DNA of 64,000 nucleotides from an uncultured Gemmatimonadaceae bacterium. Lineage in GTDB: Bacteria > Gemmatimonadota > Gemmatimonadetes > Gemmatimonadales > Gemmatimonadaceae. Numbering within the stretch: position 1 is the first letter of the stretch; every line of letters starts with the position of its first letter. A model generated the notes under the pieces. That model saw only the letters and a program-made list of their open reading frames with translations. It was not told the DNA's origin and did not search any database. The stretch lies in contig CAWHHI010000004.1 of NCBI GenBank assembly GCA_963829055.1, forward strand, positions 512,001-576,000. The letters run 5' to 3'. Below, piece after piece: positions 1-64,000 of this stretch. Both the position numbers and the translations under genes were made by a program.

Positions 1-159
1 TGTCATTCCGAGCGGAGCGCGAAGCGCGAAGTCGAGGAATCGCGATCGTGTCGATAGAGGGCCCTCTACCCGGAGAGTCTCGATTCCTCGACTCACTTCG
101 TTCGCTCGGAATGACAACCCTCCTCGACTGCGCGCCGTCGGCGCTCCGCTCGGAATGAC
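1..159. repeat. Palindromic REP/MITE-like element, copy 1
   Basis: TGTCATTCCGAGC (1-13) pairs with GCTCGGAATGACA (~105-117). Inner GTCGAGGAATC/GATTCCTCGAC and central TAGAGGGCCCTCTA; a second partial right end runs to ~159. Confidence 0.85.
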
Positions 160-161
160 CT

Positions 162-1455
162 CTAATCGTCGGCCGGCGACCGGCCGCGACGCGTGTAGCG
201 GTCGAAGTACTCGGCGGTGGATTCCAGATCGGCGGCGGTCACGAACTCGGTGCCTAACGCCGAGCAGCCGTCGAGCGCCAGGTCGCACAGGAGCGGCGCC
301 TTGTGGGCCAGCACCGGATCCGACATTCCGTCGCGACCGCCGCGCGTGAGCAGATGCGGGATCGGGAGCGCCGAGGAGATCCGCCGCCGCGTCGAGCGAC
401 GGGCGATGGTACACGAGCCCCGCCACGAGCACGAGCGGCACCGCGTACCACTCCGGCGCCATCACGTCCGCGGACCGCACCTCGAAGTACCCGCGCGGCC
501 GCACCTCGGGAAACAGCGTCGAGAGATGCGTGCACCAGTCGCTCAGCCGTCGCCGCTCCGCGATCGAGCCAGTAGCCGAACGGCGCCGCGGCTCCGTCGA
601 CGTCCGGCAGCAGAAACGCCGGCGCGCCGAGCGCGAAATCGAGATACTCGGAAACCGGATCGCTCCCGCTGGTGCCGAGCATCCCTGTCCGGCGCGGGTC
701 GAGCGTCGCCCAGATGTGGCGACGATAACTCTTATGCCCCGTGTCCTGATCGGCGTACCGCGGAGAGCTCGCGAACATCGCCACCATGAACGGCGCGAGC
801 GCGTTGAGCACGCGTCCACGTGAGCTCGGGCGCGTCGCCACCGTCGACACACACCTGGAACGACGCGGTCTGCCGCATCATCCGAGCACCGGACGGCCCG
901 ATCCGATCGAAGTGCCGGAGCATGCGGCGGTACCGGTCCGCGTCCAGCTGTGGCGCGACATCTTCGACCCTCGTCCGCGGATCGACCCCACACGACAGCA
1001 GCTCCACCCCACTCGACGCGGCCGCCGCCTGTATCGCGCGAACCGTCGTGCGAAGCCCGACTCACCAGCGCGCTCAGCGATACGTTAGGCGCCGAGCTGA
1101 TCTCGATCTGACCGCCGGGCTCGAACGTGATGCGCCCGCCGTCCGGCAACTCGACTTCCGGTACGTTTGCCTTCGCCGACCGACGTTCTCGCCAACCCGC
1201 CGCGGCGCCTGCGCGGCGCAGAATCGCCAGCGTCGACGTACCGGGCGCATCGAGCGGCAACGGGCGTCCGGTCGCCGATTCGATCGGTATGATCTCCACC
1301 TCCGCGCCAATGCGCGGTCGCGAGTCGGCTGACGCGGCCGCGGGAAAGACGCGCCGACGGAGATCGTCAGCGAGCGCTTCACGGTCGAGCACGACGGGCG
1401 CCGCCGACCGCGCTTCGCCGCGCGATGCCCGTTCGTACCGCGGTGCCGCCGTCAC
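162..1455 (-). CDS. Glutamate--cysteine ligase (GCS2/EgtA-like), frameshifted in assembly
   Basis: Motifs RIGAEVE, ITFEPGGQIEISS, MMRQTASFQV, MFASSP and HKSYRRHIWATLDP in successive frames; lies downstream of egtD. Confidence 0.8.
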
Positions 1456-1462
1456 GATACCC

Positions 1463-2446
1463 TCACGCGTTCGCGCCCGCCTCGTCGTCGAGCGATGCGA
1501 CGACCAACGCGTAGCTCGACGCTGCGTCGGTGATCCAGCGATCGATGCGCATGCCGGCAGCACCGAGCAGCTCCGCGAGCGACGCGCGATCGTACTTGCA
1601 GCTGATCTCCGTGCGAATGGACTCGCCTCCGGCGAATGCCACCGATCCCACGCCCGGAATGTGAACGGTCTGATCGTCCGTCGAGACGAGGTGCATCTCG
1701 ATGCGATGCAGGCTGCGGTCGTAGAACGCGCGGTGCTCGAACGCCGCGAGATCGAAGTCCGCGCCGAGGTCGCGATTCAGCACTCGCAGGACGTTCAGAT
1801 TGAACTCCGCCGTCACGCCCTGGCTGTCGTTGTACGCGCCTCGATGATCGCGGGGTCCTTTCGCAGGTCGGCGCCGAGGAGAAAGCTGTCGGCCGGCCGC
1901 ATGGCGATCGCGACGTGTCGAAGCAGCGTCCGCGCACCGGTCGGATCGAAGTTGCCGATCGTGCTGCCGAGGAACGCGATGAGCGCCGGCTGCGGGAGCG
2001 CCGGATCGAGGTCGAGCGGGTCCGCGATGTCGCCGACGAGCGGCTCGATGCCTAACGACGGATACTCCGCGCGAAGCTTGTTGGCCGACTCCTCCAGAAA
2101 CTCCGCGCTCACGTCGATCGGCACGTACACGTCGCCGTGTCCCGCGTACACCATCGCGTCGAGCAGCAGCCGCGTCTTGTCTGCGCTACCCGCCCCGAGC
2201 TCGACGAGCGCGCGCTGGACGAAGCGCGGTCATGAGCGTCGTGCTCCAGCAGTCGAGCAGCGCGCGCTCGGTTCGCGTGAGATAGTACTCGGGCAGGCGC
2301 GTGATCTCGTCGAACAGCTCGGAGCCGCGCCGGTCGTAGAAGTACTTCGGCGGCAGCTCCTTCTGCGGGCGCGAGAGTCCGCGCGCGACGTCGCGCAGCA
2401 ACTCCGTGTGGAGCGACGCGTCGGACCGACCGGCAATGCTAGTCAT
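1463..2446 (-). CDS. egtD: L-histidine N-alpha-methyltransferase (frameshifted)
   Basis: [65 protein letters not shown]. Confidence 0.93.
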
Positions 2447-3772
2447 CGGATGCGCACCGGAAGCCGCTGAAGATCTGGCGGCGAATAGGGTAGTCCCAGT
2501 TGCGGAACGTGTTGCGGATGGCGCCGGGGCGCGTGGCGAACGAGCCGCCGCGGAGCACCTTGTAGTCGCTGCCGAAGAACGACCTCCGAGTACTCCGGAT
2601 ACGGGAACGTCTCGTAGCCGGGATAGCGGCGGAAATCGCTCGACGTCCATTCCCAGACGTCGCCGATCATCCCGTAGCAGCCCGATGGGTGACACGTTGC
2701 AGCGGATACGCGCCAACCGGCGCGGTCTCGAACGCCAGCTGGTCGAGGTTCGCGTGCGCGGGCGTCCACGGGGTCGTTGCCCCACGGGAACAGGCGCTGC
2801 TTCCCGGTCGCCGGATCGAACGACGCCGCCGCTTCCCACTCGAATTCGTTAGGCAGCCGCTTGCCCGCCCACCGCGCGTACGCCTCGGCCTCGTGATACG
2901 TGACGTGACACACGGGGCGTCGCGGATCCACTGGGCCCGCTGCGATCGAACGTGCGGGAGTGCCACGCCGAGCCTTCGCGCGTCCAGTACTTCGGCGCGT
3001 TGGCGGCGTCGGCTTCCTTCCATGCCCAGCCCGCGTCGGTCCACAGCTCGCGCCGCTGATAGCCGCCGTCCTCCATGAAGTCGAGATAGCGGCCGTTCGT
3101 GACCGGAGTGACGTCGATGCTGAACGGCCTGAGCTCGACCACGTGCCGCGGTCGCTCGTTGTCGTACGCGACGCGCCGGTCGTCGGTCCCGATCGGAACG
3201 ACGCCGCCGGGGAAGCGCATCATCGCGCCGACGTCGATCGAGAACGACGGCTCGGGAACGTCGCGACCACGCGGCGCACGATACGGCGCGCCGCGCTTGA
3301 GCTGCAGCGTCTGCAGGATCGTCTCGTTATGCTGGTACTCGTGTTGCGCGACCATTGCGTACACGTATCCGTCGCGCAGGAGCGGATCGCCCGCCTCGAG
3401 ATCGAGCGTCTCGAATTTCGCGAGCACACGCTCCCGCACCTCGGCCATGATCTCGAGCACTTCATCACGACCCGGCAGGTCGAGCGCACCGCGCACGCGT
3501 CGCGGATGCTCGAACGGGTTGTAGATGCCCGGCATCTCGCCGAACTCCACGGTGCCGTGCACGTTCCGCGTCAGCCACAGCTCCTCGAAGTGCGCGATGT
3601 GGCCGAGGTCCCAGACGATCGGGCTCATTAATGGGTCGTGCTGTTCGCGAAGCTCGTCGTCGGACAGCGGCTCGATGAGCCGCACCGTTCGCTCACGCGC
3701 CTCGCGAAGCAACTCGGTGATCCGCACGGCTTCGCGATCGACACCCGGACGCGTCTCTGTGGATTCGGCCAT
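2443..3772 (-). CDS. egtB: Ergothioneine sulfoxide synthase (DinB-like + FGE-sulfatase domains), frameshifted
   Basis: [18 protein letters not shown], iron motif [48 protein letters not shown] overlap with egtD. Confidence 0.92.
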
Positions 3773-3999
3773 TCGTCTCATTCCTCTCGTCGAAGTGCGG
3801 CGTAGGACTACGGCTGAGTGATGCGCGGGACGTGCCCACCGGCGCAGACCGGCGACCTGCGGAGCACAAATGCACGTTCCCGGAATCCAGTTCCGCGGTT
3901 CGTACAGGAACCGGGAACCTTGACGCGGTTGCTGCGATTCCTGCCCGCGCGAGCCACGGGCACTTCGATCAAACCGCTGACTCGGTTGGAGAGTACGCC

Positions 4000-4890
4000 A
4001 TGTCCACGTCCGCTTCGTGAATTCCAGTTGGCTGCGCGTGGGCGACATTGCCCCGGCTGCCCTCGTCGATGCCCGATTGCAACTGCATCACGCCGCGCAG
4101 ATCGCCGTGTCCGCTGCCATTTCGTATGTCGCGGCGCGATCGGACGATAGCCACACGGCGCTGACGTGGCTGCCGGCCGCTCCGGGCGCTTGCCACCGAG
4201 TCGATTACGGTCGAGCGCGACAGTTCCGGATTGCGGTGCGGCTCGAGGACCTCACTCTCCACGTGTTGGGCGAGAGACGCGCCGAACGTACAGTCGTTCA
4301 GCTTGCCGCGGCGGACGATCGACCGAAGCCTACTCGTGGTTGAGCGAGGCTGTCGTGGCTCAGTCGGCCTGGATCCAGCGCGCTTGAATCCACGCAAGCA
4401 CTACACCATACCGGCTCATGCCGTTGCCGACGGCGCACCGTTCTCGCTCGCGAATCGGTAACGAGTTGTCGGAGCTCGCACGGTACTGGTCGAATGCTGC
4501 CGGCGCTGCTCGACGATACGCTGCGGTCGACGCCTGGTGCGTCGCCGGTGCGGACCTGGCCGCACCACTTCGACATCGCGACGCTCATCGAGCTTCCGGA
4601 CGCTGGAACCGGCGGCGCGACCGCACGTCGGACGATCGGGATTGGCCAATCGCCGGGTGACGACTCCTACGCCGAGCCGTACTGGTACGTCGGTCCGTAT
4701 CCCGTATCCCGTCGACGCGCGAATTTCCGCCGGTCGCCGGCGGCGGTCACTGGCATACCGAGGGTTGGTTGGGTGCCGTGCTACCGGCGAGCGACTTCGT
4801 CGCCGCGACCGATCAGCGCGCGCAGGTCGTCTGCGTTCATTGACTCGGCGGTTGCCGCGTGTCGGACGCTCCTGGGCGCGTATGAGCCAG
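4000..4890 (+). CDS. Hypothetical protein, DUF5996-like (frameshifted)
   Basis: RLQLHHAAQIA, DDSHTALTW, VRTWPHHFDIATL, GDDSYAEPYWYVGPYP across frames; family assignment from recall. Confidence 0.55.
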
Positions 4891-4970
4891 TTCGGCGCCT
4901 GCGGTCGCGCCAGTACGATGCCCGTGACATCTCTGGGCGTGCACTCAACCCTCTCTCGTCCGGAGCATCC

Positions 4971-6136
4971 ATGCCCGTTTCTCGTCGGGATTTTCTGTCT
5001 GCCGGTGCCACCGCCGCCGCCGGAGTTGCGCTTGGCACTCCGTTACTGGCCGAGACTGCGCTCGCAGTGCGAGCGTCGAGTCGAGTCGAGCCGGGTGTTC
5101 GCGCGTCCGGTCGTGATCGCGTCCGCCAACGGCATCCGCGGCGTCAAGAAGGCGTACGACATGATCGTCGCTGGCGCCGACACGCTCGACGCGATCATCG
5201 CCGGCGTGAACATCCAGGAGCTCGACCCCGAGGACATGTCCGTCGGGCTCGGCGGCCTGCCTAACGAGGATGGCGTCGTGCAGCTCGACGCGAGCTGCAT
5301 GCACGGTCCCACGAAGCGGGCCGGCGCGGTCGGCGCGCTCGAGGACATCGCGACACCATCACTCGTCGCGAAGGCGGTGATGGACTACACCGACCACATC
5401 ATTCTGGTCGGTCAGGACGCGAAGCGGTTCGCGCTCAAGATGGGGTTCAAGGAGCAGGACCTTCTGACCGAGAAGAGTCGCGCCGGAGTGGATCAAGTGG
5501 AAGACGCGGTTGAATAGCGGGCGACTCGTGGCTCGAGCCTTCCGAGACATCGCAGCGATCCGCGCCCGCGGCTCCGGCGCCGGCAACGTCACCACGCAAT
5601 CCGTCGGGTGACGGGTCGGGGAAGGAGCTCAAGTACGACGAGTACGGCATCGCGCACACGTGGGGCACGATCAACATGAACGCCGTCGATGCGAACGGAG
5701 ACATGAGCTCCGTGACGACGACGAGCGGCATCTCGTGGAAGGTGCCCGGGCCGCGTCGGCGATTCGCCGATCATCGGCGCGGGCCAGTACTGTGACAACA
5801 CCGTCGGCGCGGCTGGGTCGACCGGACGCGGCGAATCGAACATCAAGGTGTGCGGCGCCTTTCTCGCCGTCGAATTCATGCGCCAGGGCATGACGCCGGA
5901 GCAGTCGATCATCAAGGTGATGGAGCGCGTGCTGGCGATGACGGAGAAGCGTCTGCTCGACGATCGCGGGCGCCCGTACTTCGACCTGCAGTTCTACGCG
6001 CTCGCGAAGGACGGCCGCATTGCGGCGGCGACGGCGTACGAGGGATCGAAGTTCGCGGTCTGCGATAGCGCAGGGCGCGCGTCTGGTGGACTGCGCGTAT
6101 CTGTTCAAGGCGTCGGAAAAGCCGAAACGCGCGTAG
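4971..6136 (+). CDS. N(4)-(beta-N-acetylglucosaminyl)-L-asparaginase family Ntn hydrolase with Tat signal (frameshifted)
   Basis: MPVSRRDFL; SVGLGGLPNEDGVVQLDASCM; WGTINMNAVD; TTTSG; GDSPIIGAGQYCDN; STGRGE. Confidence 0.88.
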
Positions 6137-6272
6137 CGGAAGGCGGAGGGCGGCCGCCGGAAGGCGGAACACCCGTGAAACGCGGAACGGTTGCATCGGG
6201 TACTAGTTCGCCTATGCGCAACGAACGCCTAGTCGAAGGGCCGCCGTCCGCCATTCCGCCTTCCGCCTTCCG
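6137..6272. repeat. Inverted GGCGGAA/TTCCGCC short-repeat arrays
   Basis: CGGAAGGCGGAGGGCGG..GGAAGGCGGAA at ~6137-6169 versus CCGCCATTCCGCCTTCCGCCTTCCG at ~6249-6272. Confidence 0.6.
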
Positions 6273-7614
6273 TCCTGCTCCTCCTGTTGGCTTTCCTCGG
6301 GGCCGCTGCAACGACGGCATCCCGATTTTCGAGCGGGCGCGGCCCCATAGCGCTCACGAGCGATACGCCGACGGGCTCGAGCGAGCTGGGCTCGCCAACT
6401 CGGCGCTCGCTCGCGACTGGCTCGCGGCTGCGACGTCTTCCATCCGTCAGGCAGTTCCAGTCAGCGCTGCCGTTCCGCGAGGTCGGCTATTTCGCCGCGT
6501 CGGAAGCGCGCGCCGTCGCCTACGCCATCAGGCTCCGCGATGGACAGCGACTCGTTGCGACCGCGCGAGACGATCTGCCGGTGCGCCGTTGACGGTCTTT
6601 CTCGATCTGTTCCAGCAGACCGCCGACACCGCAAATCCGCTCGACCTCGTCGCGAGCCTCGACAGCGCCACCGTACTGCAGCGGCGCGACTGACGCACGA
6701 AGCGCGGCGAGACGGTGTGTACGTGTTGCGCGTACAGCCCGAGCTGCTCCGTAGCGGTGCGTACACGCTCACGCTCACCACGGAGCCGTCGCTGGCGTTC
6801 CCGGTTTCCGGAAAGAGCAACAAAGCGGTCCAGAGCTTCTTCGGCGCGGAGCGTGACGCGGGAGCGCGGCTCCACAAGGGCATCGACATCTTCGCGCCGC
6901 GCGGGACGCCCGTGCTCGCGGCCACGCGCGGCGTCGTACGCTCGATCTCGCCTAACAACCTCGGCGGCAATGTCGTGTGGCTCTCCGACTCCGATCGCGG
7001 GCAGACGCTCTACTACGCGCATCTCGACCGCCACAACGTAGTCGAAGGTCAGCGCGTGAGACGTCGGCGACACGTTAGGCTTCGTCGGTAACACGGGCAA
7101 CGCGCGCACGACGCCGCCTCACCTGCACTTCGGCGTCTACCGGCGCGGGCAGGGGGCCGTCGATCCGTATCCGTTCGTGTACCGGTCCAGCGCGGTTGTT
7201 GCGCCAGTCACCGCCGACACCGCGGAGCTCGGGACGCTCGCGCGCGCACGAGCGCGACAGCCCCGATGCTTGCCGTCACCCGAAGCCAGCGCGCCGACCC
7301 TAACGACGATCGCCGGCGGCAACGCCACTGCAGGTCGACGCTGCGGCCGGCAGCTGGTTCCGCGTTCGCCTGCCCGACGGGACCGCGGGCTACGTGGCGT
7401 CGCGTCTGGTCGAATCGACTCGCAACGCCGTCCGGCGGACAGACGGTCGCGTCAGGCACACCGCTCCGCGATCGGCCAGCGGCGAACGCGGCGATCATCG
7501 CGACCGCATCGGGTGGATCGCTGCCGGTCGATCGGCGAGTTCGCCGACTACTCGCTCGTGGAGACCGCCGGACGGGCTGAACGGCCTGGGTTGCCGTCAG
7601 GCCGGCTGAAATGA
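6214..7614 (+). CDS. M23 family metallopeptidase, probably exported, with SH3-like C-terminal region (frameshifted)
   Basis: HKGIDIFAPRGTPVLAA, YYAHLD, GFVGNTGNARTTPPHLHFG; hydrophobic LLLLAFLG near the N-terminus. Confidence 0.85.
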
Positions 7615-7633
7615 CGGCGCGCCGGGAAGCGCG

Positions 7634-9880
7634 TTAGGCGCGCCGCCGCTCGACGGCGCGGTCGGGATCGGCATCTCGCCGGTTGCCCTCTCGAGCTTGA
7701 AGCCGCCGACGAGCCCCGACATGTGTGCGGCGGCCGCGGCCAGCGTCGCGGCGGCGGCGGCGATCTGCTCGGTGCTCGCGCTCTGTTCCTCGCTCGACGC
7801 CGCGACTTCCTCCATCGCCGACGCGTACGACTCCGTGGCCTTCGCCACCTCGTCGAGCCGCGCGGTCACGTCGGCGACGAGCTCGCGCGACGTCGTCGCC
7901 GCCTGCTCGATGGACGCCGTCCACGCTTCCGATCCGCGCACGGCGTCCTCGACCTGCGCGAACGAGTGCATGCCGAGCTGCGTGGTCTCGAGCACGCCGA
8001 TCACGGTTTCCATGGTGCGCGCGCTCAGCGCGCGAGACTCCTGCACCTTTGGCGAGCACGCCGCGCACGAGCGTCTCGGTGCGCTGCGCCGCCTCGGCCG
8101 AGTTGGCCGCGAGTCGTCGGACTTCGCTCGCGACGACGGCGAAGCCCTGCCCGTGCTCGCCCGCTCGCGCCGCCTCCATCGCGGCGTTGAGCGCGAGCAG
8201 CTTCGACTGCTTGGCCATCTTCTGCACGAGCGTCACGAACGCGCCGAATTCCTCGGATGCTTCGGCGAGCGCCTTCACGGCGTCGGCACTCGCGCGCGCG
8301 TCGCTCGCGAGGTGCTCGCAGCGCGATCGCGCTCGCGTCGAACCGCGTGCGGTTCTCCTTCGCGAGCGCGGCTGAGCGCGGCGTTGCGCTCGACGCCATC
8401 GTGCGCGCCGCTCGCGAGCTGATCGGCGATGCTCTGCAGACGCGACGCGTCGGACGCCATGCGCTGAATCGCGTCCGCCATCTCGGTCGACTGTCGGCTC
8501 AGGTCACCCGACGTCACCGCCATCTCCTCGGCGGCCGCAGCCATGTTCTCGCTGCCGCTCGTGATCTCGGCGGCGCGTGCCGTCGTCTCGCGGGCAGCGT
8601 CGCGCAGTGTCGACACGACGCGCCGGAGATCGTCGACCATCGCGGCGGTCGCGCGGCTCAACCGCCCGACTTCGTCGTTGGCGCTCGACGGGATCACTGG
8701 CGTCGAGAGATCGCCGGCGGCGACCGCTTCGGCGACGCTCGCCAGCTCGGTGACCGGCGCGCTGATGCGGCGATCGAGGAAGCGGCTCATCACCACAGCG
8801 TCGCGACGAGGAACGCGAGCACGGCGATCAGCGCGACCGCGATCATGGCCGTGCCTGTCGCGCAACGGCGCGAGCACGCTCGCTTCATCGATCTGAAGCG
8901 ACGACGCGCCACGATCCGTCGTTCGCGGCGGCGACCATCGCGCGTAGCGACGTGTTCGGCCGCGGTGAAGTCGCACGATCGTATCGCCGGCGGCGTCCGG
9001 GGAGGCTCTCCGCCCCGGGAAGCGCCCTTCATTCGCTCGCCGTTCCGCGACGGAGCTGGCGATCACGTCGGCCGCGACCGTCGATGACGTCGAGGCGGAC
9101 GTCTCGCTGCTCGTCGCCCGTCGCGAGCGCGGCGTCGAGCGTCGGGATGCCGAACGCGATCTTGATGACACCTTCCGGCGCGGTCGCGCTCGCCTTCGTG
9201 GATCGCCGCGGCCATCGACACGACCGTCTGTCGGGCGGACTCGTCGATACTCGGCTTCGGCCGTCGTCAGCCCTTTGCGAACCGCATCGCGCCACCATCG
9301 CCTCGTCGCTCTGGACGAAGTCGGACGTCATCTCCGTCGTCACGGCGTTGAAGCCGTTCGACGTCGGTGACGAACATCTCGGCGATGCCGAGCGGGGCGA
9401 GCTGCCGCTGAAGGAACCGGTCGGCGGTCTCGCTGACGGCAAGACTCCGCGTCGCGGCCATGTCGCGTTCGAGGCCTCGATCGGGCGCCCGACGAGTCCC
9501 ATCTGCGCGGCGCGCTGCGGCGCCGGCGCGTGCCGCGTCGACGACGGTCGGCGAAGCGCCAATGAGCTCGACCTGCCGCGCACGCTCGAGCAGCGCCTGC
9601 TCGGTCACGAGCTCGCCGCGGCGCGCGACGTCGCGGAGCCGGGTGTCGGCGCGGTCGGAGAGGAAATTCGCCGCGGTCCGCATGGCGACCAGCACGCGCG
9701 ACGCCGAGGATGCCGACCGCGACGATCGCGGCACCAACGACCATGCCGCGCTGAAGCGATTTGGAATGCGTGGCCGGCGTCGGCGCGCGCGACCGCGCCC
9801 GTCGGGGATCGAGACCGGCGTGCGCGAGGGACTGCGTGCGTCGAAGTGATCGAGGAGAGCGTCATGGCGGCCAGGGTCAT
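7634..9880 (-). CDS. Methyl-accepting chemotaxis protein (extracytoplasmic sensor, HAMP, MCP signal domain), frameshifted
   Basis: [62 protein letters not shown]; two TM segments. Confidence 0.88.
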
Positions 9881-9987
9881 GTCCGGCTTGTTCAGCCTCC
9901 GACCAGTCGCTAAATTCCTACAGGTCAAACCCTTCCGAAGTCGGGCGCGCTCGAGACACCGATGGCGCTGCGCCCGCGAGCCCAGAC

Positions 9988-12532
9988 ATGACTGCACCCA
10001 ATCCGCACGAGCCCACTCCTGTGAGCGCTCCCGTCGACTACGATCCGAGCACCGTCGAAGCCAAATGGCAGCGCCGGTGGCGCGAGCGTGGCACGAATCA
10101 CACCGATCTCGCCGAGCGGGGAGCGGCCGTTCTACGCGCTCATGATGTTCCCGTACCCGTCGGCGGAGGGGCTGCACGTCGGCAACCTCTTCGCGTTCAC
10201 GGGCAACGACATCTATGGACGATTCCAGCGGCTTCAGGGGCACACGGTGTTCGAGCCGCTGGGCTACGACGCGTTCGGCATCCACTCGGAGAACTACGCG
10301 CTCAAGGATCGGCGAGCATCCGATGCGCCTCATCCCGAGGAACATCGCGAACTTCCGCCGGCAGCTGGAGCGCGGCGGCCTGATGGTCGACTGGCGCTAC
10401 TCGGTGGACACCACCGATCCGCGCTACTACCGCTGGACGCAGTGGGTCTTCCTCAAGCTCTACGAGAAGGGGCTGGCCTACAAGAAGAAGGCGGCCGTCA
10501 ATTGGTGTCCCGAACGACAAGACCGTGCTCGCGAACGAGCAGGTCATCAACGGCGCGTGCGAGCGTTGCGGCGCGATGGTCGAGCAGCGGTTCCTGGAGC
10601 AGTGGTTCTTCCGCATCAGCGAGTACTGCGGAGCGGCTGCTGAACAACCTGGACCACATCGACTGGTCGGAGACGCACGAAGACGGCGCAGCGGAATTGG
10701 ATTGGCCGGAGCGATGGGGCCGAGATCGAGTTCGACGTCTGGGAACCGGGAACAGGGAACTCGGGAACCGAAGCGTCGCCGAGGCAGTCGCCGAGTTCCC
10801 GAGTTCCCGAGTTCCCGGTTCCCAGTCCCGATCACGGTCTTCACCACCCGACCCGACACGATCTTCGGTGCGACCTACCTGGTCCTCGCGCCGGAGCATC
10901 CGCTCGTCGCGCAGCCTAACGACTCGACGAGCAGCGCGCCGAGGTCGAGGCGTATCGCGAGCGCACCAAGCGGCAGGACCTCGTGTCGCGAAAGGTGACC
11001 AAGGAGAAGACCGGCGTCTTCACTGGCAGCCACGCGACCAACCCGGCCACCGGCGCGCCCATTCCGATCTGGATCGCCGACTACGTGCTCATGGAGTACG
11101 GCACCGGCGCGATCATGGCCGTGCCCGGACACGACGAGCGCGACTTCGAGTTCGCGAACGTCTTCTCGCTGCCCATCGTCAGGGTCGTGGCTGGTGAGGA
11201 GCGAGAGCGAGCACACGCCACTGGCCGAGGCGTTCACCGAGAACACGTGGCGGTCGGATCGTGAACTCCGGCCAGTTCGACGGCATGCCGGTGCCCGAGG
11301 CGAAGCGCGCGATCACCGACTGGCTGGCGTCGCGCGGTGCCGGCCGCGCCGTCGTGAACTACCGGCTGCACGACTGGTGCATCTCGCGGCAGCGCTACTG
11401 GGGTCCGCCGATCCCGATCATCTACTGCGATAAATGCGGTCCGCAGCCGGTGCCGGAGAAGGACCTGCCGGTCATGCTGCCCGACATCGAGGACTTCCGG
11501 CCCGACGATTCCGGCGTGTCGCCGCTCGCGCGTCACGAGGACTGGTACGTCGTGCCGTGCCCGAAGTGCGGCGGCAAGGCGCGTCGCGAGACGGACGTGT
11601 CCGACACGTTCCTCGACAGCGCGTGGTACTTCCTGCGCTATCCCGAGCGCCGATCGCGACGACGTGCCGTTCGATCCGAGCCTGACGAGCAAGTGGCTGC
11701 CGGTGAACTCGTACATTGGCGGCAACGAGCACGCCGTGCTGCACCTCATGTACGCGCGGTTCATCACGATGGTGCTGCACGACATGGGCATCCTGCACTT
11801 CGAGGAGCCGTTCACGCGCTTCCGCGCGCACGGCCACATCATTCGCGAACGGCGCGAAGATGTCGAAGACGAAGGGCAACATCGTCAACCCCGACCAGTA
11901 CTACGAGCAGTGGGGCGCGGACACGTTCCGCACCTACCTCATGTTCCTCGGACCGTACGAGGAAGGTGGAGACTTCCGCGATCAGTCCATCTCCGGCGTT
12001 AGGCGCTTCCTCGACCGGCTGTGGGCGTCGGCGGCGGAGGCGACGACGGAGGGCGCCGCCCGACCCCGAGGTGCTGCGCAAGCTGCACCAGACGATCGCG
12101 AAGGTCGAGCGACGACGTCTCGCGGCTCGCCTACAACACCGCCATCGCGGCGATGATGACGTACATCAACACGCTGCGGCAGGGTGAGCGCACACCGCAT
12201 CGCGACGAGGTCGAGCCGCTCATTCAGCTCGTGGCACCGTTCGCGCCTCACCTGGCGGAGGAGCTGTGGGAGCAGTTCGGCCACAAGGAGAGCGTGTTCG
12301 ACGCCGGCTGGCCCACGTTCGACGCGGACGCTCGCGCGCGAGCAGATCATCGATCTCGCCGTGCAGGTCAACGGCAAGATGCGCGGAACGATTCGCGTGC
12401 GGCCCGACGTCGACGCAGGAGGAAGCGCTCGAGGCGGCGCATGGCGCGATTCCGGCGATCGCGCGGTTCGTCACCGGCCCGCCGAAGAAAATCATCTTCG
12501 TGCCTGGTCGCCTGCTGAACATCGTCGTGTGA
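9988..12532 (+). CDS. leuS: Leucine--tRNA ligase (many assembly indels)
   Basis: [72 protein letters not shown]. Confidence 0.96.
10739..10825. repeat. GGGAAC/GTTCCC inverted repeat array inside leuS
   Basis: CTGGGAACCGGGAAC (10739-10753) is the exact reverse complement of GTTCCCGGTTCCCAG (10811-10825); inner arms 10755-10768 and 10795-10808. Confidence 0.85.
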
Positions 12533-14159
12533 GGCTGGCCAGCGGCGAGCCGGACGCAGTCCGACGTTGGCGCATCGCCGCATGGCTCTTGTGCGTCGTG
12601 GGCGCGGCGGCACGCATTGCCGCGTACGCGCAGAACCGATCGCTCTGGTACGACGAAGCCGCGCTCGCGCTCAACATCGCGCGGCGCGGCTTCGTTGATC
12701 TGGTAGCACCCCTCGATTTTCTGCAAACCGCGCCGCCCCTGTTTCTCTGGGCAGAGCGGGCCATGGTGCTCCTGTTCGGTGTCAACGAGTGGGCGCTTCG
12801 CGTCGTGCCACTCGTCTGCGGCATCCTGACGGCGCCGATGATGTGGCGCGTGGCGCGCCGCCTTCTGTCCGCACCGGTGGCAGTGCTTGCCGTCGCTCTG
12901 GTCGCGCTCTCACCGACGCTCGTGCGACTACGCAGCCGAGGTCAAACCATACGCGAGCGACGCGCTCGTCACGCTGCTGATTCTCGACCAGACCATCGCG
13001 GCGGCTCAGGGCCGGTCGGGTGTCGCTGAGTGGCGCAGACTCGCGCTGGTCGGGCTCGCGGCGATCGTCTCGTCCACGCCATCGGTGTTCGTGCTCGCCG
13101 GCGTCATTGCGTTCATGGTCTCGAGCGCATTGCTGGCGAAGGACCCGGTCTGGGGTCGGCGCGCCATTGCGCTTGCGGTGTTGTGGGGCGGGACGTTCGG
13201 TGTGCTCCTCGCCACCGTGTTCCGACCGCTGCTGGGCGAGGACACGCCGATCGGGAAGTACATGCACTGGTACTGGGCGGCCAACTTTCTCACGCCGGAT
13301 CCACCAGGACTCGCGGCGAAGTTTTCCGCGCTGCTCTGGGCGGCGTTGACCAACACGTTCCTGGGCGACGCGGCGTTTCGAGGCGCGACGACCGTGCTGG
13401 TCGGCGCCGTTCTCGTCGGAGTCGTCGTGCTCCTCGCCGTGCGGAAGACGCCACAGGCCTTGTTGCTGACGGTACCGATCGTATCACTGGCGGTGGCATC
13501 GACGGTGCGGCGCTATCCGATCGCCGAGCGGCTCATTCTGTTCGCCGCCCCGCTGTCTGCGCTGATCATCGCGGCATCACAACTCGCGTTTTCGCACCGC
13601 CGCGTGGTGCGCGTTCGCGGTTGGCTCACTGGAACGCTCACCGCTGTCGTCGTCGTGCTCGCGGCGTGGGGAGCTGTCATGCGGCTCGAGTCTGACGTCG
13701 GGCGACAGGAGAGCCGCGCCCTCGCACGTGAGGCGGACCGGACTCACGCGACCGGTGTTCCCGTCTGGATCTCTGGTGGTGGGGAAGCCGCCTGGAGATT
13801 CTACACGAATCGGGTGAGCTCACCCGAGTTGACGTCGAAGTTCGGCGGACGCGCGCTCGCGGCGGACATGCTCCTCGGGGAGTGGTACAATGCCGGGCCC
13901 GAACGAATTCTTACCGTCCGCGACGACACGGTCTCAGCCGCGAGGCCGTCGACGTGGAGTCGGACCGAAGCGATCCGTGTCCGCAGCCTGTCGCGACCTT
14001 GCGCGCTGCTCTTTCTCACGCAGACGCAGCCGGACGAAGCAGTGTCGCTGCTGAGCAGCGTCAGGCAGATCGGTGGACGAGTGCGCGGAATCACGCCGCG
14101 CTCCCGGCGCGGAAGTCTATCACGTGTGCTTTGCGCAAGCAGATTCGTAGACTGCCTAA
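12529..14159 (+). CDS. GT-C fold (GT39/ArnT-like) membrane glycosyltransferase (frameshifted)
   Basis: RSLWYDEAALA, QTAPPLFLW, NEWALR, YAAEVKPYASD; many TM helices; 3' end approximate. Confidence 0.75.
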
Positions 14160-14210
14160 CGACTCTCGGTGAGCTTCCGCACCGCGCGCTGCCGCAGTCC
14201 CTCATCCGGA

Positions 14211-15608
14211 TCATCCGTCAGCGATTGCGCGCAGCTTGTCCCGTGCCGTTCGATCACCACGCTCGGCGAGCACACTCACGAGCCGTTCGCGCACGCCTCG
14301 ATCCGGGATCGCGTCGTACAGCGCTACCAGCTCCGGGGTTGGTGCACCCGCTTCGGCGAGCGAGCGAACTGCGCGATCGCGAAGCGACGAGCTCTCTGTC
14401 GAGTCGCGAGCGATTCCGGCGAGCCACCTCATCGCGTCGGTTCCACCCGCCTCGGCGACCGAGCGCAGAACACGCTCACGCAACGCGTCGTCGTTCAGCG
14501 AGCCATACGCGGATCGCAGGTAGGTGATGTCGCCCTGCTCGGCCAGCGACCTGATCGCGCGCTCCCGAACGTCGACGGGCTCAGTGCTCTTGCCGACGAG
14601 GTCGCGGAGCCACCGCCGGCTCTCCGCATCACCGATATCCGCCATCGCTCGGATCACGCGCTCCTTGAGCGACGGTTCCTCGAGCTTGTCATACAACTCG
14701 CGCAGCGCGCGACTGTTGCTGTCCTCGCCGAGCTCGCGTACGGCCCGCTCGCGAATGGACGTTCGCTCGGCCCGGTCGAGCGCGATGCCGCGAATCCAGT
14801 CCATGTCGTCCTTCGTTCCGCTCTCCGCCACCACGCGCACGATGCGCTCGCGTAGCGCCGGTTCGTCGAGACGCCGGTAGAGTGTTCTCAGATAGGCCGG
14901 ACCGTCGGGCTCTTCGCCGATGACCCGTACGGCACGCTCGCGGACATCGGCCTGATCGTCGCGGTCCTCTACGATCGTGCGAGCCACGCGCGCCGCGGCG
15001 CGGTCGCCCTCGCGTACGCCGACACGCCCTGCCCACTTGAGCGCGCCCTCTCGCACCGACGAGCGGAGCGCCTTGTTCTGGGCCATAGCCGCCAGGGTGC
15101 CCGCGATCCGGACGCTGTCAGCGAGGCTCGCCGCGAGAATGGCATTGCTGGCCGAGTGGTCGTCGCCGCGCCCCGCGAGGTCGAGCAGGTAGCGGGACAC
15201 GTCCGCAACCGGTACTGTGCCCAGCTCGGTTCCGGCCCGTTCCGTCGCGGAGCTCGGCGGGCCGACGAACGGCTGTACGTCCACCACGCGGTGATCGCGC
15301 ACGACGAGCAACAGACGAACAGGTCCACGTGCGCAACGCGAGGCGATGTCCGTGTTCGCTCCCGACACCGACATACCGCCCGCGAACCACACATCGTAGC
15401 CGGGCCCGCCCGACGTGCCGTCGGCAATGAACGTTCGCCCATCACCGCATATCCCGTCGCGCGACGCGTAGCTCATCTTCACCAGCCCGTCCGGGGCGCT
15501 CGTAATGCGACGGCCGAGGTCTCCACCCTGATGCCGGCGGGACACCGGAGGTGCGAGGAACACCGCGGCGAGGGTCGCGGCAGGGATGACCAAGCCAGTG
15601 CGAATCAT
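14211..15608 (-). CDS. Secreted HEAT-repeat protein
   Basis: Signal-like N-terminus; repeated (V/L)RERA(V/I)RxL and LRERxxRxxAE units. Confidence 0.75.
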   Translation of the reverse strand: MIRTGLVIPAATLAAVFLAPPVSRRHQGGDLGRRITSAPDGLVKMSYASRDGICGDGRTFIADGTSGGPGYDVWFAGGMSVSGANTDIASRCARGPVRLLLVVRDHRVVDVQPFVGPPSSATERAGTELGTVPVADVSRYLLDLAGRGDDHSASNAILAASLADSVRIAGTLAAMAQNKALRSSVREGALKWAGRVGVREGDRAAARVARTIVEDRDDQADVRERAVRVIGEEPDGPAYLRTLYRRLDEPALRERIVRVVAESGTKDDMDWIRGIALDRAERTSIRERAVRELGEDSNSRALRELYDKLEEPSLKERVIRAMADIGDAESRRWLRDLVGKSTEPVDVRERAIRSLAEQGDITYLRSAYGSLNDDALRERVLRSVAEAGGTDAMRWLAGIARDSTESSSLRDRAVRSLAEAGAPTPELVALYDAIPDRGVRERLVSVLAERGDRTARDKLRAIADG

Positions 15609-15805
15609 GATGACCTCGGAAGAAACGAACGGGATGCGCGAGACCTGGGTGACGCTCACGGGGACGTACGGCGTGGCTCCCGACTCCCGTGCGACAACGC
15701 GAGCCGTGGAACCGTTGGCAACGACGTGACGGAGCACACCGCGGCGCAGTCAATCAGCACTTCCTGGCAACGCCGGGAGCCGTCCCCGTTCGCGACCCTG
15801 CCGGC

Positions 15806-17975
15806 ATGAGTGAACTTCCAGCTCTGATCCAAGCCCTTCGCTCGGCGGTCACTTCGTCGATCGCCCAGGTGGCCCAGCCGGATACCGCGGCGACCCCTTG
15901 GGCCGTTCACATCGCGTCCGTCGCGGTGATCGTAGCGGTCGTCACCTATCTGTGGACCGTTCGGCTGCGGCGGGTGGTCCGTGAGCGGACGGCCGAGCTC
16001 GAGTCGAAGCACGAAGAGATGGAGCGTGAATCGGCAGACCGACGACACGCGCTCGAGGCGCTTCAGGTCGCGGACAAGCGGCTGCACATGGCCATGGAGG
16101 CTGCGGAGCTCCGGACATGGCACTGGGATGTGGCGTTGGACCGATTCGAGGTGATGGGCGAACGGACATCCGAGCTCGGTCCTCCACTCCCCGACCCGGG
16201 CGTCGGTCTCGAGCGATTTCTGAAGTCGCTCCACCCAGAGGATGTTGGCGCGGTGCGCGCGGCGATCCGCCGGACGATGGAGACCGGCGACCTGCTCGGC
16301 ACTGACTTTCGCGTGCTCTTGCCTGACGGGACGATCCGCTGGAAGGTCGGCCGAGGATGCGTGGTACGCGACGCGAAGAACGGAATCACGTCGCTCGTCG
16401 GGGTCGTGCTCGATGTGACCGATCGGGTCCGTCGTGACGAAGAGCTCCGCCTCAGCGAGGAGCGTTACCGCGAGCTGTTCGAGAACGCGAACGACATCAT
16501 CTACACGCACGACCTTGCCGGCACCTTCACGGGGATCAACAAGGCGGCCGAGCGCGTGCTCGGTTACTCCCAGGATGACGTGCCGCGCATCACCGTACAG
16601 GACGTCGTCGTTCCCGAGCAACTCGAGCTCGCGCAAGGCATGGTCGCCAGGAAGGTTGCTGGCGACGTGTCGCGGACCGAGTACGAGCTGGATGTGCTCG
16701 CGAGGAGCGGCCGGCGTGTGACGCTCGAGGTCAACACGCGCCTCGTGAAGCGCGACGGGGTGATCGTCGCCGTTCAGGGCATCGCGCGCGATGTCACCGA
16801 GCGAAAGCGACTCGAGTGGCAGCTCGGGCAGTCGCAGAAAATGGAGGCGGTCGGCCAGCTCGCCGGCGGGATCGCGCACGACTTCAACAACCTGCTCACC
16901 GCGATCCTCGGCAACGCGCAGCTCGCGCAGTTCGACAAGGCGCTCAGTCGAGATCTTCAGGAGTGTCTGTCGGAGATCGCCAGCGCATCGCAGCGCGCAG
17001 CCGCGCTGACGCGGCAGCTGCTGGTGTTCAGCCGACAGGAGCAGATCGATCGTCGTCCGGTGAGCTTGCCGGCCACGCTCGGCGACTTCATGAAGATGCT
17101 GCGTCGCATCATCGGCGAACACATCGACGTTAGGCTCACGGTCGCGCCTGACGTGCCCGCGGTACTCGCGGATCCGGCGCAGATCGAGCAGGTGGCGCTC
17201 AACCTCGCCGTCAACGCGCGGGACGCGATGCCGGCCGGCGGGCGACTCGATGATCGAGATCGATCAGGTCGTCCTGGCCGAGCCGCACGGACCGGCGGCG
17301 TCGGCGGTGCCAGCCGGTCGATACGCCCGCGTGCGATTCACGGACACCGGCCGCGGCATCCAGTCCGATGTGCGGCAACGGATCTTCGAGCCGTTCTTCA
17401 CCACGAAGCCGGTGGGCGAGGGGACGGGCCTCGGACTGGCGGTGGTGTACGGAATCGTTAGGCAGCACGATGGCTTCATCGAGGTCGCCAGTGCGCCGGG
17501 CGAAGGCACGCGATTCACCGTGTATCTTCCGGCCGTGAACGCGGCGATCCCGGCGGCGCCCGATGTCCAGCACGTGGGAGTCTCGGGAGGACGCGAAACG
17601 ATCCTGATCGCCGAGGACGAGCTCGCGCTGCGACGCCTCACGGAGCGTCTACTCACGGGGCTTGGCTACACGGTGCTCTCGGCCGAGAATGGCGAGGAAG
17701 CCATCGAGTTGTTCGCGAGTCGGCGCGACGAGATCGACCTGCTGCTCCTCGACATTGTCATGCCGAGGAAGGGTGGCCGCGCCGTGTATGAGGCCGTGCG
17801 CGCCGCCGGGAGCGATGTGCCGGTCGTGTTCATGACCGGCTACAGCGCGGAGGTGGCGCCGCACGCGCTCGGCTCGGAGACCGGGTGCAGGGTGTTCTAC
17901 AAACCGTACGATCTCGACGCGCTCGCGGCAGTGATTCGCGAGGTGATCGAAGGTGCTGGGGCCAGCCGCGTCTAG
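15806..17975 (+). CDS. Hybrid PAS-PAS histidine kinase / receiver protein (one frameshift ~17250)
   Basis: [35 protein letters not shown]; receiver [21 protein letters not shown]. Confidence 0.92.
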
Positions 17976-19097
17976 AAGAAGTTCCCGACCCAGCCGCCCA
18001 CGAAGTACCCGACCACGGCGACGCCGAGGCCGACGACGAACATGTCGAGCCCGGAACGGAACAGCCCTCGTCCGGTGAACACCGAGCGCGCGCCGCCGAC
18101 CATGAAGTGCGATGCCATCGACAGCACGAAGGACAACACGATCGCCGGCGTCCCCGAAAGCAGGAAGAACGGAAACACGGGGATCACCGCGCCAAACGCT
18201 GTCGCGAGCCCCGTGACCCACGCTTCCCGCAGCGGCGACATGTGTGGATCCGAGATGCCCAGCTCCTCCTGTACCTGCTCGTCCAACATGCGCTGCGGGT
18301 CCGCCATCACCTGAGTGGCGAGCGCCATCGCCGACTCCGCTTCCATGCCCTTCGACTTCGTAGATCAGCGCGAGCTCATCGCGCTCCACCTCGGGCATGA
18401 GCGCGATCTCGTCTCTCTCCATGGCGATCTCGTGCGCATACACCTCCTGCTCACTCTTCGCGGCGAGGTATCCGCTCGAGCCCATGGATAGCGCGTCGGC
18501 AATGAGCCCAGCGACTCCCGCGACGACGACCGCCTGGTGCTGCGACGCTACCGTCGCGCCGATGACACCGGCCACCAGCCCGAAGTTCGCTGTCAGGCCG
18601 TCGTTGAATCCGTACACGACGTTCCGCAGAAATCCGCCGGACGACGTGCGGTGCCACGGCTCCGCGCTCTTCCCGCTGATTCCCGCGAGCTCGCTCGCGT
18701 GCTCGGCCGACTCGCGCGCGAGCAGCAGAGCCTCGCCCCCGCCGGGCGCGCCACTCGGCGTCTGCCGATGCAGGTCGAGGTAGCCCTTCACCTCGCGCCC
18801 TTCTTCGCGCAACAGATGCGGGAGGAGAAAGCCCGGGCCGAAGCGACGTCCGAGCCACGCCAGGAGGCGCGCACGCGCGGTCGGGCGGAACGGCGGTGGA
18901 GCGTGGCCGAGGTCCTTCAGGAGCCCCGCCCAGATCTCGACGTGGCGATCCTCGACCGCGGCGAGGCGCGTGTAGACATCCCGCTTCTTCAAATCCGGCT
19001 CGACGCCCGCCAGCGCGCGGTACAGAAATGCGGCGTCGGCCTCGTCCTGCCAGTGATGCTCGAACGTGTGAACGTCCGGCGTCGTAGCTGTCGTCAT
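17972..19097 (-). CDS. VIT1/CCC1 family transporter with N-terminal rubrerythrin/ferritin-like domain (frameshift ~18355)
   Basis: DEADAAFLYRALA..EDRH; FLRNVVYGFNDGLTANFGLV; ALSMGSSGYLAAKSE. Confidence 0.85.
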
Positions 19098-19248
19098 GGC
19101 TGAAAATATGACCGGCTCCCGGCACGTCGGGGAGCCGCGTACCGCCGCGTTCATGCGGCCCCGAGCGCGGAAATAAAATCCGGCGGAAACCGTCGGCCTG
19201 CCGCCGCGTGTCAGACCGCATAGAAGGCACACTACTTCACGAGGTTCT

Positions 19249-20866
19249 ATGCGACGGTCACTCTACTTCGCCGGTGCGCTTGCGCTGTCAGCCGGCGTGC
19301 TCCAGGGACAGGCGTCCGCCGGATCGCGCTCGCGCAGCGACGACGGCTCGGTTCGCGTGTACTCGTACGACAACGGTCGTTATGACGACCGCGACCGCGC
19401 CGCCATCGGCATCTCGACGAGCTCCGGCGGCATGCGCGACACACTCGGCTTGCTCGTACAGAGCGTCACGGCCGGCGGGCCGGCGGACAAGGCAGGCATC
19501 GAGGAAGGCAACCGCATCGTCTCCATCAAGGGCGTGAGCCTCAAGCTCTCGCGCCGCCGATGCGGGCGAGGGCGACATGGATGGCATTGCGCAACGACGC
19601 CTCATCCGCGAGCTCGAGAAGATCAAGGCCGGTGATGAAGTCGAGCTGCGCGTCTGGGCCGGCGGGCAGACGAAGACCGTCAAGGTCAAGACGGTCGCCG
19701 TCGAGGATCTGCCGAGCCGCACGCGCTCGGTGCGCCGCGAGCTCGATGAGCGCCCAGCGATCGGCATGAGTCTGAGCGCGACGGGCAGTCGCCGCGACAC
19801 GCTCGGCATGCTCGTCGTCCGTGTCACAACGGACGGCCCGGCGGAAAAAGCCGGCATCGTCGAAGGCGATCGCGTGTCCGCGATCAACGGCGTGAGTCTA
19901 CGCGTCGCGTCGGAAGACGCCGGCGATGGCTACATGAGCAGCGCGCGGATGAATCGCTATCGTCGGGAGCTCGGCAAGGTCACGCTCGGCGAAGATGTGG
20001 AGTTGCGCGTGCTATCCGGCGGTCAGACGAAGACGATCCGGGTGAAGCCGGTGCGCGCCGCCGATCTGCCGCGCGATCGCGGTGGCGTCATGATCATCGG
20101 TGACGGCGGCGTCGGCTTCGGCGACGTGTTGCCCGGGCTTCCGTCGATCTCGATTCCTTCGGTCGCACCGCTGCCAGGGGGCCGCAATCGCATCATCGAG
20201 ATGGACGGCAACCTGTACGATGGGATCCGGATGCGTGTCGATCCGCGTGCTCGCATCGAGATCGAGAACCAGGCGGAAAACGCGGCGCAGCATGCGCGTG
20301 ATATGACGCGCGAGCTGATGCAGCGGCTGGAGCGCCTCAATGTGGATGTGGATCGCCGCGCGTATGACGACGACGCCGCGCCGACAACTGCGCCGGCGCC
20401 GAAGCCTGCACCGGCACGCGCAGGATCTCGTATCGCGTCCGCCGAGGGGCAGGGTGGCGGTTACGGCTACGGGTACGCGACTCCGAGCGTCGCAGCCGCG
20501 CCTGAAGCGCGTGTCGTCGGATCGTCCGGCGACGCCGTGTGGGCGGTTCCGGCTGTGAACACCGGCAGCAGCGTTGCTGTGTGGGATGGTGAGGATCCGA
20601 CGTTCTCGCTGAACGGCCTTCGTCTCGCGCGTGTGAACAACGATCTCGCGGAGAACCTTGGCCAAGGGAGCGAGCGTGGGTTCCTCATTCTCGATGCGAA
20701 CGAGCGGTGGACCGGCCTTCGCGCCGGTGACGTGCTCCTGTCGGTCGATGGGCACGCCGTGCGCGATGGGAATGCCGCGCGCATCTCGATCAATAGTGCT
20801 GATGAACACACCGCTCAGGTGATTCGCGACGGACAGAAGCGCACCGTCTCGATCGACGTGCAGTAG
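19249..20866 (+). CDS. Secreted multi-PDZ-domain protein (frameshift ~19550)
   Basis: Signal peptide; two copies of DTLGxLVxxVTxxGPAxKAGIxEG(N/D)R; C-terminal GLRAGDVLLSVDG. Confidence 0.8.
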
Positions 20867-20899
20867 AACAACGGCGTCAGTCACGTTGCGCATGAAACG

Positions 20900-20933
20900 A
20901 GCGGGGCGAGCCAGTCGGCTCGCCCCGCTTTGT
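20900..20933 (+). terminator. Intrinsic terminator after PDZ gene
   Basis: AGCGGGGCGAGCC-AGTC-GGCTCGCCCCGCT followed by TTGT. Confidence 0.7.
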
Positions 20934-21074
20934 ATCGCGTGGCGTGGGTCGCCTCGACTCCGTACGCGCTACGTCACCGTACGTATGGGGTCTCGCTCCA
21001 TCGAGTCGCACCTTACTGCCGTGATCGCACACCACCACCGGCGTGCGGCCTGGGATCTTCTCGGCGAGGACTCG

Positions 21075-22149
21075 ATGCGGTATAGCGCCAGTGGCACGTT
21101 CATCACGTTGCTCGTTGCATTGATGGCGACGCGCGTTTCCGTCCTGGCAGCACAGGCGACGTCGATCCGTGTTCTGCCGGTCATCGGGTCGGCGCCGGAA
21201 ACCGGGTTCGTCGGCGGCGCGACCGCGCTCCGTGTCTCGAGCTCCGCGACCGATACGAGCACGCGCCCTTCGACGGATCAGTTCTATGCCGCGTATACCG
21301 CGAAGCAGCAGTTCCGCGCCTTCGTGTCCACTGACCGTTGGTCCGCCGGAAATCGCTGGGGCATGAACTCACAGCTCGAGTATCAGCGCTTTCCGCAGCC
21401 GTTCTACGGCATCGGCATCGACGCGCCGGAGAGCGCGGAGGAGTGGTACGAGGCGCGCTCGGTCATCGCGAACGTCATGGGACGACGCAAGCTGGCGCGC
21501 GCGCTGTACGCGCAGCTCGGGTATCGGTTCTCGACCACCACGCATTCGCGATGCGGACGAAGGAGGCATGATCGATAGCGGCGAACTGCTCGGCGCCAGC
21601 GGCGGAGTCGTGTCGCAACTGGTCGGCGGCGGAGCCTGGGATTCTCGCGACAACATCTTCGCACCGACCAAGGGTTCGTTTGCGCAGGCCACGGTCGCAT
21701 ACAGCGATCCGGCGCTCGGTGCCGACTACCGCTTCGCGCGCTACACCGCTGACGCGCGTCGCTACCGCCGCATCGGCCGCGGTGTGCTCGCGGGGCAGGC
21801 GTACCTCGAGGCAACGTCGGGAGACGCGCCGTTCGATCAGCTGTCGCTCCTGGGTAGCGGGATGATCATGCGCGGCTACGTGCGCGGTCGATACCGCGAT
21901 CAGGATCTGGCGGCCGCTCAACTGGAGTTTCGCATGCCGGTCGTGGGGCGATTCGGGGCCGCGGCGTTTGCCGGCGCGGGAACGGTCGCGCCGAACCTAT
22001 CCTCGCTCACGTCGACCACCGTGTTGCCATCGTACGGCGCCGGCGTGCGGTGGCTGCTTCTGCCGAAGCAAGGCACGACGGTTCGTGTGGACTACGGCAT
22101 GGGGAAGAACGCCTCGGGCCTCTACATCGCGTTCAACGAGGCATTCTGA
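21075..22149 (+). CDS. BamA/TamA (Omp85) family outer-membrane beta-barrel (frameshift ~21545)
   Basis: PETGFVGG, WDSRDNIFAPTKG, MRGYVRGRYRD, GAGVRW, RVDYG, terminal NEAF. Confidence 0.8.
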
Positions 22150-22155
22150 TCGTTG

Positions 22156-22279
22156 TCGTCCCGAGCGCCAGCGAGGGATCTTCTCGCCGAAGTACTCGTA
22201 GCCAGTCATCGGCCACGATCACCTTCGAGAAGATCCCTCGCTGCCGCTCGGGATGACAATGCTGGCGCTCGGGATGACA
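22156..22279. repeat. Palindromic REP/MITE-like element, copy 2 (variant)
   Basis: GTCGTCCCGAGCG..GCGAGGGATCTTC / GAAGATCCCTCGC..CGCTCGGGATGACA, with a duplicated right end. Confidence 0.8.
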
Positions 22280-22364
22280 GACCATCGTTAGGCACGCCGC
22301 AGGTCTTTCGCCGCACGGCGAATAACGCGACTTTCTCAGCTCCTCGACCGCTGAGATCTCCTGC

Positions 22365-23409
22365 ATGCTCGGGTTTCGTCGCGCCGCATTCGTCGTTGCC
22401 AGCGTGGTGTTGGTCCACACCGCGCACGGCCAGGGAAGCGAGCGCCTCTTCTACTACGTCGATCGCGAGGACAGCTACCGGTCACTCGTTGCGCACATCG
22501 ATCAGATCACCGTGCTCGGCCCGCAGGTCTACACGGTCGACAGCCTCGGACTCGTGTACGGATCGCTCGATCGCCGAGTGATCGAGCTGGCCAAGGCGCG
22601 CGGGGTGAAGGTCATGCCGCTCGTCGTGAACGAGGGGTTCAATCAGCCGGCGCTCCGTCGGCTTCTCGCCGACACCGCCGCCCGCTCACGATCGATCGCC
22701 TCGCTCGTCGAGCTGTGCCGACGAAACGGCTACTGGGGCATCCAGTTCGACGTCGAGAACGTCAACATCCAGGACCGCGACCGCTTCACGGCGTGGTTCA
22801 CGGACGCCGCTCGGGCGCTGCACGCGGGTGGCTTCACGGTCAGCGCCGCGATCGTGCACCAGACCGACGACCTGGCCGGCCCTACCGGCTATCATCGCTT
22901 TCTCGCCGACAGCTGGCGCACCTTCGATATCGCGGCGTTAGGCAGGGCGGCGGACTTCCTAGTCGGTGATGAGCTACGACCAGCACACGCGCCGCACGCC
23001 TCCCGGGCCAGTGGCCGGGATCCCGTGGATGCGCTCGATCGCCGATTACTTCCTGCGCTACGTCCCGGCGGACAAGCTGTCGCTCGGCATTCCGCTCTAC
23101 GGCGACTACTGGTCCGCGCGCTCGGACCCGACGCCGGAGCGCGCGCGCACCAGCGCGAATTCCGTGAGTTGGTTCTGGGGTTCCGGTCTCGCCGAGCGCA
23201 ACGGCGCGACGATCAAGTGGGACGACGTCCAGCAGGTGCCGTACGCATCGATCGAAGTCGGCGGCACGTTCGAGTGGCTCTTTCTCGAGAACGCGCGCAG
23301 CTTCGGCGCGAAGGTCGCGCTCATGAAGGAGAAGAAGCTGCGCGGCTTTTCGGCCTGGGTGCTCGGGCCCGAAGATCCCGCGATATGGGGAGTACTCGGA
23401 AAACGATGA
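22365..23409 (+). CDS. Glycoside hydrolase family 18 (secreted; frameshift ~22965)
   Basis: GYWGIQFDVE, MSYDQH, KLSLGIPLYG, LRGFSAWVLGPED. Confidence 0.85.
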
Positions 23410-23446
23410 CCGCGCGGCTGGTGGCTGATGGCCGATAGCTGCGAAG

Positions 23447-25464
23447 CTAGAATTCGATTTGCGTTCCCAGCTCGACGACCCGATTCGGCGGAATGTCCGA
23501 AGAACTCCGTCGCGCCGCGCGCGTTCTGCGACATGAGCACGAACAGCTTCTTCCGCCAGCGCGCCATGCTGGCGATCTCCGGGTCCTTCGAGCGGCGCGG
23601 CAGGTTCGGGATGCAGACGCTCGCGGCCCGAGGTAGTACGACACGTCCGTCTTCTTCACGTTGATGCCGTGCCGGCCGGCAGCACTGCAGGATCGACGGC
23701 ACGTTCGGCGTCTCCATGAAGCCGTACGACGCCTGCACGCGGAAGAATCCTTGGCCGAGCGGTTCGATCTGGATCCGCTCATGCCGGCGACACCTCGGGC
23801 ACCTCAGCGGTGACTGATCGACAGCAGCATCACCTGGTCGTGCAGCACCTTGTTGTGCTTCAGGTGGTGCAGCAGAACGACCGGCGCGCCGTCCGGCCTC
23901 CGAGGTCATGAAGACCGCCGTGCCCTTCACGCGCACCGGCTTCCGCCGTTCGACGTCGGCGAGGAACATGTCGATCGGCACCGTACCGCGCTGCAGGATC
24001 GCGCGCAGGATCGCTCGGCCACGCTTCCACGTCGTCATGAGCGTGAAGACCGAACACCGCGACCGCGAGCGGTACCCATCCACCCGTGCGGGATCTTGAG
24101 CCAGGTTCGCGAGGAAGAACGCGAGGTCGATCGACAGGAAGAACACGAGGAACGAGCCCGCCTTGAGCTGCGACCAGCCCCACTGGTGCGCGGACGACCA
24201 TGTAGAACAGGATGCTCGTGATCGCCATCGTGCCGCTCACCGCGACGCCGTACGCCGCGCCGAACGCCGTCGCCGACCTGAAGCCGAGGACGAGCAGCAG
24301 CGTGCCGACCGCGAGCGCCTTGTTCACCTCCGGGATGTAGATCTGCCCGGCTTCCTGCTTCGACGTGTGGATGATCCGCATGCGCGGACTGTAGCCGAGC
24401 TGGATCGCCTGCTGCGTGAGCGAGAACGCGCCCGAGATGAGCGCCTGCGACGCGACGACCGCCGCCGACGTCGCGATGACGAGCAGCGGATACACGAACC
24501 AGCTCGGCGCGAGCAGATAGAACGGGTTCGCGATCGCGCTCGGCGTGCGCAGCAGCAGCGCGCCCTGCCCGAAGTAGTTGAGCAGGAGCGCCGGGAGCAC
24601 GAACCAGTACCACACGATGCGGATCGGCTTCGGTCCGAAGTGGCCCATGTCGGCGTAGAGCGCCTCGCCGCCGGTGACGACGAGGACCACGGCGCCGAGC
24701 GCGACGAACGACAGCCGCGGGTGGGCGAGGAAGAACTCGCACCGCGTGCCACGGGTTGAGCGCGAGTGAGAATGTCTGGATTCGCACGCATGATGCCGCG
24801 CACGCCGAGCGCGGCGATGCGTCGCGAACCAGACGAGCATGATCCAGCCGAACAGGCCACCGACGCGCGCCGTGCCGTGACGCTGAAACGCGAAGAGCAG
24901 GGCGACGATGATGAACGCGATCGGAATGACGAAGCGGGTCGAGCGCCGGTGACGCGACCTCGAGACCTTCGACGGCGCCGAGCACGGAGATGGCCGGCGT
25001 GATCACGCCGTCGCCGTAGAGGAATGCGCCGCCGAAAAGTCCGAGCGCGATCAGCAGCCCTCGGCGGCGCGCTTCTCCCGTCGCGGTGCTGCCGCTGAAG
25101 AATGAGCGCGAGCAGCGCGAGCACTCCGCCTTCGCCGCGGTTGTCGGCGCGGAGGATGAACGCGACGTACTTCACGCTCACGATCAGGACGAGCACCCAC
25201 GACGATCAGCGAGAGCAGGCCGTAGACGTTCTCGACGTTCGGCGCCAACCCGTACGCGCGGCTTGAACGCCTCCTTGATCGCATAGAGCGGGCTCGTACC
25301 GATGTCGCCGTAGACGACGCCGAGCGCCGTCAGGGAGAGAACGAGGAGTCGCTTGCCCTGCGGGTTGGCTTCGGCGTGCTGTCGTTGCGGCCCTTCGGCG
25401 CCCTCGGGGACTGCGCCGATGGTTGGCGGTCGCCCGCTGGAAGCGGGGCCGGAGTGGCGGTCAT
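23447..25464 (-). CDS. kup: KUP/HAK/KT potassium transporter (frameshifted)
   Basis: [77 protein letters not shown]. Confidence 0.95.
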
Positions 25465-25539
25465 ACAGTAAGGACAGGCACGGACTCGGCCCGTGAGAAT
25501 CAGGGACGCAGTATCGTCGACGTCCGACGCTACTGCAAC

Positions 25540-25573
25540 GAAAACGGGTCGCGGAGCGAACTCCGCGACCCGT
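25540..25573 (-). terminator. Intrinsic terminator downstream of padR
   Basis: Perfect 13-bp stem ACGGGTCGCGGAG/CTCCGCGACCCGT; loop reads UUCG on the minus strand and is followed by a short U run. Confidence 0.75.
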
Positions 25574-25628
25574 CGGAAATCTAGCCGTCGTGAGACGCGC
25601 GTAAAGCGACGTAGGCCGTCAGGACGTC

Positions 25629-26276
25629 TCAGGGTGTCTTCGGCTGGCCTCGATCCGCGCTGGCGCGCACGATCTCGTCGATTTCCTTGGCGGCGCGGTC
25701 GAGTGACTCGCGGATCTTGGCGACCGCTTCCTTGTCGCGGAAAATCCGCGGCGCGCCGCGGTACGTCGCCTGGGCGACGTCCTTGATCGCGCGGTTCACG
25801 TCCATCATGCCGTCGCTGAGGAACGTCGCCCGAGCTCCGACATCCGCTCGAAGATGTCGTCGACGGCCGACTTGTTCTGAGCGAGGTAGGCGCGACCTTC
25901 GTCGGTGATCGAGTAGATCTTCTTGCCGCCTTCCTCGACGTTGACGCGGGCGTAGCCCATGTCCTCGAGCAGCGTCAGCGTCGGGTAGACGGTCCCCGCG
26001 CTCGGCGAGTACATGCCGCCGAAGCGCTCCTCGAGAGCCTTGATGATCTCGTACCCGTGCCGTGGCTTCTCCTCGAGCAGCTGGAGGATGACGTACTTGA
26101 GGTCGCCCTGCTCGAACATGCGACCACCACGGAATGGCCCGCCACGCCCGCGGCGTCCGCCGCCGAACCATCCCAATCGGGGTCGAAGCTCCAGCCGCGG
26201 CTGCCACCCCGGATCCGGGGCTACAGCCCATCCAGATGCTCCGTTCCACATACCGAGACTCCGGTGTACGATACAT
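25629..26276 (-). CDS. PadR family transcriptional regulator (frameshifted)
   Basis: GDLKYVILQLLEEKPRHGYEIIKALEE..YSPSAGTVYPTLTLLEDMG..KKIYSITDEG. Confidence 0.9.
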   Translation of the reverse strand: MYRTPESRYVERSIWMGCSPGSGVAAAAGASTPIGMVRRRTPRAWRAIPWWSHVRAGRPQVRHPPAARGEATARVRDHQGSRGALRRHVLAERGDRLPDADAARGHGLRPRQRRGRRQEDLLDHRRRSRLPRSEQVGRRRHLRADVGARATFLSDGMMDVNRAIKDVAQATYRGAPRIFRDKEAVAKIRESLDRAAKEIDEIVRASADRGQPKTP

Positions 26277-26280
26277 CGAA

Positions 26281-26305
26281 GATATATCGTCAGTGACGAT
26301 ATATC
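26281..26305. promoter_or_regulatory. Putative PadR operator (perfect inverted repeat)
   Basis: GATATATCGTCA-G-TGACGATATATC, AT-rich, immediately upstream of the likely padR start. Confidence 0.7.
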
Positions 26306-26732
26306 GCAAGAGTATCGCTTCGTCGGCAGACTGCATCTCGTTCGGGACGGCCATACGGTAAGGATCGGCTCGTGCAAGCTGCGTCTGCACCGTGCGACGA
26401 GTCGATCCGTCGATCCTCAGCATCCGTTCACCCGTTCGTCTGAGCGGCCTGAGCCCGTCACGTTCGGGTCGCCTCGCTTGGGCGCGTCAACGTTAGGCAA
26501 CGGCCGGTCGTGCCCGCGTAAGGCGTGCTCGCCGCTTCCGGCAATGTTGCGATACCAACTAGCAAGTCGATAGCAACGGGCTGATCCATTCGCGCCGAGA
26601 TCTATCGCATCGAGCTTCGCTGTACCTGGCTCGGCCATTCGTGACGGGCACAACGTTTGCCAAACACGTACCCACCTCGGCGGGAACGGGGCATAGCGAA
26701 GCGCGATGCACTACGCATCATCAGGAGGCAGC

Positions 26733-26934
26733 ATGTCGGACGATCTCCGCTCGAAAGGCGTAAAGAACGAGGTCACGGGCGCGGCGAAGGAAGCGGAAGG
26801 CAAGATCCGCGACGCAGCCGCCGACATCACCGGCGACGACAGCGAGAACCTCAAGGCCAAGAGCGAAGACAATGGAAGGCAAGATCCAGAAGAACTTCGG
26901 CAAGGCTCAGCAGGACGCGGACGACTCCGTCTAA
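26733..26934 (+). CDS. CsbD-like stress protein (frameshift ~26865)
   Basis: MSDDLRSKGVKNEVTGAAKEAEGKIRDAAADITGD..GKIQKNFGKAQ; GGAGG RBS upstream. Confidence 0.75.
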
Positions 26935-26960
26935 CGGCGGAAAAGCAGTACGAGGGAAGC

Positions 26961-27012
26961 GAAACGAGAAGCCCCCGACGCTCACGTGAGCGTCCCGGGG
27001 GCTTCTCGTTTT
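26961..27012. terminator. Bidirectional terminator between csbD-like and permease genes
   Basis: AAACGAGAAGCCCC-GACGCTCACGTGAGCGTC-GGGGCTTCTCGTTTT hairpin between convergent genes. Confidence 0.75.
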
Positions 27013-27038
27013 CTTTCCGATTCGATCCGAGTCCCGAG

Positions 27039-28264
27039 CTACTCGTACCGCAGCGCCTGGATCGGGTCGAGCATCGCCGCGCGTCGCGCCGGCCACACGC
27101 CGAACACCACGCCGACTGCCGCCGAGAACATGAACGCCATGATCACGGCCGACGACGAGATCTGCGTGTTCCACTGGAAGCTGCGGCTCAGCATGTAGGC
27201 CGTACCGGAGCCGACGGCGATCCCGACGATCCCGCCGAGGATGCAGAGCACGATCGCTTCGATCAGGAACTGCGACGAGGATATTCGTCCGCGTGGCGCC
27301 GAGTGCCTTCCGGACGCCGATCTCGCGCGTCCGCTCGGTGACCGACACGAGCATGATGTTCATGATCCCGATGCCGCCGACGACGAGGCTCACCGTCGCG
27401 ATGCCCGCGAGCAGCAGACCGAACACGGCCGTCGTCTCGCCTAACGTGTTCAGGAAGTCGGACTGATTTCGGATGTTGAAGTCGTCTTCCTTTCCCGGCC
27501 GCAGGCGGTGCTCACGACGCAGCACCTTCTGAATCTCCGCCATCGCCAGCGGAATGTCGGTCTTCGCTGCTCGCGAGCACGTTGATCGAGCGAAGCCGGT
27601 CGGTGCCCATCGCGCGGAAGCGCGCGGTGTTGAGAGGAATGAGCACCTGCTCGTCGGGATTCCCGAAGCCCGACGCCCTGACCCTTGCTCTTGAGCACGC
27701 CGATCACGTCGAACTGAATGCCGCGGATGCGCACCGTTCGCCGACGAGCGCGATCGGGTTGTCGAATCCGAGCAGCTGCGCCACCGCCGGCCCGACGACC
27801 GCGACTCGGGCGCGCGCGGCGTCGTGACGCCGGGGTGAACATCTGCCCGGCCGTCGAGCTCGTACTTCCGAACCTCGAGGTAGTTCGGCGTCGTGCCGAT
27901 GATGGACGTGTTCGCGTTCCGATTGTTGTACTGAATCTGCAGCTGACGCTGCATCTCGGGCTGCACAGCGAGTGATGTGCTCGGCGTGCTCCTCGATTGC
28001 CTTCGCATCGTCCATCGTCATCTTCTGCTGATCGCCGCTCCGAATGCCACCCATGCCGAACGCCTGCCCCGGCATGACCGTCAGCAGCGTCGTCCCTAAC
28101 GCGGAGATGCGGTCCTTCACGGCCTTCTGCGCGCCGTTGCCGAGCGCGATCACGGCGATGACCGCGGCGACGCCGATCACGATGCCGAGCATCGTGAGGA
28201 GCGAGCGCAGCTTGTTCGCCCTGAGCGCGCCGAGCGCGACGCTGATGATCTCGCCGATGAGCAT
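27039..28264 (-). CDS. MacB/FtsX-like ABC transporter permease (no NBD), frameshifted
   Basis: LRANKLRSLLTMLGIVIGVAAV, GGIGIMNIMLVSVTERTREIGVRKALGA, PARRAAMLDPIQALRYE. Confidence 0.9.
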
Positions 28265-28274
28265 CGGTGTCTCG

Positions 28275-30157
28275 TTAGGGTCTGGCCTGACCGCCGCCGC
28301 CGGCGGCGCCGCCACGGCACCACCGCCGGCGCCGCCCGGCGCCGCGGCACCACCGCGTGGCGGCGTGAGGCCCGGCATACCACCCATGCCGCGGATGCGG
28401 TTGTTCTGCTCGTCGCGCTTCGCCTGCATCGCGGCGGCAGCGAGCAACGCGACCTGCTCGCCTTCCTTGATTCCGCTCACGACTTCGGTGTAGTCGAAGT
28501 TGCCGACGCCCAGCCGCACGATGCGCGGCTTGTACGTCGCCGTTCTCGGCGACGAAGACGAGGCTCGGACGCGGGCGCCGCGCCGGAAACTCGCCGGCCT
28601 GCACGGGAGTGGATACGCCGCCGCCGCGCTCCGGCACGAAGCCGCGATCGCCCTGGCTGCCCTGGCCCGCGCTGACCACGTCCAGCGACCTGTCGGCCGC
28701 CGCGGCCCGCTGAGTCGCCACCCGCACGCTGGCGGTCACGCATGCGACATGCGCCGGCGACGCGCGCATCGACGCCGGCGGATTCATAGATCTTCTGCGA
28801 CTCGGTGCGCATCTGCCTGGAAGTCGAGCTCTCCGCTCTGCACGCGGCCGCGGAGTCCGACGAGCTTCTGCTCCGCGTCCGGATGCTTCGCGAACGCGGC
28901 CTTCACGGCGTCGCAGTCCTTGTCGGTCACTTCGGGCATCTGGCCGCGTCCACCGCGACCCTGCTGGTCGCCCTGGTTCCCCTGGTCGCTCGCCAGCATC
29001 ACTTCGCCGCGTGACACGTTCGGCGTGGTCGCCCCGGTCGGCGCGGCGCCGCCGTTGCCGCCACCCTGACGTCCACCCATACCGCCGTTCATTCCGCCAC
29101 CGCCCATCGACGCCATCTGCGTGCGGATCTGCGCCTGTACCGAGTCCGGGTTGAGGCCGAGTGCCGCCGCCGCGGTCGCAGCTTCACGGACGTTGCGGAT
29201 CGCGTCGTTAGGTACCGCGACGCACGTTGTCGCGGCGGTCGATCAGGATGGACACCTCGCCGTTCATTCCCGGCTTGAGCAGTCCCTCGACGTTCGAGAT
29301 CGTGATGAGCACCGGGAACATCGTGACGCTTTGCTGCACGACCGCCTGGGGCTCGATCTTCTCCACCGTGCCGCGAAATGGCCGGTCGGGATAGGCATCG
29401 ACGGTGACCGTCGCGGCCATGTTCGGCTGGATCGTGCCGATGTCCGCCTCGGTCACGAGCGCACGCACTCGAACCTTGTTGAGGTCGGCCATCTTGATCA
29501 GCGTCGTGCCGCCGCCGAGACGAGCTCGTGCCCGACGTGATCACCTGGCCGAGGGAGACCGTCTTCTCGATGACCGTACCGGAGATCGGCGCGCGGACCG
29601 TCGCGTCCTCGAGGCGCTGCTGCGAAAGATCCAGGTTCGTGCGTGCGCGAACGAGCGCCGCCTGCGCGTTCGCGTAGTCGAGCACGGACGCTCTCCTGTT
29701 CCTGCGCGGTGATGATGCGTGCCTTGAAGAGATCGTCGGAGCGCTTCTTCTGCGACTCGGACACCTGCAGCTTCGCCTCTGCCGCGCGCACGTCGGCCAT
29801 CGACTGATCGTACTGGTTCTTCACGTCGCGCGTGTCGAGCTGAACGATGAGATCGCCCGGCTTGACCAGCGTCCCCGTCTCGACCGGCATCTGCGTGATC
29901 TGTCCCGACGCCTTGGACTTCACCTCGACGACGTTGATCGGCTCGACGGCGCCGGTGGCCGATGCATCGACGACGATGTCCCGTCGGTCGATGGCGGCGG
30001 TCGGGATCGGGACGGTCGACGCCTTCTTGCTCGTGCAGGCAACGACCGTCACGGCCGCAGCCGCGAGGCCGACGACGAGGGAGTGCGTGAAGCGTTTCAA
30101 CGGAGTAAGCCTCGGGGAGAGGACATGTGAGTCGTTAGGGTGCGGTCGAGGAGACAC
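28275..30157 (-). CDS. MacA-like efflux periplasmic adaptor subunit (frameshifted)
   Basis: ATGAVEPINVVEVKSKASGQI, VRAPISGTV, VTVDAYPDRPFRGTVEKIEP, LKPGMNGEV, LGVGNFDYTEVVSGIKEGE. Confidence 0.85.
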
Positions 30158-30179
30158 GAGGTGGCGCTGATGCGCCTGC

Positions 30180-31478
30180 TCACATGTCCTTGCCGGTCAG
30201 CGTTTCGATCTGTGCCTTCGCCACGCGCGCATCGAAGCGCGCCTGGATCAGCGCGGAGCGCGCCTGGTTGAGCGTGACCTGCGAGCTGAGGACGTCGAGG
30301 AACGTGGACGCGCCGAGCTCATAACGACGCTGCTGGACCCGCAGGTCTTCGTCCGCCGCGGCGACCGACGCGAGCTGGATCTCCACCCGTTGCTGGGCGG
30401 TGCGGAACGCGCTGAGGTACTGCGTGAGCTGCTGCTGCGCGGCGAGCCGCGTGTCGCGGAGCAGTGCCTGCGCGTTGTTCTCCGTCACTCGAGACCTGAC
30501 GATCTGCTCCTCGCGCGCGCCCTGATTGAAGAATGGGAAATTGACATTCAGGCTCACGCCTTGGGAGTACGCAAACGGGTCGCTCCAGCCGAGGTATGGG
30601 TTGTAACCACTGCCGCCGCGATTAAACCGCAATGCGACGGTCGGCAGGTACGACGTCAACGATACACGTGCGTTCGCCCGTGCCGCGGAGTACACCTGTT
30701 CGGCCGTTTGCACCGCCGGTCCGCGAAGCGCGGCCGCTGCGATCTGCTCGCTGTCGGCGGCGAGCTCCATCGCCTCCGTCGTATCGCCCGCGGTGGCAGT
30801 GACGAGGAACGGCGTTGCGACGAGCCTGGTGAGCGAGGCGTTCGCGACGTTCAGGTTATTGCGAGCCTGCAAGAGCGCGAGCTGGCCGTTGCCGACCTGA
30901 ATGATGGCGCGCAACGAGTCGGACTTGGTCGCCGCGCCGGCGGCCACTTTGGCGCTCGCGGTCTTGAGCTGCTCCGTCGCCTGGTCGAGTTGGGCCTTTG
31001 CCGCCGACTCCGCTTCGCGCGCGGCGAGCACCGCGTAGTACTGCTGCTTCACGTTCAGCGACACGTTGTACTGCTGCAGCGTCTCGTTTGCCTCCGAAGC
31101 GTTGACGTTCGCCTTCGCGCTCTGAAGCCGAAACAGGCGGTTGCCGCCGTCGAACAGGTCGACGTTCATCGTCAGGCCCGTGGTGTACGATGTCTTGCCG
31201 TTGATCGAAATAAACTCGTTCCTCTCGCTCAATCGGTTGCCGCTCTGCTTGCTGGCGCCCGAGCTGAGCGACACCGTCGGAAGGTATGACAAGTACGCCG
31301 AGCGCACCGAGGCGGCGTTGGACCGCGTGGTACCCGCAGCCTGCACGGTCGTCGGCGAGTTTCGCTGCGCGAGCTGTACGGCTTCGCTGAGGCTAATAGG
31401 GTGTGCTACCGAATCGGCGCCCGCTTGAGCAGCGAGCGCCGTGGGGAACAGCAGAATCGTTAGGCCGAAACGTTTCAC
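30180..31478 (-). CDS. TolC family outer-membrane efflux protein
   Basis: Intact 432-aa ORF; signal peptide; LSEAVQLAQRNSP, RYELGASTFLDVL. Confidence 0.9.
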   Translation of the reverse strand: MKRFGLTILLFPTALAAQAGADSVAHPISLSEAVQLAQRNSPTTVQAAGTTRSNAASVRSAYLSYLPTVSLSSGASKQSGNRLSERNEFISINGKTSYTTGLTMNVDLFDGGNRLFRLQSAKANVNASEANETLQQYNVSLNVKQQYYAVLAAREAESAAKAQLDQATEQLKTASAKVAAGAATKSDSLRAIIQVGNGQLALLQARNNLNVANASLTRLVATPFLVTATAGDTTEAMELAADSEQIAAAALRGPAVQTAEQVYSAARANARVSLTSYLPTVALRFNRGGSGYNPYLGWSDPFAYSQGVSLNVNFPFFNQGAREEQIVRSRVTENNAQALLRDTRLAAQQQLTQYLSAFRTAQQRVEIQLASVAAADEDLRVQQRRYELGASTFLDVLSSQVTLNQARSALIQARFDARVAKAQIETLTGKDM

Positions 31479-31847
31479 TTTGGGGTCTCCCGCTTCTCAC
31501 CCGGTTTCGGCTCTCGGAGGATCTGCTCGAAGCGGTCGAGCTGCTTCGGTGTCAGCAGGCCGCGGATCTGAGTGCGGCCACGCGATCGGATCGAGTCCAT
31601 CTGAGGCTTGATCGGCTTGAAAAGCGAATCGAACTGCCGGTGGCGATCGTCGAGTATCGAGTCCCACGCCGCGCGTTGCATGGCGTTGAGCTCGAGGCGG
31701 TCATAGAGGAGCGCCCTGGAGGCGCGGGGGTCACTGCTGTAGGTCGCGTCGCGCATCCAGACGCGATCGGCCGTGAAGCCGAGTGCGCCGCCGACGAGCA
31801 CGGCACCGAGCAGAAACTCGATGGCGACATTCTTCGAACTGCTGCAT
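31475..31847 (-). CDS. Small membrane-anchored periplasmic protein (Spy/CpxP-like helical)
   Basis: TM LVGGALGFTADR, then LELNAMQR and LLTPKQLDRF. Confidence 0.55.
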
Positions 31848-31859
31848 TGCGTACCCTCG

Positions 31860-32246
31860 TCAGTAGCCCATGAGCGAGCGAAGCGTCGCGTCGCGCGTGC
31901 TGTGGCTCGGACCGCGAGCGATCGTCGGGCCCGCGACCGGAATCACTGACGCCGATTCCATCACGGCTTCGTACGCGAGCCGCTCCTGGGCTTCACGTTC
32001 ACGAAGCAGCGCGGCACCGGACAGCACGCCGGCGAGCACCGCCGCCGCGAGTCCGACACGTACCCACCCGTGGAACACGCCCCACCACTCGGGCGCTTCG
32101 CCGCCGCTGGCGATGCGCGCCATGATGCGCGATTCGAGCGTGTCCCAGTACGACGCGTTGGCCGCCGGCGACGCATAGACGTCGCGAAGCAGCTGCGTCA
32201 CTTCTTCGTCGCCCCATTCGTGAGGCGTCCCACGTTCGATCTTCAT
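31860..32246 (-). CDS. Putative anti-sigma factor
   Basis: Single TM segment; overlaps the ECF sigma stop; YWDTLESRIMARI. Confidence 0.55.
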   Translation of the reverse strand: MKIERGTPHEWGDEEVTQLLRDVYASPAANASYWDTLESRIMARIASGGEAPEWWGVFHGWVRVGLAAAVLAGVLSGAALLREREAQERLAYEAVMESASVIPVAGPTIARGPSHSTRDATLRSLMGY

Positions 32247-32839
32247 AGCTGGCTCCTGACGGCACTCAACGCCTGGCGCAGACGCGCCCGCGCATGGTGC
32301 AGATCCGACCGCGCGGTTCCCTCGGGAATACCGAGCAGCCGGCCGATCTCTGCGTGCTTGAATCCTTCCACGTCGTGTAACACGATCACCGCGCGCTGCC
32401 GCTCGTTCAGCGTCGACAACGCGACGGTCAATCTTCGCCGCAGCTCGGCGGATTCAGCCGGGTCGCGAAACGGAGACGCGATCGTATCTGTCAGGGCGTC
32501 GGCATCGCGGACCTTCTTGCGACGCGTGATGTCGAGCGCGGCGTTCGCGACGATGCGATTCAACCACGCACCGAACGCCTGGTCCGGCAGAAACCGATCG
32601 AGCGCGCGGAACGCGTGCAGAAACCCTTCCTGCACGGCGTCCTCCGCGTCCTCGTGCGTGAGCACGATGGCACGCGCGACCGCATACGCCCGTCGCTGAT
32701 GTAGACGCACCAGTGCCGCGAACGACTCGGTATCTCCGCGCTGGGCGGAAACCACGAGTTCGTGCTCGCGCTCGCGCGCCGTCGGTTCAGGCGGCGAGAG
32801 CACGGCAGACGGAAAATCGAACGTCAGAGCAAGCGTCAC
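32243..32839 (-). CDS. ECF (sigma-70 family) RNA polymerase sigma factor
   Basis: DAEDAVQEGFL, FGAWLNRIVAN, LHDVEGFKHAEIGRLLGIPEGTARSDLHHAR; start approximate. Confidence 0.9.
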   Translation of the reverse strand: MTLALTFDFPSAVLSPPEPTAREREHELVVSAQRGDTESFAALVRLHQRRAYAVARAIVLTHEDAEDAVQEGFLHAFRALDRFLPDQAFGAWLNRIVANAALDITRRKKVRDADALTDTIASPFRDPAESAELRRRLTVALSTLNERQRAVIVLHDVEGFKHAEIGRLLGIPEGTARSDLHHARARLRQALSAVRSQL

Positions 32840-32901
32840 GTAGGCGAGTGATCGGGTCGCCTTTAGAACGCGGCGCTGGGGTGAAGCGTTGACCCGCCAA
32901 C

Positions 32902-33508
32902 TCAACCTCCCGACGGCGATCCGGCGAGCCCCAACGACTCGGCCCGCGCCCGCATGGCATCGATCACAAACTGAATGTGCCAATCGAGGTCGACACCCAG
33001 ATCGGCGGCGCCGTTCACGACGTCATCCCGGTTCACGCCCCGAGCGAACGCCTTGTCTTTCATCTTCTTGCGCACCGACCGCGCGTCCACCTCGTGCACA
33101 CTCCGAGAGGGACGGACGAGGGCGGTCGCCGTGACCAGCCCGGTGAGCTCGTCGACCGCGAACAGGGTCTTGGCCATGCGTGTGACCCGCGGGACACCGG
33201 AGTAGCTGGCGTGCCCCAGAATGGCCTCGAGCACGTCGTCCGGGTAGCCCCGCTCACGCAGGACAGCGAACGCCAGCGGCTGGGTGCTCCTCCGTAGGCG
33301 AATGGGCGGCGTTGGGCCACCGCTCGTAGTCGAAGTCGTGCATGAGGCCCGCAAGGCCCCACCGCTCGACGTCTTCACCAAAGTGCTCGGCGTACGCGCG
33401 CATGGCTGCCTCGACCGCGTACATGTGCTTCCGGAGCGAGTCGCTCGCGGTGTATTCGTGCATGAGGGCCAGCGCGGCGTCGCGAGCTGGAAGCGCGGAA
33501 GTCGTCAT
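32902..33508 (-). CDS. HD-domain protein (frameshift ~33275)
   Basis: SLRKHMYAVEAAMR, GLMHDFDYE, AILGHA, LFAVDELTG, KKMKDKAFARGVNRDD. Confidence 0.85.
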
Positions 33509-33623
33509 CGAACCGATTGGACTGAAGGTCGTACGACGGGGCCGGTCCAGTAAGATTACGACTGTCGCGCGGGCGTCCAACCCCGAGCTGCGAACGGATG
33601 GGCGCGGGTGGGTGAACTACGTG

Positions 33624-34178
33624 TCAGGCTCGCGGCGAGAAGATCGCTTCGACCCGACAGCCATCCCGGACGGCCGCCTCGAGGGCGCTGCCCGGACACA
33701 CCAGATACGAATATCGGGCGGCCCGGAACACCGGCACGTCTGCCATGCTGTCGCCCATATAGTCGAAGGGCTGCGCTCCAAGGTGGGCGCGGATCGACTC
33801 GAGCTTGCCAGGCCCCTTCGCGTTGTGTCTCCCGTCGCTCGCGATGACGAAGTCGAACAGCTCCAGGTGCGCTGCCACAGCGTCGGCGATTCGCCGATCG
33901 CCGCCGTCGCGAGCAGGACTGGTCGCGCGGACGCACGCTCTCGGCGGACGAATGCCAACACGTCGGGTCGATAGGGCAGGGCATCGCGCCGGAAGCACGA
34001 CCCGCTCGCTCACGTAGCGCTTGAACCGCGCGCGGCCAGTCAGCACGACGAACGGCAGCACGGGCACGAGCCACGGTCGCGTCCGCGCGAGCAATCGCGC
34101 GAGCGAGAGATGCAGGGTGTCGCCGTCGATCAGCGTTCCGTCGAGGTCCACGATCAACGGAACGGCGTCGGCCGTCAT
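33624..34178 (-). CDS. HAD-like hydrolase resembling the N-terminal domain of UbiA prenyltransferase fusions (frameshifted)
   Basis: PLIVDLDGTLI, VIASDG..NAKG..K, FDYMGDSMADVPV. Confidence 0.75.
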   Translation of the reverse strand: MTADAVPLIVDLDGTLIDGDTLHLSLARLLARTRPWLVPVLPFVVLTGRARFKRYVSERVVLPARCPALSTRRVGIRPPRACVRATSPARDGGDRRIADAVAAHLELFDFVIASDGRHNAKGPGKLESIRAHLGAQPFDYMGDSMADVPVFRAARYSYLVCPGSALEAAVRDGCRVEAIFSPRA

Positions 34179-34337
34179 TCCGAGCGGAGCCGCGAAGCCT
34201 TGTCATGCCGAGCGAGCGAAGCCGGTGCCCACCGCAGGTGGCGCATGAGGAATCGAGACTCTGCTGGCTAGAGAGCCCTCTACCCGTATGGTCGCGATTC
34301 CTCGACTGCGGCCTGCGGCCTGCGCTCGGAATGACAC
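34174..34337. repeat. Palindromic REP/MITE-like element, copy 3
   Basis: GTCATTCCGAGCG and TGTCATGCCGAGCG left ends; GAGGAATC; TAGAGAGCCCTCTA; GATTCCTCGAC; GCTCGGAATGACAC. Confidence 0.85.
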
Positions 34338-34365
34338 GGCGCTCCACTCGCCGTTTCCGCCGACG

Positions 34366-35999
34366 TCAATGCGCGGGGCCGGTGCTGCCTCGGCCGCGGC
34401 CGGTCTTCCAGAGAAGCAGGAGCGGAAGGGCGCACAGCAGGATGATGCCGTTCAGCAGGTAGATCTTCGAGAACGCGAGCACGCTCGCCTGCGCCGAGAT
34501 CTGCCGGTCGAGGATGAAGAGCGCCTGCTGCTTGGCGACGATCGGGTTCACGCCGTGCGCCATGAGCCCGCGCGTGATCATGTCGAGGCGGCGCGCTGAC
34601 CCGCGATGTCGATCGCGCCGACGTGCTCGGTGAGCACCGCGTGGCGGGTGGCCGTGAAGCGCGACAGCAGCGTCGCCATGAGCGCGATGCCGAGCGAGCC
34701 GCCGAGCTGTCGCGTTAGGTTGTACAGCCCGGTGCCCTGCGCGAGCTGACGTGACCGATGAGCTCCGCCATCGACGCGCTCGTGAGCGGTACGAAGATGA
34801 GACCAAGGCCAACGCCACGGAGCACGAGTGGCCAGAACAGGTCACCGGTGCCGCTGTCGAGCGTGATCGCGACATCTGCCACATCGAAAACATGAACAGC
34901 CCCGACCCGGCGACGATCGTGTAGCGTGCGTCGAGCTTCTGCGCGTTCCTGCCGACGACCGCCATCGTGAACGCCGACGCGAGCGCGCCTGGCAGAATCA
35001 CCTTTCCCGTCTGCCACGCCGTGAATCCGTGCAGCGATTGCAGGAAGATCGGCAGCACGAACACGCCGCCGTAGAGCGCCAGACCGAGCACCGCGGCGAA
35101 CATGACGCCGGTCGCGAGCTGCCGGCTCTTCAGAACGCTGAAGTCGATGATCGGCTCTTCGGTCGTGAGCTCGCGCCAGATCAGCGCGACGCCCGACACG
35201 AGCGCCACGACGCCGAGCGTCGTCACGAAGCGCGATTCGAACCAGTCGTAACGCTCGCCGCGCTCGAGCATCCACTGCAGCGACCCGACCGTGAGCGCGA
35301 GCAGCAGGATGCCCGATGACGTCGATCGTTCTCGGCGCGCTCCTGATGCTCGGCGTTGCGCACGTACGCCATGACCATGATCGCGGCCAGGATGCCGAGC
35401 GGCACGTTGATGTAGAAGATCCACGGCCAGTTGTAGTTGTCGGTGATCCAGCCGCCTAACGTGGGACCGATCGTCGGTCCGACCATCACGCCGACGCCGA
35501 ACATCGCCTGACCGATGCCGGCCTCCTCCGGCGGGAACGACTCGAACAGCGTGGACTGCGCCGTGGAGAGCAGCGCACCGCCACCGAGCCCCTGAATGAC
35601 GCGCCACAGCATGAGCCCGCCGAGCGACGTCGCCGCGCCGCACATGAACGACGCGACCACGAACAGCATGATCGACCCGGTGAGATAGCGTCGACGGCCG
35701 AAGTACGCCGACAGCCATCCCGACATCGGGATCACGATGACGTTCGCGATGATGTAGCCGGTGGACACCCACGAGATCTCGTCGATCGTCGCGCCGAGGT
35801 TCCCCATCATGTGCGGGATGGCGACGTTCACGATCGACGTGTCGATGAGCTCGAGCACCGCCGCCAGCGTGACCGCGATGGCGATCAGGTACTTGTGCTT
35901 GTACTGGTCCTCGGCAGGCGCGACCGCCGGTGTGGCCGCCGCGGGCGCGTACGCCTCGGCGACCACGATCCCGGGGCTCTCGCTGACGGTCGTGCTCAT
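34366..35999 (-). CDS. DHA2 (EmrB/QacA) MFS efflux transporter (frameshifted)
   Basis: LELIDTSIVNVAIPHMMG, WVSTGYIIA, RVIQGLGGG, GPTLGGWITDNYNWPWIFYINVP. Confidence 0.92.
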
Positions 36000-36004
36000 C
36001 GATG

Positions 36005-37129
36005 CTACTGTTGTTTGGTTACGACGTGAGCTTCGACCGACATGCCTGGTCTGAGCGGTCGGCCTTCGCCGCACCCTCGCGTCACCCGAATGCGAACCGG
36101 CACGCGCTGCACGACCTTCGTGAAGTTGCCCGTCGCGTTGTCGGGCGGCAGCAGCGCGAACTTGGCACCGGTCGCCGCACCGATGCTCTCGACCTTGCCT
36201 TCCGCCTTGCAGCCTGCGTAGGCGTCGACGTCGATCTCGGCGGGGCTGCCGACGCGAACGTCGGCGAGCTGTGTCTCCTTGAAGTTCGCGGTCACCCAGA
36301 TGCCCGTGTCGGCGACGATCGTCAGCAGCGGCTGCCCGGGCTGAACGAGCTGACCGACCTCGACCTGCTTTCGCGACACGATGCCGGCGAGCGGTGCCGT
36401 GACCGACGTGTACGACAGCTGGAGCGCAGCGTTGTCGCGCGCAGCCTGTCGCGGCGCCGAGTCGGGCCGTGCGCGAAGCGCGCACCTGCTTCGGCGTTCG
36501 TGACACCAGCACCGGCGGCGCCAGCCTGACGCTGAACGGCATTCTCGTTGGCGATCGCGGCGTCGGCGGCGGCCTGCGCCGCGTCCAGCTGCTGCTTCGA
36601 CACGATCTGCTTGTCCGCGAGCTCCTTCATCCGCGCGAGATCGGACACCGCTTTCTGGCGGTTCGCCGCGGCCGCGGCGATCTGCGCATCGACGACCTGT
36701 CGCTGGCTCGCGGCGGTCTGCACCTGCGCTTCGGCCTGGCCCGTCACGCCTCGGCTTCCAGCGACGGACACCGCGGCAGCAAGGTCGGCGTCGGCCTGCG
36801 CGAGTCTGACCTTGTACTCGGCGTCGTCGATGTGGACGAGCTCGGCGCCTTCCTTCACGTGGTCGTTCTCACCGACGCGGACGGCGGTGACGAAGCCGCC
36901 GACCTTCGCGAGCACAGGCACCAGGTGCCCGTCGACCTGAGCGTTGTCGGTGGACTCGTGCGCGCGGCCGTAGCTCCATTTGCGTACGGCCCAGATGATG
37001 GCGAGCAAGCGCGAGGATGCCGACGATCGGCAGGATGAACTTTCGACGCGACGGCTTCGGCGGCTCGGAGGCAGGTGCAACGCGGAAACCGGACGGAGCG
37101 GATTGTTCTTCAGAGAGAGCGGTAGCCAT
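36005..37129 (-). CDS. EmrA/HlyD family membrane fusion protein (frameshifted)
   Basis: ESTDNAQVDG, ANFKETQL, FALLPPDNATGNFTKVVQRVPVRI, LRPGMSV. Confidence 0.92.
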
Positions 37130-37173
37130 GGATCGTGTCGTTATGCGAGTGATTCAACCATTCCGATCGAACG

Positions 37174-38573
37174 TCAATTCAGTTCCCGCGCACCGCCCTG
37201 CGAACGCGCGAGCGCGATGCGTGCGGCCTGGTACGCGGCGAGCGCGTCGACAACCTGCGTGCGCGCGCCGTTCAGCGAGAGCGAAGCGGTGAAGACGTCG
37301 GCGTTGCCGGCGACTCCCGCGCGGAAGCGCTCGCTGGCCTGGGCAACTTCCTGTTCCGCGAGTTGCACGCGCTCCCGAGCTGCAGCGACGGCTTCACGCG
37401 CGGATGCGAGATCGAGCAATGCGGTCCGTACTTCGACAGACGCCTGTTCGCGAAGATCACGCCGTCGCACGTCGATTTCGCGACGCAGCGCTGTCTGCTC
37501 CTCGGCGCGCCCTTCGCGACGAAGGCCGTCGAAGATCGGCAGGGACAGCTGGACGCCCCAGTTGTACGTCGGGAGCAATGCGCCGCCGTTCTTGCCAATG
37601 GATCCGTAGTCGCCGAACGCCGACAGACTGGGCAATCGCTCGGCGCGCACGGCGCCCGAGCTGTCGCTCGACCGCGGTGAGTTGCGCCTCGATGCTGCGC
37701 AGATCGGCGCGCCCACGTAGCGCCTGGTCGATCGCCGCTTGATCAGTCGGCAGCGCCTCGTCCATCCGCAACGCTGCGAGCGAGTCCGTCAGCGTCAGGG
37801 TGTGTCGAGCGGAAGACCGAGTTGCCGAAGCAGGTCGAGGCGAGTGCGGCCCCGGTCGTTGCGGGCAACAATCAGCTGGGCGCGGATGTCGCGAGCTGCG
37901 ACTGTGCGCGCGTGACGTCGAGGCCAACGCCAACACCGGCGGTGAGCTGGTCGCGTGCAATCGCGGAGCAGGTCTTCGGCGAGCGACGAGTCGGCGACAC
38001 GCGCGCCGAGCTGGGCATCGGCTCGCGCCGCGCGCACGTAGGCGACGGCGGCGTTCGAGGCGGCCTGCTCGGCGGCCTGGTCGGCGTCGAAGTCGCTCGC
38101 GCGTCGCTGAGGCCTTGGCGCTACGCACGCGTAGCGATAGCCGCCGCATCGAACAGCGATTGCGTGAAGTGGGCGCGCGCGTCGAACACGTTGACCGGAC
38201 CCTCGAGCTCGCCGTCGGGATCGAAGACCGGCGGTTGTCCGGTCGCCGTCGGGAAGTCGATACCGAACGTCGCGGTGTTGAGCGTGCGGCCGTTCTCGAG
38301 CGCCGACGCGGACACGTTAGGCAGCAGGTCGGCGCGGCGTTGCGTCACGCGCGCGTCCGCCTGTTCGGCGCGGAAACGTGCGGCCACGACCGTGCCATTC
38401 TGCTTCGCGGCGAGGCGGGCAGCGTCCCCTAACGAGATGCTGACGGGCGCGGCCGTCTGCGCGCGGACGCCCGAGAGCGCGAGCAAGGAAGCCGACACGG
38501 CGGTGACGATGGAGACGGCGACGCGGCGCGACGACGCGCCTTGGTGCGTGATAGCTGAATCGTTCACTGTCAT
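37174..38573 (-). CDS. TolC family outer-membrane protein (frameshifted)
   Basis: ISLGDAARLA, ADLLPNVS, GVQLSLPIFDG, ERFRAGVA. Confidence 0.85.
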
Positions 38574-39279
38574 TTGTTGGACGGCGTCGCCGGAGCCGGC
38601 GCCGCGGGAGTCGCGCGGATCGCGTGAAAGAAGAAATCGGAGATCTGTTCGAACACCTGCTCGTCGGTGACGTCCGTCAGCAGCTTGAACACGTGGCGGC
38701 GAGCGCACCATGTCGAGTGCGTCATGGTCGTGGATGACAGGAAGCGGGCCGCGAGCACCGGATCGACCTGACGGAAGTCACCACGGTCGATGCCTCGACG
38801 AATCATCCCGGCTAACAGCTGCGTCGACTGGCATCACGACCTCTCGCCCGTAGAACTCGGCGAGGTCGGGGAAGTTGTGCAGCTCGCCAGTGACGAGCTT
38901 GAAGATCGTCTGGAATTCGGGTGAGCGAACGAAGTCCCAGTGCTCGCGCATGTAGCGCTCGAGCTCCTCGACCGGATCGCCTTCGCCCGCCTTGGCCGCG
39001 GCCTGGCGCAGTCGATCGACGACGACGGCGCGCACGACTTCGCGGAACAGCTCTTCCTTGTTCGGGAAGTACAGGTAGATGGTGCCTTTGGAGACGCCGG
39101 CACGGCGCGCGATGTCGTCGAGCCTGGCGCCGGCGAGGCCGCGCTCGTCGAAGACCTCGAGCGCGGCGTCGAGGATCTGGCGTGGCCGTTCCTCGGGCAG
39201 GCGGCGCCACCGCGGCGCCGGTGCGTCGTGGCGCGCGCGAGGCTGGCGGCTGAGGTGGGCGTTTGATGCGTTTGGCCAT
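38570..39279 (-). CDS. TetR/AcrR family regulator (frameshifted)
   Basis: RPRQILDAALEVF..ARLDDIARRAGVSKGTIYLYFPNKEELF. Confidence 0.88.
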
Positions 39280-39303
39280 GGGATTCGTATCCGCCAGTAG
39301 AAA

Positions 39304-39321
39304 TAACTGACTGGTCGGTAA
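39304..39321. promoter_or_regulatory. Putative TetR operator
   Basis: Imperfect palindrome TAACTGAC-TG-GTCGGTAA in an AT-rich patch ~25 bp upstream of tetR. Confidence 0.55.
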
Positions 39322-39478
39322 CTTAATTGTGCCCTGGTCGCGTTCGCAACGCCGCGTCCTCGGACCCCACAATATCGTTACCGTCCAGTCCAAACCCGGG
39401 GAGCCGAGTGGCTGTCTCAGTCACGACGTCTCGTGCTCAGCTTGCGCGCTTCTCCGAACCGGCTCCGGTAACGTATTC

Positions 39479-40569
39479 ATGCGATTCCTTCTTTGGTCTA
39501 ACAGCGTCACTGGCTCTCTCGCTGGCTTGACCGCCGTGGTGCTCATCGGCGGTGCCGACCATCAGTGCCGCGCAGACACCCGAGCGCCGCACGCTCGCGG
39601 GCAACGACGTCGCCGTCTACAACATCGCCGGCATCATGCGCGTGGAGGGCGGCACCGGGTCGGAGGTGACCGTCGAAGTCACGCGCGGTGGCGGCGACGC
39701 GTCGCGGCTTCAGATCCAGAGCGGATCGCATCCGCGGCCGAGAGACGCTGCGCGTCGTCTATCCCGATCGGCGCATCGTCTACCGCCAGGGCGATTCGGA
39801 TCGCGTGGCGCGGGCGCACGACGCTTCGCGTGGACGATGACGGCACCTTCGGCGACAACCATCACGACGACGGCCGCAGCGTCGACATCGTCGGGAGCGG
39901 CGACGGGCTCGATGCGCATGCGGACATTCGCGTCGTTGTCCCGCGCGGCAAGCGCGTCTCCGTCTATCTCGGCGTCGGCGAAGCGAAGATCGAGAACGTC
40001 GACGGCGATCTGTACGTCGACGTGAGCGCGGCGCCGGTGACGACCACGCACACGCGCGGCAAGCTCTCGCTCGACACTGGGTCCGGCGAGGTCCGCGTCA
40101 CCGACGCACAGGGCGAGATCGATCTCGATACGGGGTCGGGCAGCGTCGAGGTGGCGAACATCACGCGGGCCGTTCCTCAAGATGGACACCGGCTCCGGAC
40201 GCGTGCGCGCGATCGGACGTCGTGGTCGACGAGCTGGAGATCGACACGGGTTCCGGCAGCGTGCGGCTCGGCCAGGTGCAGTCGAAGCGCATCAAGCTCG
40301 ATAGCGGCAGCGGGTCGGTGGAGCTGGACCTGCGCGCGGACGTGGAGACGCTGCACGTCGAGTCGGGGTCAGGCGGCGTGACGCTCGGCATCCCGGAGTC
40401 GTTAGGCGCATCGATCCGCATCGAGACCGGCAGCGGCGGCATCGATACGGACATCCCGGTTCAGGTTCGGAAGACGGAGCGGAACTTCCTGTCCGGGACG
40501 ATCGGGGATGGCAAAGGTGAGATCACGATCGAGACCGGGTCTGGAGGCGTGAGACTGCGACGGTCATGA
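39479..40569 (+). CDS. DUF4097/adhesin-like beta-strand repeat protein (frameshifted)
   Basis: Repeated xDTGSGxV units (LDTGSGEV, IDTGSGSV, IETGSGGI); signal-like N-terminus. Confidence 0.8.
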
Positions 40570-40576
40570 AAACGGC

Positions 40577-40706
40577 CGGCTGGTAGCTGGTCGCTGGTGC
40601 TGGTGACGCTGGTCAGAACGAGAAACCCCGGGATGCCCGGTCGAACGACGTCCCGGGGCTTCTACTCTGACAAGTCGACCAGTCACCAGCGACCAGCAAC
40701 CAGCAC
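40577..40706. repeat. Inverted GCTGGT/ACCAGC arrays flanking a GC hairpin (probable bidirectional terminator)
   Basis: GCTGGTAGCTGGTCGCTGGTGCTGGT..CCCCGGGA..TCCCGGGG..GACCAGTCACCAGCGACCAGCAACCAGC between convergent genes. Confidence 0.65.
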
Positions 40707-40712
40707 GCTGCG

Positions 40713-40861
40713 CTACTTGGTTTTCTTCGCCTTTGCCTCGGCTTTTCTTCGAAATGCGCGTTCGTGAGCTTCACGATCGTGAAGGCCATCACGAACAGCA
40801 GGGCGGTCGTCACGATCATGCCGACGAAGGCGGCTTTCTTGTCTTCGAGGTGCAGCGACAT
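40713..40861 (-). CDS. Small single-TM hypothetical protein
   Basis: MSLHLEDKKAAFVGMIVTTALLFVMAFTIVKLTNAHF; follows the ppiase gene; 3' end approximate. Confidence 0.55.
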
Positions 40862-40889
40862 CGTCGCGGTCCGTTGGTTGGTGGTGGGG

Positions 40890-41349
40890 TCAGGCGACGC
40901 GCACGGAGTTCATCACGTCGTCCTTCTGGATCTTCTGCACGACATCAATGCCCTTCGTCACCTTGCCGAACACGGTGTGTACGCCGTTCAGGTGGCGCGT
41001 GTTGTTCTCGTCGAGCACGACGAAGAACTGGCTGCCGCCGGTGTTCTTGCCCGCGTGCGCCATCGAGAGCGCGCCGAGCTCGTGGGTGCGCGGGTTGCCG
41101 CTTCGTCTCGCACTTGATGGTGTAGCCGGGCCCGCCGGTGCCGATGCGCGGATCGCCTGACGGGAGATCGCGCGAGTTCGGGTCGCCGCCCTGGATCACG
41201 AAGCCAGGAATGACGCGGTGGAACTTCACGCCATCGTAGTAGCCCTTGTTCGCGAGCGTCTCGAAGTTCTCGACGGTCTTGGGCGCGTCCTTCTCGTACA
41301 GCTCAGCGACGATAGTGCCGCGATTGGTTTCGAAGGTAGCTGTTTTCAT
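40890..41349 (-). CDS. Cyclophilin-type peptidyl-prolyl isomerase (frameshift ~41100)
   Basis: [55 protein letters not shown]. Confidence 0.93.
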
Positions 41350-41415
41350 GGCCGGGAAACTAACCGGGAATCGGGAAGCAGGGACATCGGGAGACGTGGA
41401 CAGACGCTGCGAGGC

Positions 41416-42234
41416 TCACTACCCGTCTCGGACGGGCACACGTCCGCCAGCGTACAGTCACCGCAGCGCGGGACTCTTCGCCTCGCAGACCCGGCGGCCG
41501 TGGAAGATCAGCAGGTGGGCGAGCATCGTCCAGCGGTCCCGCGGGAACAGGCCCATCAGCTCCTGTTCCACCTTCACGGGATCCGTCTCGCTCGTTAGGC
41601 CCAGGCGCATCGCCAGCCGGCCGACATGCGTGTCGACGACGACGCCCTCGTTCACGTCGAAGGCGTTGCCGAGGATGACGTTCGCTGTCTTGCGGCCGAC
41701 GCCGGGAAGCGTCACCAGCTCGGCGAGCGTCGACGGTACCTCGCCACCGTGGCGCTCGACGACCGCGCCGGCCATGCCGATGATGCTCTTCGCCTTGTTT
41801 CGGAAGAAGCCCGGTGCTCTTGATGATCTCCTCGACGTCCTCCTGCCGCGCGGCTGCCAGCGCCTCGACGGTCGGATACCGGGAGAACAGCACCGGCGTC
41901 ACCATGTTCACGCGCTTGTCGGTGCACTGCGCGCTGAGAATCGTGGCGACGAGCAGCTCGAACGGCGTCCTGAAATCGAGCTCGCAGTGCGCGTCCGGGT
42001 AGAGCGCCAGCAGCCGGTCGTAGAGAAGCGGCGGATTCGCCGGCGCGGTCGATCGCGCGACGCTTCGGCGCACGTTTCGCTTCGGCGTCACTTGGTTTTC
42101 GCCGTTGCTTTCGGCAGCCAGTTTCAGCGGCTTTCGCGCCATGCGCGACCGATTTCGCGGCTCTTCTTCACTGCCACGACCTTCGGGCGCCGCTGCGAGA
42201 GCGGTTGCCGAGGACCCTGTCGGTTGTTTGCCAT
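41416..42234 (-). CDS. nth: Endonuclease III with basic N-terminal extension (frameshifted)
   Basis: [38 protein letters not shown], and a C-terminal C-x6-C-x2-C-x5-C cluster motif rebuilt across a frameshift; start uncertain (42142 or 42234). Confidence 0.92.
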
Positions 42235-42256
42235 CGATCGTGCGAGATCAGGAAGA

Positions 42257-44078
42257 TCAGAAGGGGATGTCCGCGTCCGGATCGGTCTCTGCGGCGCGAC
42301 GGATCTTCGCGACGCCGTGCCCGGCGCGGCTGCGCCGTTTGCGCGACGAGCGCTTCGCGAACGCGAGAATGTCCGTCGGCCGACCGTGCATTCAAGATAT
42401 CATCGGCCTCCAGCCATCCCTTCCGCGCCATGTCCACGCCAATCGACGACGACATCGAGTCCAATCGTGGAGTGCGCGTCGGGCCCGATCTCGATCGGAA
42501 CGCCGAGCGCCTTCGCGCGGCGGCAGTGTCGCCAGTCGAGATCGAGGCGATGCGGGTCGGCGTTGAGCTCCATCGCGACGCCCACGTCCGCGGCCTTCTC
42601 GATCATCGCGACCATGTCCACGGGATAGGGCTCCCGGACGAGCAGCAGTCGGCCCGTTGGATGGCCGAGGATCGTGAGTCGCGGGTCATCGAGCGCGGTG
42701 AGGATGCGCGTCGTCATCTCCGACTCGGTCATGCGAAAGCGCGAGTGCACCGAGCCGATCACGTAAGTCGAACCGGTCGAGCGTTGCATCATCGTAGTCG
42801 AGCTGCCCGGACGCCGAGGATGTCGGCTTCGATGCCCTTGAGGACCGTGAAATCCGTCGAGCGTCGCGTTCAGCTCGTCGATCTCGTCGTGCTGGCGCGC
42901 GACGTCATCGCGGCCGCAATCCGCCGGCGTAGAACGCAGACTGCGAGTGGTCGCTGATGCCGAGATACGTCCAGCCGCGCGCGCTGCGCCGCTTCGGCCA
43001 TGTCGGCGATGGTGGCGGCGCCGTCGGAGTAGGTGGAGTGACAGTGCAGCACGCCGCGCACATCGGCTCCGGCCGTCACGAGACGTGGGCAGCGCGCCGG
43101 TCGCCGCCGTGAGCTCGCCGTCGCCCTCGCGCAGCTCCGGCGGGACGTACGCGAGAGTCGAGCCAACGCGTAGAGCGCGTCCTCGTCGGCAGCGGGAACG
43201 CGCTCGCCGCGCGCATCGCGGACGACGTCGTCCATCGAGCGAGAAGCCGACGGCGGCGAGGAGCGTCGTCATCTGTGCGACGTGCGCTGCGCTCCCGGTC
43301 GCGCGCCAGAACGCCACCGCGAAATCGTCCTCCGGGCACGCAGTACAGGTCGAGCATCGTGCCGTCCACGTAGCGAATGGAGGCGGAGCCGTCCAGCGAC
43401 GGACGCGTCGACGACACCGGGCACGCGCGCGAATGACGCCGCAACGCCGTTCGGGTCGCCGCGCACGGCGGCAACGATGTCGATGTCGCGGACCGACCTC
43501 GCAGCGGCGACGCACGGACCCCGCGATCTCCGCCGAGATGACGTCCGGGTGGCGGCGTACCGACGAGAGCAGGAGTGCGGCATCGGCGTGGGCGCGCGGG
43601 AATAGCACGAGCGCGTGCGTCCGCCGCTTGAACGCGATGGCGTCGGCCAGGCGTTCGACCGTCTTCTCGCCGAACCCTTTGACCGTGGCGAGTCGGCCGT
43701 CGCGAGCGGCGACCTCGAGGTCATCGATGCGACGCGACGCCTAACGTGTCGTGAGATCTGCTGCATCTTTTCGGGCGAGAGGCCCGGGACGCGCATCAGC
43801 TCGAGCAGCCCGTCGGGCACGTTCATGCGCAGCTGCTCGAGGTAGCGCGACTCTCCGTTCTCGACGAGATCGGTGATCACGGCGAGCGTTGCGGAGCCGA
43901 CTCCCTTCACCTTCGCGAGCTCACCGGAGCGCAGGAGCGGCGTGAGGTCGTCGGTGTCGAGCGCGAGCACCGCTTTGGCGGCGCCGCGATACGCGCGCGT
44001 CTTGAAGCGGTTCTCGGCTCGAAGCTCGAGCAGGTCCGCGATCTCTGACAGGACGTGGGCCGCGGAACGCGAGTCCAT
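42257..44078 (-). CDS. polX: DNA polymerase X family with PHP domain (frameshifted)
   Basis: EIADLLELRAENRFKTRAY, GSVRRR..RDIDIV, ATGSAAH, YVPPELREG, LHCHSTYSDG, IGSVHS, GHPTGR, ELNADPHRLD, GPDAH. Confidence 0.9.
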
Positions 44079-44150
44079 GGTCGGCCGCCTAACGCTTCGA
44101 GGTGGTGCGCACGTCGGTCGGCCGCCTATCGGCGAAGGGCGGAAACGACG

Positions 44151-44179
44151 CGGGCGCCCGCGATCATCGCGGGCGCCCG
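44151..44179 (-). terminator. GC hairpin, probable terminator
   Basis: CGGGCGCCCGCGAT-C-ATCGCGGGCGCCCG downstream of the 44222-44682 gene. Confidence 0.55.
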
Positions 44180-44221
44180 AATGTTGTCCTGCCGTACAGT
44201 CGGCGCGCTAGCGCTCGAGCG

Positions 44222-44682
44222 CTAGCGCGCGACGCCGGCGACTGGACGAAGGCGATCGATCAGCTCGTGCAGGCGATCCTCGGTGAGATCGATCTCCGCG
44301 GCGGCCTCCTCCATGTCGACGAGCCCGGCGCGCATGGACGTCGCGAGCGCGTTCAGGTGGCGGATGTTGTCCAGCACCTCGACCGTGAGCTTGCCGCAGC
44401 GCGTGGAAGCGGCGGCGTTGCGCGAGCGCACGTCGGTAGCGCTGCACGAGCTCTCGTTCACCGAGCGACTGGGCGGTGGCCGATCACGCTCTCCGCGCTG
44501 CGTCCGGGCAGCACCCCCTGATCGACGATGCCGTCATCGTCGGCCCACGCTTCGTCGGAGAACCAGAGTCGACCCACGAACTCGACGCCGTCGTGGTCGA
44601 TGCGGAGCGCCACGTTGTAGCGCTCGCCTTCGACGTCGATCGTGGCGATGTGCGGCATTTCGAACTTCTCGAGCGTCGTCAT
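44222..44682 (-). CDS. Hypothetical protein (frameshifted)
   Basis: Coherent coding-like fragments MPHIATIDVEGERY..DGVEFVGRLWF and LNALATSMRAGLVDMEEA. Confidence 0.6.
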
Positions 44683-44696
44683 CAGGCTTCCCCTTC

Positions 44697-45627
44697 TCAA
44701 GCGGGGGTGGTGGTCAGGAACTCGCGCATGGCATCGAATAGAGACGGCGGTTGCTCCACATAGGGCACATGTCCGCAGTCTTCGAGGACGACGAGCCGAG
44801 CACCCAGCGCACGGCGGCTGCTTCCGACGACGCCAGCGGGATCGGATCCTGTCGTCCGTGGACGATCAAGCGTCGGGATTCGTCAGTTGCTGGAGCGACG
44901 GCAGGAGATCGAAATCACCGAGACTGCCCCACACGCTCTGCTGGACCCGACCGACGACGCGGAATGGCGTCAGGTCGCGTGCGCGGGCGGGATCCGCGAA
45001 GTAGCCGGCGACGCTCAGCTCGAAGCCGCGCTGGCGATACGCGTCGGGATCGCGCTCTCGCAGGCCGGACGCCGGCCAGCTCGCTGCGCAGCTGCTGGAT
45101 CGGCTTCGCCCTGTTGGCGTCGCGAGAACTCCGCCTCGAACTGCTCGCGGTAGTCGCGCGTGATCGGGGCAGGATCAATGAGAAGCAGGGACTGGGGACT
45201 GGGAATGCGGGAACTGGGAACCGGGAATCGGGAACCGGGAACCGCCGAACTGCTCCGCATCGATACTGCTGGCACGGACAGCGTAGAGCATCGCCAGCAG
45301 GCCGCCCCACGAGTAGCCGACGATCTCGAGAGGCGAGAGCCCAAGCTCGTGGACGACGGCGGCGAGGTCTTCGACGTGCGTCTGCCAGGTGATCGGCGCG
45401 GGATCGTCCGTGCGCGAGCGACCGCCGCCGCGCTGGTCGTAGAAAATCAGCTCGTGGTCCGCGGCGAGATCGAGCATCTGCGGCAGGAGGTACTGATGGT
45501 CGGCACCCGGGCCGCCGTGCAGCACGAGCAGCCGCCGCGCGCCGTCGCGACCGTAGGCGCACCAGTACAGGGGAACCGGGGTAGACGTTGTGAACCCGGA
45601 AGCTCGGGGGGGAGGAATCGGCGGCAT
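44697..45627 (-). CDS. Alpha/beta hydrolase (proline iminopeptidase-like), frameshifted
   Basis: LHGGPGA, YDQRGGGRS, nucleophile GYSWGG, LLIDPAP, CGHVPYVE. Confidence 0.85.
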
Positions 45628-45840
45628 TGATCGCTTTCCGGTTGAAGGCGGTGAATGTTTTGTGACGTACGTCACGCTTGCGTCACGAGCCGGTGTTGCG
45701 ACGCGGAATGTATCCGCGCGCGCGGGGCGGTTCGCGATTTTGACAGCGCGTCGATCTCTGGCATAGTGGCAGGGAAGCGTCGCGGCTGATAATGTCAGGG
45801 CGAAGCGCCTTACAACTGGACGGCACTCTTTGGAGGTCAT

Positions 45841-46522
45841 ATGCGAAAGACAGTGTTCACGTTTGCGTTCGGTGCGATGATCGCGCCGGCGCTGCTCGCG
45901 GCGCAGGATGCGACGAAGGCGGTTGCTGGCGGCGGCGAGGTCGCGCCGGGGTGGCAGATGCGGATCGATCCCCGCGCGGGCAGCGGCGACGCCACCGAAG
46001 TTCGTCGCGATGGGATCGGATTGCATGCGACGACCGGCTCGCGCGCGATCTACTGGCGCACCGGCGACGTCGGCGAAGGGCAACTACACGGTCGAGCGCG
46101 ACGTTCACGCTGTCGAAGCCGCCCGGTCACGCCGAGGCGTATGGGCTCGTCTTCGCCGGCAAGGACCTAACGACGCCGAAGCAGAACTACATGTACTTCA
46201 CGCTCGGCGGCAACGGCACGTACCTGATCAAGCACCGCGCCGGCGACGCCGACTCGCGAGATTCACACGATCGCGGACTGGACGCCGAGCGATGCGATCG
46301 CGAAGGCGGACGCGAGCGGGAAGAGCACCGACAAGCTCCGGTCGTGGTGGGCGCGCAGAAGATCCAGTACATGATCAACGGCAAAGAGGTGTACAGCATG
46401 GACCGCGCGAAGGCAGTTGGCGCGGGAACATGCTGGCGTCACGGATGGCATTGCGGGCATTCGCGTGAGCCACAATCTGGACGTGCATATTTCGGACTTT
46501 AAGATCACACCGAAGCAAGTAG
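45841..46522 (+). CDS. Secreted hypothetical beta-rich protein (frameshifted)
   Basis: GGAGG RBS; signal peptide; HAEAYGLVFAG, YLIKHRAG, GIRVSHNLDVHI. Confidence 0.6.
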
Positions 46523-46628
46523 CTATCGGCCATCAGCTATCGGCTATCAGCTCCAACGGCGAACCCTCGGGACGTCCGAGTAGAGCGTCCCGGGGGTTCT
46601 CGCTTGATGCTGATAGCTGATAGCTGTA
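46520..46628. repeat. Inverted (C)AGCTAT/ATAGCTG heptamer arrays around a hairpin
   Basis: AGCTATCGGCCATCAGCTATCGGCTATCAGC..GAACCC..CGGGACG..CGTCCCG..GGGTTC..GCTGATAGCTGATAGCTG between convergent genes. Confidence 0.65.
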
Positions 46629-47530
46629 GTACTGTCGCTGCGATCCGCACCGTGTTCAGATGCACCGCCACGCTGTCCTCGATATTCCGGCCGTAGCCGC
46701 CGGCGATCGTGATCGCGACCGGGATGCCGACCTCGCGACAGGCATCGAGGACCATCGCGTCGCGGCGCGCCAGGCCGTCGAACGTTAGGCAGAGACGGCC
46801 GAGCCGGTCGCCCTCGTGCGCAGTCGGCGCCCGCGAGGTAGATCACCAGGTCCGGCGCTGCCGCCGCGAGCACGCGCGGGAGCGCGTCGGCAAGCGCCGC
46901 GAGATAGACGTCGTCGCCGGTGCCGTCCGCCAGCTCGACATCGAGCGAGCCGGCGACTTTATGAAACGGGTAGTTGCGCCCGCCGTGCATGCTGAACGTG
47001 AACACGGAGTCGTCGCCGGCGAAGATCGCGTGCGTGCCGTTGCCCTGATGCACATCGAGGTCGACCACCGCAGCGCGTCGGATGCGACGGTCACGCTGCA
47101 GCAGCCGGATGGCGACGGCGACGTCGTTGAACACGCAGAATCCCTCGCCATGATCGGGGAAGGCGTGATGTGTTCCTCCGGCGAGGTTCATGGTGACACC
47201 GCGCTCGAGCGCCGCGGCGGCGGCCTCACACGTTCCACCAACGGCGCGAAACGAACGCTCGACCAACGACTCCGACCACGGGAGCCCAATGCGGCGCTGC
47301 TCGGCTTCGCTCAACTCGCCGGCGATGAGTGCGTGGACGTAGCGCTCGGTGTGCACGAGCAGTAACGCGTCGATCGATGCGCGCTCGGGTTCGTGCATGT
47401 CCTCGGGCGCTACGAGGCCGCTCGCGAGCACGGCTTCGCGCAACAGCGCGTACTTGGCGATCGGAAAGCGGTGGCCGGGCGGCAGGGAAACCGTGTAGCG
47501 CGCCGACGTCCAGCAGTGGAGCGGTGTCAT
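46620..47530 (-). CDS. Histone deacetylase family protein (frameshift near 3' end)
   Basis: PGHRFPIAKY, NLAGGTHHA, GEGFCVFNDVA, DLDVHQGNGT, YLAGAD, AGGY; 3' end approximate. Confidence 0.9.
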
Positions 47531-47703
47531 TCCGAGCGAGCGACAGCCAGGTGCCCGCCAACGGCGGGCGCAGTCGAGGAATCCTTGGCGTCCGGGTAGA
47601 GAGCCCTCTGCCATGCAAGACCGAGGATTCCTCGACTGCGGCCTGCGGCCTCCGCTCGGAATGACACAGTCCGCTCGGAATGACAATCCCGCTCGGAATG
47701 ACG
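47524..47703. repeat. Palindromic REP/MITE-like element, copy 4
   Basis: GTGTCATTCCGAGCG, GTCGAGGAATCC, GGTAGAGAGCCCTCTGCC, GGATTCCTCGAC, then CCGCTCGGAATGAC three times. Confidence 0.88.
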
Positions 47704-47705
47704 CC

Positions 47706-49044
47706 CTACATCGCCGGCGTGCCGCCGGGCGTCTTGTAGACCACGCCGTTCTTCATCACGAACACCGGCTTCTCCATCGCCTTGATGTCGGCGATCGGGT
47801 CACCGGGTACCGCGACGATGTCCGCCCACTTGCCAGTCGTCAGCGTTCCCACGTTGCGGTCCCAGCCGAGCAGCTTCGCGGCGTTGCTCGTGCCGGCGAC
47901 GATCGACTGCATGGGCGACATGCCGCCCCACTCGACCATGAGCGTGAACTCGTGGCCGTTCGCGCCGTGCGGACCCACGCCGGCATCGGTGCCGAGCGCG
48001 ATGGGCACCTTGTTCGCCATGGCGATCCTGACGGCGTTTCGCATCGACTGCGCTGCGGCGAGCGCCTTCTCCGCGCGGAGCCCCTTGAGCACGCCGCTCT
48101 TCGCCGCGCGCTCCACCGCTTCGCCCGCGCGAGAGCGTCGGCACGAGGAACGTGCCCCTTCTGCGCCATCATGCGCGCGCCTTCCTCGTCGAGGAACGAG
48201 CCGTGCTCGATCGACGCGACGCCTGCACGCACGGCGATCTTGATTCCCTCGGCGCCATGCGCGTGGGCGGCGACCTTGCGCTCGAGCTTCGTCGCCTCGT
48301 CGACCATCGCCTTCATCTCCTCGTACGTGTACTGCGTCGCGCCGACGGCGTCACCTTCGGAGAGCACGCCGCCGGTCGCGCACGTCTTGATGACGTCGGC
48401 GCCGTACTTCACCTGGTAGCGCACCGCGGCGCGGATCTGGTCCGGGCCGTCGGCGATGCCGGTCTTGAAGTCGCCGTCGTCGAGACCGGGCTTGAAGCCG
48501 TTCTCGTCGCAGTGGCCGCCCGTGATGCCGAGCGAGTGCGCGGCGGTCTGCATGCGCGGACCGATCACCCACCCTTCGTTGATCGCCTTGCGGATCGCGA
48601 TGTCGTCGAAGTGCGGCGCGCCGACGTTGCGAATCGACGTGAAGCCGGCGATCAGCGTGTTCCGCACGTTGAACCGACGCCGAGGATCGCGCCGAACGAA
48701 TCGACGTCGCGGACGGCCGCGTCATCGCCAGCGGGGTCGCCTAACGTGCGTCCGATGACGTGCGTGTGCGCGTCGATGAACCCGGGCAGCAGCGTCGCGT
48801 TGCCGAGGTCGACGGTGCGTGCGCCGCTCGGGATCGTGACGGAGCTCGCCGGCCCGACGGCGACGATGCGATCGTCGGTGACGACGACGACGCCGTTCTG
48901 AATCGGCGCGGCGCCCGTGCCGTCGATCACGCGCGCGGCCTTGAGCACGACGGTGCCCGAGCCCTTGATGGGGTTCGTCGGGGCCTGAGCCCAGGCGAGA
49001 GTCGGAAGCGCCAGCGCCAGCGTGACCAGGGTTCGCATCGTCAT
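47706..49044 (-). CDS. Metal-dependent amidohydrolase (secreted), frameshifted
   Basis: LLPGFIDAHTH, GADVIKTCATGGV, VAAHAHG, SIEHG, ALGTDAG, GKWADIVAV. Confidence 0.88.
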
Positions 49045-49101
49045 GAGCGGGAAGAGAGTGGGTCCGAGCTTCAGGTCGAGCAGTGACGGCGGCAACCGCC
49101 G

Positions 49102-50469
49102 TCACGTGCCTCGTTTGCCTAGCGTCACCTTCAGTGTCAGCCGTTCGGTGCCGCGGAGCACGACGACGTCGACGGCGTCACCGGGCTGGTGTGCGTACAG
49201 CGCGTCGGTATAGGCGTACAGGTCCTTCACGGGCTTGCCGTCGAACTCGACGATGATATCGCCCGCCTTCATGCCCGCCTTGTCGGCGGGGCTGTCCGCT
49301 CGCACACCGGTGAGCCTAACGCCGGCGACCTCGGTCGCGCCCATGTCGGGGATCGACCCGAGGTAGGCGCTCGTGGCGTCGCGCGTCGAGGTCGTCGGCG
49401 CCGCGGCTGCGGCCCGCACGAACGTCAGCGGCTGCGGGCGATCGGCGATGTCCCGCGTCACGCGTTCCGCGAGCGCGACCACGCGCGCCATGCCGGCAGC
49501 GTTCACCTTGTCGGCATCGTCGCTCGCCTTGTGGTAGTCATCGTGCACATTCGTGAAGAAATGCAGGACGGGAAGATTCTTGGCGTAGAACGAGCTGTGG
49601 TCCGACGCGCCAAAGCCGTCACCCGTGGCGGTGAGCCGCAACGGCGTCACGGCATTGGCCCGGTTCACAATGTCTGGCAGCTCCTGCGCGGTCGCGACGC
49701 CATACACGATCATGCGGTCGTCGCGCAGGCGACCGACCATGTCGAAGTTGAGCATCGCGCGCACCTTCTCGAGCGGTACGGGCAAGTGGTCGACGAAGTA
49801 CTGCGATCCGAGAAGGCCCAACTCCTCGCCACTGAACGTGACGACGATCACCGACCGCTTCGGCGGATTCCGTCGCAGCAGGCGACCGAGCTCGATGACA
49901 GCAGCGGTGCCAGATGCATTGTCATCGGCACCGTTGTGAATCGCGTTCGGTGCCTCCGGATCGAGCGCGCCCATGATCGAGCGGCCAAGATGGTCGAAGT
50001 GCGCACCGAGGATCACGTATTCGTCGCGCAGTGCCGGGTCCGTCCCGCGCACGACCGCGGCGACGTTCTGCGTCGGCAGCTCACCGGGGAGCCCGGCGTG
50101 CGCGGCAGCGACCGATCGCGCGACGAAGTGCTGGATGAATCGGCCATCGCACGCACTCGCGCCCGAGGTGCAGCGCCGGCGCAGATACGCCCATCGGCCG
50201 ACCGCGAATGCTGGCGCAAGTCCGGTCGCCGCCAACCGTCGGGCAATGTAGGCGGCGGCGGAGTCATTGCCGGCCGTACCGGTCCCGCGGCCTTCCAACG
50301 CGTCACTCGCGAGGTACCGGACGTCGCCCATCATGAGCGCCGTGTCCGGCGTGGCGGAGGGCGCAGGGGCGGGTGTGGACGTAGAACCACGACAGCCGAG
50401 TGAGCCCAGCGCCAGCGCACCGAACGCGCTAGCTGCCAGTGCCCGCCAGGCTTGCGAACGACTGATCAT
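49102..50469 (-). CDS. M28 family peptidase with C-terminal PDZ domain (lipoprotein-like)
   Basis: GAHFDH, NGADDNASG, GEELGLLGS, NFDMVGR, SDHSSF, DYHKASD; PDZ YLGSIPD..PADKAG. Confidence 0.9.
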   Translation of the reverse strand: MISRSQAWRALAASAFGALALGSLGCRGSTSTPAPAPSATPDTALMMGDVRYLASDALEGRGTGTAGNDSAAAYIARRLAATGLAPAFAVGRWAYLRRRCTSGASACDGRFIQHFVARSVAAAHAGLPGELPTQNVAAVVRGTDPALRDEYVILGAHFDHLGRSIMGALDPEAPNAIHNGADDNASGTAAVIELGRLLRRNPPKRSVIVVTFSGEELGLLGSQYFVDHLPVPLEKVRAMLNFDMVGRLRDDRMIVYGVATAQELPDIVNRANAVTPLRLTATGDGFGASDHSSFYAKNLPVLHFFTNVHDDYHKASDDADKVNAAGMARVVALAERVTRDIADRPQPLTFVRAAAAAPTTSTRDATSAYLGSIPDMGATEVAGVRLTGVRADSPADKAGMKAGDIIVEFDGKPVKDLYAYTDALYAHQPGDAVDVVVLRGTERLTLKVTLGKRGT

Positions 50470-50550
50470 GTAAAGGCCGGACAGAGGGTGGATCGGGAAG
50501 GAATGTTACGGGCCGCGTAGGGGCGAGAGAAGACCGAAGGGGGCGGCGTC

Positions 50551-52369
50551 GTGAGTATCCGCCAAGGCATGTCGAGCGTCATGCAGGGGAAGAAGTCTCC
50601 ACTCTCGGGATGGTCCGCCCTGGCATGTCGAGTAGCGCAACCACGTTTCCCGCTCGGTTCGCCGAGCTCGTGTATCTCCTTGCCCACTATCCCGCGCGGA
50701 CGTGGGAGCACGAGCAGGTGCTGGCTGCCGCCATGGCGGGTCTGCGCCAATGGTGACGCCTCGCTGACGACGAGCCAGCTGAACGTCGACCTGCTGGACG
50801 AAGGGCAGTCGAGCGACGCCGTGCAGCTGCACGAGCTCGTGATGCGCATGTCCGCGCACTCCGCGCACCAGATCGACTTTCCGGTGAACACCCCGCGCAG
50901 CGAGGTTCTGGGAGTCGCACGAATCCTGGCGGGTGACGCGCGGCCTAACGATGACGGCGCTGCATTCGATGACCGGTTGCTGAAGCTCGGCACGACCATC
51001 GTAGAGGTCCATCTCGGGCGCAGCGGGTTCGTGCGCACGGGCGGCATGACGCCGAGCTCCTCTCCGCGCGTGGCGGCTCCGACAGCGAGGACCGCCACAC
51101 CGTTTCGGGCGATGCCGGCATTCGGGTCGCTCACTCCTCCGCACCCCACACGGTCCGTTCCGACGCCACCAGCCGCCGCCTCGTTGCGCGCGACGCCAGC
51201 GCGACCGACGCCGGTGCGCGGAAGCGCACTGCCGACGGCCGGAGGAGAGCTGACGTTAGGCGCCTCGCTGCCTTCCGTGGCCCCACCGAGCCGTGGTGCC
51301 GGTCCTCCGCTCTCGAGGATCCGCGACGAGTCGGTCCGGATGATCGAGGGTGCCATCACGACGAAGCCGCTCGCCTCGATGTCCGATGACGAGTTGATCG
51401 AGCAGCTCCAGTCGCGCATCACGCCACAGAACGTGATGGCCCGGCTCGACGAGATCATGAGCGTCGCCGAAGCGCGTGCACAGGAGAACCGGTGGGAAGT
51501 CGTCGCTCGCGTGTTCGATGCCATCGTTCGCAACGAGGCGGCCGCCGAACACAATCCCGACCTGCGCCGGGCCTACACGATCGGGCTGCGCCGCCTGACG
51601 AAGCCAACGCTGCTCCGCGGCATCGCCGGGCTCCTGCCGCGTCGTCCCGAGATGCGGGATGTCCTGCACGACGTGCTCCTGCGACTCGGTCCCGATGGCG
51701 CCGAGGCGTTGATCGACCTGCTGACGGCGGCCGATTCGCTCACGGATCGCCGCGCGTATCTCGCGGCACTCGTGAAGTGCCGCGACGCCGTGCCGACGCT
51801 CATTCACCTCCTCGGTGACAAGCGCTGGTACGTGGTGCGGAACACGACGGACCTGTTGGGCGAGATGCGAGCCGTGGAGGCGGAGAGCCCGCTGATCGAG
51901 ACCGCGACGCATCACGAGGAGCGCGTGCGCCGCTCGGTCGCCACTGCCCTGGCGCGACTCGGCACGGCGCGCGCGATTCAGATCGTGCAGCAGATGCTCG
52001 ACGGACCCCGTGCCCGAGGTGCGCGTGCACGCGGTGCAAGGGCTCGGCGGTGTGACGATGCCGAGGGCAGTGTCAGTCCTCTCACGGGCGCTGGACAGCG
52101 AGCAGGATCAGGAAGTCCAGGCGGTCATCCTGGCCGCGTTAGGCCGTCAGGCGACGGACGAGGCGGTGGCTCGGCTCCTCAAGGCGGCCGAGCCGGACGG
52201 GCGCCTCTTCAAACGCAAGCCGACGGCGCTCCGCGTGTCCGCCGTGCAGGCGCTGGCCGAGGCGAACACACCGGCGGCGTTGGCGGCGCTCAAGCGATTC
52301 GTGGAGGACAAGGACCGCGACGTGCGGGATGCCGCGGCGCGCGCGCTCAGGCCGAAGTCCGAGGGCTGA
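50551..52369 (+). CDS. HEAT-repeat protein with Pro/Thr-rich linker (frameshift ~52005; start uncertain)
   Basis: LLGDKRWYVVRN, EERVRRSVATAL, PEVRVHAVQGL, DRDVRDAAARAL. Confidence 0.7.
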
Positions 52370-52420
52370 GTCCTCGAACCGACCGGCGGGAACGGGGAAC
52401 AGGGAACCGGGAACTGAGCT

Positions 52421-53489
52421 CTACCGGGCGGTAAAATCCGTTTCCGGGGTCACTGCTCGACACGTCTCGGCGATCAACTCCGCGGCGCGATCCAGATCCT
52501 CGAGGCTCACCATCTCGTTAGGTGAGTGCATGTAGCGGTTCGGGATCGACAGCAGCGCCGTCGCCACACCGTCGCGCGCCACGTGGATGGCGTCGGCGTC
52601 GGTCCACGACTCGCGCCCCGCCGCGTGTACCGTGAAGGGAATCGAGAGACGCGTTGCCGTGTCGCGCAGCAGCGAGTACACGACCGGCGAGATGATCGAC
52701 CCACGCGTGAGCACGGGCCCCCCGCCGATCTTGTGGTGGCCGTGCTCCTTCTTCTCGGCGCCCGGGTAGTCCGTCGCATGCGTCACGTCGACCACGATCG
52801 CCATTTGCGGGGCCGACGCGCGTCGCGCTCACGCGCGCGCCGCCACCCTGAAACGCGATCTCCTCCTGCGTCGTGGCCACCGCGACGACTCGTGCCGCGC
52901 CAGGCTTGTCGGCGTAACGGCGCAGCGCCTCGAGGACGATGAATGCGCCGATGCGGTCGTCGATGGACCGCGAGACGATGCAGCTATTCGGGAAGTCGAT
53001 CGTGCGCGAATCGATGACGCCGGGATCGCCGACACTGACGATGCGCTCCGCATCTTCGCGCGACGCAGCGCCGATGTCGATCCAGAGATCGGTCATCTCG
53101 GACGCCTTCTTCCGGTCGTCGGGCTTGATCACGTGAATCGGTTTCTTCCCGATGACGCCGAACACGTGGCCGTCGCGCGCCATGATGCGGATGCGCTGGC
53201 CGACCAACACCTGCGTATCCCAGCCACCGATGCCGGAGATGTAGAGGTAGCCCTCGTCATCGATGTACGTGATGATGACGCCGATCTCGTCGATGTGGCC
53301 GGCGAGCATGATGGTCGGCGAGCCCTCGGCGTTCACGACCGCCAGGCTGTTGCCGGCGACGTCGTTCGTGACTTCGGCGAAGGGACGGGCTTCGTCGCGC
53401 CAGAGTTTTGCGGGAGCCGACTCGAACCCGGACGGACCGGGCGTGTCGAGGAGGCGCTTGAGGAAGGCGATTGACGATTCGGAGAGCAT
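52421..53489 (-). CDS. M42 family metallo-aminopeptidase (frameshift ~52810)
   Basis: PGPSGFE, LAGHIDEIG, DDRIG, TQEEI, VDVTHATD, TDADAI, RYMHSP. Confidence 0.92.
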
Positions 53490-53508
53490 GTGGGCGTACA
53501 TTGGTTGA

Positions 53509-53865
53509 ATGACGATCCTCTACATCATAATCGGGCTTGCCGCCGGCGTGCTGTCGGGAATGTTCGGCATTGGCGGCGGCGTCGTGATCGTACCGGCACT
53601 GCTGTTCTTCGCGGAGATGAGGCCGCTCGCGGCGACGGGGACATCACTCGGCGCGTTGTTACTGCCGGTTGGGGCGCTCGGTGCGTGGACGTACTACAGG
53701 ACGGGCAATCTCGATGTTCGCGCGTCGGCGCTCATCGCGCTGGGATTGTTTTTCGGCGCGTTCTTCGGTGCGCAGGTCGCGCAACATCTCACGGCGGTGC
53801 AGCTCAAGCGGGCCTTTGCGGTCTTTCTGGTGCTCGTCGCCGTACGGGTCTGGACGGCGAAATAG
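53509..53865 (+). CDS. Sulfite exporter TauE/SafE (TSUP) family, half-size
   Basis: GVLSGMFGIGGGVVIVP, ATGTSL. Confidence 0.85.
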   Translation: MTILYIIIGLAAGVLSGMFGIGGGVVIVPALLFFAEMRPLAATGTSLGALLLPVGALGAWTYYRTGNLDVRASALIALGLFFGAFFGAQVAQHLTAVQLKRAFAVFLVLVAVRVWTAK

Positions 53866-53994
53866 CACACAGAGCTGCACGCTACCTTGCCGACGGCTGC
53901 ATGCTGCGGCCGCACGCTGCCCGCTGCTGCTATTAGCGCCCGGCACACCACGCGCTGCTCGCCGCGCAGCGGCGAACGACAACAGTACAGCGGC

Positions 53995-54912
53995 TTACGT
54001 AGCCGGCACCGGCGCGAGCCTCCGCGCGGAAGTGGCATCCGGCGGACCGAACAGCGTCGGGTGCAGAACCGCCGCGAGTACCTCGATGCCGTCCACCACG
54101 CGCGGGCCGGGGCGACTCAGGAACGCGTTCGCGTCGACCGCCCACACCTGCTTGTCGCGAGCCCACGCCCAGTCATCCGTCATCAGCACGCGCTCGCCAT
54201 CGGCCGCTGCGCGGTCGAGGTCGAAGCCGCACGGCGCGATCAGGATGAACTCCGGGTCTGCGCCGCGGACCGAATCGAGTGTCCGCGTGCGCGAGTGCTC
54301 GCCCGGCTCCGCCAGGATATCCTCGCCACCGGCACGGTAGACCATCTCCGGCACCCAGTGTCCCGCGGCGAATATCGGGTCGGTCCACTCGATGACGGCA
54401 ACACGCGGGCGCGGCGCTCGCGCCGCTTTGAGCGTCTCGTGGACCTCCCGCATGCGCGCTCGCGCCCGCTCGACGAGCGCGTCGGCGCGATCCGTGACAT
54501 GGAGCGCCGCTGCCACGCGGTGAATGTCCTCGAAGATGCCGTCGAGTGTCGTGGCGCCGAGCGTGACCACCTCGGGGCGCGGGCGAAGGCGCGCGGCGAG
54601 CGCGCGGACATCACCCTCGCTGACCGCGCACACCTCACAGACGATCTGTGTCACCATGAGGTCCGGCGACAATTCGCGGACGCGGTCCTCGCGCACGTCG
54701 TACAACGGACGTCCCGTATCGACGAAATCGCGAACGGCCGTGTCGATCGCGTCAGGCGCGGCTTTGGAGTCGATGGCGCTCGAGGTCACGATCTCGCGCG
54801 AGCGCACCGCGGGCGGGAAATCGCACTCGTGCGACACGCCGACGATCGCGTCGAGGTGGCCGAGCGCGGCCACGATCTCGGTGGCCGACGGGAGGAAGGA
54901 GACGACGCGCAC
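53995..54912 (-). CDS. Cobalamin/Fe-siderophore-type ABC substrate-binding protein
   Basis: RVVSFLPSATEIV, GVSHECDFP, CEVCAV, EWTDP..GHWVPE, SRPGPR. Confidence 0.85.
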   Translation of the reverse strand: MRVVSFLPSATEIVAALGHLDAIVGVSHECDFPPAVRSREIVTSSAIDSKAAPDAIDTAVRDFVDTGRPLYDVREDRVRELSPDLMVTQIVCEVCAVSEGDVRALAARLRPRPEVVTLGATTLDGIFEDIHRVAAALHVTDRADALVERARARMREVHETLKAARAPRPRVAVIEWTDPIFAAGHWVPEMVYRAGGEDILAEPGEHSRTRTLDSVRGADPEFILIAPCGFDLDRAAADGERVLMTDDWAWARDKQVWAVDANAFLSRPGPRVVDGIEVLAAVLHPTLFGPPDATSARRLAPVPAT

Positions 54913-54914
54913 GC

Positions 54915-55308
54915 CTAACGACCGTTGCGAACGGGAAAGATGAAGTACGTGAGCAGGAGACACGCGACGCCGTAAAGATACCACTGCGGGTCGCCGAGCA
55001 GCATCCAGAACAACCCGCCGTAGATCGCGGTCGCTTCGCCGAGCGCCCACGCGATCACGCTGAACGTCCCGCGGCGTTCGGGCGTCGCTCGGCCCGCGCC
55101 GAGGAAGAGCCCGAGCGTGCCGAGCGTCATGAACCCCCAGACGGCCTGGCCAGCGACGCGCAGCGCACGCGGAGTCGATGCCGTACGACTCGTACCCCGA
55201 GCGCCGGACGTACCAGACAATGCCGCCGAACGCCAGCACACCGACGAGGAGCGCGATGCGGATGAGCGCGAGCGTGCGTCTCGGAGCGGACGCCGGCGCT
55301 GCGGTCAC
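54915..55308 (-). CDS. Small multi-TM hypothetical protein (frameshift ~55170)
   Basis: Hydrophobic segments LIRIALLVGVLAFGG, VIAWALGE, YGVACLLLTYFIFP. Confidence 0.6.
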
Positions 55309-56981
55309 GGAACGGTCGCCCTGCGCTCGTAGACGACCTTGCCGCCGACGTACGTCGCGAGCACGTGCGTGCTGAGCACCTGCTCGGGTGCAATGCGCAT
55401 GATGTCCTGGTCGAGCACGACGAAGTCCGCGAGCTTGCCCGGCGTGAGCGATCCCATCAGGCTCTCCTGGAACGCCGCGGCCGCGGGCCAGAGCGTGATG
55501 GACTTGAGTGCCTCCTCGCGCGTCATCTTCTGCTCGGGATACCAGCCGTTAGGCGGCCAGTTGTGCGCGTCCTGACGCGAGAACGCCGCGTGGAACGAGA
55601 TGAGCGGGTTCACCTGTTCGACCGGGAAGTCGCTGCCGTTCGGGATGATCGAGCCGTTGTCGAGCAGCGAGCGCCAGGCATACGCGCCTAACAACCGTGT
55701 CGAGCCGAGCCGCGTCCCCGCCCAGTACATGTCGCTCGTCTGGTGGCTCGCCTGCATGGACGGAATGACACCGAGCGATGCGAAGCGCGGAATGTCATCG
55801 GGGTTGATGATCTGCGCGTGCTCGATGCGGAACCGATGGTCCGCGACAGGGACCGCCTTGAGCGCCTGCTCGTACGCGTCGAGTACGATGCGATTGCCGC
55901 GGTCGCCAATCGCGTGCGTGTTCACCTGGAAGCCAGCCTTGAGCGCGCGCTCGGCTACCGCTTCGATGTGCTCGGGCTTGGACACGAGCAGGCCGTTCGT
56001 CGTGGCGTTGTCGGCGTACGGATCGAGCAGCGCGGCGCCGCGCGAGCCGAGCGCGCCGTCGGCGTACAGCTTGACGCTGCGCACCCAGAGCGTGTTGCCG
56101 TACCCGCCGACGAGTGGCCCGCGCGCGAACCACCGCGCTATCGTGGCCGAATCATCGGAGATCATCGCGTACATGCGGAAATTGAGCGCGCCCGCCTTGC
56201 CGAGCTCTTCGTAGATGTCGAGCACCTGTGACGACGCGCCCGCGTCGTGCACGCCGGTGAGCCCGAACTTCTGCGCCTCGGCGATCGCCGCCTGTACCTC
56301 GGACTTCACCTCGGCTCGCGTCGGCTGCGGAATGACGCGCTCGACGATACCCTGAGCGTTGTCGACGAAGACGCCGGCGGGAGCGCCGTCGGCGGCGCGT
56401 TCGATGTGTCCGCCTTCCGGATCCTTGGTTTGAGCCGTGGCGCCGGCGGCCTTGAGCGCGGCCGCGTTCGCGAGCCCGGCATGTCCATCGATCCGCGTTA
56501 GGTACACAGGGTTGTTCGGCACGGCGGCCGAGAGCTTCTCGTGCGTGGGGAAGCGCGTATCGCCCCAGTCGTTCTGATCCCAGCCCCGTCCTATGATCCA
56601 TTGTCCCGGCGACGCGGTCTTGGCTCGCGCGATGACACGGGCTATGACCTCGTCGTATGACGTCGTGCCGGTCAGGTCGACTGTGCGCAGCGCGAGCCCG
56701 AGGTTATCCACGTGGCCATGGGCGTCGACCATTCCGGGGATCACCGTGCGGCCGCCGAGATCGACAACGCGCGTGGACGCCCCGCGGAGAGCCATCGCGG
56801 CGCCGGATGAACCGACGAACTGCACCTTCCCGCCGCGCACGGCCATCGCGTCGGCGAGTGGGTGCGCGTCGTCCACCGTATAGATGCGCGCGTTTGTGAC
56901 GATGAGATCGGCGGGCTGCTGTTGCGGTTGTTGCGCAGCGGCGAGCGCGGGGATCAGCAGGAAGAGAAGAGCGCGGTTCAT
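55305..56981 (-). CDS. Amidohydrolase 3 (YtcJ-like), secreted
   Basis: Intact 558 aa; PGMVDAHGH, KLYADGALGSRGA, HAIGD, RIEHAQ, GSDFPVE, GKLADFVVL. Confidence 0.92.
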   Translation of the reverse strand: MNRALLFLLIPALAAAQQPQQQPADLIVTNARIYTVDDAHPLADAMAVRGGKVQFVGSSGAAMALRGASTRVVDLGGRTVIPGMVDAHGHVDNLGLALRTVDLTGTTSYDEVIARVIARAKTASPGQWIIGRGWDQNDWGDTRFPTHEKLSAAVPNNPVYLTRIDGHAGLANAAALKAAGATAQTKDPEGGHIERAADGAPAGVFVDNAQGIVERVIPQPTRAEVKSEVQAAIAEAQKFGLTGVHDAGASSQVLDIYEELGKAGALNFRMYAMISDDSATIARWFARGPLVGGYGNTLWVRSVKLYADGALGSRGAALLDPYADNATTNGLLVSKPEHIEAVAERALKAGFQVNTHAIGDRGNRIVLDAYEQALKAVPVADHRFRIEHAQIINPDDIPRFASLGVIPSMQASHQTSDMYWAGTRLGSTRLLGAYAWRSLLDNGSIIPNGSDFPVEQVNPLISFHAAFSRQDAHNWPPNGWYPEQKMTREEALKSITLWPAAAAFQESLMGSLTPGKLADFVVLDQDIMRIAPEQVLSTHVLATYVGGKVVYERRATVP

Positions 56982-56994
56982 GTAGGAGCGGAGG

Positions 56995-57052
56995 TTGTAG
57001 CTGTAGCGTCGTAGCTGTAGCTGATGGCTGATGGCCGATGGCTGTCAGCTGC
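56995..57052. repeat. TGTAGC / GCTGATG short tandem array
   Basis: TTGTAGCTGTAGCGTCGTAGCTGTAGCTGATGGCTGATGGCCGATGGCTG fills the intergenic gap. Confidence 0.6.
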
Positions 57053-57055
57053 TTT

Positions 57056-57694
57056 CTAGAAAGGCATGTCGTACGGCGGTGGGGTCACCTTGTTCAGTCG
57101 CAGATACGGAATCAACTGACCAAACGTCCACGTCGCGTGCTCACGCGACAGCTCCAGCCAGCGCCAGCCTGGCGCCGCCGGCTGGTTGAACAGCGTGTGC
57201 GACTTCGCGAGTTGTGCCGGTGTCGCCGAGCGCAACGCCTCGAGCAGGTAGTCGTACGACTTGGTCGTGAAGTCAGTGAGCGCGGCCTTCTTGTGCAGAT
57301 ACTGGGCGGTATCGCCTAACGTTGGCGGGCGCTTGAGACCGCGCAGCACCACGGCGGCGATCTCCGTGTTCGTTCCCACGAAGTGCTCCACCTGCTGTGC
57401 GAACGTGCGGACGCCTGGCGTCGGCGCGAACGTCATCGCAGAGTCAGGCATGACGGCGATGTAGGCGAGCACGTTCTTCTTCTGCCGCTCCCAGTCCACT
57501 ACCATGGTCGCGAGCGGCGTGCCCGCGCTGGCGTCCGGCTTTGTCGCTGCTGCTTGCTTGGTCGCTGCTTGCTTGGTCGCTGCTTGCTTGGTCGCCTGCG
57601 CCACGAGCGGCGCGGCAGGCGCAATCGCGACCGTCGCGCACAGCGCGAGACGAATGAACGTAGCAGGCACCATCAGAATCTCCGTGTGATTCAT
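57056..57694 (-). CDS. DinB family protein, secreted
   Basis: FAPTPGVRTFAQQVEH, EHATWTFGQLIPYLRLNKVTPP; signal peptide. Confidence 0.8.
   Translation of the reverse strand: MNHTEILMVPATFIRLALCATVAIAPAAPLVAQATKQAATKQAATKQAAATKPDASAGTPLATMVVDWERQKKNVLAYIAVMPDSAMTFAPTPGVRTFAQQVEHFVGTNTEIAAVVLRGLKRPPTLGDTAQYLHKKAALTDFTTKSYDYLLEALRSATPAQLAKSHTLFNQPAAPGWRWLELSREHATWTFGQLIPYLRLNKVTPPPYDMPF
57549..57593. repeat. 3 x 15-bp perfect tandem repeat encoding (TKQAA)3
   Basis: GCTGCTTGCTTGGTC three times, just after the signal peptide. Confidence 0.85.
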
Positions 57695-57846
57695 CTGTGG
57701 GGATGAAAGCGCAACGCCGAGGCGGCGCTGTGGTCGGCGCGTGCGCCGTCGGACGCCGAGATAGATGAACCTCGGCAAGCGAGGGCGCAACCAGCCCGCG
57801 CCCTAACGCTGCCGGGATGAGAGGTCGCTGGCGGTGTGGCCGCTTG

Positions 57847-58632
57847 CTACTGCTTTTTCAGCTGGCCCTGACGCGTCCAGATCGCGATGATGCCGCACGC
57901 GCTTTCCCGCCCGCCGAATTGCGGCGGCACCGTGGCACCGCCGGGATAGACCTCGATCGCGCCAATGTCGGCGACCTGGATCATCGTGTCGATCGACTGG
58001 CCGTACAGCGGATAGTTCGTGCCGTCGATGAAGTACCGCACGGGGCAAAACGCCATGTTGCCGAGGCGAGTCGAGACGACTGTCGGCGTCCCGTTCTCGC
58101 GCAGCAGCTTCACGCCGGACACGGTGCGAAACAGATCAGTCGTGACGCGCGGATTCTTCTTTTCGATCTGCTCTCGCGTGATGAACGTTCCAAAGCCGCG
58201 CGACTTCCGAGCCTCGAAGCCACCGAATGCCTTCTCGATGGCGGGGGCCTCGGCTACCACCGCGACCGAATCCATGACCATCGCCACCGGCGAGAGCAGC
58301 ACGCGAATGTCCCGCATTTCGCCCATCTCGAGCTCGAGCGGAATTTTCGCCGGCGAGAACCCGAGCCGTCGAACGACGACTTCGACGGAGCCGGATGGCA
58401 GCCCCGCGAGCTCGAATCTGCCGTCGCTCCCTGTCTCCGCGCGGAACGTCGTGTTGGAGACGAGGATCTCCGCCTTCACGATCGCGGCTCCTACCGCGTC
58501 CGCGACGCGGCCCGTGAGTCGAACGAGCCGCGCTTCGGCGGACCCAGCCTGCGCGATCGCGTTCGACGCCGTTCCACAGACGAGAGTGAACAGGGCGGCA
58601 GCGCGGCACATTCGAGATGGCAGATGCAGCAT
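57847..58632 (-). CDS. Carboxypeptidase-regulatory-like domain + TonB-plug-like domain protein
   Basis: LTGRVAD..TGSDGRFEL..VRRLGF; GTFITREQI; IEVYPG..CGIIAIWT. Confidence 0.75.
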   Translation of the reverse strand: MLHLPSRMCRAAALFTLVCGTASNAIAQAGSAEARLVRLTGRVADAVGAAIVKAEILVSNTTFRAETGSDGRFELAGLPSGSVEVVVRRLGFSPAKIPLELEMGEMRDIRVLLSPVAMVMDSVAVVAEAPAIEKAFGGFEARKSRGFGTFITREQIEKKNPRVTTDLFRTVSGVKLLRENGTPTVVSTRLGNMAFCPVRYFIDGTNYPLYGQSIDTMIQVADIGAIEVYPGGATVPPQFGGRESACGIIAIWTRQGQLKKQ

Positions 58633-58949
58633 GGGACTAGCTCCGCTTGAGGACCCGCTTTCCAACGATATACAGCGGGACCGCCATACGCACCACATAC
58701 ACGCCCGTTGCCACGAGGTTGTTAGCGGCGAGCCCGCCGAGCACGCGCGAAAGATCGAGGCCTGCGTCCAACCCTTTGGCCTGCAGACCCAATATGGGAT
58801 GCGGTGCGCGAGGGCGTCGAGGTGAAGCGTGACGATCCGCGATACCGCCCGGCACTCCGCCGCCCGTTCGTCCCCACTTTTCCGAGTTCTCGGCTTCGTC
58901 ACTACTTTAAGCGCGTCCTCTGCACTCCAGTTCACACCAGAGATCGCCC

Positions 58950-59549
58950 ATGATCCAACTCGGCCCCACGACCCTCGAGGGTGACGGTATCCGACTCGAG
59001 CCCCTCACCGCCGACCATCATGACGAGTTGCGAGCGGCGTTGTCCGATGGCCGGCTATGGGAGCTGTGGTTCACGTCGGTCCCTGAGCCAGACCGTGTCG
59101 CGGCGTACATCGAGGCCGCGCTCGAAGGTCAGCGGAAAGGGCACATGCTGCCGTGGGCAGTGCGCGAGCTCGAGAGCGGACTGATCGCGGGTACCACACG
59201 CTATCATGACATCGTGCCCGAGATCGACCGCGTGGAGATCGGGTATACGTGGTACGGCAAACAGTGGCAGCGCACACACGTGAACACGGTGTGCAAGATG
59301 CTGCTGTTCCAACACGCGTTCGACACGCTCGGCTGTAAGGTGGTCGGGCTGCGCACGGACAATTTCAACTTCGCGTCGCAGCGTGCGATCGAGGGACTCG
59401 GCGCGAAGCGCGATGGCGTGCTGCGGCATCACCAGGCGCGCCGCGACGGGACCGTTCGCGATTCATTCATGTACACTGTGTTGGCGACCGAATGGCCGGA
59501 CGTCCGGCGTCATTTACGGCTGCGTCTCGAGCGACACGGCCGAGGCTGA
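58950..59549 (+). CDS. GNAT N-acetyltransferase (RimJ/RimL-like)
   Basis: RVEIGYTW, QRTHVNT, NFASQRAIEGLGAKRDGVLR. Confidence 0.9.
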   Translation: MIQLGPTTLEGDGIRLEPLTADHHDELRAALSDGRLWELWFTSVPEPDRVAAYIEAALEGQRKGHMLPWAVRELESGLIAGTTRYHDIVPEIDRVEIGYTWYGKQWQRTHVNTVCKMLLFQHAFDTLGCKVVGLRTDNFNFASQRAIEGLGAKRDGVLRHHQARRDGTVRDSFMYTVLATEWPDVRRHLRLRLERHGRG

Positions 59550-59582
59550 GTGGAGTAGTACTGCGGTTGCAGTGAGGTATTG

Positions 59583-60752
59583 ATGGCTTGCCCGAGTTTC
59601 GTCCGATTGGCGCTGCTGTTCTCGATCGGAGCGTGCTCCGACTCCGACGCGCCAACCACCCCGTCTTCCGCCGCTCAGATGTTCGAGCGCTTCGTCGCGC
59701 TCGGCACCAGCAACAGCATGGGCGTTCAGTCCGCGGGGATCTTCGCCGCGGGGCAGCGCGCGGCATGGCCTGCGCAGCTCGCGAGCCGCATAGGCGTTCC
59801 ATTCTCCGAGCCGCTGCTTCAGGACCCCGGCTGCGGCCCGCCGCTCGTCGCGCCGCTGGCGTCCGACCTGGCGCTTGTCGGTACGCTGGGCAGCGGCTTC
59901 ATCAACGCAGTCAACGGCACGTGCGCGCCGCTGCAGAACGGTATCACGCTGCCAACGAACAACGTCGCGATTTCGGGCGCCGACGTGCACGACGCGCTCG
60001 TGGCCACACCCGAGTCGAAGGGCGACGTACGTACGCGAACGCTCTACAGTCGGGTGCTGGCGCCGGGGCAGACGCAGGTGAGCGCGATGATCGCACAGAA
60101 GCCGACGTTCGTGTCGGTGGAGCTCGCGGCGAACGACGTGCTGCCGGCGAGCACTGGGCGCGTGTCCGCGATGACGCCGTACGCCAACTGGGAGCGCGAC
60201 TACGATGCGGTGCTCGACGCCGTGAGATCGACGGGCGCCCGCGCGGTGCTGGTCGGCGTGCCTAACGACGCTGCCCAGTTCCCGAGCATCCGTCGCGCGA
60301 GCGAGCTCGCCGCCGACGCCGCGGCGCTCCAGACGCTCGGCATCCGCGTGACCGCCGATTGTGCGCGCAGTTCGAACTATCTCTTCATTCCGGGCTACGT
60401 GCTCACGCTCGTGGCCCAGGCGCCCGCGAGCGCGACGTGCGCGGACGTGGCGGGCGCCGCGGACTACGTGCTGACGCCTGAGGACATCGCGGCGATCAAT
60501 GCGCAGATGGTGCGGATGAACGCCCACATGCAGGCGAAGGCCACGGAGCTCGGGTTCGCCTACTTCAGTCTCGACGCGGTGTACGCGCTGCCGAAGCCGG
60601 CGTTCAGTATCTCGGGGGTCCTCTTCTCCAACGCGCCATTCGGGGCGAACATCAGCCTCGACGGCGTGCATCCGAGTGCACAGGGGCAGGGGCTTCTGGC
60701 AGCGGCTGCGGCGCAGGCAATCACCGCGAAGTATGGAGTGGCGATCCCGTGA
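59583..60752 (+). CDS. SGNH/GDSL-like hydrolase lipoprotein
   Basis: Lipobox SIGAC; FVALGTSNSMG, NVAISGA, LAANDVL, DGVHPS. Confidence 0.75.
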   Translation: MACPSFVRLALLFSIGACSDSDAPTTPSSAAQMFERFVALGTSNSMGVQSAGIFAAGQRAAWPAQLASRIGVPFSEPLLQDPGCGPPLVAPLASDLALVGTLGSGFINAVNGTCAPLQNGITLPTNNVAISGADVHDALVATPESKGDVRTRTLYSRVLAPGQTQVSAMIAQKPTFVSVELAANDVLPASTGRVSAMTPYANWERDYDAVLDAVRSTGARAVLVGVPNDAAQFPSIRRASELAADAAALQTLGIRVTADCARSSNYLFIPGYVLTLVAQAPASATCADVAGAADYVLTPEDIAAINAQMVRMNAHMQAKATELGFAYFSLDAVYALPKPAFSISGVLFSNAPFGANISLDGVHPSAQGQGLLAAAAAQAITAKYGVAIP

Positions 60753-60761
60753 CACTGATGA

Positions 60762-63700
60762 ATGCCGCCAGCTGACGGCACCGCACGTCGATTCGTAGTC
60801 GGCATCGGGGTGTCGACCTATGACGACCCCGAGCTCAATCTCGCGGCTGTGCCTGACGACGTGGCGAAGATCACTCGCTGGTTCGCCGAGCGCTCGAGCG
60901 TGCCGCACGAGCGAGCGCTGCCCGAGCTGGCGGACAGTCCGAGAAACGAAGACATCCGTCACGCGTCTGAGGGATGGCTCGAGGAGCGGGCCCCGAGGAT
61001 TACGTCGTTGTCTACCTCGCGGCGCACGCCGACGAAGAGGCGGGTACGCCGTACGTGCTTGGCAGAGACTCGGTGAGGCAGCGCTTCGCCGGCCGCGCGA
61101 TCGACGGCAACACGCTCGGCACCATCATCGGCCAGTCGCCGCCGCATAACGTGCTCTTCATCGTCGATGCCTGCGTCGCCGGAACGATCGGCAAGGCGAT
61201 CCAGCGTCGCGCCGAAGATGTGTCGGAAGCGATGAAGAACCGGCAGCCGCAGCTCAAATGGAGCCAGGCGGTGCTGTGCAGCACGTTCGGGCGTGACCCT
61301 GCGTCGGACGGCCGGTTCGCAGAAGCGTTTCTGACCGTCGTGACGCAGGAGCGATGGACGGGAACGTCGCGTCCGTTCATCGACATCGACCTCCTGATGA
61401 CGGGACTCAATCAGGAGCTCAAGAATCTCAACGCGCCACAGGTCGCCGAGCGCAAGGTGTGGGGACCCGGCGCCGCCGAGCTCATTCCCAATCCGAACTT
61501 CGGCGCGCGCCAGGTCTCGGCGTTGATCGCGGACGAAGAGCTGGCATTGCACTTCGATCCGTCGGCGCGCGGGGTCACGCGAGGGGAATCGGGATCGTAC
61601 TTCATCGGCCGACACGACGAGCTCGCGCGCATCGTGCGCTGGCTCCGGGCGCCGGCGGTTTCGGGAACGTCGCACCTGCTCGTGATCACCGGTTCGCCGG
61701 GCTCCGGGAAATCGGCGCTCATCTCGCGCGTCGTGCTGCTGAGCGATCCCGCGCTGCGCGCGCGCGTTCCTCGACTCCACGATCTCGCGCCGGAAACGGT
61801 TCCGCCCGATTCATCGATCACGGCAGCGCTCTGGTGTCACAACAAGACGCTCGAGCAGGTCGTCGTCGATCTCGGCTCGCGGCTCGGCCTGAACGCGCGC
61901 GCTGCCTCCGCGTTGCTGTACGCGATCGGTGCGCGGCAGCCCGCCGGATCGCCGTTGACGATTGCCATCGATGCGCTCGATGAAGCTGTGGACGGTCATG
62001 CGGCCCGCATCGCATCGGAGCTCATCGTACCGCTCGCGTCGCTCGACGGCGTGAAAGTGCTCGTGGCGACGCGGCCGCATCCCGTCCACTCGCTCGACGA
62101 GCCCCAAGACGCCACGAGTCTGCTCGAGTCGTTAGGCATCCCGGCTGGCGATGACACGATGACGCTGGTGGTGGACAACGCGGCGAATCGCGGGGCCGAC
62201 ATGCGAGCGTATGTGGAGGCGCGTCTCATGGGGACGGGCGACTCCGGCCGCCTGACGCCATACTCGGACAAGCCCGATGTCGCGGCGCGACTCGCGGAAC
62301 GCATCGCCGAGGCGGCGGGCAGTTCCTTCCTCGTCGCCGCGGTCACCGCGCGCGCTCTCTCGGCTCGGGCCGAGGCGGTGGATCCGGAGGCGATGATCAA
62401 CCTCCCCACGGAAGCGGGCGACGCCCTCGCGCGATACATTGAGCGGCTTCCGGATCCGAAGGTCGTGATCGACATCCTTCGGCCACTGGCCTGGGCGGCG
62501 GGCTCGGGGCTGCCGTGGGGACCGCTGTGGGCGCCAATCGCGAATGCGCTGGCGCGGGCACCGTTCCCCGACGCGGACGTGCACTACGACGACGACATGG
62601 TTGCGACGGTGCTCGAGCGGGCGAGTGATCTCGTCATCGAGACGATGGAGTCGGATGAACCCGTATACCGGCTCTTTCACGCGGCGCTCGCGGAGCATCT
62701 CCGTCGTGACCTGACGCCGCTGCAGGCCCACGAGGCCATCGCCGGCGTGCTCGACACGATCATCGACTCGGCTCCGTTCCGTACGGCGCCTGCCTATGTG
62801 CTGGCGCACATGACGACGCACCTCGCGCAATGCCCCAGCCGGTATCAGCAACTGTACGAGCTCGTCACCGATCCCGAATGGGAGCGGGCCAAGCGAGATC
62901 GGTTCCGGCGCTCGGAAGGGTTCTTTCGTGACGTAGAGCTCGCGATCAAGGGTGCGCTCGCGCGCGACCCGCAGGATCTCGCTTCACTCGCGGGCGCCTG
63001 TCTCGTCTGCTCGCGGCAAATGGCTGTTGCTCCCGCGCCCGTAATCGACGTGCTGGCGAAGGAACGGCAGCTCCAACGCGCGGAGGCGATGGCGAACAAC
63101 ATCACGTTCGCCGTGGAACGGTGCTGGGCCTACGCGCTTCTCGCGCCGACCTTCCATGCCGAGCGTGACGTCGGTGGCGCGCTTCGTTGCCTGGCCGAAG
63201 CCGAGCGGTCGATCGGCGCGATCAACGTCACGCACACGGCGATGGCCTGGTCATGGATCGCAGAGGCCGCGGTAGCGTGCGGGTTCGGCGACCGCGCGAT
63301 GCTCGCGTCGCGTCGCGCGGCCGAATCGCTCGATGCGCTGACCCGGGAGACCGAGTGGGAGCTGCCTAACGTCTTCTTCTGGGCCGGCATGACCGCGCGT
63401 CATGCACGAGACGAAGCGACGCGCGCGGCGCTGCGTGAGATGTTCGGCAAGCGAGTGGAATACGTACGCCGCAACCAGGAGCTGCAGGCAGCGGCAGTTC
63501 TCGGCGCCACGGACACGCTGCGCGAGCTGTGGCGGCAGTGGATGGGTGGCGAGCGAGACGGCTTCGTGCGCCACGGCAACCTCGCGCTCGCGCTCGCCGA
63601 CGCGGGCATGATGGATGAGCTCCGCGCGATGCTTGCCGTGTTCGAGACCGAGGGAGTAAACCCACGTCGCGAGGCGAACTCGAACAAGCACTTCGTGTGG

Positions 63701-64000
63701 GCGTTATGCAGGGCGGGACGCTTCGACTGGGCGCTCCGATTTCTCGAGACGGTCGATGAGCCCGAGCACTGGATCGGGGCGCTCTCGCGGCTCGTCTCCG
63801 AGGCCGTCGCGCAGGGGAACGCCGCTGCACTGGAAAGCGCGAAGGGCCTCGTGAATCGGATGGCGGGCACCAATGACGACCGCGTCAAGACGCGGATGGT
63901 CCCCATCCTCTATCGACTTGGCGACAAGGACGCGGCGCTGATGCTGGCGGAAGATCTCGTGCGGCAGGGCGCGGAGCCCTCGGCGACGAATAGCGTCGCG
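60762..64000 (+). CDS. Caspase-like (C14) protease + STAND NTPase + helical/TPR-like repeats; partial, one frameshift ~60960-60990
   Basis: Hand translation: GIGVSTY, VYLAAH (His 61025), FIVDAC (Cys 61172), YFIGR, Walker A GSPGSGKS (61691-61714), Walker B IAIDALDE (61961-61984), VATR, YRLFHAAL; no stop seen to the window end. Confidence 0.85.

Follow-up and report, generated by a model that had tools for sequence, protein, structure and literature searches.

A simple question is raised by the 64-kb stretch of DNA analysed here (the window), which belongs to the genome of a soil bacterium of the family Gemmatimonadaceae (G000, 86% complete): why is one short word, CCTAACG, or CGTTAGG on the opposite strand, repeated so often, and largely within genes? 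A preliminary description of the window had listed 46 copies. Exact matching returns every one of its start positions (21 on the plus and 25 on the minus strand), as well as the CCTAACA variants that it placed at 6951 and 55687. Dinucleotide-preserving shuffles of the window yield 2.65 copies on average and 6 at most, with none of 100 reaching 46; the claimed enrichment holds, and the earlier expectation of about 6-7 copies was too generous. The base at position -1 is G in 35 of the 46 copies and the base at +1 is G in only one, which indicates that the word is longer than the heptamer. Its full form is GCCTAACG. Codon frames were called from the 150 nt on either side of each copy, with the list of open reading frames (ORFs) as a second source. 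In the following list every copy is an exact match; codons stem from the frame call, ORF coordinates from the ORF list and congener counts from alignment.

253..259, plus: full form
1083..1089, minus: full form
2051..2057, plus: full form; TCG-TTA-GGC, minus-strand gene
2847..2853, minus: full form; 3' edge of ORF 2849-4048 (minus)
5260..5266, plus: full form; CCT-AAC-GAG, plus-strand gene
7073..7079, minus: full form; frame unreliable
7299..7305, plus: C at -1
7632..7638, minus: full form
10915..10921, plus: full form
11997..12003, minus: full form; GGC-GTT-AGG, plus-strand gene
14155..14161, plus: full form
17128..17134, minus: full form; GAC-GTT-AGG, histidine-kinase gene
17456..17462, minus: full form; stop TAG (ORF list) or GTT-AGG (frame call)
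22286..22292, minus: full form
22936..22942, minus: full form
26491..26497, minus: full form
27440..27446, plus: full form; ACG-TTA-GGC, minus-strand gene
28095..28101, plus: C at -1; GCG-TTA-GGG
28273..28279, minus: C at -1; CCT-AAC-GAG
29206..29212, minus: A at -1
30133..30139, minus: C at -1
31458..31464, minus: full form; frame unreliable
34713..34719, minus: A at -1
35455..35461, plus: full form; ACG-TTA-GGC, MFS transporter gene
38315..38321, minus: full form; CCT-AAC-GTG
38428..38434, plus: C at -1; TCG-TTA-GGG
40400..40406, minus: full form; TCG-TTA-GGC
41593..41599, minus: full form; GGC-CTA-ACG
43740..43746, plus: full form
44088..44094, plus: full form
46166..46172, plus: A at -1; in 0/5 aligned congeners
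46783..46789, minus: full form; in 2/5 aligned congeners
48740..48746, plus: full form; congener spelling GCCGAGCG
49315..49321, plus: full form; GGC-GTT-AGG, M28 peptidase gene; in 1/6 congeners
50944..50950, plus: full form; CCT-AAC-GAT
51254..51260, minus: full form; frame unreliable
52137..52143, minus: full form; GCG-TTA-GGC; 5 congeners spell Leu-Gly as CTC/CTG-GGN
52516..52522, minus: A at -1; kept in 5/6 congeners
54914..54920, plus: full form; TAA is the stop of ORF 53887-54918; kept in 5/6 congeners
55547..55553, minus: full form; CCT-AAC-GGC; kept in 3/4 congeners
56496..56502, minus: A at -1; TAC-CTA-ACG
57315..57321, plus: full form; ACG-TTA-GGC; kept in 4/4 congeners
57802..57808, plus: C at -1
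60261..60267, plus: full form; CCT-AAC-GAC
62130..62136, minus: full form; TCG-TTA-GGC
63365..63371, plus: full form; CCT-AAC-GTC

The frame call agrees with the codons proposed earlier at 11997 and 17128 (GTT-AGG), 52137 and 62130 (TTA-GGC), 50944 and 60261 (CCT-AAC) and 56496 (CTA-ACG). It is unreliable at 7073 and 51254, previously read as TTA-GGC, and at 31458, previously read as CTA-ACG; these stretches score weakly or are frameshifted. For the copy at 17456, also proposed as GTT-AGG, the frame call gives ATC-GTT-AGG, whereas the ORF list makes TAG the stop of ORF 15689-17461.

The enrichment reaches far beyond this contig. Over the 7.78 Mb of G000, CCTAACG occurs 6,391 times, 18-26x above order-1 and order-2 Markov expectations, and GCCTAACG occurs 5,004 times, 38-49x above Markov nulls; the word heads the ranking of both 7-mers and 8-mers of the genome. 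Predicted genes (5,893 CDS) contain 4,142 copies vs 364 +/- 16 after shuffling of synonymous codons and 216 +/- 15 after shuffling of codon order, and 1,533 of the 2,982 TTA codons in these CDS lie inside the word. Sense and antisense copies in genes number 2,024 and 2,153, all four stop-free frames are used, and only 7 copies place an in-frame stop between coding sequence on both sides. In about 270 copies the word supplies the gene's own stop codon (the stop-codon bin holds 339 copies vs a baseline of about 55), and over the 60-80 nt that follow the stop it is 2-3x over-represented. Between 24 and 35% of copies fall into the roughly 25% of the genome that has no gene assignment, so density is similar in coding and non-coding DNA. 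Orientation has no relation to GC skew or replichores in G000. Gaps shorter than 200 bp are depleted (408 observed vs about 977 expected), those of 400-1,600 bp are over-represented, and only 28 pairs in opposite orientation lie less than 60 bp apart.

All 7 genomes of the genus, G000 and 6 others, carry the word. Among 401 genomes surveyed, forward and reverse counts are near-equal in every word-rich one. Within the Gemmatimonadaceae the distribution is all-or-nothing, and one genus is split into 12 word-rich and 14 word-poor species with nothing between; no alternative word (dialect) was found in the word-poor relatives. In alignments with congeners the word is retained in 80/141 cells (57%) vs 1,318/5,209 (25%) for phase-matched flanking 7-mers. 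Sites also turn over: of 43 that are covered by 4 or more aligned genomes, 9 show the word in every genome and 6 in a single one, and where the word is absent the alleles have G or C within the central T-A-A. Foreign housekeeping DNA of similar GC, of which the G000 assembly includes about 125 kb, contains zero copies. CCTAACG/GCCTAACG is a genuine genome word, hyper-abundant and restricted by lineage, in a part of the Gemmatimonadaceae. The preliminary description had proposed such a lineage-specific, genome-wide signal at the DNA level, set into genes despite their usual codon choice and, in contrast to Chi or KOPS, balanced between strands, and the Markov, shuffle and 401-genome analyses bear this out. 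Its remark that the motif is not a described one stands within the literature searched, but it had overlooked an identity with the core of integron attC sites, which is considered below.

The reading we favour, at a probability of roughly 40%, is that the word may be a self tag comparable to the DNA uptake sequences of Neisseria and other Neisseriaceae (DUS) and of Haemophilus, or to HIP1, recognised by a reader yet to be named. The word is upheld at the DNA level, not via protein or RNA, and the directional force behind it would act on stretches of DNA, not on single sites. A component of cell-to-cell DNA transfer or recombination would prefer word-bearing DNA, so that alleles gaining the word would spread and alleles losing it would be replaced. 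The word would then build up where coding constraint permits, in synonymous spellings, at stops and immediately beyond the ends of genes. From these patterns we infer biased transfer as the force and the existence of a dedicated reader; they would also follow from selection for any other segment-acting reader. We know of no natural competence in the phylum Gemmatimonadota. G000 encodes ComEC, DprA and secretins. ComEC is present in 95/101 and secretin in 100/101 genomes of the family, rich and poor alike, so neither explains the patchy trait. A ComP-like receptor model gave no match, and was silent in control genomes too. Integron integrase, MmeI-like methylase, RecC, an extra FtsK, ComEC and secretin were compared with the distribution of the word, and none tracks it.

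The likeness to DUS (receptor ComP) and to the USS of Pasteurellaceae is extensive. Those are also short non-palindromic words, found about once per kb on both strands equally and written in several reading frames of genes, to the detriment of codon and amino-acid choice, with a pile-up at gene ends, spacing more even than chance and absence from foreign DNA. As far as is known, every member of the Neisseriaceae and Pasteurellaceae carries a dialect, whereas the Gemmatimonadaceae include word-poor relatives without any, even within a genus. Inverted pairs of the Gemmatimonadaceae word seldom form terminators, its core has only 6-8 letters, and the word is identical to an integron recombination core. 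HIP1 (GCGATCGC) is likewise an octamer over-represented tens of fold and conserved beyond its flanks between genomes, patchy in its phylum with some members lacking it, and its reader was long elusive (PMC5861425, PMC13756078); it has recently been put forward as an uptake sequence that aids natural transformation (PMC13756078; bioRxiv 10.1101/2024.09.10.611283). Unlike the Gemmatimonadaceae word, HIP1 is palindromic, and two conserved methylases have their sites within it; in G000 the three main methylase families are unmatched and the one clear methylase fails to follow the distribution of the word.

The word might instead be bound by a protein that organises the chromosome or associates with the nucleoid, with selection holding a minimum density of sites, a reading reportedly given for HIP1 by Xu et al. 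2018. Over-dispersed spacing, conservation about twice that of the flanks, strand equality and similar coding and non-coding density suit it, and HIP1 offers a precedent, selection and chromosome structure being argued in PMC5861425. We nevertheless consider it doubtful: a candidate protein was not found, close relatives with similar genomes either have the word or, without any replacement, lack it, individual sites turn over freely, and an interference range of ~200 bp exceeds steric exclusion by one protein. Still less probable is biased repair tied to base modification, in which a methylase would mark the core and mismatch repair would correct near-words to the word, as Elhai is said to have proposed for HIP1. 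The enriched one-letter variants in G000 do differ mostly at outer positions (ACCTAACG, 827; CCCTAACG, 428; GCCTAACA, 435), as HIP1 variants do, and the one clear methylase of G000 is a type IIG enzyme of the Eco57I/MmeI class, a family that reads 6-7-nt non-palindromic sites of the word's shape. However, Vsr and the three main DNA-methylase Pfam families (PF01555, PF00145, PF02384) are unmatched in the 86% complete G000. The MmeI-like gene belongs to the core set, being found in 96/101 genomes, rich and poor, and no column of its alignment separates the two. T-bearing variants are not more depleted than other variants, and the shortage of small gaps is not what a repair bias working on each site autonomously would produce. 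The modification or repair origin raised in the preliminary description is thus disfavoured, and the suggested correlation with a methyltransferase gene fails for the MmeI-like one across the 101 genomes.

Another candidate reader, and one we regard as unlikely, is a recombinase of the integron-integrase type, for which thousands of bare R-boxes would be docking, landing or decoy sites in cassette recombination throughout the chromosome. The R-box consensus of attC/attI cores is GTTRRRY / RYYYAAC. In attC arrays of related Gemmatimonadales genomes, the word corresponds to the R'' box extended by one base: its letters are those of the box, GCCTAAC / GTTAGGC, and GCCTAAC is followed by G in 42/44 elements (5 loci, 3 genomes). 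At its opposite end attC reads TGTTAGGC, complementary to GCCTAACA, a variant enriched 10x in G000. This genome also encodes an integron integrase and holds a few hairpins that resemble attC and both begin and end with the word; over the two strands there are 124 pair matches, of which only 23 are strongly folding candidates, several being one site counted twice. According to bioRxiv 10.1101/2022.09.11.507474, double-stranded genomic sites can receive cassettes through IntI, but such sites require only GWT. Genomic copies are bare 8-mers within ordinary genes, without L-box, hairpin or array, and the run of words beside the G000 intI is plain coding DNA. Large attC arrays occur in word-poor genomes, and an integrase above cut-off is found in 5/12 rich and 8/14 poor species of the split genus. 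The IntI of G000 is 39-45% identical to those of rich and poor genomes alike, so no rich-specific subtype exists, and binding alone supplies no copy-creating force. Chi-like signalling, by which a RecBCD/AddAB-type enzyme would switch from degradation to recombination and mark self DNA, appears highly improbable. The word shares with Chi, KOPS and other architecture-imparting sequences that it is an over-represented 8-mer of resident DNA. It is lacking from foreign tracts, and at its density one copy in the right orientation would be met every 2-3 kb. Such sequences are skewed to the leading strand, whereas the word is balanced between strands and replichores. RecC occurs in only 9/101 genomes, mostly poor, and is missing from G000 and two others (G001, G014), G000 has no extra FtsK-family gene, and the enrichment exceeds by far that of known Chi sites. 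It is hardly credible, finally, that the word arose as an error of long-read basecalling or assembly at a modified site. The assembly does have indel errors, many genes are split, and four independent runs concordantly show a 1-base deletion at 46096 and another at 46823. This reading is contradicted by the avoidance within genes of the two stop-containing frames, which shows that the letters TAA and TAG are real, by equal density in fragmented congener assemblies, by presence in contigs whose names are those of short-read assemblers, as well as in metagenome contigs of 4 further studies, and by the copy-free foreign DNA; among the 40 of 474 substitution rows listed, none lies inside the 10 words of 46001-56000.

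Of the possibilities named in the preliminary description, an uptake-like sequence and a protein site both remain candidates. A plain uptake model gives no explanation for the 8/8 identity with the integron R-box. A word equal to the end of integron gene cassettes has been written thousands of times into the ordinary genes of this bacterium and of numerous relatives.

The 46 copies of CCTAACG and its complement CGTTAGG that the preliminary description counted by hand are exactly those recovered by a pattern search of the window, 21 on the plus and 25 on the minus strand. Dinucleotide-preserving shuffles of the window contain 2.65 copies on average and 6 at most. Both CCTAACA variants described at 6951 and 55687 are present, and most of the codon readings proposed for individual copies hold; three of those sites are in stretches that score weakly or carry a frameshift, and the frame call conflicts with the ORF list at 17456. 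In the aligned flanks, G stands at position -1 in 35 of the 46 copies and at +1 in only one, so the word is longer than CCTAACG; its eight-letter form, with G added at -1, is GCCTAACG.

The window occupies C4:512001-576000 of its genome (G000), an assembly of 7.78 Mb in 20 contigs with 66.5% GC. A genome-wide count had been proposed from the window, and it gives 6,391 copies of CCTAACG, one per 1.22 kb, an excess of 18x over an order-1 and 26x over an order-2 Markov expectation. For GCCTAACG (5,004 copies) the corresponding values are 38x and 49x. Each ranks first among the words of its length in this genome, and 86% of all CCTAA pentamers lie inside the word. Under a maximal-order Markov null the word is hidden because its own sub-words are enriched. 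The top k-mers of that ranking, together with a depth spike in aligned contigs, are due to a dispersed repeat at window 47500-47710 (about 120-200 bp, 279 BLAST hits in G000, median identity 78%), which has repeated TCGGAATGAC-type ends and a MITE-like look. A second dispersed repeat, at window 53860-53985 (about 100 bp, 53 hits in G000, median identity 88%), also shows a depth spike.

Codon usage does not account for these numbers. In the 5,893 predicted coding regions of G000 (5.84 Mb) the word occurs 4,142 times, against 364 +/- 16 when synonymous codons are shuffled within each gene, the null suggested in the preliminary description, and 216 +/- 15 when codon order is shuffled, which is an excess of 11-19x. 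TTA makes up 1.7% of leucine codons, and 1,533 of the 2,982 TTA codons in predicted coding sequence are inside the word.

The word is placed without regard to strand. Counted against the predicted genes, sense copies number 2,024 and antisense copies 2,153, and all four stop-free frames are used (CCT-AAC 1,203; C-CTA-ACG 791; CG-TTA-GG 1,527; C-GTT-AGG 595). The strand balance reported for the window extends to the whole genome, where plus and minus counts per 100 kb are unrelated to GC skew; forward and reverse counts are about equal in the word-rich genomes of a survey of 401. The frame that contains a stop codon has coding sequence on both sides at only 7 copies, by a frame call that ignores stops. 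Gene ends are sites of word pile-up: 339 copies fall in the 20-nt bin that includes the stop codon, where about 55 would be the baseline, the following three bins hold 127, 157 and 100, and about 270 copies provide the gene's TAA or TAG. Spacing in G000 is over-dispersed, with 408 gaps below 200 bp where an exponential distribution predicts about 977, and an excess at 400-1,600 bp. Opposite-strand pairs less than 60 bp apart number only 28, pairs within 12 nt 14, and clusters of at least four cores in 300 bp four.

Four one-letter variants of the eight-letter form are clearly enriched in G000 over the order-1 null: ACCTAACG (827 copies, 13x), GCCTAACA (435, 10x), CCCTAACG (428, 5x) and GCATAACG (583, 4x). 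Five others stand at 1.5-2.4x and 15 at 0.17x-1.13x; among all these variants, depletion of those bearing T is no greater than that of the rest. This pattern points to a core CCTAAC with G preferred on both sides.

Indel errors occur in the assembly of G000. Many genes in the window are split or give partial Pfam matches, and contigs from four independent studies agree in lacking one base of the window at 46096 and one at 46823. Split or part-profile genes of the MacB/FtsX, MFS and K_trans types were noted at window 26851-28519, 34366-36542 and 23860-24840. The letters of the word are real despite these indels, and the probability that the word is an artefact is negligible. Besides the avoidance of the stop-containing frame, this follows from the presence of the eight-letter form in six other genomes of the genus (2,501-5,112 copies each), whose assembly from short reads is deduced from their fragmentation into 260-1,170 contigs. 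The preliminary description named absence from accurate short reads as evidence against the word; it is present in contigs with short-read assembler names, two of which carry 7 copies in 17 kb and 3 in 7 kb, respectively. Sequence near-identical to the window was found in twenty runs from 16 studies, and among the best 40 of 474 rows of substitutions none falls within the 10 words of window 46001-56000, one run (X2) having no cover in parts of that stretch. The remaining support comes from tracts of G000 that are free of the word.

Word-free tracts of G000 (loci L105-L111; about 125 kb, 66-73% GC, near contig ends)
C6:5440-55038, zero copies of the word
C11:1-44055, zero copies of the word
C6:591808-623330, zero copies of the word

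These tracts carry housekeeping genes, including FtsK, chorismate synthase, DAHP synthase and FolD, of which second copies elsewhere in G000 are only 46-59% identical. The tracts are thus another organism's DNA, probably contamination, contigs with chimeric ends or large insertions of foreign origin, and within the assembly they act as a negative control for the word.

Alignment of five congeners (other genomes of the same genus) to G000 covered about 190 kb of syntenic contigs in total, at 77-81% DNA identity. The 7-mer of the word is unchanged in 57% of aligned cells (80 of 141), against 25% (1,318 of 5,209) for flanking 7-mers matched in codon phase. Among the 43 sites with at least four genomes aligned, the word is present in all genomes at 9 and in one only at 6, the rest being intermediate. 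Retention of the word is therefore about double that of the surrounding sequence, although gains and losses are steady. Non-word alleles differ from it at one position (20), two (31), three (14) or four to five (5), mostly by G or C replacing the central T, A and A, and the gain and loss of the word run against the GC bias of the genome. At 52137, for instance, Leu-Gly is TTA-GGC in G000 and CTC or CTG followed by GGN in five congeners; in the frame CCT-AAC a change of the word alters the amino acid. Word density is 0.70 per kb in congener-aligned and 0.63 in unaligned DNA, an uninformative contrast.

Across 401 genomes of the family, G000 included, counts of the eight-letter form are sharply structured by genus. 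On our reading of the rows, all listed genomes of genera g1, g9, g62 and g69 are rich (about 1,000-7,800 copies), as are 10 of 11 in g55. Poor genera, such as g3, g11, g12, g36, g37, g38 and g58, have fewer than about 100 copies, far under the reversed-word control, and most genera of the family have 5-60. The division runs through a single genus in g56, where 12 species are rich (1,586-4,141 copies) and 14 poor (4-66) with no intermediates. On a core-gene tree the rich species of g56 form one clade; over the family, rich lineages are interspersed with poor ones, and parsimony counts 8 changes, at least three of them forced by well-supported branches. Tallies at the level of family, genus and phylum include the unpublished genomes G013, G051, G052, G150, G264, G282, G309, G423, G465 and G492, G423 being one of the 14 poor g56 species; no key claim rests on these alone. 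In the rich g56 genome G066 the last 12 listed copies of C2:95000-129000 are all on the plus strand, possibly an array or a strand-biased gene cluster.

No other word takes its place in poor genomes: G068 (400 kb) and G008 (200 kb) have no 7-mer or 8-mer above about 6x, their top 8-mers reach 2-6x and resemble effects of codon usage, and the word itself has zero copies. In 200 kb of the rich genome G090, 102 copies were found against 3.0 expected. Elsewhere in the phylum, 127 genomes of 11 families were surveyed, and G533 alone clearly exceeds its control (726 vs 293). Among the loci examined from outside Gemmatimonadota, none has more than 3 copies.

The few copies in poor relatives are clustered on one strand, about 550-630 bp apart. 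An attC site of an integron is an imperfect palindrome of the form R''-L''...L'-R', about 60-140 nt long, which folds, and its R-box follows the consensus RYYYAAC/GTTRRRY. The same-strand clusters are arrays of such sites, 44 elements at five loci in three genomes.

Large attC cassette arrays in poor genomes of a neighbouring family
G021:C95:1-20000 (L087), the largest, with 24 attC sites over 20 kb
G019:C3 (L089), attC array
L090, attC array
L091, attC array
L092, attC array

Median length of the elements is 90-99 nt, and the median fold z per locus ranges from -2.8 to -7.0 against shuffled interiors. In 37 of the 44, the GCCTAAC end pairs with the GTTAGRC end; G follows GCCTAAC in 42 and T precedes GTTAGRC in 42. 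From these end letters the genome word is, letter for letter, the R'' end of the sites. The R' end 8-mer TGTTAGGC, found in 42 of the 44, is the complement of the enriched variant GCCTAACA, whose excess could equally be a product of CpG-transition decay of the word. A search of the 8 kb around the inner end of the G021:C95 array found no integrase. Further same-strand clusters with the same spacing occur in the neighbouring family at G475:C12, G475:C23, G478:C55 and G509:C51.

The R-box letters GCCTAAC/GTTAGGC are thus the same in attC and in the word, and this identity at 8 of 8 positions is too specific for chance and explained by no model that we tested. Unlike attC, the genomic copies lack the folding R''-L''...L'-R' structure. 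A search of G000 for attC-like pairs gave 124 matches on both strands, of which 23 fold strongly and several are one site read twice, and the sequence around the 46 copies of the window is not conserved beyond +/-1. With so few hairpins and such plain flanks, the thousands of genomic copies are bare R-boxes and not attC sites.

Integron integrase genes of G000
C20:208041-208958 (L081), integron integrase, 265.7 bits against a cut-off of 265
C4:2862-3170 (L082:1489-1920), minus strand, truncated IntI with the N-terminal domain only (143-aa ORF, 105 bits, model positions 2-104), probably a remnant

Within L081 no cassette array stands beside the integrase, and the run of words next to it is plain coding DNA. 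An inverted pair of R-box cores 21 nt apart occurs at C20:207951-207978, about 60-90 nt past the 3' end of the integrase gene, and attC-like hairpins are found at C20:163143, 183882 and 192696, at a distance of 15-45 kb.

The force that maintains the word acts on DNA and not on proteins, is indifferent to strand, yields to coding constraint, spares foreign DNA and leaves copies interfering with each other over about 200 bp. Hyper-abundance throughout the genome at about one copy per kb, and equality on both strands independent of gene and replication direction, are shared with the DNA uptake sequences (DUS/USS); conservation between genomes above that of the flanks is shared with HIP1. As the combination of features is that of DNA uptake sequences and HIP1, we favour the reading that the word would be a transfer-biased self tag, with a probability of roughly 0.4. 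G000 has competence machinery (ComEC, DprA, secretins), a likeness to the DUS/USS systems that does not discriminate, being family-wide: ComEC was found in 95 of 101 genomes and secretin in 100 of 101, and genes so universal are uninformative on a patchy word and were rejected as its determinants. The receptor of DUS is a ComP-type minor pilin; the ComP_DUS model PF16732 has no match in G000, nor in any of 14 control genomes. DUS/USS favour the uptake or transformation of DNA that carries them, an effect that is predicted for the present word. Against membership among uptake sequences stand the on/off pattern between sister species and the lack of dialects, poor relatives differing from those of DUS/USS systems in having neither the word nor a dialect of it. 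HIP1 differs in being a palindromic octamer, whereas GCCTAACG is not its own reverse complement, and in its cognate orphan methylases, searches of G000 with PF01555, PF00145 and PF02384 and the MmeI-like gene described below giving no such partner of the present word. A periodic distribution at 10-90 kb also belongs to the HIP1 type; for the present word the analysis covered short-range spacing. Two recent reports link HIP1 to natural transformation (PMC13756078; bioRxiv 10.1101/2024.09.10.611283).

The other readings assign the word to a different kind of reader or to none. A protein-binding chromosome site is rather unlikely; HIP1 itself was earlier taken for a chromosome-structure signal (PMC5861425). 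From KOPS and other 8-mers read by FtsK or TraB the word differs in having no skew and in a genome with no extra translocase: an FtsK/TraB-type candidate was sought, and G000 has only its native FtsK and one copy inside a foreign tract. KOPS is skewed towards dif, and Chi is skewed in orientation with replication direction. The word has no orientation skew, and a Chi-like signal is very improbable. Chi sites have a cognate RecBCD or AddAB enzyme; a search for RecC recovered it from 9 of 101 genomes, with G000, G001 and G014 not among them. That the word results from a repair bias is quite improbable, since copies interfere over about 200 bp and a site-autonomous process of mutation or repair would not give such spacing. 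As for the enzymes of such a process, G000 has no match to PF01555 (N6_N4_Mtase), PF00145 (C5 DNA_methylase), PF02384 (N6_Mtase) or PF03852 (Vsr) and a weak one to a D12-class methylase. One further methylase was considered as a driver.

Type IIG methylase locus of G000
C8:73551-76300, Eco57I/MmeI-like type IIG methylase
C8:73551-78300 (L163:7551-12317), the same gene followed by a SNF2-family helicase

Searched with its first 500 residues, the MmeI-like gene was recovered from 96 of 101 genomes (74 of 77 genera), rich and poor, as ORFs of about 1,060-1,140 aa with 46-77% identity; it is a core gene of the family, which is unusual for an apparent defence system. In a 38-row alignment no column distinguishes rich lineages, of which there are 7, from the 21 poor rows; within g56 the 46 fixed differences are evenly spread.

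Reading of the word by an integrase-type enzyme would fit its identity with the R-box and is improbable, as word abundance, unlike attC, is independent of the presence of an integron integrase. Of the g56 species, 5 of the 12 rich and 8 of the 14 poor have an integrase that scores above the cut-off (5 of 12 vs 7 of 13 without the unpublished G423). A subtype specific to rich genomes was likewise rejected, IntI of G000 being 39-45% identical to IntIs of rich and poor genomes alike. For IntI1 at genome sites only GWT is required, according to the attG preprint (bioRxiv 10.1101/2022.09.11.507474). What probability remains belongs to something outside these explanations.

The self-tag reading may be extended to the attC identity, in a form that is distinctly unlikely: a putative reader sharing the specificity of the attC R-box would handle free cassettes and own-kind DNA in one step of uptake or recombination, and the cassette core would have been written all over the chromosome as a side effect. 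Natural transformation is reported to drive the shuffling of cassettes in chromosomal integrons (PMC12614218), which makes a shared recognition step conceivable. If true, this extension would join natural transformation, cassette traffic and genome composition in one system, and whole chromosomes of the family would "look like" cassette ends.

In the literature searched no description of CCTAACG or GCCTAACG as a genome motif was found, the top-ranked string matches appearing to be primers or constructs; nothing was found that ties Gemmatimonads to uptake sequences. New here are the codon-shuffled null, the foreign-DNA control, the stop-codon pile-up, the complete 12/14 split, the lack of dialects and the six negative reader candidates. 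That split in g56 is an unusually clean comparative design for finding the reader. The word may also serve as a marker in binning, in recognising chimeric contigs (as with the 125 kb of foreign DNA exposed here) and in dating acquired DNA.

To our knowledge, hyper-abundant genome words are known from only three groups, Neisseriaceae, Pasteurellaceae and cyanobacteria, in which the word is a handle on telling own DNA from other. A fourth such case, in a soil phylum that is abundant yet hardly represented in culture, would suggest that genes are exchanged in soil by a route so far unrecognised. It gains interest from a trait that is sharply on or off between sister species and from a word that is the integron cassette core letter for letter; if its reader shares the specificity of integron sites, the finding bears on how cassettes move and arise.
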